DNA from: Octopus vulgaris
Lineage: Eukaryota
DNA: 64,000 bases
Assembly: GCA_951406725.2 (NCBI GenBank)
Contig: OX597823.1
Coordinates: 39,370,001-39,434,000 of the forward strand
Direction of reading: 5' to 3'
Part shown: positions 1-64,000 of the stretch, in pieces
Layout: every line of letters begins with the position of its first letter
How positions within the stretch are numbered: position 1 is the stretch's first letter
Position numbers and translations under genes: made by a program
Notes under the pieces: generated by a model
Told to the model about the DNA's origin: nothing
What the model saw: only the letters and a program-made list of their open reading frames with translations
Databases searched by the model: none

Positions 1-97
1 ACATATGCATATATATACATATGCATATATATATACATATGCATATAAAAATATATATACATATGCATATATATACATATGCATATATATATACATA

Positions 98-135
<38 letters not shown>

Positions 136-237
136 CATACATATATATACATACATATGTATACATGCATATGTATACACATATATATACATACATATAT
201 ATATACATGCGTATGTGTATGTATATATATATATATA

Positions 238-278
<41 letters not shown>

Positions 279-546
279 ACATACATATATATATATACAT
301 ACATATATATATACATACATATATATATACATACATACATATATACATACATACATATATACATACATACATATATACATACATATATATACATACATAC
401 ATATATACATACATACATATATACATATACATACATACATATATACATACATACATACATATATACATACATACATATATACATACATACATATATACAT
501 ACATATATACATACATACATACATATATACATACATACATATATAC

Positions 547-586
<40 letters not shown>

Positions 587-630
587 CTTCTTAATATATA
601 TATATATACATGCGTATGTGTGTATGTATG

Positions 631-665
<35 letters not shown>

Positions 666-670
666 GCATG
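1..670. repeat. Compound (AT)n/(ACAT)n microsatellite
   Basis: Direct reading; the overlapping YIHT/IYIY ORFs are translations of the repeat. Confidence 0.97.
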
Positions 671-1313
671 TATATTTACACTTTAGTTATGTCCAAACGA
701 ACATGACACGACACTTCGGCATCATCACATTTCTACAGCCGCGGGTTGGGTGGGGGGAGACTTTACATATCTGGGTCGAAGCGTGTGTTTAGCTAGCTGG
801 TTGCCTTTTAACGCCTATCTATCTACCTGTTGAAACCTCACTAGCATTATTATTATTATTATAATTATCATTATTTTTTACTATTATTAATCTTTCTCCC
901 TCTCGCTCTCGCCTCGCACGCACACATACATACATGCATACATACATACATACATACAAGCAAACAAAGCCTTTCTCCTAACTTTCCAAATTCTTCCACT
1001 CCTGAACCCCCTCTGTAGTTAACCCCCGCCGCCACAACCACCACCACCACCACTACCACCACTACTACTGCTGTTACTATCGTTCCTTTTAAGCTAAGAT
1101 TATTATGTACACATTTATGAAGATAGCTTCGCAAATAAATAAAAGACCTGTTCGGGAATCCAAACGCCTATATGTACACCCATTTTCTTTGTAAACACTG
1201 TTGTAGAAACAGACACATGGACAGTTCAATGCACACACACATACACACACACATACACACACACACACGTGCGCGGGAACTTAATACATGTGAGCGAGAA
1301 GAGAAGAACGGTG

Positions 1314-1368
1314 ATGCAGAATTCGTGCAGGGCACAATTGTTGGTGCGGTGTGCATTTAAAGTTGCAG
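1314..1368 (+). CDS. Speculative exon 1 of a small ORF (MQNSCRAQLLVRCAFKVA-G)
   Basis: ATG at 1314, CAG|GTAAAA donor at 1368/1369 (phase 1), in unique CpG-containing sequence; no homology recognised. Confidence 0.15.
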
Positions 1369-1869
1369 GTAAAACAGAATTACAGGTGCATAGGTAGAAA
1401 GAAATTACAGGTAAGAGTTGTGTAGGTAGAATCAAACAGAAATGACACACGTACAGACAGACATCACCTGCACCGGAAAGCCAAAGGTCAAATTGTTAGT
1501 TTTGCTGGTGTTGGTTTTTGTTGCAGAAGGGAGGTGGTGGTGGTGGTATTTTGTAGGATGATGGAGTTGCCGAATAGCTGTCCCTTCGAAGTCCCATACC
1601 GGATGGAAAAACAGAAAACGGAGGTAGTTCTTTTGACAACAATTTTTCCTCTTGTTAAAGCACTTCCGATACCTTGGAGACGGTAGAATAACCCGGAACT
1701 TTTTGTATAAGGTTTTCTCCGAATCATCCTCGTTCGATTAACTTCACTACGGGAGATTTTGTTTGTTTGTTTGTTTGTTTATTTATTTTTTTTATTTATT
1801 TTTAAGTATTCCTGTTTTTCATACATTGAGAAGAGTCTGAAAGATTAGCTGAATCGCTTACGCTTATCA

Positions 1870-2134
1870 TGTATACATGCATGCATGCATGCATGTATGT
1901 ATGTATGTATGCATGCATGCATGTATGTATGTATGTATGCATGTATGTATGAATGTATGCATGTATGTATGCATGCATGCATGTATGTATGTATGTATGT
2001 ATGCATGTATGTATGAATGTATGCATGTATGTATGAATGTATGCATGCATGTATGCATGCATGTATGTATGTATGTGTGTGTTTGTGCATGTATGTGTGT
2101 GTACGTATGTGTTTATGTATGTACATTAGTGTAA

Positions 2135-2186
<52 letters not shown>

Positions 2187-2250
2187 GCTCATGTGCAGGT
2201 ATGTATAATTTATATGTAGGTGTGTACACATACATACATACATACATGAA
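1870..2250. repeat. (TATG)n/(CATG)n/(TA)n compound microsatellite
   Basis: Direct reading. Confidence 0.95.
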
Positions 2251-2504
2251 AACACAAAAAATTTATAAACGTAATCGGTTCAGTAGAGAGAAAAAAATTG
2301 AAAGAAAGAAAAGTTTTTCCGGAAATTATCTCAGAAAATACTTTTACTTCTCATATAGTTTCTCCGAAAGATTTGCGAGACAACTACTACTATTCCTAAA
2401 CTCCATGTGTGCTATGTTGTTGTTGTTGTTGTTGGTGGTGGTGGTCACGGTAGTAATTGCGTGTATAGTTGGTGGTTGTGACATTAAGTGTTAAAAATGT
2501 GAGC

Positions 2505-2940
2505 GTTATTGTTTAGCCCTCGGTCAGACCTATAACCAAAGTCAATTCTAATCGTGATCATCACCAACGTTTACGGTTACCGAGAACTACATTATCTAAT
2601 GCACCCTTCTTTAATTTTTATAGAACAGGGTGTAATTTGAGAGATTTGGTTGCTATTTCTAGCAGAACGTAGTAGTTGTTGTTGTTCAGACCTAGGTCAG
2701 TCCTAGATCGAGCAAGCCCTATAACACAATCAAACGACTCTATCATCTCTCACTTGTACAGGTTTGCTCGTCCAGCGCAAAATTGTGGAGGTATACTTAT
2801 CTTCTTATTTAGTTGTTGTTAGTGGTTACAAATGCGACTGTTGTTGTTGTTTAACCCTAGGTCATCTCGTCTGCTTTTGTTAGATGTAAGCATCGACTAA
2901 ATTATTCCGTGTCGTTTTCTTTTTCAAATACTGTAGGGTG
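2505..2940 (+). mobile_element. Three old, degraded copies of a short interspersed repeat (related copies near 41400 and 60200)
   Basis: Recurring TTGTTGTT-T(A/C)...CC(C)TAGGTCAG motif at ~2510, ~2680 and ~2845 with similar downstream sequence. Confidence 0.5.
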
Positions 2941-3257
2941 ATCACAATTATAGTACTAATTAATTAATAACATCGACATCATCATCACTATCATCATTAA
3001 TGATAATAATAATAATAACAATATGCTAATAAAACCAACACCAACAACAACAATAATAATAACAATAATAATTATAATTATAATTACTTTTATTATTGTA
3101 TCATGTTTTTCGAAGTTGTTAACTTCGTAAACATTGTTTATTGGAGGAGGGGAAGTGATTATAAGAAAGAAAATTGTCAAATGCCGACAGAATGATAAAT
3201 AAACAAATAAATAAACGAAAAACGCTAAACAAACTTTTTTTTTAAATGCTTAAATAG

Positions 3258-3316
3258 GAATAATTGTCGTGTCTTTTGTGAATGAGGCGCAAGGCCACAC
3301 TGGGAACTGTTTTAAG
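3258..3316 (+). other. Candidate 59-nt internal exon
   Basis: T-run then AATAG acceptor (3256-3257), AAG|GTGAGC donor; open frame IIVVSFVNEAQGHTGNCFK; higher complexity than its flanks. Confidence 0.3.
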
Positions 3317-4179
3317 GTGAGCACAATTGTTGAATACAGACACAGAGACAGATACTGACGGATATAACAAAATAAAGAGAGGCTCACCTCAGTTGTGGAG
3401 TGAGTGACACTGGGGGAAGTATCCAACATGAAAATGTTACAAAATAAAAGCTGTACGTTCGTTTAAAATTTAGATATATTTTATAAAGATATTTATAAAA
3501 GTTTTGCGATCTGTGTTCCAACTGATTTTCGTTTACATACAAAGAATAATCGGAACTTAAATCGCAAGTCAGGTTTTAAAAACAGAAAAAAGAGAAAAAG
3601 AATTAAAAAAGATTTGTCATGTTTTAAATATTTAAAGAAAAAGAAAGGAAGGTATAGACACTCGTTTGTTTTTTTAAGTGAATGTATTTATTATCGAAAG
3701 GTATACCTTGTTAATAATTACCCAGGGATACCTGTTTAAGGTAGTTTAGTTGTTTAGTTTTAAACATACACAAATTAAGATTTTTACAGAAATAAGATCA
3801 TTCCTGAAGTAAGATTTATTATTATTAGATACATTCATTCATTAAAATTGTGTAACTACGTTTGCTTCGGAGTTCAATCTACCTATATACTTTACCTACC
3901 TGTCTATCTATATAGCTATTTATTTATTTAATCTATTAAATGAATTGAGTTTAGTTGTCTTACCTCTGGCCATGCAATAGGTGGGGCCTTGCAATATTTC
4001 ATTAAGTCCAAATAGAAAAAATAATAATATTTTTACATCCATCGGGAGTTGACGCTAATAAAACTTTTTTTGTTAGTCCATTTCGATTTGAAGCTAATTA
4101 CATCTGTCTGGCGGGTCGGTCCATCAGTCGGTCGGTTGGTTGGGACTGTGTGAAGTCGGTCGATTCTGATTGGTTAAGA

Positions 4180-4950
4180 AGTGAAAAGAGGAAGGGGGAT
4201 GTAACAAGGAGGAATAGGAGATAGGAAAATATAGAAAGCAAAGAGAGAGGGGGATTTGCGAATGTTTTTATTTTTAAAAGGAGAGAATGAAAACTAAAAG
4301 GAGAGGGGAGAGAATTTTAAAACAATAGTGGGAAGAAGTAAAGTTGTAAGAGAGAGGCAAGAGAGAAAGAGAGAGAGAGAATAGAAGAGATATAGATTAG
4401 AAAATGAGGAGAGAAGGGGAGAAAGAAGAGGATTAGATAGCGAGATAAAAGAAAGCAAAAGAGAAGGGGGGAAAATAATGACAATAAAGAGGAAGTGAGA
4501 GAAAGAGAGAGATAGAGAGAGATAGGAAAAAGAAGCGAGAGAAAGAAAAATAAGGAGAGTGAAAGAGGGAAAAACTAAAGCTGGAGAAAGATTAAGAGAA
4601 AGATTAATGACAATAGACAGAGAGTTAGAAAGAAAAAGAGAAAGAGAAAGACGGGGTGGGAAGGAAATAGTGAGGAGTGATATAGTAAAAGAAAGGTAAA
4701 GGTAGAAAAAGTTTGATTTTTTTTTTCTCTCAGTGTTGTGTATGTATTTGTGTGTGTATGAAGAGTGGTGTTTGTATAAACGTGTGTGTATAAAACAAAA
4801 GGGACATGTGAGATGGGGAGGGATAGAAGAGAGAGAAAGAGATAGAGAGAGAGAGAGAGAGAAGGAGTTATAATGACAGGTTTGTTGAAAAACAAAAGGG
4901 AGAAAGAAATGACGAGGGTGTTGAAAAAAATCGTTTCTTATAAAAAGAGA
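4180..4950. repeat. Polypurine (GA-rich) low-complexity tract
   Basis: Strongly A/G-biased + strand. Confidence 0.85.
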
Positions 4951-4994
4951 CAAATAAAATCAGACGATACACTATATACATACATACATACAGA

Positions 4995-5530
<536 letters not shown>

Positions 5531-5764
5531 AACTAGTTCATGAATAAATAGATGGACAGATAGATTGATGGAGAGAGAATGAGAGATAGAATTTGTAGGA
5601 TAATGATTATCATGGTGATGGTAATGATGATGTTAACGTGTGGTGGTGGTGATCTTATAGTGATGTTAATGGGAAGATGTTTCATAAAGCGCTATATAAA
5701 CTGTTTGTTTGTGTGTGTGTGTGTGTTTGCGCTCGCGTGGCTAAGTATGTATACATGCAAAAGA

Positions 5765-5808
<44 letters not shown>

Positions 5809-6181
5809 AACTTGGTAGATAAATAGGAAGAAAGGGAGAAAGAGACAAAGACAGAGAAATATGGATACATAAATAGAAAGAGAGAGAGGGAAGAGAAAAA
5901 GAGAAAGAAACTTAGTTGGAGGAAGAGCGTCGAAGAAAGAAAAGGGTAGAAAAACAAAAAAGAGAGGTACTAAAAAAGAAAAGGAAGTGGGTCTGCAAGA
6001 GAGAGAGAGTGGGCGATTGAGAGGGATGAGAATTAGTAAAAGACAGAGAGAATAAGGTAGAGAGAAAGAAAGATAGGAAAAAGATAGGCGAATAGATTAA
6101 GGAAGAGAGAAAGAGGAAACAAACGATGGCTGCTTTAATTTTTTTTTTCGTCTTATTTTGATATTAATTTATTTATTTCAG

Positions 6182-6202
6182 AGTGTGTACGACGACGAGT
6201 GA
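6182..6202 (+). other. Candidate exon start after a strong splice acceptor (SVYDDE-stop, or a 17-nt micro-exon using GA|GTGAGC)
   Basis: T-rich tract ending TTTATTTCAG at 6181. Confidence 0.2.
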
Positions 6203-6266
6203 GCTGTTGTTTTGCTTAAGTCTCGCACGTGCCCGGTTTTATATGACTGTTGTTCTTAGACCGCAC

Positions 6267-7531
<1,265 letters not shown>

Positions 7532-7814
7532 GGTATAGTTCTGAAATAGTTTGTCCTTCGAAGTCCCCTATTTAATGTGTCGTCACTGTGTGATTAAGAA
7601 GCTCGCTCCGCAACCAGCTTTTATCACACCTTTTTAGGCCTCTTCCGTAGTTTTTAGTTGATGAACGTCTTGTGGATGAAATTGCATACATACATACATA
7701 CATACATACATACATACATACATACATACATGCATACATGCATACATGCATACATACATACATGCATACATGCATACATGCATACATACATACATACATA
7801 CATACATACATACA

Positions 7815-8045
7815 TCAGAAGGTTATCATTTAAATATATATGAGCATGTCTAGATATGCAACTATATGCATGAGAATACGCACTTAAAATAAAACATACA
7901 AATCTGCACATATACACACATACATACAAACAAAAATACCCTGTTGTTGATGTTGAAATTCCAATGAAGGGGCCCTGGATCTGGGTTAGAAACCGGCTCT
8001 TTCTCTATTGGCAGGAAATCTTGAAATAAAATTGAACAATGACGT
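7815..8045 (+). mobile_element. Interspersed repeat, probably Penelope-derived (related copy reversed at ~30255-30410 and 30640-30700)
   Basis: Shared GGTTAGA(A/C)ACCGGCTCTTTCT.TATTGGCA.GAAATCTTGAAATAAAA block in both copies; degenerate hammerhead-like core at 7961-8000. Confidence 0.5.
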
Positions 8046-8084
8046 ACGTACATACATACATACATACATACATACATACGATAC

Positions 8085-8400
8085 GAATGTTGTTAGAAAA
8101 ATAAAAGAAAAAGAATACATCCATGGACCCTTGATAAGGAGTTTGCAAAATTAGTACCCAAGATACATATTCAGCTTCATACCAATTATTATTAGAGCAG
8201 TAGGATACAAACTAACCCGTCTGGAATAAAGTATGGCTGAACTTGGGATCTTGGGGAGAGAGTGAAAATCCTTAATTCGTATGCTACAAGTGATTACAAT
8301 ATCTGTCTGGGACTATAAAAATCTGCAAGACCTTCTTAAGATTTAAAGGATGACGGTTAAGTCAAGATATCTTCCTTCACAACCTTGCTACCAAGTCAGT
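8085..8400 (+). mobile_element. R4/Dong-like non-LTR retrotransposon 3' fragment (restriction-like endonuclease C-terminus)
   Basis: Translates with stops to KIKEKE..GPLIRSLQ..YPRYIFSFIPIII.AVGY..GTIKICKTFLRFKG; homologous to the 3' end of the element at 26800-28035. Confidence 0.7.
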
Positions 8401-8509
8401 GGTCGGTCAAAATTTACTCTACAATTAATAAGAGAAAGGAAAGAACATACATACATACATACATACATAGATACATACATACATACATACATACATACAT
8501 GCATACACA

Positions 8510-9005
8510 CAAGTAGACCTTGAAACGGCATATGATCCCGAGCTGCGAGGCATGCTGTGGAATGATATGCAAGAGTTTGAAATTAATGAACCAATTCTGG
8601 TTGCCGTGAAGTCCCTATACGAATGCCTAGACGTTTGTATTCGAAGAAATGATGTCTTATTTAAACCTTTCAACGTGAGTGTTGGACTTCGGAAGGGGTA
8701 TGTATTGTCACCTTTTTTTTTTTTGTAATTTTCAGGAATTGGATTGACATACACAGCCGTTGCAGAAGAGGTGTCACAACTGTTGGGTGTAAGATCAGTC
8801 AGCTGATATTTACGGACGATATGATGCTGCTGAATGGGTTCACTGTTGAGTGCTGCAAGGTAGGGATGAGAATTAGTGTTGCTGAGACATTGGTTATCTC
8901 AAGAAAATCCTCAGTGTACACTGCATGTTAGAGGAACATTCCTGAAACAAGTGGAGAAGTTTAGGTATCTCTGGGTTGTATTCACGAGTGAAGGAAAGTA
9001 GAAAG
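8510..9005 (+). mobile_element. RTE-clade LINE reverse transcriptase fragment (decayed)
   Basis: VDLETAYD..VKSLYE..KPFNVSVGLRKGYVLSP..LIFTDDMMLL..KQVEKFRYL motifs across frameshifts. Confidence 0.8.
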
Positions 9006-9013
9006 CTGGATGG

Positions 9014-9713
9014 TCGGGTCTTTTTTGTTTTCAATTTTTGTTCCAACTGATTTCATATTTAGTGTTTAGTGTAGTTTTGTACGGTAATCATTGACATGAA
9101 ATTCATGTTCACCATAAATAATAAATAAAGAATTAATAACTTTTAAAGTTTGCAAACTAGGGGTAATTTTAGCCAATCGAAAGCCACAGACATATAGGTA
9201 CCTATTTTCATTGTAACAAGTCAAGCTCTTACCAAGCTACTTACCAAAGTGGTCCTTTTTCGCTTATTAAATGCTTAAAACGCTTGTTGTATGAAATGGT
9301 CGTGTGATGTACTAAAAGTAAGGCCTTAAATCACGCACAAATTATTCTTTTGTTTTTGCATAATAGTATGAATCCCCGCGTATAGAATACAAATTAGCAA
9401 AAATTTTCTGAAAATTCCCCAAAATAAAACAGTAATGAGGGGTTATATGGTGTGCATAAAGCAAAATTCCGCTAATACTTCATTTGTTTATAGTTGATAA
9501 CACATGCTGTCACGCACAAAATGACAACTTCCAAATCCCATTTTCTGACTGGGTAAAAATGATCAGTTTTTAAACCTCTGTAACTGTTTCTAAAAAATGT
9601 TCTGGGAAAAGTGAATTAGCCCCTGAGAATCAGTGTGGAAAGTTACATCAATACACCAAATTTTTAAAATTTCACTAAATTTCCACTGGAGCAGCCAAAC
9701 AGAAAAGATCCGA
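9014..9713. mobile_element. Non-autonomous DNA transposon (MITE) interrupting the RTE LINE
   Basis: Terminal inverted repeats TCGGGTCTTTTTTGTTT / AAACAGAAAAGATCCGA (15/17); a similar end occurs at ~49960. Confidence 0.6.
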
Positions 9714-9889
9714 ATTGCCTGCCAGAATTACAGGTGCTGGTACGGTAGTACACCAAATTTAGTATTCGACCCTCAGAAGAGGAGCTATTGGTAAAAAAAA
9801 AAAAAAAAGGAAGTCAAACTTACTATCTTCAGTTCGGTTTTCGCCCCTATATTCACTTATGGTTATGAATATTGGGGAATGACGATCGC

Positions 9890-10200
9890 AAATACAAGTA
9901 ACCGAAATAGGGTTCCTCCGAATGTTCTCTGGAGTAATGTAACTCAACAGCTCGGTCTACTATTTTTCCGCATGAAGAGGTTACAGCCCCGATACTACGG
10001 ACATGTGGGCATGTGATTAGAATCACAAAACGTATTCTTCAAGTGGAGCCAACCTGCAGGACACCTAGAGGTCGACTAAGAATAAAATGGTCATATAATA
10101 TCCATAATCTCAGTTGGTCATACTTAGGAATCCAGCCAGAAAGTCTAATGACTGTTGCTTCTGACTGGACACTATTCATGTAGTGGGTGAAGATGAATGG
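9890..10200 (+). mobile_element. RTE-clade LINE 3' end (continuation of 8510-9005)
   Basis: EIGFLRM..RYYGHV..RILQVEPT..TPRGRLRIKW..LSWSYLGIQPE motifs typical of the RTE C-terminus. Confidence 0.75.
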
Positions 10201-10368
10201 AAATCAAAGAGGTGACCTGCAGCATTGCATAAAGTAATGTTAGATACGGTTCAAATATTTAATAGCAAATCAAAACTCACATGACCTCTGTCTTACAGAG
10301 AGGCGACACATCATTAGCCTCTATACTGAAATCGTTAACAATAAAAATAATGAGTTAATTCCCATCTA

Positions 10369-10823
<455 letters not shown>

Positions 10824-10850
10824 TATGTATGTATGTATGTATGTATGTAT

Positions 10851-11627
10851 CATTGCTATTATGCAAAAGTGTCGTAAGTCCAAAATGTAGCTTTTTCAGA
10901 AAATGAAAAAAATAGTTTCACCATTCCATTTCTTTTTACATTGGCAACAGTTCAGCTCAACAGTAATACTTTGTTGGGTGCATATATAATCATAACTCCA
11001 TGCATATATATTTATTTTCAGTCAGAAATATTTTTGCAAACTGTCGTATGTGGGACTTACTTTGGTTGGAAGCACTCCGTCGGTTACGACGACGAGGGTT
11101 CCGGTTGATCCGATCAAATCAACGGAACAGCCTGCTCGTGAAATTAACGTGTAAGTGGCTGAGCACTCCACAGACACGTGTACCCTTAACGTAGTTCTCG
11201 GGGATATTCAGCGCGACACAGAGAGTGACAAAGTCGGCCCTTTGAAATACAGGTACAACAGAAACAGGAAGTAAGAGTGAGAGAAAGTTGTGGTGAAAGA
11301 GTACAGCAGGGATCACCACCATTCCCTGTCGGAGCCTCGTGGAGCTTTAGGTGTTTTCGCTCAATAAACACTCACTGGGAATCGAAACCGCGATCCTATG
11401 ACCGTGAGTCCGCTGCCCTAACCACTGGGCCATTGCGCCTCCACTTACTACGCTTCTGAAAAATGATAACCCGTTGTACTACACTTTGACAATTTTATTT
11501 TTGAAGCAGCTGGAGATACGATAGCTTGACCAAGCGAGCCGGTTATTGCAAGCAAAATTGAATATTGAAAAAAAAAAAAAAAAAAAAAAAAACTGGTCAT
11601 ACGACAGTTTTTAGCATAATAGCAACG
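10851..11627. mobile_element. MITE-like DNA element with a nested SINE
   Basis: Imperfect ~28-bp TIRs TTGCTATTATGC-AAAAGTGTCGTA / TACGACAGTTTTTAGCATAATAGCAA. Confidence 0.65.
11062..11442 (-). mobile_element. tRNA-derived SINE, family B, with 7-bp TSD
   Basis: Reverse complement of 44829-45215; ACTTACT duplicated at 11055-11061 and 11443-11449. Confidence 0.92.
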
Positions 11628-11854
11628 ATGCACAGGATATTTCGAAACGTGTAGAAGAGTCAACTTCTGTATTGAAAATGAAGGATGACACTTTCAACAG
11701 CTCTGATAAATTTGTGTTTAAAGCCTTGTAAAGTCTTAATTCTTTTGTAGTCTTATACCATCTTATAAATATTTTTGCAACAAAATACTTACTGCGGAGA
11801 GACTTTTTGAACACACTGTATGTATAAATGCACATATACATACATACATACCCA

Positions 11855-12070
11855 TGTATGTATGTATGTATGTATGTATGTATGTATGTATGTATGTATG
11901 TATGTATGTATGTATGCGTGCATGCATGCATGTATGTATGTATGTATGTATGTATGTATGTATGTATGTATGCGTGCATGCATGCATGTATGTATGTATG
12001 TATGTATGCGTGCATGCATGCATGTATGTATGTATGTATGTATGTATGTATGTATGTATGTATGTATGTA

Positions 12071-12114
<44 letters not shown>

Positions 12115-12525
12115 CATGTATGCATGCATGCATGCATGTATGTATGTATGTATGTATGTATGTATGCATGCATGCATGCATGCATGTATGTATGTATGTA
12201 TGTATGTATGTATGTATGTATGTATGTATGCATGCATGCATGCATGCATGTATGTATGTATGTATGTATGTATGTATGTATGTATGTATGCATGCATGCA
12301 TGCATGTATGTATGTATGTATGTATGTATGTATGTATGTATGTATGTATGTATGTATGTATGTATGTATGTATGCATGCATGCATGCATGTATATATGTA
12401 TGTATGTATGCATGCATGCATGCATGTATGTATGTATGTATGTATGTATGTATGCATGCATGTATGTATGTATGTATGCATGCATGTATGTATGTATGTA
12501 TGTATGTATGTATGTATGTATGTAC
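11855..12525. repeat. (TATG)n array interrupted by (CATG)n blocks and (TG)n
   Basis: Direct reading. Confidence 0.97.
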
Positions 12526-13131
12526 GTATACGTACACAAATTCGCTCAGTCACATGCACGTAAAAAACTCCGGTGTAGCGCGGGAAGAAGAACACAGTTG
12601 GCAAGCAATTTTCCTGAGCAAGATTCACCGTAGTTACGCATAATTATATTCAGTTTTGAACACATTATGTGTTTTATTTGTTACAATGAGATAAATGTTT
12701 TTAAAAATGTCTTTACATATTACTCAGCTTTCAATAGTTCACTGTGAAAAGAAATAACACAATGTCTTTCCAACCGTGACAGTCTTAACAATACATACAC
12801 ACAACATACACACACACACATACACGCACACACACACACACACATACACACATACACATGTATATATACAATATATATATATATAGTTTATATGTATGCC
12901 TATCTGTGTGCCTGAGTGTGTGTGTGTGCATATATATATAGATAGATAGATAGATACACACACACATACATACTAATTGAAGAATGACCACCAAAGTGGA
13001 TTCCTAATATGCTAAAGATAGACGTCAAATCGCCTTACCATGAAGAGTGTGTTCTCAAGAAAATTTCAGCAAACGCCAGAATGTAAAAATGAACAAGACA
13101 AATGAAAATATACGAAATAAATAATGATTAC

Positions 13132-13197
13132 CTACGTACCAATGGTTTCGTTTGTTAATATTTACGAATGTAAATATCTGCAAATTCAACAGCGTAG
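13132..13197 (-). ncRNA. Type I hammerhead ribozyme-like motif (A6 mutated; probably inactive)
   Basis: Minus strand: CTACG-CTGTTGA-ATTTG..ATATTTAC attc GTAAATAT..CAAAC-GAAA-CCATTGG-TA-CGTAG; stems I, II and III all pair. Confidence 0.7.
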
Positions 13198-13243
13198 TCT
13201 ATCGCTTACAAAACACAATTTTCAGAACTAGACACAGAACATA

Positions 13244-13750
13244 TCTATATATATAAAACTCTAGTTGTGTGAGTGTCTGTCCCCTTCGATTTAGATTCCT
13301 AACTCCTCCCACATTTTGCGGTGCAGTTTAACCAAATTCGGGTATCTTATAGTCGTGATTCATATCGAGCCCGTCTGACTATTAGCGCGCGTCAACGATG
13401 AGTCTACGATTTTAAAAATAATTTAACATCATTTTTTATTCCATTTTAATGCATAAAATGCATCGTATGTCGATGGCGGCGGAGTTGGCGTCCACGCTCA
13501 CAGCTGCACCTGTTTGCTTCTCCCCCTTCCCTCCCTCGTGAAGCTGTGGGGAAGGGAGTGTAAAAGAAATCAACGTCGTAATGCGTTGTGAAGGAAACCA
13601 GCGTTCTTTTAGAACAACGACTTCATGGCTTGAAGACACCAAAACAAAAATGGCTAAGAAAGCCCGAATTTATAAGGGAAGTAACTCTCTAAAAATGCTT
13701 ATATAGTTATTTCCCTTACAAACCCGAGCAACGGCGGGCGATACTGCTAG
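13244..13750 (+). mobile_element. Non-autonomous Helitron, family 1
   Basis: 5' TC, 3' hairpin CCCGAGCAACGGCGGG plus CTAG, inserted between A and T. Confidence 0.88.
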
Positions 13751-13764
13751 TATATATATATATT

Positions 13765-13866
13765 CTTTTATTCTTTTATTTGTTTCAGTCATTTGACTGC
13801 GGCTATGCTGGAGAATCACCTTAAGTCAAACAAATCGAGCCCAAGACTTATTCTTTGTAAGCCTAG
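13765..13866 (-). mobile_element. SINE family A 3' fragment
   Basis: TTGTTTCAGTCATTTGACTGCGGC..GCTGGAG tail. Confidence 0.8.
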
Positions 13867-13891
13867 AAAGAGAGAGAGAGAGAGAGAGTGT

Positions 13892-13969
<78 letters not shown>

Positions 13970-13995
13970 AGGAAAGGAAAGAGTCGCATCAAATA

Positions 13996-14517
13996 TCTAT
14001 ATATATAAAACTGTAGTTGTGTGAGTGTCTGTCTCCTGCGATTTAGATTCCTAACTACTCCCACATTTTGCGGTGCAGTTTAACCAAATTCGGGTATCTT
14101 ATAGTCGTGATTCATATCGAGCCCGTCTGGGTATTAGCGCGCGTCTACGATGAGTCTACGATTTTAAAAATAATTTAACATGATTTTTTTCCATTTTAAC
14201 GCATATTTTTTCGTGTGTCGATGGCGGCGGAGTTGGCGTCCATGGTCACACCTGCACCTGTGTTGCTTCTCCCCCTTCTTCCTTCCCTCGTGAAGCTGTG
14301 GGGAAGGGAGTGTAAGGAAATCAACGTCGTAAAGCATTGTCAAGGAGACCAGCGTTCTTTTAGAACAACGACTTCATGGCTTGAAGACACCAAAATTACC
14401 ATCATTTTTATTCCATTTTTAATGCATTGTTTTGCTATTTTTTTGCTATAACTCACTAAAAATGCTTATATAGTTATTTCCCTTACAAACCCGAGCAACG
14501 CCGGGCGATACTGCTAG
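13996..14517 (+). mobile_element. Non-autonomous Helitron, family 1
   Basis: TC...CCCGAGCAACGCCGGG...CTAG; highly similar to 13244-13750. Confidence 0.88.
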
Positions 14518-14652
14518 TATTAAGATAAAACTTACTTGGAAATGGATGCTTGGTGTTCACTCTCTCTTACTCTCTCTCCCTTTCATTTTCTCTCTCTTCC
14601 TTCCGTTTTCTCTCTCATCCTTTCTCTAATTCTTTTTTCTTCCCTTCACCGT

Positions 14653-14683
<31 letters not shown>

Positions 14684-14749
14684 TTCTCCCTCTTTCTCCT
14701 TTACTCGCTCTCGTTGCTCACAAGTGACCATCGTCCATCTTTCCTTTTT

Positions 14750-15230
14750 TTCTTCAGTCTGTTGTACAGTCCAGACGCATTCCTAGCTGTCTCCTCTCCT
14801 ATCTTTTCTCTTATTGAAGAATCTTCTTCCAGCGTTCGTTACCTTACCTCGTCTGAGCTTAACGGCCCTCCCTGTCTGCATTCGTTTCGTTTGATTTGTT
14901 GTATGTCCTGTTTTTGTTACCAACTTTGACCCCCCGCGAATTCCAGATTTTATTTTGGTTGGCGGGAGCAACTGCCTTCAAAGTCTTATCTTATCGTTCA
15001 TTGCTTGAAATAAGGAGTAGAAGGACAGCCGACAACTAATGAAGGGTCCTTTTTTTTATGTCCCTTGTCTTTTATGTTACTTTCATGTTACTTGTCTCTC
15101 GTTCTTTGCGTACTCAACGTTATTTTCGTATTTCATGTCGTTTACGTTTTGTGACGTTCTGTACACATGTATGCATACCTATATACATACATATGTCTGT
15201 ATGTAAATATGTGTGTGTATATATGCATAT
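14750..15230 (+). mobile_element. Non-coding interspersed repeat (Penelope-like terminal repeat) carrying a permuted hammerhead
   Basis: Homologous by eye to 15490-15735(-), 16000-16275(+), 22795-22988(-) and 38280-38480(+). Confidence 0.6.
14985..15046 (+). ncRNA. Non-circularly permuted hammerhead-like motif, degenerate (G5 to A)
   Basis: CTTAT-C-TTATCG..CTT-GAAA-TAAG..CGACAA-CTAATGA-AGGG. Confidence 0.6.
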
Positions 15231-15288
15231 ATATATTATTTATATTTTTAATTGATTGAACGCCATGCATCCATTTCCAAGTAAGTTT

Positions 15289-15320
<32 letters not shown>

Positions 15321-15414
15321 CAAAAATTTAGATTCAGATGAATTAGGTACTTAAGTTGAGGCACCAGAATTTATTACTGTATTATCCATACAGTTTCAAA
15401 ATAAGGTGATTATT

Positions 15415-15456
<42 letters not shown>

Positions 15457-15489
15457 ATATAAATATATGCATATATACATATATGTACA

Positions 15490-15735
15490 TACCTACATAT
15501 ATATGAATATATGCATGCATATAATGGTACAGGACATCAAAAAATGTAGACACAGTGGGAAAACGAAAACATAAAAACAAAAAACATAGAAAACGAACTT
15601 TTTTCGAACAACGAATAAAGAAAGACAAACAAACAGAGAAACGAGACATGCAATATAGAGAACATTCCTTTTCATCAGTTGTCCCTGTTTCATCTACTAC
15701 GCGTGTCGAAGGTAAGGACAATATGTGACTTCAAA
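15490..15735 (-). mobile_element. Same repeat family, with a decayed permuted hammerhead at 15667-15727
   Basis: Minus strand CACAT-A-TTGTCCT-TAC-CTTC-GACA-CGCG..GGGACAA-CTGATGA-AAAGG. Confidence 0.65.
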
Positions 15736-15889
15736 CAAGGAATCAAGCAAGGAAACGGACTTTTTTTTAAACAACGAAAAAACAGAGTACAGGACAAACA
15801 ATACAAGGAAAATTCCCCTTCATCAGCTGTCCCTGGTTCGCACCGTCCAGGCAAAAATTGTCTGTTTCCTGTCCTGTTTCTTTATTGTA

Positions 15890-15997
15890 CTGTTTTTTCT
15901 TCATTTTATTGTACTGTTTTTTCTTCATTTGTATTGTTTTTTCTTCATTTGTATTGTTTTTTCTTCATTTACATTGTTTTTTCTTCATTTGTATTGC
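15890..15997 (+). repeat. 20-bp minisatellite (TTTTTTCTTCATTTGTATTG), about 5 units; mirrored at ~16598-16708
   Basis: Direct reading. Confidence 0.9.
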
Positions 15998-16082
15998 TTT
16001 TACGTCCTGTTTTTGTCACTTGTTTTACCCCCTCTGCAAAAGAATTTTATTTAATTCCTTTTGCAGGAAGGACTGCTTCGAC

Positions 16083-16144
16083 TGTGTTCTGTCCTTACCT
16101 TCGAAACACACTTTGAGTCGAACCAGGGACAGCTGATGAAGGGG
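16083..16144 (+). ncRNA. Non-circularly permuted hammerhead ribozyme candidate, intact core
   Basis: TGTGT-T-CTGTCCT-TAC-CTTC-GAAA-CACA-15nt-GGGACAG-CTGATGA-A-GGGG. Confidence 0.72.
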
Positions 16145-16450
16145 AATTTTCCTTGTATTGTTTGTCCTGTACTCTGTTTTTTCGTTGTTTAAAAAAGTCC
16201 GTTTCCTTGTTTGATTTTATGTTCTCGTCTCTCGTTGTGTTCTACGTTTATTTGTGGTATATATGTATGCATGTACATATATGTATGTATATGTACATAC
16301 TTACATCTACATGTATATATACATGCATACATATATACCACAAATAAACGTAGAACACAACGAGAGACGAGAACATAAAATCAAACAAGGAAACGGACTT
16401 TTTTAAACAACGAAAAAACAGAGTACAGGACAAACAATACAAGGAAAATT

Positions 16451-16512
16451 CCCCTTCATCAGCTGTCCCTGGTTCGACTCAAAGTGTGTTTCGAAGGCAA
16501 GGACAGAACACA
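16451..16512 (-). ncRNA. Second intact copy of the permuted hammerhead candidate
   Basis: Reverse complement of 16083-16144 with one linker change (TAC to TGC). Confidence 0.72.
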
Positions 16513-17028
16513 GTCGAAGCAATCCTTCCTGCAAAAGGAATTAAATAAAATTCTTTTGCAGAGGGGTAAAACAAGTGACAAAAACAGGACGTAAAAGCAA
16601 TACAAATGAAGAAAAAACAATGTAAATGAAGAAAAAACAATACAAATGAAGAAAAAAACAATACAAATGAAGAAAAACAGTACAATAAAATGAAGAAAAA
16701 ACAGTACAATAAAGAAACAGGACAGGAAACAGACAATTTTTGCCTGGACGGTGCGAACCAGGGACAGCTGATGAAGGGGAATTTTCCTTGTATTGTTTGT
16801 CCTGTACTCTGTTTTTTCGTTGTTTAAAAAAGTCCGTTTCCTTGTTTGATTTTATGTTCTCGTCTCTCGTTGTGTTCTACGTTTATTTGTGGTATATATG
16901 TATGCATGTATATATACATGTAGATGTAAGTATGTACATATATGTATGTATATATGCACATATTTTATTTATTTATTATATTACTATATGACCGAACGCA
17001 CGCGTTATTTCTCTATTTCTCTTCTCCA

Positions 17029-17097
<69 letters not shown>

Positions 17098-17582
17098 ATA
17101 TATGTATGTTTGTATTTATGTTATGTATGTATGTATATGTATATATATCTATATCTTATATATTTATTATTTACATCCTTATAAAAAGCAAACTTTGTAC
17201 CTTGACCGCTCATGTCACTAAATAAAATTGATAATATTTCAAGATTTTCGTGCTATTCGTAATGCTTTTTACAAAGTGAAAAAAAATACTCCGCCTATCA
17301 CTCAACCCACCTCTAGTTTTCCCTATGTTTATACATAACATCTATTCCTTTGAAGTCACCTCCTGATTTCTGCTATCTCGCTGTCTCTCACTATCTAGCC
17401 CCTCTCTCGCTCTCCTTCTCGTTGTATATGTGTGTGTGTGTGTCTCTCTCTCAATACCTTTACCTCTTTTTCTCTCTAGAGAAAAAACACGAGTGACAGA
17501 GAGAGAGAGAGTAGGGGGGGTCTACGGAGAAAAAACGAGACGCCGGACCGCTGCTTTTTTTCTGTCTATATGTCCCTCTCTA

Positions 17583-17999
17583 GGCGGCGAGCTGGCAGAA
17601 ACGTTAGCGCTCCGGACGAAATACTTAGCGAGCGGTATTTCGTCTGCGTTACGTTGTGAGTTCAAATTCCGCCGAGGTGGACTTTGCCTTTCATCCTTTC
17701 GGGGTCGATAAATTAAGTACCAGTTACGCACTGGGGTCGATGTAATCGACTTAATACCTATGTCTGTCCTTGTTTGTCCCCTCTATGTTTAGCCCCTTGT
17801 GGGTAATAAAGAAATAGGTATTTCGTCTGTCGTTACGTTCTGAGTTCAAATTCCGCCGGGGTCGACTTTGCCTTTCATCCTCTCGGGGTCGATAAATAAA
17901 GTACCAGTTTCCCACTGGGTCGATATAATCGACTTAATCCCTTTGTCTGTCCTTGTTTGTCCCTTCTATGTTTAGCCCCTTGTGGGCAATAAAGAAATA
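17583..17999 (+). mobile_element. tRNA-derived SINE family C (Meta/MESC-type central domain), with a tandemly duplicated body
   Basis: GGCGGCGAGCTGGCAG head, GAGTTCAAATTCC B box, GCCTTTCATCCTTTCGGGGTCGATAAA domain; body repeated from ~17818. Confidence 0.9.
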
Positions 18000-18602
18000 T
18001 GTATATATGTCCCTCTCTATGTTTCTATATCTCTCACTATCTTCCTCTCGCTTTCTTTCTCTCTCTCTCTCTCACTCTCTATATGTCTCTCTCTCTCTCT
18101 CTCACTACCTGTACCTCTTTTTCTCTCTGGAGATAAAATACATGAGACAGAAATGGAGTTAGGGAGAAAAAGCAAGTGAGACGGAGGATAAGTACAGTTT
18201 AGATATTTATATAAATAAATTTGGTTTTTTCGGGACTGACAAGTGTCAGTCCATTTCACTCGCTCGGTATACACTCCTTCTCCTCCTTTATGAGACTGAC
18301 AATGTCAGTCTGCTTTAGCCACTCGGTACACCCCCTCCCTCCTTCCTCGACGTTACCGTTCCGATGATAAAAAATAAATAAATGAAAAGTATGACGCTGA
18401 TTATGTATGTGTGTGCGTGTGCTTGTGTGCGTGCGTACGTGCGTGTAACTGTACGAAACTGTGTGTGTTTGTGTGTGCGCGCACGCACGTACTTGTGTGT
18501 GACTATTTGTGCATCTCCGCTAAACCGAAAATAACCGAAGTATTAATTTATAAATTGTGAGCATGTATATGTTTCTATTAAACATTTATGTACGTTTGTA
18601 TA

Positions 18603-18642
<40 letters not shown>

Positions 18643-18659
18643 AATATATATATACATAC

Positions 18660-21150
18660 ACAAACATACCTCAGCTTAAGTCGTTCTCGATTATACGTCG
18701 GTTTTCAAAAATAATTTATGGAAAAATAAAAATCGTGTTTGGCCATTTTACTCACTTTACGTCTGTCTGCCACAAATATTGGAATCGTAAAATCACTAGA
18801 AAGCCATTAAAAGCACATAAAAATCACATTACTGTACAATAAATAAGAATAAAAGCATGTAAAGTCATATCAAAATACATACAGTAAATGTTAAGATGCA
18901 TACCATGACATAATGTAGCTTAGTGAATGAAATCATGAAATCAACTGTGTTGTCATATTTATCAGTCTTTCAGAGCTCATATTACACTGTAGTTCCAAAA
19001 TCTACCGTTAGGCATCGTTGTCACTTGTGATTCTCGCGATTGTTTTGAATTCCGGCTACTTTCTCATACTCATTCATTTGTGACTTTATTTTTTGCCCCC
19101 GTGACTCCTAAGAAAATTCATAGTGAAAGTACTAAGCGTCATGCTATAAAGCTGGAAAATAAACTGCCTATGATAAAACGCCATGAAAAAGGTGAAAAAG
19201 TGGTTGCAATTGCACGATCTTTTGAGATGAGTCGGACAACTGCATCGACTATTGAACATAATAAGGACAAGATTTTAACACATATCAAATCTGAAGCCCC
19301 AGGGATGAAGAACACTGTCATCAATAAGAAAAGAGGTAAAATCTTTGAAGAACTGGAAAGTCTTCTTTCTCTTTGGTTTAGTCAAGAAATCATTCAGGTG
19401 AAAACGTTGTCTTTGAGGATCTAAAGAAAAAATATCCAGATAAGAAAGATGTAGAGTTCAAGGCAAGTGAAGGATGATCCCTGAAACTTAAAGCGCGAAA
19501 AAGTTATCAGTCCATTAAGAAGCAAGGTGAAAGTGCATCAGCTGATGAACAAGCAGTAGCGGAATTTCCTAATGCATTAAAGAAAACAATCAAAAGAAAC
19601 GGTTTTCTTCCAGAACAGATTTTTAATGTAGACGAAACTGGATTGTTTTGGAAAAAGTTGCCAGACCACGCATTGATTTCCAAGAAGGAGAAAAACTATT
19701 CCAGACTACAAAGTCTTAAAAGAACATCACCATTATGTTGGGAGGTAATTTGCTGGAGATTTTAAGTGCTTCATGCACACAACCCCCGTGCCCTGAAGAA
19801 CACAGCTAAGTCATCTCTCCCTGTTATATGGATGACTCATTCAAAAGCATGGGTTACTGTTGTTGTTTTTGAAGATTGGTTCTTCAATCATTTTATCCCA
19901 GCCGCAGAGAAGTACTGTAAGAAGAAGGGGATTCCTTTTAAGGTTATACTTATCTTAAATAATGCTCCTGGCCATCCGCATAACATCGTAGATTTTGACC
20001 CCAACGTTACCGTCGTATACCTCCCTCCGAACACCACGTCTCTTCTGCAGCCAATGGATCAGGAAATAATTGCTATCTTCAAGCGTTACTGTATGAAGCG
20101 TACGCTGCGGCAAACAATAGCTGCAATTGATCTTGATGAGTCCATCACACTTCGTAACTTTTGGAAGAGATACAAGGCTGTACAGAACATAGCAGCGACA
20201 TGGAATGATGTACAGCGCACGGCTATGAATAGTGTATGGAAGAAGCTATGTCTGCAATTCGTGAACCAATTTAAGGGGTTTGATAATGTTGCCACCAACA
20301 AAACGTTGGTGACTACGAACACAGAACTGGAAATGGATTTGGATTGGAGGAGGAGAATTTCCCAGATTTATTTGAAAAAGACAGGCAGCCCCTGACGAAC
20401 GAAGGCTTGATAGAGCTTCATGAGCAGCAAAACAAAGAAGAGGAAGTCGAACCTGAGCCACATCACTTTAACACTAAGAAAATGCAGCAAGCATTTGCAT
20501 ATATCGAAAAAGGTCTTTCAATGTTTGGGGATATGGATCCAAATACTCAGCGCTTTTCCAAGATTATGGGGGCTTGTTATGAAGCTTTTGCTCCTTATAA
20601 TGTAATCCTCGAGGAAAAGAAGACAGTTCAAGGAACTCGCAACCGGTTTTTTTAAGCCCATCGAACAAGAACAGTTAGAGTCAGCTGTTGATGGTGACGA
20701 TCCACGGCCATCTACATCCGCCATATAAACCACCAAATTCTATGTACGTGTTGGTAAATTTAAAATAATTAATTTTTTAATTACTATTGCAAAATAATAA
20801 TAATGACTGAATTTGTATTTTAAGCTAAAAAAGGTTTTTATTTTACCATATCTTATTGCGAACTGTATTTATAAATAAAGCGTCTGCGATGTACGCCAAA
20901 TTGTATTCGTAAATTAGATTATATTTTTTTACTGTACTGTCTTAAAAACTAAAAATTATTTGTTTGTAAGCTTAAAATAGGTTTTTATTAACCATGTATT
21001 ATTGAAAATGCATTCATAAATAAAGTGCAGAACTGGGAATAGTTATTATCGGTTTAACTTAGGGACAAGTATATTCGGCCTAGCCTAGAGATAAGTTAAT
21101 TCGACTTACGTCGTGTCTCCTGGAACCAATTAACGACGTAGGGTATATAC
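18660..21150 (+). mobile_element. Tigger/pogo-family DNA transposon, near full length, decayed
   Basis: Transposase remnants plus degenerate ends with CGAC(T)TACGTCG motifs at ~18670-18700 and ~21100-21147. Confidence 0.85.
19101..20730 (+). pseudogene. Tigger/pogo transposase (psq HTH, CENP-B HTH, DDE_1), frameshifted
   Basis: RHAIKLENK..AIARSFEMSRTTASTI; IFNVDETGLFWKK; LILNNAPGHP; VYLPPNTTSLLQPMDQ; several stops and frameshifts. Confidence 0.92.
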
Positions 21151-21194
21151 ATATATGTATGTATGAATACATACATACATACATATATATATAT

Positions 21195-21224
<30 letters not shown>

Positions 21225-21230
<6 letters not shown>

Positions 21231-21739
21231 TAGTAATGCAATACTAGAGTATTGCTTTCCAGTAAAGAATAGCCCGTGAGGGAAAAATATACAAAGAAGT
21301 AAATATATGGCACAACGAAGTACCGATATTTACTGGAAATAGCGAACGTAATAATACGACGCTAATGTATAGCTTCACCGCGTATGTACTAGCAAAAATG
21401 CGTGTGTGCAACAAACTAGAAAAAATTGTCTTACCTCCAGGGAGAACATCTGAAAGATGAAATACCTGGAAAAGGATAATGTGGGACATGCGCAGGTTTC
21501 AGATTTTTCAAGATATGTCTGCACCCATAAACTTGATCTATCTTCATCAGCCAAACATATACCACGACAACATTTCAGATGTTACCACATTAATGCCATT
21601 ACAATCGACTGAAACGCCGAAACGCTAACAGTACGAGAACGGTGAAGAAGTTTCAATAAATTAGTAATGCAATACTAGAGTATTGCTTTCCAGTAAAGAA
21701 TAGCCCGCGAGGGAAAAATATACAAAGAAGTAAATATAT
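21225..21739 (-). mobile_element. Retrozyme-like or non-autonomous Penelope-like element: 431-bp monomer plus 84-bp terminal redundancy
   Basis: 21225-21308 repeated at 21656-21739 (1 mismatch); flanked by (TA)n; contains a hammerhead. Confidence 0.7.
21479..21558 (-). ncRNA. Type I hammerhead ribozyme, intact core, GUC site
   Basis: Minus strand ATGTTTGG-CTGATGA-AGAT..TCAAG..CTTGA..ATCT-GAAAC-CTGCGCAT-GTC-CCACAT. Confidence 0.82.
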
Positions 21740-21756
21740 ATATATGTAAATATGTA

Positions 21757-21828
<72 letters not shown>

Positions 21829-22380
21829 TGTATGTATGTATGTATGTATATATCCGTGGCACTCCGTCGGTTACGATGACGAGGGTTCCAGTTGACCCGA
21901 TCGACGGAACAGCCTGCTCGTGAATATGCCCATACACACATTATTGCATGCCCATATGCACATCTCTACACACACAAAAACGCATATACATATACGTGTA
22001 TAAGCATATATATGTTTAATTATACACACACACATACGTATGTATGAGTACGTAACTTCATCCTCACATAGATGTATGCCTACACTTATATTTTTTTCAT
22101 TTTCTTCCTTTTTCAATCGTGTGATTGTATACGCGTGTGAGTATATGTATATATAAGTATATATTAAATGTGTATGTATGTACATGTGTGTATATGTGTA
22201 CACGTGTATATATATATATATATTATATGAGTGTAAAACTGTATCCAGTACATAAGGGCGGCTGTCATGCACATGTCTCCTTCCTCTATACGTATAGGTA
22301 TATACATACGCTTGTATATCTGTGGTTGTAAGTGTGTTGATTGATAGGAGGGTGTATATGTATATATATATATATATATA

Positions 22381-22792
22381 GGCGCAGGAGTGGCTGTGTG
22401 GTAAGTAGCTTGCTAACCAACCACATGTTTCCGGGTTCAGTCCCACAGCGTGGCATCTTGGGCAAGTGTCTTCTGCTATAGACCCGGGCCGACCAATGCC
22501 TTGTGAGTGGATTTGGTAGACGGAAACTGAAAGAAGCCTGTCGTATATATGTATATATATATGTATGTGTGTGTGTGTTTGTGTGTCTGTGTTTCTCCCC
22601 CTAGCATTGCTTGACAACCGATGCTGGTGTGTTTACGTCCCCCGTCACTTAGCGGTTCGGCAAAAGAGACCGATAGAATAAGTACTGGACTTACAAAGAA
22701 TAATCCCGGGGTCGGTTTGCTCGAGTAAAAGGCGGTACTCCAGCATGGCCGCAGTTAAATGACTGAAACAAGTAAAAGAGTAAAAGAGAGTA
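22381..22792 (+). mobile_element. SINE family A, full length
   Basis: GGCGCAGGAGTGGCTGTGTGG head, GGGTTCAGTCCC B box, (GTAAAAGA)n tail. Confidence 0.93.
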
Positions 22793-22794
22793 AG

Positions 22795-22988
22795 CATTAA
22801 TATATGGGCACGGGACGTCAAAAAAGCCTGGACATCATGAAAAATGAGAACATGAAAAACAAAAACATGGAAAACGAACTTTTTTTGAATAACGAAAGAA
22901 ACAAATAGAGAAACGAGACAAGTAACATAAAGAACAATCCCTTCACCAGTTGTCCCCTGTTTTATCTACTCCGCATTTCGAACGTTAT
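22795..22988 (-). mobile_element. 5'-truncated copy of the permuted-hammerhead repeat family
   Basis: Minus strand TTC-GAAA-TGCGG..GGGGACAA-CTGGTGA-AGGG; cleavage-site strand missing. Confidence 0.65.
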
Positions 22989-23095
22989 ATATATATGTCT
23001 GTGTGAGTGTATACGTATGTAATTTTTACGAACGCAGAATACTTCTATCTATTGTGAGAATGTAATTGCGTGTTTTGTTTATTTTTTATATTTTA

Positions 23096-23491
23096 CTAGC
23101 AGTATCGCCCGGCGTTGCTCGGGTTTGTAAGGGAAATAACTATATAAGCATTTTTAGAGATGTAAAGTATAATAGCCATCTCAATATGGCTAACCACAAA
23201 GGGGGGTGTTACTGTAGCTTTTTACGTTCTGAGATTTAATAATACATTTTTAGAGAGTTACTTCCCTTATATAAACTGAGCGAAAATGCATTAAAAATGT
23301 GAAAAATTGATGGTAAATTTTTTTAAAAATCGTAGACTCATCGTAGACGCGCGCTAATACCCAGAAGGGCTCGATATGAATCACGACTATAAGATACCCG
23401 GTTTTGGTTAAACTGCACCGCAAAATGTGGGAGTAGTCAGGAATCTAAATCGTAGGAGACAGACACACAACTTGACTTTTATATATAAAGA
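23096..23491 (-). mobile_element. Non-autonomous Helitron, family 1
   Basis: Reverse complement of the TC...hairpin-CTAG element. Confidence 0.88.
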
Positions 23492-23559
23492 TATATTTTA
23501 TATATTTTCATGCCTTTTACAGTAACTTCCCTTTCATTCAACTTTTTTTTCCATAGCGT

Positions 23560-23790
23560 CTATCGTCAAAATGCTGCAGGATTGAATCGAAAGACGGATC
23601 CTTCAAGAAGGAGACCTGAGGGTAGACAAGAATGAAATGGTTGGATAATATCCATAGTCTCAGTTAGTCACGCTTGGGAATCCAGCGTAATGAAGGTTGC
23701 TTCTGCAAGGACCCTATGGAGGTGGCTGAGGATGCTACTCCAACGACACTGCCAGAAATAGTAGGCGAAGAAGATGGGTGGAAGAGATTT
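23560..23790 (+). mobile_element. RTE LINE 3' fragment
   Basis: RRPEGRQ..KWLDNIHSLS..RLGIQ; similar to 10030-10200. Confidence 0.65.
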
Positions 23791-23799
23791 TTTTATTTT

Positions 23800-24140
23800 T
23801 TATTTCTTTCATTAATTGGGCTACACTTATTCTGGGGCAGCACCTTGTGGGGTTTAATCGAATTGATCAGACCTAGTACTTATTTTGCAAACGTGGTATA
23901 TATTCTATCGGTCTCTTTTGCCGGGCACGTAAACTACCTCCAGTTGTCGAATGACCAGTACAAACACAAAACACACACACGTATAGATATGTTTATAATG
24001 GGCTTCCACCACTCACGAGGCATTGAACCTTTCGGCACAACAAATGAGGACGTTTGTTCAAGGTGCCACGCAGTGGGAATGAACGCGAAACAATTTGGTT
24101 GCAAAGTGGTGAGGTTCTGAACCACGCAAGCTTTCCTGCG
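23800..24140 (-). mobile_element. Old SINE family A copy
   Basis: CTAGTACT..ATTCTATCGGTCTCTTTTGCCG and AAGGTGCCACGCAGTGGGA blocks. Confidence 0.7.
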
Positions 24141-24189
24141 TGTGTATATATTCTTTTATCATTTTACAGAATAAAAGGATATGCACATA

Positions 24190-24510
24190 TCCACACTTAC
24201 ACACACATTCCTCCTCCTCTACCACTCTCCTGTCTTTGAAAGAAACACTCTCCTGTCTTTGAAAGAACTTTTCTTCACCCATTTCCTTCCGGTCATTCAA
24301 AATATGACCGCGTGTGTACCGTTGGCGATTTTTTTCCTCTGTCTTCCCTTCTCTGGATCTTTCCTTCTCCTATGTTTCCGACGAAGAGCTCCGCTCGAAA
24401 CGTTAAACCCTCCTTCTTTCCTTCTTTACTGAGCGTCCAATAATACTATATTTGTTCCACGTCCTCGCGTTGTTGTGTTTTTTGTGCTTTCTTGTTTGGA
24501 TTAATTTTAA
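24190..24510 (+). mobile_element. Penelope-like terminal repeat with a minimal hammerhead
   Basis: Homologous to 60830-61110(-), which lies 3' of a PLE RT/GIY-YIG fragment. Confidence 0.7.
24374..24408 (+). ncRNA. Minimal type I hammerhead variant (U4 to C)
   Basis: GTTT-CCGACGA-A-GAGC tcc GCTC-GAAA-CG-TT-AAAC; palindromic AACGTT stem III. Confidence 0.65.
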
Positions 24511-24521
24511 ATATATATAGA

Positions 24522-24552
<31 letters not shown>

Positions 24553-24986
24553 GAAGAGTAAAGACCCTTCGATCATGAATGACCATGGGATTGCGCCTAG
24601 AAAGTTACCCTCTGAGGTAAAAGTCCGGGCAATATTGTTTAAAGAAGACCAGCAGTCGCCCATCCAGCCCTCCACCTCCATGCCACCAGTGAAAGGCGCC
24701 CAAGCTCGCGCGCACCCCCCCCCCACAAGTATAGTGATTCTGGGTTGGCAAGTTCAGAAGAATATTCTTATAATCTGGGATAAAGTGACACCGAGATTTG
24801 AGCTATTTACGTTCTGAGCTTAAATCCTGGTGGAAAGCAACAGAGATTTTCCGATTAACCATGACGGGCTGGTTTTGAAAGTTCTAGTCTGCCATTGTCA
24901 AGGACCGACATAATATGAGTCGTCAAATATTACTTGTCTTTCTGTCCAAGAATTTCCATATATATATATGTGTGTGTGTGTATATA

Positions 24987-26002
24987 TCTATATATATAAA
25001 ACTGAGAATGTGTCTGTCTGTCTGTCTGTCTGTGTGTTTCCCTAAAACTTGAGAACTACACAACCAATTTCATTCTCAAATTTTACACATGCCTTACTTA
25101 GGGTCCGGGGAGTGTCATCGGCAAAAAAAATTTTGAACTTTTTGCCTAGGGCGAGCCCACAGCAATATCATATCTTCTCCACTACGATTCCCTAAAATTC
25201 GAGAACTACAGAACCAATTTCATTCAAATTTTACACATGCCTTACTTAGGGTCCATGTAGTTTCATGGGCAAAAAAAGTTCAAAAAAAGTAATAATTAAA
25301 ATCAAACTAAAGTATAATATAATCGTAACATAACAAAAGTAAAAATAGCAATTGGTATAAAATTGCATCAATGACTTGAACTTGAATAAATGGTTTCGCA
25401 TGAATGGGAATAAATTAAAAATAAAATTAGCGTGCAGAAATGGAATAGTCCAGATGGATAATAAAAAAATTAAATTAAAGAAAAGACTATTGTCTATAAA
25501 GTATACAATGTAGAGAAAACAAAAAAGATTTGAACACCTGGAGGAAAAGTGTCTTGGTGTGACTATGAAAGATATCTAACCAGAGGTGGTAAATTCGCCA
25601 CAATAGAAGCAAGGTTCGAGTCAACGGAGCGTGCAAGGGAGTACTCGACTCGAACTTGCAAAGTGGAGATATTTTAGTTTTACCTTTATATCTGGGACGT
25701 AGGACGTGTCGGATAAAAATTTAAAATGCCCCCCCCCCCGAAGCAGAAGTAGGCTGGATTGTAGCCACACTTCTATACAAGAGGGAGGACAAGATACAAT
25801 TGATCGAAATTGCAAGAGACGGGCTTACAATTCCAGTTTGTTATATATTTTGAGTATTGTTATCACTAGCGATATCAAGATATAACTTTGTATTTTGTAT
25901 TTTATGTGTAGATGTATATATATATAGATGTACATGTAATATGTACACATATATATATATGCACTAGCACTATGACCCGGCAACGACGGGTCATATTGCT
26001 AG
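24987..26002 (+). mobile_element. Non-autonomous Helitron, family 2 (internal ~65-bp duplication at 25040/25190)
   Basis: TCTATATATATAAAACTGAGAATG 5' end; ATGACCCG..CGGGTCAT hairpin then CTAG. Confidence 0.8.
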
Positions 26003-26054
26003 TGTGTGTGTGTATATATTTATATATATATCTTTCTATCTTTCTATCTCTCTA

Positions 26055-26103
<49 letters not shown>

Positions 26104-26105
<2 letters not shown>

Positions 26106-26330
26106 GGCCGAGTGGTTAGGGCAGCGGACTTGCGGTCGGAGGATCGCGGTTTCGATTCCCAGACCGGGCGTTGTGTGTGTTTATTGAGCGAAAACACCTA
26201 AAAGCTCCACGAGGCTCCGGCAGGGGATGGTGGTGATCCCTGCTGTACTCTTTCACCACTCTAAAGGCGGTGCTCCAGCATGGCCGCAGTCAAATGACTG
26301 AAACAAGTACAAAAAAAAAAAAAAAAAAAA
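26104..26330 (+). mobile_element. Chimeric SINE: family B head joined to family A tail
   Basis: B sequence to ...CTTTCACCAC (26259), then CTAAAGGCGGTGCTCCAGCATGGCCGCAG...poly(A). Confidence 0.85.
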
Positions 26331-26331
26331 A

Positions 26332-26365
<34 letters not shown>

Positions 26366-26372
26366 ATCTATA

Positions 26373-26442
<70 letters not shown>

Positions 26443-26443
26443 C

Positions 26444-26475
<32 letters not shown>

Positions 26476-26799
26476 ATATATATATATATATAATACCTTT
26501 ACAAGAAGAAAAGTGACAGTGATTTTGAAGTTTCGGCCTGCTAGCCTTCGTCGCACAGTCTGACTCGTACTGAGTAATTCTTCTGTTTAATTCTTCAGTT
26601 TCGTTATAACTCGACACAAATACATTGCTGTATGTATGCATGTATGTATGTATGTATGTATGTATGTATGTATGTATGTATGTATGTATGTATGTATGTA
26701 TGTATGTATGTATGTATGTATCTTCCTCTGGAGAAAGAGCATGTTTCTAGCAAAGATGCAAAAAATCTCCATCTATGGAATGTAGATAACAAAAGCAAC

Positions 26800-28035
26800 G
26801 TTACGTTTTAAACCTGAGAAAAGTTTTGCATAGTTTTACTGTTCTACTTACATATTGCATTTGTAATGTGTGAATCGGTTGGTTGATTTCTTTTTCTTAA
26901 AATTCAAGTTTATCTAGACCGACAGCTAGACATTTACTAACAAAACCAAGTGCTCCATTTATTATTGTTATAAATATAAACTTGTAATCCGGATGTAGAA
27001 GCTGTGGGTTTCAAAGCAGTTATTCCTAGTTTTCTTCTTTCCGTTTGATTTTCAAAAAGAGTTTCACATCAGCTGGACAGCCGACCTCTATGACGGTGCA
27101 TTCATTCTCTTGTGTGTTCCAAACAACAATAACCGGCCTGTTATGCTTATACTTGACATATGTTTTGATGGGAATGTTCTACCAGTATTCCTTGTACTGA
27201 TATTCATGTACGTATTCAGTAACAAGGGGATTCTTTATATTTATTCCGAATGGCATTGTATACTGTTTATACAACAACATCATGTCGCATAGGGAGGTAG
27301 TACTTTGATATTTTTCGATGTATGTCTTCCACAAAAATAAGATATAATCTACATTTACGGTTGCATCTTGGAACCTCAAGGGCTTTTGTTGATTAAGTAT
27401 TTAGTAGCAATCTCCTATTCTTCAATTACAAATGCCTAGCCTTCGAAGTGTAATATGATGTAGCGGTCACGAGTCCAAGAGAGGCTTCGCATCATGTCAA
27501 TGTTCCTATCTTCTTCAAGTCTACGAGAAACATACCCATGCATGGTCTTTCTTTTAATATGCTGAGCGTTTTACCTCCTGGTCTTCTTTGAGGTATGCTA
27601 ATCTGTTTTTTTTTCGAGGTTGTATGGGAGATTATCAGGAAGAGAGTACTTCCTGAGGTGCTCACTTCCAACAAGTATATATTGTTAAATTAATATATTT
27701 TGCTGCTGTTGTCTTGGAAGAGCTGTCTGGGAGAGACTCTGTGATTTTCAAAGGCGGGTCTGCATTGATCTCAAGTCCCTTTGTCCTTTATCTCTTCTTA
27801 AGTACAGCCTAGCGATATCACTATTTTTTAGAGATTTTCAGTTGATGCTATAAGTTTGTGGGTTTTAATGTCTATGGAGTGGATTTCTTCTATAGACCAG
27901 TCAAATATCCCGAACGTTGGAATCAGTACTGGTACTGCTATTACATTGTGAGATATTGTCTTGCTGAAAGAGGACAGTTAAGATTACCATATATTTCTGA
28001 TGTAATAGTCTTGGGTTCCTCTCTCTTCTCAGAAC
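26800..28035 (-). mobile_element. R4/Dong-like non-LTR retrotransposon 3' part, decayed
   Basis: AVPVLIPTFGIFDWSIEEIHSIDIKT..SDIARLY; YYLPMRHDV; KHNRPVIVVW; EVGCPAD; GALGFV..VKLCKTFLRFK. Confidence 0.8.
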
Positions 28036-28199
28036 TTTGGTATGTATGTATGTATGTATGTATGTATGTATGTATGTATGTTTGTATGTATGTATGCATG
28101 CATGCATGACTGCATATATACATGTGCGTATGTAAGTATGTATGCATGCATGTATGTACGTATGTATGTATGCATGCATATAGGTATGTGTATATATAT

Positions 28200-28510
28200 A
28201 TCTCTTATTATAAAAGGCAGATTTTATCTGCCTCCCTTTGGGAGTTATACAAATCTACAATATAGGATTTCTTCAATTACAATTTACCTAGCATTTTTGA
28301 GAGTACAATGCATCGCGTCATGCCAGGTCCAGTTTTTAAAATTTAAACTCCAATTAAGCAAAATTTACAGAAAACTCACATTCTGGTGTGTGTGTCAAAT
28401 GCTTTTCTTAGTCTGGTTTACACCACACGCAAACGCACACACACAGTGGGCAACGAATAAAATGAAAGTAAATAGACAGTGATTTGAGGAAGACTAAAGT
28501 GAAAGTATTC
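28200..28510 (+). mobile_element. Probable Helitron-like 5' fragment
   Basis: TCTCTTATTATAAAAGGCAGA start resembling the other Helitron 5' ends; no 3' end found. Confidence 0.4.
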
Positions 28511-28647
28511 TGTCTATGACGATGATAGATACATGAGTAAAATGTATGGGAAGCTAAGAGCTAAGAGTGAGTGAAAATGTTCTTGGAAGAGAGTAATTAG
28601 TAATAAAGTAAACATACACTCATACATACATACATACATACATACAT

Positions 28648-28680
<33 letters not shown>

Positions 28681-28959
28681 TACATACACACACACATACA
28701 TACACACATACATACATACATATACATACATACATACATACATATACATACATACATACACACACACACATACACACACACACAGTATTGAAGCTTGAGA
28801 ACAATCAGATACATTTGCAACACATCTGTTGAAAATATTATTGTTCACACACATACATATACATATATACATACAGACAGACAGACAGATAGACACACAC
28901 ACACATGATCCAGCATGGCCACAACCTCAAGGCTGAAACATATAAAAGAATAACAGAAT

Positions 28960-29325
28960 ATAAATGTGTGCAAAGTACAAGAAATATTTATGCAGTATAT
29001 GGGGATTGGACAATAAGCGTAAGGCAGTGTCAATGGTGGTTCCAGAAATCCCGAGCCATAAACTACAGCCTAGAAGACGAGCCTCATCCTGAAAGATCTG
29101 TAGAACTCGACAAGGACATCCTGAAAACCCTGGTGGAACAAAATATCATCGTAACTGTTGAGGAACTAGCAGAGAAACTTGGATTTGGTCATTCAACCAT
29201 TCATTGACACCTGTGTGCTATCGGAAAAGTTAGCAAATTGGGTCAATGGGTTCCTCACGAACTTTCCGAGTCTAATTGCATGCAGAGAGTGAATGTATGC
29301 TTTTCTTTGCTGTCATATCTCACCA
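28960..29325 (+). pseudogene. Mariner (Mos1/Hsmar-type) transposase N-terminal fragment
   Basis: RNIYAVYGD..QWWFQK..SLEDEPHPER..EELAEKLG..GQWVPHEL motif; ends next to a Helitron. Confidence 0.88.
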
Positions 29326-29342
29326 CTACTGCGCTATGTATA

Positions 29343-29967
29343 TCTATATATATAAAACTGTAGTTGTGTGAGTGTCTGTCCCCTTCGATTTAGATTCCTA
29401 ACTACTCCCACATTTTGCGGTACAGTTTAACCAAATTCGGGTAGCTTATAGTCGTGATTCATATCGAGCCCGTCTGAATATTAGCGCGCGTCTACGATGA
29501 GTCGACGATTTTAAAAATAATTTACCATCATTTTTTATTCCATTTTAATGCATAATTTTTCGTGTGTCGATGGCGGCGGAGTTGGCGTCCACGCTCACAC
29601 CTGCACCTGTGGGGAAGGGAGTGTAAGGAAATCAACGTCGTAATGCGTTGTCAAGGAGACCAGTGTTCTTTTAGAACAACGACTTCATGGCTTGAAGACA
29701 CCAAAACAGAAATGGCTAAGAAAGCGTCTACATGAGTCTACGATTTAAAAAAAAATTTACCATCGTTTTTTTTCCATTTTAATGCATTTTTTCGCTATTA
29801 TATAAGGGAAGTAACTCTCTAAAAATGTCTACGATGAGTCAACGATTTAAAAAAAATTTACCATCATATTTTTTCCATTTTTAATGCATTTTTTGGCTAT
29901 AACTCTCTAAAAATGCTTATATAGTTATTTCCCTTACAAACCCGAGCAACGCCGGGCGATACTGCTA

Positions 29968-29968
<1 letters not shown>
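29343..29968 (+). mobile_element. Non-autonomous Helitron, family 1, with three internal copies of a ~60-bp unit
   Basis: TC...CTAG ends; GTCTACGATGAGTC..ATTTACCATC unit at ~29490, 29726 and 29827. Confidence 0.88.
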
Positions 29969-30006
<38 letters not shown>

Positions 30007-30407
30007 TATATGTATGCATGCATGTATGGAAGTATGTATGTATGGATGAATATATGTATATATAATCCATACCTGTATATATTCATATATATATGTATAT
30101 ATGTATGTACATATGTATGTCTGTATAGATGCATGTATGAATGTATATACATGTATGTGTATGCGCATGCATGCATGTATATATGCATGTATGTATATAT
30201 GTATGTATCAATGTATGTATTATAAACGCATTTATGTATGTATGTATGCATGTATGTTATTATTTGGTTTTATTTCAAGATTTCTTGCCAATACAGAAAG
30301 AGCCGGTGTCTAACCTAGTGCATGTATGTGTGTATGTGCTTTATTTGGAGTCAGTGCACGTGCAGATTTGTATGTTTTGTTTTTTGTATGTATTCTCATG
30401 CATATAT

Positions 30408-30637
30408 ATTTCTTTACTGCCCACAAAGGGCTAAACATATAGGGGACAAACAAGGACAGACAAAAGGATTAAGTCGATTACATCGACCCCAGTGCGTAAC
30501 TGGTACTTTATTTATCGACCCCGAAAGGATGAAAGGCAAAGTCGACCTCGGCGGAATTTGAACTCAGAACGTAACGGCGGACGAAATACGGCTACGCATT
30601 TCGCCCGGGGTGCTAACGTTTCTGCCAGCTCACCGCC
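30408..30637 (-). mobile_element. SINE family C, full length
   Basis: Reverse complement of 17583-17817. Confidence 0.9.
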
Positions 30638-30719
30638 ATTCTCATGCATATAGTTCCTTGTTTAGACATGCGCCTGTATACTTAAATGATAAACTTCTTT
30701 AAAATTTTAGGGAATAAGT

Positions 30720-30945
30720 TCTAACTGTGACGTGGGTTCATCTGGTATTTCAGGCAAAAAATTATCTAAGTATTTTTGAAAATATCCACATCTATGCCTC
30801 GTAGCTGAGGCGTTTTGACGTCATATTGAAAAGATGTAGGCTCTTGAAAGCGAAGCTGTTTCAGGATTGGTTTCTTACTCTAGATGGGAAAGTTGGAAAT
30901 TTGGTACCATGCAGTGGCATCTAATTCAGGGTTTAGTATAGCTTT
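30720..30945 (-). mobile_element. CR1-clade LINE 3' fragment
   Basis: LRGIDVDIFK..LDNFLPEIPDEPT across a frameshift. Confidence 0.55.
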
Positions 30946-30958
30946 CTTCAGACCCGTA

Positions 30959-31302
30959 CACGGCTAGCCAACTTAGTATCTTTATTTTTATCTATGTGTC
31001 CGAAAGAAGACCGGGGATTTGCATACCGGCTTTCAAAACCGTTTTCGCATAACCCGACGTCATTTTTCTTCACAACTATGTTATCTTGGTGCCCTGATGT
31101 GACTTCGGCTTCATAAACAACTGAGTGTAGCAAACACGCCTGATCGAGTGGGCAAGCTTCAGAATTTCGACAGTTACAACTGAGTGTCGTCTCTTGGTTT
31201 GACTTGTGAAGGCAATTTTAAAAGCTGTTATGCACATTACCAGTCTTCTTTCCGAGACACTGATGAAAAAAAAAAATAGAGTCACTAAGTTGGCTAGCCA
31301 TG
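30959..31302. mobile_element. Tc1/mariner-type MITE
   Basis: ~30-bp TIRs CA(C/T)GGCTAGCCAACTTAGT.., TA on both sides. Confidence 0.75.
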
Positions 31303-31396
31303 TATGTGACCTGACGACCAACTGCAGCACACCACATACAATCAAGGAGAGAATCGTGGAAAAATTCTACGCTTTCTATAAATGAATCAAAGAGAC

Positions 31397-31680
31397 CAAC
31401 CGCCGCCGCTACCACCACCATCACCACCACCACCACCACCACCACCACCACCACCACCACCACCACCACCACCACCACCACCACCACCACCACCACCACC
31501 ACCACCACCAACGCCGCCGTCGCCGCCACCACCACCACCACCACCGCCACCACCACCACCACCACCACCACCACCACCACCACCACCACCACCACCACCA
31601 CCACCACCACCACCACCACCACCACCACCACCACCACCACCACCACCACCATCACCACCACCACCATCACCACCACCATT
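31397..31680. repeat. (CAC)n trinucleotide repeat
   Basis: Direct reading. Confidence 0.97.
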
Positions 31681-31863
31681 ACAATCAGCAGCTACGCCAG
31701 TAAAATCACGCCTGCAATTGTGCGAGCATGTGCATTTATTTTGGTAAGTACAACATTAAATACATTTTATAGTGTCACGCTGAGATTCGGATATTTATTG
31801 ACTCCGAGTGGCGTGAAAGCGTGAAAGCGTGAATGCATGAAAGTATGATAGAGATTTAATTGT

Positions 31864-31919
<56 letters not shown>

Positions 31920-32069
31920 GTCTGAGAACAAACAGGATAAATAGAACTCATGAGTACATACACTGAAATATTTATATTATTTTTAGAAATTACAAGGTGA
32001 CTCAAGAGTTGAGAGTTTCGTGTATGCCACTTTGACAGATGTCGATTAATAATAATAATAATAATAATC

Positions 32070-32237
32070 CATTCTATTTCAGGCACAAGACCTGGAATTT
32101 GTGTGGGGATGGGCTAGTCATTAACATTGACCCTAGTACCTGACTGGTACTCATTTTATCCACCCCGAAAGGATGAAAAGCTGTAGACCTCTGCAGAATT
32201 TGAACGTAAAGAACCAGAGGAAAATATCCTTAAGCAT
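32070..32237 (-). mobile_element. Old SINE family C copy
   Basis: CTGGTACTCATTTTATC..CCCCGAAAGGATGAAA block. Confidence 0.7.
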
Positions 32238-32272
32238 TTACACAAACACACAGACACACACACACACACATG

Positions 32273-32303
<31 letters not shown>

Positions 32304-32689
32304 TCACAAGCACACACACACCCGTCTCTATACAATAGTAGAAATTAACCACCCACCAAGAAACCAGTAACCCACTCACCCACATCTCACCTCGCACAAA
32401 TTAGCTAACCAACATGTACTTGGGCTATAATAACGGGCGCCTAAGTTTAGGCTGAGATTTCTCAAAATATAAACAATATAAAATTGCTTAAATGTATCAA
32501 TTTAATTTCGAAAACAAAGCAATCAAATGCGTAAGCTGTAACTTCTTTTCAACATTTTTGCAAATTAGTACCAATCTATTGTTTATAACAATTATAAATG
32601 AACAGAGCGGTTACTTAAGGTTCAAGTCCCAGCCATGTAAGATTTTAAATTTACCGAAGAAAAAAAAAACGGTTTGGAATGAATAATAA

Positions 32690-32900
32690 TTTGTACTAAA
32701 GGCACAAGGCCTGACATTTGAGGAGAGGGAGCTAATCGCTTACATCGACTCCAGTGTCTCACTGGTACTTAATTTATCGACTCCGAAAGGATGAAAGGCA
32801 GAGTCAACTTCGGCGGAATTTGAACTCAGAACATAAAGACAGACGATGTGCCGCTAAGTATTTCGCCCAGTGTGCTGACGATTCTGCCAGCTCGCCGCCT
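32690..32900 (-). mobile_element. SINE family C
   Basis: Meta-type domain and CTGCCAGCTCGCCGCC head. Confidence 0.88.
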
Positions 32901-32971
32901 TAAATTTTAGCATAAATTAGCAGAGATACCAGGCGTTGCTCGGGAATAAAATGGCATAGAATTTTTTTTTG

Positions 32972-33165
32972 CTTTACTTGTTACAGTCATGTGACTCCGG
33001 CCATGCTGGAGCATGCCTTTAGTCGAAGAATTAGACACCAAGGTTTCTTCTTTGTAAGACTAGTGCTTATTCGGTGTGTTTTGCCAAACGATTAATGTTA
33101 CAGAGACGAACACAGCAATATCAGTTGTGAAGTGATGGTGGGGGTACAAACACAGACACACAGAC
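32972..33165 (-). mobile_element. SINE family A 3' fragment
   Basis: CAGTCAT..GGCCATGCTGGAGC..TTTAGTCGA. Confidence 0.75.
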
Positions 33166-33192
33166 ACACACACACATACATACATACATACA

Positions 33193-33223
<31 letters not shown>

Positions 33224-33419
33224 GTATATATATATATATAGGGAGAGAGAGAGAGACATGTATATACACATGTATATGTGTGTGAATTATATACGAAAGA
33301 AGGTTTGAAAATGCAATTTAAAAGATGTTTATTTACTTTACCGGTTTCACTCTTTGGAAAAAGATTGTCAAAAGTAACATGTGGAAGTTTGGTTGCGTTA
33401 ATTATTGGTTGTTGCAAAT

Positions 33420-33783
33420 TGCTACATTACATATATATATATACAGTCTTTGGTAACAGGGACATGTTAAGGACATAAAAAAGTTCAACAAGTTCCTTAA
33501 AATATTGGGCACAAAAGATTACATAAAAAATCGTCCTCAAGGACATACTTAAGATAGTTTCCAGAAGGAATTGATATTGGTACTGTATCTGTATATTCAA
33601 ATATGCACAGAAAATTGGTTGAAACAGAGTACTATAATCCATATAAATATACAGTCTTTGGTGACAACAGTATGTTGAGAATATAAAATTATTTATGTAA
33701 TCTTTTGTATGGGTGTATATATGTATGCATGTATATATGTGTATATATTACATGTACATCTATATATATAATATATATACATG

Positions 33784-33823
<40 letters not shown>

Positions 33824-33830
33824 CATATAT

Positions 33831-33895
<65 letters not shown>

Positions 33896-33904
33896 CACAT
33901 ATAC

Positions 33905-33935
<31 letters not shown>

Positions 33936-34220
33936 TCCATATACATACAATAGAGAGTTGTTTTTATTTTCCCTTTTAACACGTAATACTGAAATAGTGG
34001 AGAAGATACGATATTGCTGTGGGCCCGCCCTAGGCAAGAAGTTAAACATATATTTGCCCATGACACTACATGGACCCTAAGTAAGGCATGTCTAAAATTT
34101 GAATGAAATTGGTTGTGTTCTCAAGTTTTAGGGATTCACACAGACAGACAGACAGACAGCTGGACAGACAGCCAGAGAGACAGACAGACAAACACACATT
34201 CTCAGTCTTATATATATAGG
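33420..34220 (-). mobile_element. Helitron family 2 (a Helitron-type 3' end also lies at 32917-32945)
   Basis: 34020-34220 is the reverse complement of the 24987 5' region. Confidence 0.7.
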
Positions 34221-34239
34221 GATTAGCATTAGCTAAGGA

Positions 34240-36243
34240 CTTGGAGGAAACAATGGAACCTGGCTCTACAGCTCAGGTGACGGCCAAGAGACTGGCGTTA
34301 AACCAGCATCTCGAAGCCCAACATATGGGTTGCATTGTTGGAGCCAGGATTCGTACATTGGTTGTTAAGAAATCAAGGCAACAGGATGGGCCCAAGTGGT
34401 GGAAACCCAACGTGGCAATGATGGCACAATTCCATCTTTGATGAACCAAAGAGATAAGTTGATAAACGAGCTAGAGGAGATGCGTGAGGTCTTTCAGGAG
34501 CACTTCGTCCAGCTTTTCGTGGTGGGGGAAGCGGACCGGACAGTAACAGGGACCTATCGGATTTCCTCGCTGGGCTGCCGCACCCCTCGGAGCTTGACGC
34601 GGAGTGTTGTGAAGGGCCGATCACACCTGAGGAGATAATTGAGGCTATGGCGCACCGCGACGCGGATAAGGCACCGGGACTGGATGGTCTACCCTATGAA
34701 CTGTATAAGAGTATGCCAGACTTGTTCGGGCACCTGCTGGCGAATGGCTACGCGAACTGGCAGCAGAATGGGTTCATTCCCAGATCTGTGCGCCGGGGAA
34801 CGGTGAAGCTTGTCAGAAAGGACCCGAACAAGGGGGGAATGCATTGATAATTTTCGGCCCATCACCCTGCTAAACACAAAGTTGAAAATTTTGACCAAAG
34901 TGTTCTCGAAAAGATTGGCGCGTGTCGCGAATGGCTTGATCGGGAAGGCACAGGCATGTGCCGTTTCCCGGTAGAGCCATTCAGGATAATCTCCATCTTC
35001 TACAGTACACTGTAGAAGGGTTTCATAATGATTCTTACAAGGGAGGGACAGTGGTCGATTTAAACCAATCAAAGGCTTTTGATAGGGTAGACCATCATTA
35101 CCTGGTGTCCGATCTAGCACAGTTCGGCCTGGGTATTAGCTTCCTCAGGTGGATCATTGAAATTTATAACAACATCGACCCGGTAGTTCGGGTGAACGGC
35201 TTTTTATCTAAGCCGCTCAGCTTCAAACGCTCGGTTCATCAAGGGTGTCCTCTCTCTCCGCTTTGCTGCGAAAATTGAGCCAGGGAGGCCGGAAGTGGCC
35301 AATGTGTTCATCGCATCGGTCATCACCTACCGCCTAACCGTCGTTCCCCTGATTCGTGGTTGAGCAAGCTGGAAAGACAGCTCTTCCGCTTCTTGTGAAA
35401 GGGTTCGAATACGCTTGTGAGACGCTCTATTTGCTGCCAACAACCGTTAAAAGGTGGGCTACGGATGCCTTGGCTGATGATGCGCAGGCACGCGCTGAGG
35501 TTGAGGCGTCTGTGGCTCCATCTGGATGGTGATCGGGTGTGGTCTCCGCTGGCGAAACAGTTGTTTCCCAAGTTCACTTGCTTCGGTGGACTGGAGATCT
35601 GGTTCTATCGTAGATCGAAGTTGGGTACATGGTGTACGGAGTGACGTAAGGCTCTCCGGATATTCCATCTCTCGGGCAACACTTACGGTTGTGGTTCTAC
35701 CACATTCTTCTATAGAGGGTTGGTAGAGGCGAAATGTGACGATAGCTTGGGGAAGCTCTAGGTCTCGACAATAATCAGCTGGCCAATGTGTTCCAACGTA
35801 CATTCGGGCTGAAGATACTGGATAAATTCCAGATGTCTTTGGCATGGAAATGTTACCGAGGTGCCTTACCTGTCCGGGACAAACTCGCAATCATGGTGGC
35901 CCTAACCCACCGACCTGTCCAAGATGTGGGCGAGTCATGGAAACCGTTCCGCATGCTATTGTTCAGTGTTTGTTGGTTTCAGATGTATAGATTTATGCCG
36001 AACAACTATTGCCTAGTACAGGAAGAGTACAGTTATCGACTGAGTCAATAGTAAAAATTGACCCACCGGATTTCCTATCGAAAGAAGGTAAGAATTACTT
36101 TCTCGTCGTAGTAGCAATTGCAAGAAAGGTGATTTGGAAGACGCGAATGAAAGGTTTAATAACAGGCATTTTTATCTCTGGCCCTGGGTTGGTGGATTTC
36201 TTCACCTTCCACCTAAGAAGGAAAATAGGGCTAGAAACGTAGC
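34240..36243 (+). mobile_element. Tx1/L1-clade LINE ORF2 fragment, decayed and internally deleted
   Basis: KAPGLDGLPYELYK; NFRPITLLN..KILTKV; NQSKAFDRVDH; SVHQGCPLSP; KGGLRMP; C-terminal CPRCG..ETVPHAIVQC knuckle. Confidence 0.92.
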
Positions 36244-36249
36244 TTCAGT

Positions 36250-36985
36250 CCAGTCAAGAGAGCAAAAATCGTGATATTCCAGCAGCAAAAAGTTTCCTTT
36301 TCGAACATCAGCAAACTACTAAAGTGCAGTAAAACGGCTTGCGTGCAAGCGTGTAAGTTATTTTCGGAGACTGGTCAATATAAAAATCGGCAAAGGACTG
36401 GCGCCCCAAGCAAAATGATGGCGCAGTTGGACCGTCGAATCCACCGACTTTCGGAAGGCAACTGAATGCTGACAGACGTTGACATTTGTTAACAATTGTC
36501 CAACGAGAATGGTATTATTTGTACACTATAAACCGTCCGCAACCGTTTGAGAGAATTTGGATTACATGGAAAAGGCCAATAATACCCGAAAAAGTCGACT
36601 CAAACGTCTTAATTTCGCAAAAAGCCATGCTCAATGGACAGCCGAAGATTGGTGCAGGGTCCTTTGGAGTGACGAGTCACGCTTCTGAATATTTGGATCA
36701 GATGGTAAAACATATGTCAGATGTCGACCAACCGAGGAATTCCATCCGAAATACGTGAAAAAGACGACGCAAGCGGGGGTGGGGGTGATGGTGTTGGCCC
36801 TCTAGTTAAGTTGATAGAAAGCTAAATAGTGTAGGTTTTCTGAATCTAATAAAGGATAATGTGCCATATTTGACTCAGCAAATGCCTCCGGGGGCTATTT
36901 ACCAGCAGGACAATAGTCCTGTGCACAAATCCAAAAATGTTATGGAATTATTTGATCACCATAATATTGACGTAATCGAATGGCC
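36250..36985 (+). pseudogene. Tc1-family transposase fragment
   Basis: ETGQYKNRQRTGAP; WTAEDWCRVLWSDESRF; IYQQDNSPVHKS..VIEWP. Confidence 0.9.
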
Positions 36986-37669
36986 TACCACACACACGCA
37001 CACCCGCACACATCCATATACATATATACACTCGCATGCACTGCATCCGCAAATATTTGCATATACATATATATACACTCATATATGTATTCATATGTAT
37101 AAAAAAAACCATATACACATATATCCACCCATGAATATATATATATACATATAAATATACATATACATATATATATATATACATATACACATGAACATAT
37201 GTCGACATATCCACATATACTTACGAAATTACAGATATATATGTCTACCCACAGCTTTGCATATATATACATTCATGCATAACCAAACAACCTTCCTGGA
37301 TTTTACCTGGAGAAAGGAACCCCGACAACCCGTTAAAACTTTTCTGACACAGCTGCAGGTATGGAATAATACTCTTAATTGCCTCTTTGAATTTGCTTTT
37401 ATATATTTTATATATTTCAGGTTTATATTTCTATATGCTTATCATCAGACTCTTAATATAAATATGTGGATATTCGAATTGATATGATACCCCATGTCTT
37501 ACATCTGAATTATGAATTTGCTTTTCTGAATACTTTAAGACAGATATCTGAAATTTTTCTCGGATAACAAATTTAGTAATCTAATTTAGTAGCAAATTTA
37601 GTAAGCTAATATACGGGCGAAACAACAGTTGTACTATATACTGAAGCTTTATCTCTATTAAAATTCTCG

Positions 37670-37717
<48 letters not shown>

Positions 37718-37883
37718 TATACATTCATAGATACAATTTCCATTCTAGTAGGTTTCAAGAATATAACACCTTAATATCTCATCTTTTCTCATATTTCATG
37801 CCTAAGACATGTATTCTCTATTCTGGGTTTTATATACCTCTTTCTACTAATACTGTATATTTATATCTATATATATAAATATA

Positions 37884-38256
37884 AGTAGCTTCCTTACGAA
37901 CCACATGGTTCCGGGTTCAGACCCACTGCGTGGCAGCTTGGGCAAGTGTCTTCTACTATAGCCTCGGGTCGACCAAAGCCTTGTGAGTAGATTGGGTAAA
38001 CGGATACTGAAAGAAGCCAGTCGTATGTATAAATATATATATGTGTGTGTGTGTTTGTGTGTGTGGTGTGTGTGTCAGTGTTTGTCCCCTCAATATCGCT
38101 TGATAAACCGATGCTGGTGTGTTTAACACGCTGTAACTTAGCGGTTCGGCAAAAGAGACGGATAGAATAAGTACTAGGCTTACATAGAATAAGTACTGGG
38201 GTCGATTTGCTCGACTAAAGGCGTTGCTCTAGCATGACTGAAACAAGTAAAATAAA
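37884..38256 (+). mobile_element. SINE family A (5' truncated)
   Basis: Matches 62300-62660. Confidence 0.88.
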
Positions 38257-38279
38257 AATCTCTAATTTATTTAAACCGA

Positions 38280-38480
38280 AACGGGAGCAACAGTTTGAGA
38301 CGAAGACGCATTTTGTCGAAATGCGGAGGGGATAAAAGAGCCGATAGCTGGAAAGCTTTTCTTAGGTTGCCTGTCTTGTTTCTTTCGTTGTTCGCAAAAC
38401 AAATTCGTATTCGATGTTTTCGTATTTCATGTTTTCGCTGCCTAAAACGCTGCTGCATATGTGTACGTGAGATTGTACAT
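38280..38480 (+). mobile_element. Degenerate copy of the permuted-hammerhead repeat family
   Basis: CGGGAGCAAC (cf. 14963); CGCAT-T-TTGTC-GAAA-TGCG..CGATAG-CTG-GA with internal deletions. Confidence 0.55.
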
Positions 38481-39345
38481 ACATGCATACACATATATAC
38501 ATACAAAAACATACATATTCATACACATACATACATATACATACATATATACACATACATTTACATACATACACATACACTTACACACATACACAGATAC
38601 ACATACATACATGCACATACACATAGAGAAACACACATACATACACACACACATACACACACATATATACATACACATACATATATACACATGCACACAC
38701 ATACATACACACACATACACACATACATACACATATACACATGCATACACACACATACATACACATGCATACATACACATTCATACACATACACACATAA
38801 ATATACGCACACGCACATACATACACACATACATACACGCACATACATACACACACATACACGCACATATATACAGACACATATATACACATACACACAC
38901 ATTCATACGAACACATACATATACACACACATACATAAACATGCATACATACACATTCATACACACACATACATACACACACATACATACAGACATACAT
39001 ACACACATACATACACGCACATACATACACGCACATACATAAACGCACACATATACATTCACACACATGCATACGTACATAAGATACATAAATGCACACA
39101 CATACATACATGCACATACATGCACACACATACACGCACACAATACACACACACACATACACGCACACAGATACACACACATACATACACACACATACAT
39201 ACACATACTTATATACATACAGATACATGCATACACAAACAATCGCATACATACATGCACATACATACAATCACATACATACATGCACACACATACATGC
39301 ACACACATACATGCACACACATGCACATACATACATATACAAATA
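38480..39345. repeat. Degenerate (AC)/(AT) alternating purine-pyrimidine tract
   Basis: Direct reading. Confidence 0.93.
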
Positions 39346-40019
39346 TAGCTAAGCTGAGCTGAGCTGAGCTAAGCTAAGCTAAGCTCTTTGTAATAGTGGA
39401 GACAATGCCGTAGCGCTCACTGTTGGGCCGGTAGCGGTGGACAGTGTGCTCTACGGAGCCCAGAGCGAGCTCTGGTCGCCGTAGCGCTCACTGCGGACGA
39501 TGTGTTTTGGAACAAAGTTTGTTACCACACAGCCACACCTGCACCTCTGTGTGTGTGTGTGTGTGTATGGGTGTATATATGTATGCATGTATATATGTGA
39601 ATATATATGTGTACATATTACATGTACATCTATAAATATATATTCATCTACACATATACATGTCTACATATACACCTATATGTATAGAAATAAATGTATA
39701 CATATACAGCTATACACACATACACAGCTATACACACATACCCACATACACACATAGATAGGTGCAGGTGTGGCTGTGTGTTAACAAGCTTCATTCTAAA
39801 ACACATGGTCCTGGGTTTAAATATAAATTAAAAATAATAAGGGTGAGAAATTGAATATTAATTTGATTAATATGAATTGAAAACCAGTGGTGTAGCATAC
39901 AAGACCATAGCGGATCTTCTTCTAGCAAAATGGATGTCTAGTGTTAATGGTTCATCCCTCTTATATAATAGTTTGACTTTAATAATTTCAGTATTAAAGT
40001 GAAAGTATCTGACATTATA

Positions 40020-40265
40020 ATAGAGAAATGTTTTTGTTTCACTTTTAACACGTAATACTGAAATAGTGGAGAAGATATGATATTGTTGTAGGCTCGCCCT
40101 AGGCAAGAAGTTAGAAGTTTTTTTTGCCCATGACACTACATGGACCCTAAGTAAGGCATGTGTAAAATTTGAATGAAATTGGTTGTGTAGTTCTCAAGTT
40201 TTAGGGATTCACACAAGACAGACAGACAGACAGACACACATTCTCAGTTTCATATATATATAGAT
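40020..40265 (-). mobile_element. Helitron family 2 5' portion
   Basis: Nearly collinear with 33950-34220. Confidence 0.75.
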
Positions 40266-40439
40266 ATATATATATGTGTATATATATACATATACATATA
40301 TATACTATATATTAAATACACACATACACACAGCAGAGACAGCTCAACAAATACTATTGATAGGTGCATCAAGTTACATAAATACATATACATACATATA
40401 CATAGATACTTATACAAATATATGTATATATTTGTGTGT

Positions 40440-40620
40440 GTGTGTATCTGTGCTTGTCCTCCCTTCAACCAACTGATGTTGGTGTGTTTCTGTTCCCGTA
40501 ACTTAGCGGTTCGGCAAAAGTAACAAAGAAAAAGTCCTGGGGTCAATTTGTTCGACTAACGACATGGGGTTCCAGCATGGCTGCTGTCAAATGACTGAAA
40601 CAAGAAAAAAGATAAAAGAA
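40440..40620 (+). mobile_element. SINE family A 3' half
   Basis: CGTAACTTAGCGGTTCGGCAAAAG..TCAAATGACTGAAACAAG. Confidence 0.8.
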
Positions 40621-40624
40621 TCCA

Positions 40625-40690
40625 TACATATACATACGCACGAGGACACACACACTTGTACATACATACATACATACATACATACATACA

Positions 40691-40722
<32 letters not shown>

Positions 40723-40755
40723 CATACATACATACATATATATACCTACATATAT

Positions 40756-40788
<33 letters not shown>

Positions 40789-40824
40789 CATACATATACA
40801 TACATATACATACATATACATACA

Positions 40825-40860
<36 letters not shown>

Positions 40861-40924
40861 CATACATACATACATGCATACATATATATATACATACATA
40901 TATATATACATACATATACATACC

Positions 40925-40958
<34 letters not shown>

Positions 40959-41205
40959 CATATATATACATACATATATATATACATACATATATATATA
41001 CATAGATATACATACATACATACATACATATACATACATATATATATACATGCATACATACATACATACGTACATAGATATACATACATACATACATACA
41101 TACATACATACATGCATGCATACATACATATACATACATACATACATACATACATACATACATACATACATACATACATACATACATACATACATACATA
41201 CACTC
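40625..41205. repeat. (CATA)n/(TA)n microsatellite
   Basis: Direct reading. Confidence 0.96.
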
Positions 41206-42793
41206 ATGAACAATATTAGGACCTTAGATCACCAACTTGACATATTTTCGCGCAAGTAAAAGAGGGCATCAGTTACTGTTATTGCTGTTGTTATCTTTGC
41301 CTTCATGTCGACGTCATGGTCACAAGCAGCAACGTTAACGGAATTACAATTATTGAGTATACGGAGTTCCAACATGTCTAAATTGCAAATACTTTTATTG
41401 TTGGTGTTATTTTACTCAAGGTCAGTCCTCGTTGAACACACCTATGTTCATCAGAACTCTAGCCTTCACTGTCCTGTATTTAGTTTTCATCCAATCACAC
41501 AGCTTCAATGATAGAAATCCCTGTAATTTACTGCAATAGATTAAATTGACTCTAGCCTCTCGTTTCCTTAAATTTCTGAAGACTTGAACGCATGTTCGAA
41601 ATTATTACTACTTATACTCCATAGGATGGGCTTCACTTGCACTCCGTTGCTACCTTCTCTATGTGAGTCAGGCTTAATACTAGCCAAACCCCGAGCATTT
41701 TTGCGACCAGTAAGTACTCTTATCTTTGGTGGTGTGGCTTAATAGTTAGATTTAATTCACGATCATGGGTTCAATTCCTGTACCAGGTGGAAAGTTATGT
41801 CCTCAAGCAAGGCACTTCATTTTATGTTACTCCAGTGCGATCAGTTACATTGTACCACCCAATTGCTGGTGCAACTCTTTCTCCCTCCATCGTAGATGCT
41901 CTTACTGGGTCAAGAGCTGGAGGGCCGGGAGAGTATCTATGTTTGATCACGACTACATAGGCACCTAAAATTATTAGAAAAAACATGGTACATTCTACCA
42001 AGTCACACTGATTTGTGAGTGGCAGCTATGTTATTTTTTAAATTTTAACTATGCCTTATAGGATGGTACCACTTGCACTTAGTAACTCTCTCTGTGTGCA
42101 TTATATTAAATAGTCACCAAACATCACGCCTTTTTTGCGACCATTTTCCTAATATTTGACGCTGTTTTTATTGTTATTATTGATAAGATAAAGTGATGAC
42201 CACGTGAACTGTATACTCATCCCATTATATCCTGGGTATGCCTTTAAACTGCATTCGGTAGTGGGGCTCTGGTTGGGGAATTCCAGAGTTTTGAGGATTG
42301 TGAAACTGCCTCCCAGTCACTATTGTTTCCAGGCCTACTCTGACCCAGACTAGTAGCACCTATCAGGGTCCCGGCTATGGGTTAATTAGTATATTGGAGC
42401 TTGTCTACCTAATTATGTGAAGACAGGATCCGGCGAGCTCTACGGGAGAAACTTTCATGATTCAACAAAGGGGAATGCAGCTGTAGCAACGCATTGTGAA
42501 ATGCAGAGAACAAGATGAGTCAAGTAAGACATCTTGGTTATCCACCGCATCCGTCTCCACCCCTGTCAGCTTGACCTGGGCTTGCCATTCGATTGAAAAT
42601 GGTCATAGATGAGGAACTGAGGTTGACTGTGCGCAAATCTACTTTAAACAAAGTACGATTAGATAGTCCTCGTCATAAAATGGTAAATTCCCTGCTATTG
42701 TGTTAAATGCTTTCTATTTTTGTTTTGCAGCATCCCCAAAAGTCTTCAGTATCTTCTTAAACGTAGTGCATATAGTCCGAAGGTTCCTGCAAT

Positions 42794-43000
<207 letters not shown>

Positions 43001-43800
43001 TATATATATATATATATATATGGAAAGTTACAAAGTTAATTCGATAAAAACCAAAGATAAAAAATCCTCTCTCATCTCATAAAATGTTAACTTTTCGAAT
43101 GAATAATGGTATGTGTCACCAAAGTAAAAATCTTCTAGCCAGAAACATGTCATCCCTGACCTGTAGAAGACTGTTATAACTAAATCCTTCACCAGGTAGA
43201 ACATATATTTTATGTTGAGCAGTGAGTTGGTGGAGACATAGGAGTGAAGGATTGCACATAGTTTTTGGACCATTCAAAAGCAGTGAAATTTCAGTTAATT
43301 CAATTGAGTTGTGAAGTTTAGAAAATGTACACGATGTTGAAACCTTTATTGTTAGCTTAAACTCAATTCTAACCCTAACTAGTAAATACTTCCAACTATA
43401 TACAAATATAATGGTGTACGACCATATTTGACTCGTCCGTGTACACTCGGATGTGGGAAGACTTTTCGCTGTTGAAATTGTTGTAGGAGAAAATTCTCTC
43501 CACAGACAAAATATATGAAAATGCATTAGCCTATGAACGTCGTCATCGGATTGTAACATGCATTTCTGTGTCATTGCGCATTGTCAGCTACGAATACTGA
43601 ATTCATATTTGACAGCCTGAAAAGAACGATAGCTCTTACTTATAATAAAAGTAAATAATACATTTACTGATGTGCGCGAAACTTGGTTAAGCAGGAAATA
43701 AATAACTACGATTGCACGAAGTAGCATTGAATGATATATATTCATGTGAAATCATATTTAACACGTTTGTGTACACTCGGACGTGGGAACATTTTTGGCT

Positions 43801-43858
43801 GCATTGTACAGATTAATGCTGCATTGTACAGATTATGCAGCATTAATCTGTACAATGC
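43801..43858. repeat. Perfect 24-bp inverted repeat with 10-nt loop
   Basis: GCATTGTACAGATTAATGCTGCAT / ATGCAGCATTAATCTGTACAATGC. Confidence 0.95.
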
Positions 43859-44429
43859 TGCATCGTGCGACTTTAGTTATTATATACGAAAACATCTTTT
43901 TAAGTGACTGGGGATCACACAACACGTAACATGTAATGAAATCAAAATTCCAGCGCATTAGCAGTCCTATACAACTATTTCAACTAAACTGGCCTAGCTC
44001 TGTTCGAAACCATTAGCAAATATACGAATCAGTTCACAGATACTTTAACTTGACAAATTTTTTGAACTATTCTAGACAAACTGTCTGCACTTGGCTATGT
44101 TTGTCCAAACAAAAATTCACAAAATTCCTTGTTTGAACAGTCAAAAGAAATACATTATAAATATATGACACACACTGACCAGGTGGCTGGTATATCGCCG
44201 TTTATATATTTAGAACAAGCAGCCCCGTATATTAATAGTAATTAGCTATACACTAAACGGTTAGGACTTTTTAAATTGAAATTTCCCACACGCACGCACG
44301 CACGCGCACACACACACAGAGGTTGAGACTTTTTAAAATCGAAATTTTACGCATGCACGCGCACGTACACGTACGTACACACATGCTCACACCCTCACCA
44401 CTACTCACGCACGCACACACACACGCGCA

Positions 44430-44718
44430 GTGAGGGTTCCATTTGATCCGATCAATGGAATAGTCTACACGTGAAATTAACGCGCAAGTGGCTGAACACT
44501 CCACGGACACGTGTACCCTTAACGCAGTTCTCAGGGAGATTCAGCATGACACAACAGAGTGTGACAAGGCCGGTCCTTTGAATTACAGATACTACTCATT
44601 TTCGCCAGCTGAATGGACCGAAGCAACATGAAATAAAGGGTCTTGTTCAAGGACACAACGCATCACGACCTTACGATCGTGAACCGAATACCCTAACCAC
44701 TAAATCACGCGCCTTCAC
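44430..44718 (-). mobile_element. Older SINE family B-related copy
   Basis: GAGGGTTCC..GACACGTGTACCCTTAACG..CCCTAACCACT blocks. Confidence 0.8.
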
Positions 44719-44736
44719 AATGCATATATACATATG

Positions 44737-44779
<43 letters not shown>

Positions 44780-44828
44780 ACGCGACTGTGTGTTTGCCTG
44801 TGTGCATGTCTATATTATATATAGACGT

Positions 44829-45215
44829 GGAGGCGCAATGGCCCAGTGGTTAGGGCAGCGGACTCGCGGTCGTAGGATCGCGGTTTCGATTCCCAGACCG
44901 GGCGTTGTGAGTGTTTATTGAGCGAAAACACCTAAAGCTCCCCGAGGCTCCGGCAGGGGATGGTGGTGATCCCTGCTGTACTCTTTCACCACAACTCTCT
45001 CTCACTCTTACTTCCTGTTTCTGTTGTACCTGTATTTCAAAGGGCCGGCCTTGTCACTCTCTGTGTCACGCTGAATATCCCCGAGAACTACGTTAAGGGT
45101 ACACGTGTCTGTGGAGTGCTCAGCCACTTACACGTTAATTTCACGAGCAGGCTGTTCCGTTGATTCGGATCAACCGGAACCCTCGTCGTCGGAACCGACG
45201 GAGTGCTTCCATCCA
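44829..45215 (+). mobile_element. SINE family B, full length
   Basis: A box TGGCCCAGTGG, B box GGTTTCGATTCCC; collinear with 11062-11442. Confidence 0.93.
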
Positions 45216-45287
45216 TTATATATATTTAACGGTTTATAAAAAAATATTTTAAACTTAAAAATATCCGCCAACATCAATGAAATCTAC

Positions 45288-45639
45288 CTTCTTGACATTA
45301 GAAGAGCCGCCTCTCCCACCGAAAATCACTCGAAAGTGCTAAACAACACTCCACACTCTATGTCACCGCTGTCTGGCATCAAAGAGAAGTCTGCTTCGCT
45401 AGTAAATATAAAAGTAAAACTTAGGATGTTTTCCTTCTTCTGTAAAGTACATTTCTCTCTTGAACTGCTCTATCTTTTCTTGATTTGGTAACATCGTCTG
45501 ACCAGCAACATTGCTGAGGCCCTGGTGGGGTTTACAGCTGATACGATTTTTATAATCAGAACAGCTTCTACGATGAGAATGACGAAGATATTCAGTGAAG
45601 AGCAAAAAATTAAGACGCAAAACAGGAAGGAATTCTTTT
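45288..45639 (-). other. Candidate exon in unique sequence
   Basis: Strong acceptor T-run-GCTTCTTTAG, weak AAG|GTAGAT donor; no frame open throughout; no homology recognised. Confidence 0.2.
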
Positions 45640-45674
45640 CTAAAGAAGCAAAAAAAAACAAAAAAAAAAAACCA

Positions 45675-46000
45675 AACCACCACCATCCCCACCACCACCA
45701 CAACTATTACAGCCAGCACTATCACCACCAACACCACTATTACAGCCAGCACTACCGCTCCCATAAAACAACAACAAAACACCATCACCACCACTGTAAC
45801 ACAAACAACATCAATAAAGTGAGACTGAAACCGAGTCAACCACCACCGCCATCACCACCACCACCGCCATCACCACCACCACCACCGCCATCACCATCAG
45901 CACTACCACCGCCATCACCATCAGCACCACGACGACGACGACCACCACCACCACCACCACCACCACCACCACCACCACCATCACCAACAACAACAACAGA
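45675..46000. repeat. (CAC)n-rich low-complexity tract
   Basis: Direct reading. Confidence 0.9.
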
Positions 46001-46440
46001 GACAGAAAATAGCACAAAAAAATGTTTCCAGAGACACAGATGTCCTGTGGAGGGACTTCAAAAAAAGTCCACAATAGAGGCGGTGCAGAGTGGTGCATAA
46101 GATGGGAAGGCGGAGATAGTTTTGTATTCCAGGCTAAATTGAGAGAATTTAGGAAATATCATTTCTTTTAGACATGGAACTGGGAGGGACAAGGATCCGA
46201 ATGGGTGGTTTAAACTGCCAGAAATGCCAACTCTGATATCATGGGCCACAAAATCAAGCATCAAAACTACTTATTTTAACATTCCAAGGTTTTTTCTATC
46301 TCAAATCAGAATTTAAAAAAAAAATAGCAATAAAAAAGCTGTTTGGAGTGATTACCTGACTTGAATATCTGTAGTTAGCGGTATTACATAAGTGGCAGCA
46401 CGCAGACAGCCTCGGACAAACAACTCACAGGGATCAGGGA

Positions 46441-46501
<61 letters not shown>

Positions 46502-46504
46502 GCC

Positions 46505-46605
<101 letters not shown>

Positions 46606-47114
46606 GTCTGTCTGTCTATCTGTTTGTCTGTCTGTCTGTTTGTTTGCTTGTTTGTTTGCCTGCCTGTCTGTCTGTCTATCAATTTGTTTATGTATGTGTG
46701 TGCATGTCTACGAGGAGAGTGAAAGAGAGTGAGAGAGGGTGAAAGAGAGTGAGGGAGAGTGAAAAAGAGTGAGAGAGAGTGGAAGAGAATGATATATGTG
46801 ATATATATATATGTGTGTGTGTGTGTGTATGTGTGTGTGTGTGTGTGTCTATGTATATATATACGTTTACATAATGCACACAGACACACAACTCAGAAGA
46901 AATAAGTCGATAGAAAAAAAAAAGTGAAAGAGTGAGATAGGTATATTCATACATACATATACCGTCCATCCATCTGTACGTACATACACATACACATTTA
47001 CATACATACAAACATACATACACACGCATACAAACACACATGTACACACCCACACTCATATATGCACGCACGCACACACACACATACAGACGCACAAATA
47101 TACACATATATGTT

Positions 47115-47218
47115 TATTCTTAAACAAGAATATTGTTGATAGTGACTTCGAAGTTTCAGTCAGTTAAGCAATCATCGAACTTCGAAGTCGCTGTCAACGA
47201 TATTCTTGTTTAAGAATA
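47115..47218 (+). repeat. 41-bp-arm hairpin with 22-nt loop
   Basis: 47115-47155 pairs with 47178-47218; the three non-Watson-Crick positions are U-G on the + strand. Confidence 0.93.
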
Positions 47219-47277
47219 CATTTGTACTCTACAAAAGTATAGACTAACTTAATGTAACTAAACAAAAAAGCATTTAC

Positions 47278-47338
<61 letters not shown>

Positions 47339-47639
47339 CACAGAAAAAGCTGAACAGAGATACAGATGGAGAGAAGGAGAGAAGGAAAAGAGAGAGTGGG
47401 AGAGTGAGAGAGAGGTAAATAGATATGTAGGTAAATGAATCTACCATTTCCCTCGATGTGTTACGTAATTAAAATATATAATTTGTGCTTATTTCAGCCG
47501 GTGTCTGGGGAATAAATTTACCAACTTTAAACTTCCAAACCAATGTTTTGGGGTTTTTTTGCTCTTTAGTGCCACATGGTGTCTGTTCTCATCATATTTA
47601 TCATTTCCTACTTGCGTTCTCTGCACGCACCAGTACGCA

Positions 47640-47728
<89 letters not shown>

Positions 47729-49639
47729 GATGTTTGAATCTTGTTTGACTGTTGTTTTTTATTCTTTTTCGCTTTGCTCATCTGGAAAAAATAAAATAAA
47801 ATAAGATTATATAAAATTAAATATGATAGATAAAAGAAGTCAAAATTCTAAAATCATTATATTTGTGAAGCGCAATTTTAATTTTGGACTGGAGCGAAAT
47901 TCGAACCGTTTTACGGGTCAAATGTTGCTATTATTGTTATAAATGACTAGCTGTGGATTATCATTTCAAGTCCTGAAATCAAACAGGAATTGCAAAGAAA
48001 ATATAACAAAAAACAGTTCTATTATCTTTTATCTTGATTACAAACAATGCTTTCTCCCCACAAACTGCTTATCATTTTACATGGATATCAACTCTGTTTG
48101 TTGGAGACGAAACAGAGACACATCGGCTCTCCTTTATCTATTATAGAAAAATACGATAAAATGTTAATTGAATTCGCCATGCATTGGTTACGGATGTTCG
48201 TTGAAAGCAGCTGCAAACCACATATTTAGAACCTACCTCAATATGTACCCCACCACTCCACCTTACAATACCAGATTCTAATTCAGTGTTATTCCATGAA
48301 GATTTCGAAGTTTTAGAGTTTTTTTTTCTTCTTCTCAGGTCTTAACCCTTTAATGCATAATGTTTTATTTTCGTCCTATCATTAAATTATTATTAAATGG
48401 GAAGAAATAAAACGGTATATCAAGATGAAGAAGTTATAAAAGAATGGGTGTTATATAAGTTTAGATTAATAAGAAATTAATGAGATGTTGAATGGTGCTT
48501 AAAATTGAGATATAGCTGGCTGTCGTGTTTCTTGGGGCTCTATAAATGAACGTTTAACAGGTAACTAGGTTTGTCATGAAACCACAAGTGTCATGAACCT
48601 GGGACTTACCCTTGTTTTTTGGGGCACTATACATGGCCAATAAAACGGGTAACAGGCAACTATTATCGCAACACCTTGAGTTTTTTTTACAGTTTCCTTT
48701 GCATATAAACCGTTGAAGGCGCAGTGTGCCTGTATGGTTAAGAAGTTCGCATTGCAAGTACAAGGTTCCGGGTACGATCTCAATGCCTGGCATCAAGGAT
48801 AAATGACGTTTTCTGTAGCCTTGCGTCGATCTATACATATCTTGTGAATAAAACTTGAGTTGACGGAAACTGGATAGACGCCAGTCGGATGGATTGTATT
48901 GGTAAGTCAAAATGGTATATGTGTTTGTGGAATGCTCAACAACAAGGGATCGAACAGCTGAATACTCCTCGTCGAATGACGGAGAGCCGCTACCGCAGTC
49001 CCCCCTCCCAATAACAACAATACAATATTACCTATTCCTCCCTAAAGAGGACGGTATACTAGTTCATCACTGAAGTAAAAAAGAAGAAAAGAAAAAGAAT
49101 GTAGACTTTTGCTTAAAAACACAACGCGGCGTCTTGTTGAGGAATCGAGGCCACTATTTGACGGGGTCCAGTACCTCCAACAAGTAATGCCACCGACCTT
49201 CACTCACGCGAAAAGGTTAATGTGTATTTGGGACTAACTACAACTCACCGGTCAGAAGGAAACAAAAAATAAACAGACCCACAGATCCTGAAGTAAAGTA
49301 ACTCACAATATCAACAAAATGTGATTATTACCGTTGATAACAATAAAATATATTAAACCACAAGAATACATTTACCACATTACATTACTACAGCTGATAA
49401 CAATAGAACATATTACACTAGAGGGGTAGCTATTAGTAAACTTCACCTCTACAACATTACATTAGTTTCTTAGTTGTAATGGACCTTTGACTTTTCTGAC
49501 GCTTCACATTGATACGATTCGATTTCTCATTAGAATTGTGATTATGAATTACAGTGAAAATTAACGCAGTGGTTCTCAACTGGGATTCATATGATCCTTA
49601 GGGGTCCATATAAGATTTTATTGTAAAAATTTTTTTTTT

Positions 49640-49932
49640 ATGACCAGGCTATCAGATGTTGCTACACATCGCTGATCACAATGCGCTTCGCATTGTTTTA
49701 GCCTTCAAATGACGCCACCCCACTGTCTAAGCGAGCAGGCCTACAGAAGAAAGAGTGAGTGAAAGTTGTGGCGAAGGAGTACTGCAGGGATCGCCACCAC
49801 CCCCTGTCGGAGACTCGTGGAGCTTTAGGTGTTTTCGCTCAATAAACACTCACAACGCCCGGTCTGGGTATCGAAACCGCGATCCTACGAACGCGAGTCC
49901 GCTGCCCTAACCACTGGGCCATTGTGCATCCA
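49640..49932 (-). mobile_element. SINE with family B head and an alternative 3' tail
   Basis: 49750-49932 matches family B; 49640-49745 is unrelated to the B tail. Confidence 0.85.
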
Positions 49933-49958
49933 CTGTTAAAATTTATCTGCAATAAATT

Positions 49959-50335
49959 GGTTCGGATCTTTTCGGTTTGAACGGCAGTTTTTTCTAGCGG
50001 TGTCATATGAAATTGTCACCCATAATTATGACCCTAGTATCGATCTATTGCATTTCAATGTTTTAGGGTTAGGGGTTGGGGGAAGGATATCACAAATGTA
50101 AATAGACCCAATCTGTTTCTTAAACGAGGGACATATTCATACGCCAAAGAATGTTTTTTTTTTACCTCAATAGACGTCATTGATTGGTTGAAATTGCAGA
50201 AATTGAAGAAAAAAACAACAAATATCTTACAAACTATAGAATTTTCTCAATAAAGCCAAGAGAAAAAGATGTTTTATAAACACATTCTACCAGTATACGA
50301 AGTTTAAAAGTGTTTAGTTACGTGGAAATTATTTT
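49959..50335. mobile_element. DNA transposon fragment (end related to the 9014-9713 TIR)
   Basis: GGTTCGGATCTTTTCGGTTTG start. Confidence 0.5.
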
Positions 50336-50763
50336 TATACAATTCCTATTAATGTTTCATTCTAAAAACAATGGGATATAAAAAAAAATATAAGTAAAAT
50401 TAAGACTCAAAGGGTCCATTGGTAGAAAAATGCTTCAAAAACACTGAGCTAACGTGTCACTGGTGAATATTTGGGTCCTTATTCACTGGCTGACTGGTGT
50501 GTGCGTGAGTGTGTGCGTATATGTATGTGCGTGTTTTCGTGTGTAAAGGAATGAATGCATATATGCATGTGTGTGTGTAAGAGTGTGTCTGAGCGCGTGT
50601 GCAAATGTATATGTATGCGTGAATGTCTGTGCATATGTATGTGTATGTATACTTGTGTGAAGGTATGCATGTATATGTGCGGCTACGTATGCGTGAATGA
50701 ATGTATGTGTGTGTGTGTATGTGTGTACTTGTGCGTGCCTGTATAAATATATTTAAACATAAA

Positions 50764-50820
<57 letters not shown>

Positions 50821-51022
50821 ACATATAATTATAAGCACACATATACACATGCACAAACATACACACCCATAATAAGTGTGTGTATGAGTATTAGCATTCT
50901 TTACAGAATGTTACCTGTTCACGTCAAAGACGCTTGTTGCTAATTTTTTTTTATGTGAAGTCTGAAGTTGTTTGACAAGGTTTGGTGACATTTTAATCGC
51001 TGGCAGGTGCTAGATTCAATAT

Positions 51023-51190
<168 letters not shown>

Positions 51191-52168
51191 CATGTATACG
51201 TGCGCGCTCACACACACACATGATATATGTTAGTGTGCCTGCATGAATAAATTCCCGAGTTAGTTTTCACATTCACAGCAGTTACTTATACTATATTGAA
51301 AGGAAGGTAGGGCTATTTAAGCGACCTAATTGTGTGTTAATATGAAAAGCAAGTCTCTTTTTCTTTCTCTTTCTCCTCCTCTCTTTTTTTCTCTAACTAC
51401 ATCCATGAAGAAAACTTTCAGAGGCACACAGCACACAGTGTTGGGGGTCTCATAAATGAGGTGCGGCAGAAAAACCTCCCATATATTCTTTTGGCTTCAC
51501 TCTGCTGCTAGTGGAGTTAGCCAGGTGATAACGATGTCTGCAGGTAGCTGATATTTTACCGTTTTATTCTGCACTTTCCATCACGGTTGAAACTGGTGCA
51601 CACTTTGCGTTAACCAAGAGCGGTGAATCTGATAGGTTTTGTAACGTACTCTATACGAGTGGGCTTTGTTCATTTTTATATAACAGTAACACATTCAGTT
51701 TTTATTTACTCTTTCTATTTGACTTTTATTACCTGACTTTATATTAATGGCTCTTTAAACATGCACGCACACACATACACACACATGCACATACACACGC
51801 ACACATGCATACACACATTCCTACTGCGCGGCACAATGGCGTATCCTTGCTATAGCTTCCGCTTTAGCCATTGTTTTGTGAAGACGAGCCCCTGCCGGAA
51901 ACTGTAAAAGCCTCGTCGTGTTACATATGCGTGCGTGTTTAAGTGTGTTGTGTAGTGGTATTTATTGCTGAAGCGGTTCGAGAATTAGAGATGGAGAAAA
52001 TAAATACCTGGCAAATAAATATTGAATTCGTTATAAAACTCTTGAATGCAGTGTCACAAAATGGTCGAATAAAATATGTGTATAAATATGTGTATAAATA
52101 TCTATCCGTCCGTCCGTCCGTCCATCTGTCTGTCTATTTGCTTGTCTGCCTGCCTGCCTGCCTGCCTA

Positions 52169-52203
<35 letters not shown>

Positions 52204-52511
52204 ACCAACCTAACTATGATTCTACTTTTTTTCTGTTTGATTATTTGTCTGTCTGTCTGTATGTATATAGGTATGTATGTATGTATGTATGTATGTATGT
52301 ATGTATGTATGTATGTATGTATGTATGTATGTATGTATGTATGTATGTATGTATGTATGTATGTATGTATGTATGCATATATGTATGTATGTATGTATGT
52401 ATATATGAATGTATGTATGTATGTGTGTATGTATGTATGTATCTGTCCGTCTGTCTGTCTATCTATTTATATCTGTTTGTCTATTTTTCTATTTAGAGAA
52501 GACGAAAGCGA

Positions 52512-52574
<63 letters not shown>

Positions 52575-52689
52575 GAGAATGTGTGTGGAAAGAGAAATGT
52601 AAATGGGCAACAACTTTTGATAAACACATGATGTTTACTCCAATAGTTTCTTGTCGAGGGCGCATTGTTGGTGCTCCTTGAATAATTAT

Positions 52690-52870
52690 TTCTACTATAG
52701 GCTCAAAGCCTGAGTCGATTACATCGACCCCAATGCTCTACAGGCACTCATTTTATCGACTCCGAAAAGATGAAAGGCAAAGTTGACCTCAGTGGAATTC
52801 GAACTCAGAACGTATAGAGACGGACGAAATACCGCTAAGCGTTTTGTCTGGTGTGCTAACGAAACTGTCA
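52690..52870 (-). mobile_element. SINE family C
   Basis: TTTATCGACTCCGAAAAGATGAAAGGCAAAG..GAACTCAGAACG. Confidence 0.82.
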
Positions 52871-53173
52871 GTGTTTCGTGAATAATGGCTGCAAAAATAT
52901 ACGTACAGTTTGTGGTGTCTTTCAAAAATGAATCTAATATTTGAGAGAAAAATGCTGAAAAAGAAATAAATTTGTTAAAAAGATTTCAATAAGTAACAAG
53001 AGATGCTTCAGCTGAATGAATGGAAGTGCGGTGGGTCATTCAATGAATTATTGATCTCCGGGCTCGAACATCCTATCAGAGGCTGAAAGAGGACAGAGCT
53101 CAAACATCACGTGTATGTGTGTGTGCAGATCACACGCACAAGAACAAATTCGCACACAAGTGTGTGCGTGTGA

Positions 53174-53220
<47 letters not shown>

Positions 53221-53377
53221 CGTGCATACGTGCGCGTGTGACATTCACTTACAAATTTCTATCTTTAGATGTTCATTGTCCTTTGCTTATGAGAAACCAG
53301 TTTGACATCATCGTAGTTGATGGCAAAGGGATGCAATTATTTACAGTAAGTTCTTCAAACCAAACACAACGGAAAGG

Positions 53378-53495
<118 letters not shown>

Positions 53496-53614
53496 AACAA
53501 GTTTTAAAAAAGTAAAGGACAAAAGAAGCAGCATCTATTTGCGATGGATGCGAGAATGTAATTTGAGTCCAGGTATGGATTATGCTATGAAATCACAATG
53601 GCGACACTGAATAA

Positions 53615-53805
53615 TCCTTTCTACAATAGGCACAAAGCCTGGAATTTTTTTGGGGGGTGGGGGGGGATAAGCAGCTTAGTACATGAGTACTCAACTGGTA
53701 CTTATTTTATCGACCCCGAAGGGATGAAAGGCAAAGTCGACTTCCGCGGAATTTGAAATCAGAACGTGAAGACAGACGAAATGCCGCTAAGCATTTCGCC
53801 CGCCT
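53615..53805 (-). mobile_element. SINE family C
   Basis: Meta-type domain. Confidence 0.82.
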
Positions 53806-53815
53806 TAGGCGACAT

Positions 53816-53876
<61 letters not shown>

Positions 53877-54479
53877 ATTCCCTGATGCAATACCAAGCAG
53901 TAGCTCTCATGGCTTCTGATCTTAACTGGCTGGAAGTGTTAACGTGTACATGTGTTGTTTTGGTGTAAAAGATGGGCTACAAATATTCTGCACAGTACTT
54001 GCTTGATCTGAAGCAGTTGAGCATGTCCGTTAGTGGCTGACAATATGATTATCTCTGATCACGAAGAGGAGTAGTGAGGAACCATCATAGCCATATGCTG
54101 AGAGGAATCCTTTACAGTTTGAATAATTCACCTCTAGAAACATGGGTGTTTCGTTCATCATTACTAAACAACCCTTATTCAGAAATCTCTTGACTGGGAT
54201 GGGCTACTGGACCTGAAAAAGATTCTAACTGGACCGCACCTGCAAGGTCATGCGTTGTTTATCATGATGGGTATACTGGGCTTCGTATATTTGTACCTCA
54301 ACATCACTTTGATGTTGTGTGCAGCTCTCTGACTCAACAACAACAACAACAACAAACACAATAATAATAACCATTACCGCCATCACTACCCACACCATCA
54401 TTGTTTATTGTCAAAAAATGAGAGTTACCGGATCTTGTGAGGCTTCACTGGTTGTAAAGTATTTTCAGATTCAACAATA

Positions 54480-54926
54480 GTTTCAAATTTTGGGACAAGG
54501 CCAGTAAATTTGAAGCGAGGAGGATAATCAACTCCATTGATCTCGGTGCTCGCTAGTACCTTAATCTTATCGATCTCGAAAGGGTGAAAGCAAAATCTAC
54601 TTCCGCGGAATTTGAACTCGAAATGTAAAGGACCGGAAGATATGTCGCAAAGCATTTTGTCCGGTGTGCTAAAGATTCTGTCAGCTCACCGCCTTATTTC
54701 AGTTCAATAATTCTTTCTATTATAGGCAGAAGGTCTGAAATTTTAGGAGAAGAGGAAAAATCAATTATATTGATTCTAGTGCTCAACTGGTACTTCATTT
54801 TATCGATCTCGAAAGGATAAAAGGCAAAGTCGACCACGGCGGAACTTGTACTCAGATCGTGAAGACGGTTAAAATGGTTCTAAGTATTTTGTCCGGCGTG
54901 GTAACGATTCTGCCAGTTCACCACCT
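54480..54926 (-). mobile_element. Two tandem SINE family C copies (54480-54694, 54710-54926)
   Basis: Each has the Meta-type domain and a head ending CAG(C/T)TCACC(G/A)CC. Confidence 0.82.
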
Positions 54927-56077
54927 CAATTTCAGATGTAATAATACAAACTTGGAACCGTTATATTATGGAAAGAAATAGCTTAGACTAACAGGTATTT
55001 CAGAGTAGAAGATTGATCACGGTAGGACATCCTATGACAACATGGCGAGCAACTGGTCAGTAGACCATCGGTCAATATATCTTGTGTCATTTGTTCCGGT
55101 CGAGGTCGATAAAATAAAGTACCAATGCAGAACAATGGCGTGAACCAGTGGATCGTTAGAGCTTCAGGCAAAATGCTAGCTCTTTGTACCCTGAGTACCT
55201 GGGTAGTAGACTTAACCTATCAAACTATTAACCATCACCACCACCACCACCTCCATCACCACCACCACCTCCATCACCACCACCACCACCTTCAGCACCA
55301 CCACGAATCCAATATGTTGCAAAAATTTGGGCAAGGTCTCCTATCATCAGTCTCAATGGTAATGAAAAGAAAAAAAGAAAAAAGACGGGCGATGGGTCCT
55401 GTCCCCTCTTTCCTTCACTAAACAGTGCCCCCAGCAAAAGAACCCTCTATCCTATGGTGCAGTTCGTTAGCTTGTCGTTAGTTATTTTGGATTTACTCGA
55501 TCAGGGCTGGTTTAGAGCTGAACTACAATTAAACAATGCAACGTCGCATGGAAATATAAAAAAGAAAAATCAGTTGCTATACTGTAGCTGAAGCAATAAC
55601 AACTATAAGTTTATAGCTGAAGATGTATTATTAAAGCTGAAATACACTGCTTGCTCAGTAGCTGAACTACGAGAAGTAAATCACGTTAAGAGCATTTTTT
55701 AAAAACTAGTCATCAGTACTTTAAATATGTAGTCGGCCACCTTTGACTTGTTCAAACAACGTAATGAAGCTGCAATGCAAATAAAGAAACGGCTTTACAT
55801 AAAGAACAGCTTGGAAGGACGTAGGCACAAACAAATACAAGCATGCTTATAGGGACATTCTTTTACAAAGAAAAGCATAGAGAGATACACGCATGCGCAC
55901 ACACTCAGTGAGTGAATGAAGCGCAGACACCAGCATTCATTCGCGTAACTGGGCCGCGAGACAGCGAAAATAAGAAAGTTGTATTTCTAAAAAGTGTGAG
56001 AAAACCAAACAAGTTATAATTATATTTTACATTTAAATGTTAATTTAAGGCTATTATTTTCAGGTACTCTGGCAGAA

Positions 56078-56265
56078 TCTTTAGCACATCCGACAAAACG
56101 ATTAGTGGCATATCTGCTGACTCTATTCTTTCTGACTTCAGATTCTACCAAGGTAGACTCACCCTTTCAGGAACGATGAAATAAAGTAGTAGTTGCGCAC
56201 TGGGAAGCGGTGTGATTTATTCCCCCACCTAAAATTGCTGGCCTTCTGCGAAAATTTAAAACCGT
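56078..56265 (+). mobile_element. Old SINE family C copy
   Basis: CTGGCAGAATC..TTAGCAC..TTCAGATTC..GATGAAATAAAGTA. Confidence 0.6.
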
Positions 56266-56398
56266 TATATTAAAGCAAGTTTAAGGAAAGCATCGGGGAC
56301 TCACTGATGGGGAAACTCAATACTAAAAGTAAACTCAAATTTATTATAAAATTGGTTTTAACTGGGACTTTAAGTTCCGTTCAATAGCTTATTCATCC

Positions 56399-56438
<40 letters not shown>

Positions 56439-56734
56439 TTATTTCATTTGACCAGACAGAAGATAGATTTTTCTAATTAAGCGGATTTCTACTGATTGAA
56501 CGCTCACAGTACATTATTGATATTGATTTTATCGATTCTGGTGAAGCAAAAGAATAAAGTGGGTTCTACTGGGATTTAAAACCAAAAGACTGAGGTGCTA
56601 GATTTTGGGTGAAATATATACCGCATTAAGAATATTGACTTCTCTTTGGGGTACATTCAATGACAAAAATAAAATAAAGCAGAATAATGGACAGGACAGT
56701 TTGGTAGTGATACTCTCTGTCTCTCTCTCTTTAC

Positions 56735-56810
<76 letters not shown>

Positions 56811-57783
56811 GTGTGTGTATGTGTACTGGATGAATAAGCCGTCAGGTGAAACTTTAATCATTTATTAAATAAAAATGTGAGTACTTGATAATTTTTTTGT
56901 GCTCAAAGGTGTTCCAGCTATGAACATCCCATTGATTTGTATACTTTTATCTATCTCTTATATCATCCAAAGCGTTCTTCCTTGATTCGACTGATATTTC
57001 TAGCAGGCCAACAGAACCACATAGAGACTCTCTCGTTATCTTATATACAAGGAATTAGATATATACCAAACTAGCATGGTAAAGAGTTTACCACGTTCTC
57101 GATAAGTACCTTCAAAGTTTATTATTAAAAATTATAAAAAAATTAATTATTAAAATTTAACCATCACCCAAGTACCCTCTCTGGGTCCAGGGGTCGGCTC
57201 TGTTTTGTGTTAAGTGCATATAATCCCTCTGTGTTGTGTTGTGTTGACTGCATACTATCAGCCAGGCTCTTGTTTCTAGTCCATTCTTTGCCTTTGACAA
57301 CCTCTTGCTCTTTTCCCCTCAATACATCCTGTCAAGATAGTTTTGGCTAACAAACTTTAGTGCATTGTAAGTCCACAATATGATATCATTGTGGATTTGA
57401 TTCGCAACAATATGTATCTTTGCACTTTCAGATTTTCTTGTATTACAGTGTTTGTTACTCAGTCTTCCCAGCTTGTTCTGCTCAGTCTAATAAAGATCTG
57501 CGTCACAAAGGAGAAAAAACATTAAAAAAAAATAAGCTCCTCTTTATCTCAAATTATAAACACCCCATACATAATTGCTGGTTTGTTTTCAGCAAAATTT
57601 TAGTTTTCAAAATCTCAAATTATAGCTTTCTGTCTACACACACAAACACACGCACACACACACATACACACACACACACACACACATACACACACACATA
57701 GGCACACATTCATACACATATTTAGAGAAAGAGAAGAGATGAAAGAGGGATGAGAGAAGGAAGAAATAGACAAAGAGAAGAGG

Positions 57784-57835
<52 letters not shown>

Positions 57836-58403
57836 AAGAGAGAGAAAGAGAGAGAGAGGGGGGGGGGGATGGACGAATTCTTGCCGGAATTTTCAACAAC
57901 CGAAATATATTTCAGGAATTTCTAATGAACAACAAATTCAGCGATGAAATCCTGCTCCCAAAACCGCGACGTCTTCATTTATAAACTGAAAAAATATTTC
58001 GTGATGTTATCCATTAATTATTGTTGCTGTTGCTGTTGTAGTCGCTGGTGCTGCCGTTGTTATTGTTGTTGTTGTTGCTGTAGTTTTAAGCTATCTTTTG
58101 CTCTCATTAATAGAGCAAGTAAACTCCTCAGCTGACGTGAATCTGCCAACATATGGCTTTGTTCAGCAACGTTTTTGCTGATAATCATGAAGACAGGTCG
58201 CTGATGGACCAATTACTTAATCAATATATGTAAGGGGGGTGCTTAAAGACAATTTCAAAAACGCCGAATACATTCTCCACTGATTGGTGAGTTGTTAACA
58301 CTCGTTCTTCCTTGCCTGACTTTACTGATATGGCATATTTTGGCAGCCATATTATGGAAACGGTGGACAATTACGTACACATTACCAAGACACACACACA
58401 CAG

Positions 58404-58461
<58 letters not shown>

Positions 58462-59130
58462 GCACACACACAGACGCACGTACACACACACACAAATAGA
58501 CACACATACACACACACACGCACGCACACTCACACACCAGCGCTCACACACACACACACACACACACCGTATATACAGAAGTACATAAACATGATACGTG
58601 TGTAAACAAAGTCGTAGACAAGTGTTTAAATATGACACGTATGTAAATACGATGGAAAACAAGCCCGCACACACATTCACATACAAACACACACACACAC
58701 ACTCACGCGCACACACATGCACACATACATACACACATACATACACACATACACAAACTCATACATACATCATATGAACACGTATCCACGCAAACAATAT
58801 GTGCGTTTATAGTGATGAGCATGTGTACATGCATGTACATGTGCGTATATATTCATATGTATATGTATAAGTAGTATATGTGTGTGTATGTATGTGTGCG
58901 TGTGTGTGTGCGTATGTATTTATGAATGTATGTATGTATGTATGTATGTATGTATGTATGTATGTATTTAAATTTGTATGTAAGTATAAATGTATGTAAA
59001 TATGTATGCATACATGCGTATATACATATATTTATATATACGCACCTGTGTATGTATGTGCGTGTATGTGTGTGTGTGTGTGTGTGTGTGCATTTATATT
59101 TATATATTTATATTTGTATACCTTTTATCT

Positions 59131-59667
59131 TTTATTAGTTTCAGTCATTTGACTGCGGCCATGCTGGAGCATCGCCTTGAAGGGTTTTTAGTCGAACAAA
59201 TCGACCCCGGGACTTATTTTTCATTTTTAAGCCACTACCTCTTCTGTCGGTCACTTTTTCCGAACCGTTAAGTTATGGGATGGAAACACACCAATACCGG
59301 TTGTCAAGCGGTGGAGGGGGATAAATACAGACACAAAGACACACATACACAGATATATACATGCATATATATGCATACACTACCGTCAGAAATTAATTAG
59401 CACCCTTGATTTGCTCTTCACTCAAGGTATGTGCTGTCACCTAGTGGCCATATCTCGAAAGCGCTTCGCAAGTGCTAATTAATTTCTGACGCAAGTGTAT
59501 ATACGACGGGATACTTTCGGTTTTTGTCTACCAAATCCATTCACAAGGCTTTGGTCGGTTTGTGGCTACAGTAGGAGACACTTGCCCAAGGTATCGCGCA
59601 GTGAGACTGAACCCAGAACTATGTGGCTGGGAAACAAACTACGTACCGTAACGCCACGCCTGAGCCT
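59131..59667 (-). mobile_element. SINE family A with a nested MITE
   Basis: Tail at 59131-59330, head at 59500-59667. Confidence 0.88.
59378..59497. mobile_element. 120-bp Tc1-type MITE
   Basis: CACT..CGTCAGAAATTAATTAGCAC / GTGCTAATTAATTTCTGACG..AGTG TIRs, TA TSD. Confidence 0.88.
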
Positions 59668-59721
59668 ACATGGTTCTTTTGTTCTTTTGTTTCTACCATG
59701 TATGTATTTATATGCATATGC

Positions 59722-59761
<40 letters not shown>

Positions 59762-59811
59762 TTTGTAGAAAACATAATTCCGGAGAAGCACACTTTGAGA
59801 TGTAGTGCAGT

Positions 59812-60012
59812 GTACATTTTAACGGGGGAGGCCGGTTTATAGGATTAGCCTGGGTTTCCCGACCATAAAGGGTTTAGCTTTATAGCATATCGTCAGAGCC
59901 CCAAATCTGTTGGTCAACAGGTTTTGGGCTCTGACGATACGCCATAAAATTAATCCCTTTGTGGACGAGAAGCCTAGGCTAATCCCATAAACCCGCTTCC
60001 CCCATTAATATA
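59812..60012. mobile_element. ~200-bp foldback (palindromic) MITE-like element
   Basis: Imperfect end-to-end palindrome centred at ~59912 (ATCGTCAGAGCCC..GGGCTCTGACGAT; GGATTAGCCT..AGGCTAATCC). Confidence 0.85.
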
Positions 60013-60940
60013 TATGTGTGTGTATGTATGTATGTATGTATGTATGTATGTATGTATGTATGTATGTATGTATGTATGTATGTACGCATGTTGGCGCATG
60101 TTATGTGTGTGTGTGCGTGTGTGTGAGCGTGTGTGTCCAGTATAACGGCTATCTTGGCCATAGAAGTGCTTTATAATTTGTAAGAGTCGTCTTCGATATT
60201 ATTATCTAGCTCTAAGTCAGCCCTAGTCAAGTAGACTTATGATCAAAAAACATTCTAACCCTGACCTTCCAGTTATACTCGACATCATTTATCTCAGGCT
60301 ACAATATCCAATATGTCATTCCTCAGTTTTTTTTTTAAATAAGGAGAAAGAGAGTGATTTTGCAAATCGCTCTGTTACTTCTTCAGGTATTGTCAGCAAA
60401 TAAATCGGTACATATGTCAGGTCAGTTTGAGTGGAATGAGAGTAAGATGTAGGTGTGCATGTGTGAATGTGTGAGAGAGAGAGAGAGAAAGAGAAGGACA
60501 GAGAGAAAAAGAGAGAGAGAGAGAAAGTGAGAAAGAGTGAGAGAGACGGGGAAGAGGAGTGAGTGATTGTAATAAAGGTTAGGAAAAAAGAGAATGAAGA
60601 AAGTGAGGAGGTGGCAAATGAGGCAAAGCATGTCAGAGGTGGCGACAATTATGTGAACGGTGGCGGGAAAGTAATCGAGTTGACGAGGAAAACGAGGAAC
60701 ATCTCAGAAATGGTTACAAATCTCTAAGGCTATTTCAGAGCAGACACACATATTCACAGACATGCGCTCATATATAAATACATGCATACATGCGTATGTA
60801 TGTTTCTCTCTCTCTCTCTGTATATATATAGTCAATTCAAAGAACAAACAATAAAAACAGGGGAAAATAGAGAAAAAGAACGTGAGGACGTGCACACGAA
60901 ATATATTGATTTTTAACGTTCGGTTAAAAAGAGAGAGTCG

Positions 60941-60972
60941 TTAACGTTTCGAGCATAACTCTTCGTCGGAAA
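60941..60972 (-). ncRNA. Minimal type I hammerhead variant (U4 to C)
   Basis: TTT-CCGACGA-A-GAGT tat GCTC-GAAA-CG-TT-AA; stem I weak. Confidence 0.55.
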
Positions 60973-61109
60973 GAGAGAAGGCCAAAAAGAAAGGAGGCAA
61001 AATAAGGGAAAATCGCTGACAATCTACTTGCGGTTTCATTTCTGAAGTGACCGGAAGTGAAAGAAAAAAGAGGAAGCGGTTTTTGTGACAAGAGAATGTG
61101 AAGATGGTC

Positions 61110-62180
61110 AGTATGTGTGTGTGGTAGCATGTGTGTGTGTGCGCGTGTGTGGTACGACCTGTCTGCATGTGTGTTAGTGTTGGTGTTGCTGTGAGAGGTG
61201 AATCGCAAGTCAGCTGCTGTAGTGAAAGTTGTGTGAATGGGTGGGTGTGGCTGTGTGTTGGCATGTGTGTGTAGACGGAGTGGGAATGTGTGTGCGTGAG
61301 TGTGTGAGTGTGTGTGAGCACATGCGTATGGATGCATGTTTGTGTCATTCTGTCTGTCTATTTCTCTCTCTGCATATATATATGTGTGTGTGTGTGTGGG
61401 GGGGGTATGTGTGGGTGTCTATGTGCATGTGAGTGTGTGTGGAAGTGTATGTACGTGTGTGTATATGCGTGCATGTGTGTGTGTGCGTTGTATGTTGTGT
61501 ATGTAGAAGGTTGTGTGTATGTATTGTGTGAGTGGAGGGTGGTGTGTGCGGAAGTTTATCTGCGTTCGTGGGTGTGTGCGTACGTGTGCGTGTGTGTGTG
61601 TGCATGCGTCTGCGTGTGTGTGTGTGTGCATGTGTGTGAGAGGGAGAAAGGGGTGAGGTTGAGTGTAGCCAAGGTTGTGGGTTTTATGTTTACGTACACA
61701 TGAGTATTGTGCGTGCGTTTGTGTGTGAGGGAGTTCGAATGTGTGTGTGCGTGCATGTGTGTGCGCACGGGTGTGTGTTGTGTGTGTACGTGTGAGTGTG
61801 TGTGTGTGTGCGTGCGGGTGTGTGGTGTGAGTGGTGTGTGTTGTGTGTGATAGGGTGTGAGTGTGGTGTGTGATAGTGTGTGACAGGTGTGTGTGTATGT
61901 GTGGTGTGTGATAGGGTGTGAAGGGTGGAATGGCAAGGGTGTGTGTACGTTGGTGTTGTTATTAATGTGTATGTGTTTGTGGGTGTGCTTATAAATATGT
62001 GTATGTGAGTGTGTGTATATGTATATGTGCATATGAGTGTGTGTGTGGCCTCTGTATGGATGTGGGTGTGGCTATGCATGGGTATGTGTATTAGTGTGTT
62101 TGGAGGTGTGTGTGTATGAGTATCGGTGAGTGCGTATGAAGGTGTACGTATGAGTGAGTGTGTGTGGGGTGGGGTGGAAA
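61110..62180. repeat. Degenerate (GT)-rich tract
   Basis: Direct reading. Confidence 0.9.
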
Positions 62181-62279
62181 GTAAATTAAAATACAAGTTA
62201 AAAAGTTAAAACACAAGAAAACAAAAGAATCTGAAAACTAAAAAAATAATAATAAAAAATAATAATTAATAAATATTAA

Positions 62280-62680
62280 GGCGCAGGAGTGGCTGTGTGG
62301 TAAGTAGCTTGCTTACGAACCACATGGTTCCGGGTTCAGTCCCACTACGTGGCATCTTGGGCAAGTGTCTTCTACTATAGCCTCGGGCCGACCAAAGCCT
62401 TGTGAGTGGATTTAGTAGGCAGAAACTGAAAGAAGCCCGTCGTATATATGTTTATATATGTTTGTGTGTCTGTGTTTGTTCCCCTAGCATTGCTTGACAA
62501 CCGATGCTGGTGTGTTTATGTCTCCGTCACTTAGCGGTTCGGCAAAAGAGACCAATAGAATAAGTACTAGGCTTACAAAGAATAAATCCTGGGGTCGATA
62601 TGCTCGACTAAAGGCGGTGCTCCAGGATGGCCGCAGTCAAATGACTGAAACAAGTAAAAGAGTAAAAAAGAGAGTAAGAA
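62280..62680 (+). mobile_element. SINE family A, full length
   Basis: Collinear with 22381-22792. Confidence 0.93.
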
Positions 62681-63654
62681 TTACAAAAAAACAACAAATG
62701 AAATAAAGATTATATAAATAAATCAGTAACAGAAAATAAATAAGAAATATAATAAAATAAAGAATGAAATAAAATAAAATATTTTTTAAAAGGTGTGTGG
62801 GAAAAGTTACTGAAAGGAGGGGGTTGTGTTGAGTCCAAAAGGAGTTCGAGTACGTAGAGTGAAAATGTAGTGATGTTCCAGGCGGAGTCTAGAGTTGGTG
62901 GGTCCATGGTGTAGGGTAAAGCCGAAACGGTGAACTCTGAGGCAGAGTGGCCGGCCAAGCGAAAATGATGTTCTTACGTAGACGAGCGTCTCGTAGGTAT
63001 TCAGTGAACCAGTCGGCTAACTGTCGGCTAACTGTCGGTCCGTCTGACCAACATAAAGTCTAATGCAAAGATTGTACCTGATGCAATAAATAAGGTTTGA
63101 AGAAGTGTAGGAGGAGTTCCTGATGTAGAAGGTGAGCTGGTTGGATCCAGTGAAGGGGTAGGGTGGAAAGGTGGAAAAGGAGGGGAAAGGGGGTGCAATT
63201 GGGAAGGGGAGAGGGCGATGGTGCGATCGATTTGACGAGCGCGGGTAAGAGCAGTTTGGACAAGAGTGGATGAGTATCCGCGAACCATAAACAAGAACGT
63301 TAGGTATTGGGACTAGGTCTCGAAATTCTGGTCCCGCTGCACAGGCGTCGGAAGCGCAGGAACTGGGAGTAGGGGATGGCCTGTTTGGTGTGGGAGGGTT
63401 GGGATGAAGTATAACTTTGGGGTCGGTCCGGAGAACTGTGAGAAAATTTGCACCTCAGCGGAAACGACAAATACATTGGCAAAATTGGGGCCCATTCTCG
63501 TTCCCAAAGCGACGCCAGAGATTGCTGGTAAATCTCTCCCGCGAACGTAAGGCAGTTGAGGATGGTGACGAGTTGTTCTGCTAGGCGGAGAAGGGTGGAG
63601 GTGCTGGATATGGGGTCAGAGCGACGGTCGAGGGAGTACATAAGTATATATATG

Positions 63655-63712
<58 letters not shown>

Positions 63713-63818
63713 GACACATATGTATATGCATACACATATATACATATATCTATGTACGTATGAATGTGTGTGTAGACATATACATACATATACATGCATA
63801 TATATACACATATATATA

Positions 63819-63879
<61 letters not shown>

Positions 63880-64000
63880 CTCTTTACTCTTTTACTTGTT
63901 TCAGTCATTTGACTGCGGCCATGCTGGAGCACCGCCTTTAGTCGAGCAAATCGACCCCAGAACTTATTCTTTGTAAGCTCAGTACTTATTCTATCGGTCT
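63880..64000 (-). mobile_element. SINE family A 3' end (runs off the window)
   Basis: TTTTACTTGTTTCAGTCATTTGACTGCGGCCATGCTGGAGCACCGCC. Confidence 0.9.

Follow-up and report, generated by a model that had tools for sequence, protein, structure and literature searches.

A scrambled-order and likely self-cutting hammerhead ribozyme in repeats of Octopus vulgaris

The repeats described here likely encode a hammerhead ribozyme that cuts itself and whose strands follow one another in a scrambled order, as judged from sequence comparison. They were analyzed in a 64,000-nucleotide stretch of the Octopus vulgaris genome (contig OX597823.1, positions 39,370,001 to 39,434,000; hereafter the window). From 5' to 3', the motif reads f', hairpin P0, II, b, III/N17/I, II'/GAAA/III', b', I'/CUGAnGA and f. 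Three helices are added to the hammerhead stems: the closing helix f, the hairpin P0, and the bridging helix b. Because the bases after CUGAnGA pair with a 5' segment that is followed by a hairpin, a four-way junction is predicted between A9 and G10.1. We consider it most likely, with good confidence, that the motif is a self-cleaving hammerhead in which this predicted junction of core, helix f, hairpin P0, and stem II substitutes for the direct A9–G10.1 link. The fold resembles a type-SGC hammerhead but matches none of the six block orders set out in the available text of Eckert 2023 (PMC10085705).

The preliminary description of this DNA reported six copies of a very abundant family. The count rises to eight motif pieces (Table 1), while the abundance is borne out by 4,831 exact genome matches to the GAAA...CUGAUGA pattern, against ten for the reversed pattern. 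The CUGAnGA/GAAA/NUH core is intact in two of the eight pieces, which form the arms of one inverted duplication within a family-A insertion that adjoins TA-rich microsatellites. Stems I and III were recovered as previously proposed at 16083, 14985, 15727 (minus strand), and 38307. At 15727, where stem III is CACAU, N17 is A, and stem I is UUGUCC, the suggested CpG decay of CGCGU is confirmed by CGCGU as the majority reading of 23 family-D copies. The claim that core positions persist fails for three of the four copies it cited, which are broken by CUAAUGA and a U at 11.1 (14985), by GAC (15727), and by deletions (38307). A change of G5 abolished or strongly reduced hammerhead cleavage in Eckert 2023 (PMC10085705). 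In the copy at 38307, stem III is CGCAU, N17 is U, and stem I is UUGUCG; the linker and the 3' strand of stem II are gone, the final G of its “stem I” doubles as the G of GAAA, and the core is CUGGAAAG. This piece is fused behind a different common repeat, and its family has spread despite the broken motif (13 of 13 copies shown).

Table 1. Motif copies and fragments in the window, with the component strands of the better preserved copies
Feature	Position	Strand	Remarks
Intact family-A motif	16029..16144	+	Strands read, with covariation; f and P0 also in minimum-energy fold. f' 16029-16033; P0 16034-16066; stem II 5' strand 16067-16071; b 16074-16082; stem III UGUGU 16083-16087; N17 U16088 (predicted cut after it); stem I CUGUCC 16089-16094; linker UUA; stem II 3' strand 16098-16102; GAA 16103-16105; stem III partner ACACA 16106-16110; b' 16117-16125; stem I partner GGACAG 16127-16132; CUGAUGA 16133-16139; f 16140-16144
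Second intact family-A motif	16451..16566	-	Inverted arm of same insertion, 98% identical; predicted N17 at 16507
Family-A fragment	15802..15840	-	b', stem I partner, CUGAUGA, and f only
Family-A fragment	16754..16792	+	Same extent as 15802..15840
Whole family-A insertion	15741..17014		Truncated, tandem, and inverted pieces of non-coding 765-nt unit
Family-C motif	14928..15048	+	Core CUAAUGA (G5 changed), U at 11.1; predicted inactive. f' 14928-14933; P0 14934-14965; stem II 5' strand 14966-14970; stem III CUUAU 14985-14989, partner AUAAG; N17 C14990; stem I UUAUCG, partner CGACAA
Family-D motif	15655..15732	-	Without f', P0, and upstream stem II strand; GAA changed to GAC; predicted inactive
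Family-F fragment	22925..22986	-	5' end about 6 nt after predicted cut; core CUGGUGA
Family B, dead derivative of family Bp	38256..38350	+	Stem II 3' strand deleted, core broken

All 28 families compared retain CUGAnGA and GAAA, together with U16.1–A15.1 and a non-G N17; the first three of these served as search anchors. N17 is U in 7 families, A in 9, and C in 12, in agreement with the earlier observation that it is never G. As a rule, hammerheads have a G10.1–C11.1 pair. The stem II strand closing onto GAAA has an upstream partner in 27 of 28 families, the exception being family E, which breaks at the first pair; in the strand table that gives the N17 counts, the row for family E is out of register, and stem II starts with G-C by construction. 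The base following CUGAnGA is variable. Rfam hammerhead families gave no match at gathering score in 20 loci (L001, L133, and L206 among them), and the best 150 of 415 Rfam matches in the window included no hammerhead, the matches being microsatellite-driven hits to miRNA and snoRNA families. The HDV, pistol, and twister folds were set aside as unlike the motif in strand order and conserved words.

The covariation of stems I and III claimed earlier is weak in the four families then cited but clear in the wider set. Several strands were located by pairing, and the permutation test applied the same maximization to wrong partners (20,000 permutations). Stems III and I together score 10.25 across 28 families, compared with 4.42 ± 0.39 when permuted (0/20,000); the upstream stem II scores 5.52 against 3.65 ± 0.20 (0/20,000), and helix f 4.68 against 3.45 ± 0.18 (0/20,000), although helix f is not significant in genome families alone (1,100/20,000). 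The four window-type families alone yield 883/20,000 for stems III and I, close to 1/24, the lowest value attainable with four items, so that the significance derives from the wider family set. This marginal value, and the changes shared by related subfamilies, are what chance pairing or common ancestry of related repeats would predict. That explanation is refuted for practical purposes: the outcome is unchanged with 16 nearly unalignable families (mean pairwise identity 0.52, shuffled baseline 0.47), and a descriptor of the fold found no match in about 900 kb of control DNA (284 kb antisense, 214 kb coding or upstream, and 407 kb shuffled). An unfitted MAFFT alignment of 21 genomic copies gave the same picture, with 92% of cells paired in stem III and 95% in stem I and double-sided change in four of five and five of six pairs, respectively. 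Over the whole fold, 89.6% of cells are paired and 21 of 32 pairs show double-sided change, with a covariation of 0.43, against 0.23 after shuffling and no more than 0.13 after sliding. The proposal that the source elements were under selection for structure is thus supported, stems III and I beating all permutations.

The permuted fold proposed at the outset stands in its S-G-C order; that proposal does not extend to stem II, where a plain type-SGC arrangement fails. In such an arrangement, the strand before GAAA would pair with the G-rich run after CUGAUGA(A), and the upstream helices would be incidental or an off-switch. The short families of the genome would formally allow this pairing, with 94% of cells paired, and one Naiad locus, L243, resembles a true SGC form by eye. 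Yet the short-family helices contain one to two G-U pairs each, with double-sided change in one of four pairs; a stem II whose 5' strand directly follows CUGAnGA scores at chance across the 28 families (1.62 vs 1.59; 8,337/20,000), and the pairing scores 0–1 in 14 of 16 metagenome families. The segment upstream of the cleavage block, by comparison, covaries with the strand before GAAA even within the genome, where three Watson-Crick versions occur. We therefore regard plain SGC pairing as very unlikely.

A further possibility keeps the same pairings and self-cleavage but makes helix f the working stem II, stacked under the A9–G12 pair. Helix f does begin directly after A9, and its first position is paired in 23 of 28 families. 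However, this first pair occurs as all four Watson-Crick types and occasionally as a mismatch. The 19 metagenome loci found by eye, in contrast, all carry C before GAAA, as G10.1–C11.1 predicts. In addition, helix b continues the upstream helix, like the I–II interaction of type SGC. We accordingly give this arrangement little credence and retain the upstream strand as the stem II partner. Helix b is 80% paired, with double change in four of six pairs, in the 21-copy alignment, five rows of which are one column off register; the descriptor requires it, and it is present in all 17 descriptor matches. GA on both sides between b and stem III, a candidate kink-turn, occurs in 11 of the 12 genome families and 2 of the 16 from elsewhere, 13 of 28 in all. 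The junction gaps, at positions chosen by pairing, are zero between f' and P0 in 24 of 28 families and between P0 and II in 25. ViennaRNA, whose folds carry no pseudoknots, recovers f and P0 in window families A (z −2.96 for 16029–16144) and C and in L206; in L133, a decayed Naiad copy, it does not (z −0.96).

The ends of genomic copies bear on cleavage. Among 47 copies anchored at the 3' end, 27 begin 0–19 nt past the predicted cut, where 8.3 are expected, compared with two at −25 to −6 and four at +20 to +38 (p about 1e-9). This pile-up is consistent with cleavage in vivo. The peak is nevertheless centered 5–19 nt past the site rather than on it, which reverse transcriptase stalling could also produce, and 46 of 93 copies extend well beyond the site. 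Both features would suit a conserved structured RNA of hammerhead descent that no longer cuts and serves as a recognition or pause element for the reverse transcriptase. The steep fall-off just upstream of the site and the preservation of the core in every family, including a non-G N17 that was not a search anchor, speak against such an RNA, which we judge unlikely. Family A forms a 765-nt tandem unit with one motif per unit and no RT match; L018 holds two motifs 765 nt apart, and L008 and L009 extend across most of a unit.

The motif is also found in Naiad elements. Of 80 metagenome loci with a Naiad RT, 17 carry the fold according to the descriptor, in every case in sense orientation and on the 3' side of the RT match. 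By eye, the fold was also seen at the 3' ends of the published Acropora records and Naiad_Ovul and in four further published records, whose names are uncertain. Motif-bearing metagenome loci show Naiad features, including a C-terminal RT; of 19 such loci, 17 have DKA/S and 10 an N-terminal GIY-YIG pattern; P0024 matches Pfam GIY-YIG and RVT_1, both under the cut-off. In the octopus genome, a family found through the published Naiad_Ovul 3'-end pattern carries the fold and lies 3' of the RT on the same strand at 13 of 30 and 7 of 20 RT loci. Of 20 divergent RT loci, seven have an N-type motif downstream and one has C and J copies that were not placed as its 3' end. In 26 Naiad loci whose 3' DNA extends for 600 nt or more, the motif is absent; together with the spread of family B, this indicates that it is dispensable in some lineages. 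Window families A–I appear non-coding, with no RT or endonuclease ORF of their own. Tblastn detected no Naiad RT in the window, nor in 150 loci flanking short-family copies, and no autonomous partner of families A–I appeared in those flanking loci or among the 20 divergent RT loci; the Naiad link of the short families is thus inferred. Loci L141–L155 are flanking-repeat loci and were left out as motif copies. Viral contigs gave 24 pattern matches and no Naiad relative.

In the proposed mechanism, stacking would place stem II, with G10.1–C11.1, below the core, helix b would join stems I and II at their far ends in type-SGC fashion, and f and P0 would form a side arm. Cleavage after N17 would release unit-length RNAs from tandem transcripts. 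Copying of cut RNA would yield copies beginning just 3' of the cut, and copying of uncut or re-ligated (circular) RNA would yield copies that read through the site. The window elements are likely non-autonomous Penelope-like units mobilized by a Naiad reverse transcriptase. More broadly, it seems fairly probable that Naiads across animal phyla carry an active hammerhead whose core is split at A9/G10.1 and reconnected through a four-way junction, which would add a seventh permutation to the six thought possible, and that Naiads also carry CSG and SGC forms. Non-circular hammerheads would then be common and ancient in one retrotransposon clade, the junction form having arisen by circular permutation of CSG or SGC forms inside tandem repeats. 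The hammerhead literature examined yielded no description of this fold and no precedent for a backbone break between A9 and G10.1. If correct, our reading would overturn the assumption that the CUGAnGA–stem II block is uninterruptible, would place non-circularly permuted ribozymes, hitherto known from environmental sequences, in animal chromosomes in thousands of copies, and would account for Naiads seeming to lack a canonical hammerhead, a lack earlier read as a hint that Penelope-like elements carry these ribozymes as dispensable parasites. The clustering of copy ends just past the predicted cut offers a genomic handle on the role of hammerheads in Penelope retrotransposition.

Known retrozymes carry type I hammerheads in units shorter than the 765 nt found here. 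The non-LTR retrozymes of Li, Clavereau and Pollet (bioRxiv 10.64898/2026.07.22.740005), for which rolling-circle mobilization is proposed, are likewise non-autonomous, tandem, hammerhead-bearing Penelope-like derivatives, although the available part of that report mentions no permuted ribozyme. With Naiads, as described in the accessible sections of Craig et al. 2021 (PMC8557442), the window families share a (TA)n insertion bias and partial tandem and inverted copies but not an ORF. That study describes Naiads as without a canonical hammerhead and notes an “HHR_half_core” for Naiad_Ovul and Naiad_Esco, with the second core half 35–50 nt away on either side; those sections propose no fold. Type-SGC RNAs (HRIMA-1 and variants; Eckert 2023, PMC10085705) resemble the motif in S-G-C order, full core, a helix linking stems I and II at their distal ends, and a short linker between stem I and stem II strands, often 3 nt, UUA. 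Here, however, the stem II 5' strand lies near the 5' end behind a hairpin instead of 3' of CUGAnGA, and helix f closes the structure. Eckert 2023, which also covers types CSG and GCS, assumed the A9–G10.1 link to be uninterruptible; in its available text, the RNAs come almost entirely from metatranscriptomes and metagenomes, none from genomes of known organisms save one weak bacterial GCS candidate, whereas the present motif is chromosomal and exists in thousands of copies.

The motif carries its conserved hammerhead blocks in the order cleavage site, GAAA and CUGAnGA. Across subfamilies, the strand 5' of GAAA reads CCUUC, UGCUC or CGUUC, in step with GAAGG, GAGCA or GAACG, respectively, in a stretch 5' of the cleavage block, with which it forms stem II. 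The bases following CUGAnGA pair with a more 5' segment (helix f), which is immediately followed by a hairpin, P0. P0 abuts the stem II strand without a gap, and a sixth helix, b, connects the distal ends of stems II and I. In this arrangement stem II would stack beneath the core, and a four-way junction would separate A9 from G10.1.

We assessed these pairings by permutation across 28 families, comprising 12 genome families and 16 of 19 metagenome loci (truncated family F and three near-duplicate loci were left out), allowing incorrect partners the same freedom as correct ones. None of 20,000 permutations was as good as the observed pairing for the upstream stem II, for helix f or for stems III and I combined, the last bearing out the compensatory changes proposed in the preliminary description. 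Its observation that N17 is never G likewise extends to all 28 families. The result was the same on 16 families whose identity barely exceeds that of shuffled sequence. Among the 12 genome families alone, helix f fell short of significance (1,100/20,000). The first stem II pair is missing in family E.

A plain type SGC fold, with stem II formed by the strand after CUGAnGA, is a possible alternative in the short families of the genome. In a MAFFT alignment of 21 genome copies, picked by hand and mostly full-length, this stem II pairs in 94% of cells and is thus compatible with the genome families taken alone; however, the pairing includes G-U pairs, and a single pair changes on both sides. Across the 28 families, a stem II placed there performed at chance level (8,337/20,000). 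The six-helix pairing on the same alignment occupies 89.6% of cells, with double-sided changes in 21 of 32 pairs and a covariation score of 0.43, versus 0.23 when shuffled and at most 0.13 with slid partners, all counts being inflated by kinship of the sequences.

The window contains eight pieces of the motif, and the strands cited in the preliminary description are present where it placed them. Its further claim that core positions persist does not hold, as the core is broken in three of the four copies cited (families C, D and B); their stems still mirror the intact majority sequence of their families. The GAAA...CUGAUGA pattern has 4,831 matches in the 2.8 Gb genome versus 10 for its reverse, and a pattern from the 3' end of the published consensus Naiad_Ovul has 312 exact matches. 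In family B the motif is broken in 13 of 13 copies among those listed, so a motif need not be intact to spread as the passenger of another repeat. One composite repeat joins a common SINE-like segment to a dead ribozyme fragment, in at least 16 copies of 86–95% identity.

Motif pieces and other features in the window and in related loci
Feature	Location	Strand	Remarks
Family A, two intact copies	window	opposite	together one inverted duplication
Family A, two fragments	window		
Family C, single decayed copy	14985		core CUAAUGA
Family D, single decayed copy	15727		GAC replaces GAA; 5' part gone
Family F, single decayed copy	22925-22986		
Family B, single decayed copy	38307		stem II 3' strand deleted; CUGAUGA destroyed
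Composite SINE-like/dead ribozyme repeat	window 38100-38480; L031-L046		
SINE-like repeat	window 17634-18004		two tandem 183-nt copies
209-aa open frame	window 19766-20392	+	resembles DDE transposase remnant (by eye)
Family J	L079:1966; L096:2556	+; -	
PF00443 domain	P0083 residues 977-1264		C-terminus

Starting from reverse transcriptase (RT) remnants adjoining the Naiad_Ovul-like family, we reached full proteins of Naiad, a clade of Penelope-like retroelements, and from these 80 metagenome loci; in 62 of them the sequence continues beyond the RT match for 300 nt or more on the downstream side. By eye, the six-helix junction fold is present in 19 of the 80; five (L233, L234, L235, L236 and L239) carry a type CSG hammerhead 3' of the ORF, and L243 has one apparent true SGC in its Naiad 3' region. 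A fixed descriptor recovered 17 junction-form and 2 CSG loci, all of them on the sense strand and beyond the RT match on its 3' side, with zero matches in 284 kb of antisense and 214 kb of coding or upstream DNA and zero junction forms in 407 kb of Markov shuffles. All three forms are absent from 26 loci whose downstream sequence measures 600 nt or more. A ubiquitin C-terminal hydrolase domain (PF00443) occurs in a subgroup of Naiad relatives, among many matches of the Naiad protein search; motif-bearing loci L226, L246, L249 and L253 have comparably long ORFs (about 1,300 aa).

In the genome, a Naiad_Ovul-like motif lies downstream of the RT, on the same strand, at 13/30 and 7/20 RT loci, and no RT was found near the window's families (0/150 loci). 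Because of this, and because the family A unit, 765 nt long and non-coding, occurs as partial tandems, as inverted pairs and in TA runs, the window's families are best read as non-autonomous, retrozyme-like partners, which we infer to be mobilised by a Naiad enzyme. Family J is a sequence-unrelated version of the junction fold with a long P0. Words that look twister-like by eye occur near Naiad 3' ends, in the Craig 2021 supplement record before Naiad-2_Movir and in L278, where they lie ~660 nt beyond the RT match on its 3' side; they suggest that some Naiads may employ another ribozyme class.

In the portions of Craig et al. 2021 (PMC8557442) consulted, Naiads are reported without a canonical hammerhead, 'half cores' are flagged in eight of them (two being cephalopod families), and (TA)n targeting and tandem or inverted copies are described. 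The supplement, covered at 50 of the 62 sites with CTGATGA and, for three variants, at the first 10 sites each, with interference from line breaks, contains by eye the junction fold in Acropora records, in Naiad_Ovul and in four further records of uncertain name, as well as CSG-like forms in nematode Naiad consensi. The covered records before Naiad-2_Chem, Naiad_Ebur and Naiad-1_Pfla, from distant animals, share a distinct 3'-end motif, possibly another structured RNA, which one regular expression did not find in the 80 metagenome loci.

The 5' ends of 93 copies, selected by their 3' part alone from the first 90 of 1,437 places listed, were placed against family consensi. While 46 reach at least 75 nt upstream of the predicted cut after N17, 27 of the remaining 47 end 0–19 nt past it, versus 8.3 expected (p about 1e-9), with 2 at −25 to −6 and 4 at +20 to +38. 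A second, GAAA-anchored sample, which partly overlaps the first, gave 21/45 versus 8.0 expected. Such a pile-up would be expected if cut RNA were copied and a few bases lost at integration. RT stalling at structured RNA could also produce a peak, and is a possible explanation given that the peak sits 5–19 nt off the predicted cut. Under self-cleavage after N17, tandem transcripts would be processed into unit-length RNAs, possibly circles.

With these pairings, its core, its location 3' of the Naiad RT and this 5'-end distribution, the fold is most likely a hammerhead variant, and apparently a new one. We found no description of it in the literature on permuted hammerheads and on Penelope-like or Naiad elements, within which subscription journals were thinly covered. 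The junction form may derive from a CSG or SGC ancestor through circular permutation within tandem repeats. In the sections of Eckert et al. 2023 (PMC10085705) consulted, S-G-C block order defines the type SGC hammerhead, CUGAnGA and the adjoining stem II strand are assumed inseparable, and no convincing non-circular form is reported from the genome of a known organism. The motif matches type SGC in block order, but departs from strict membership at block C.
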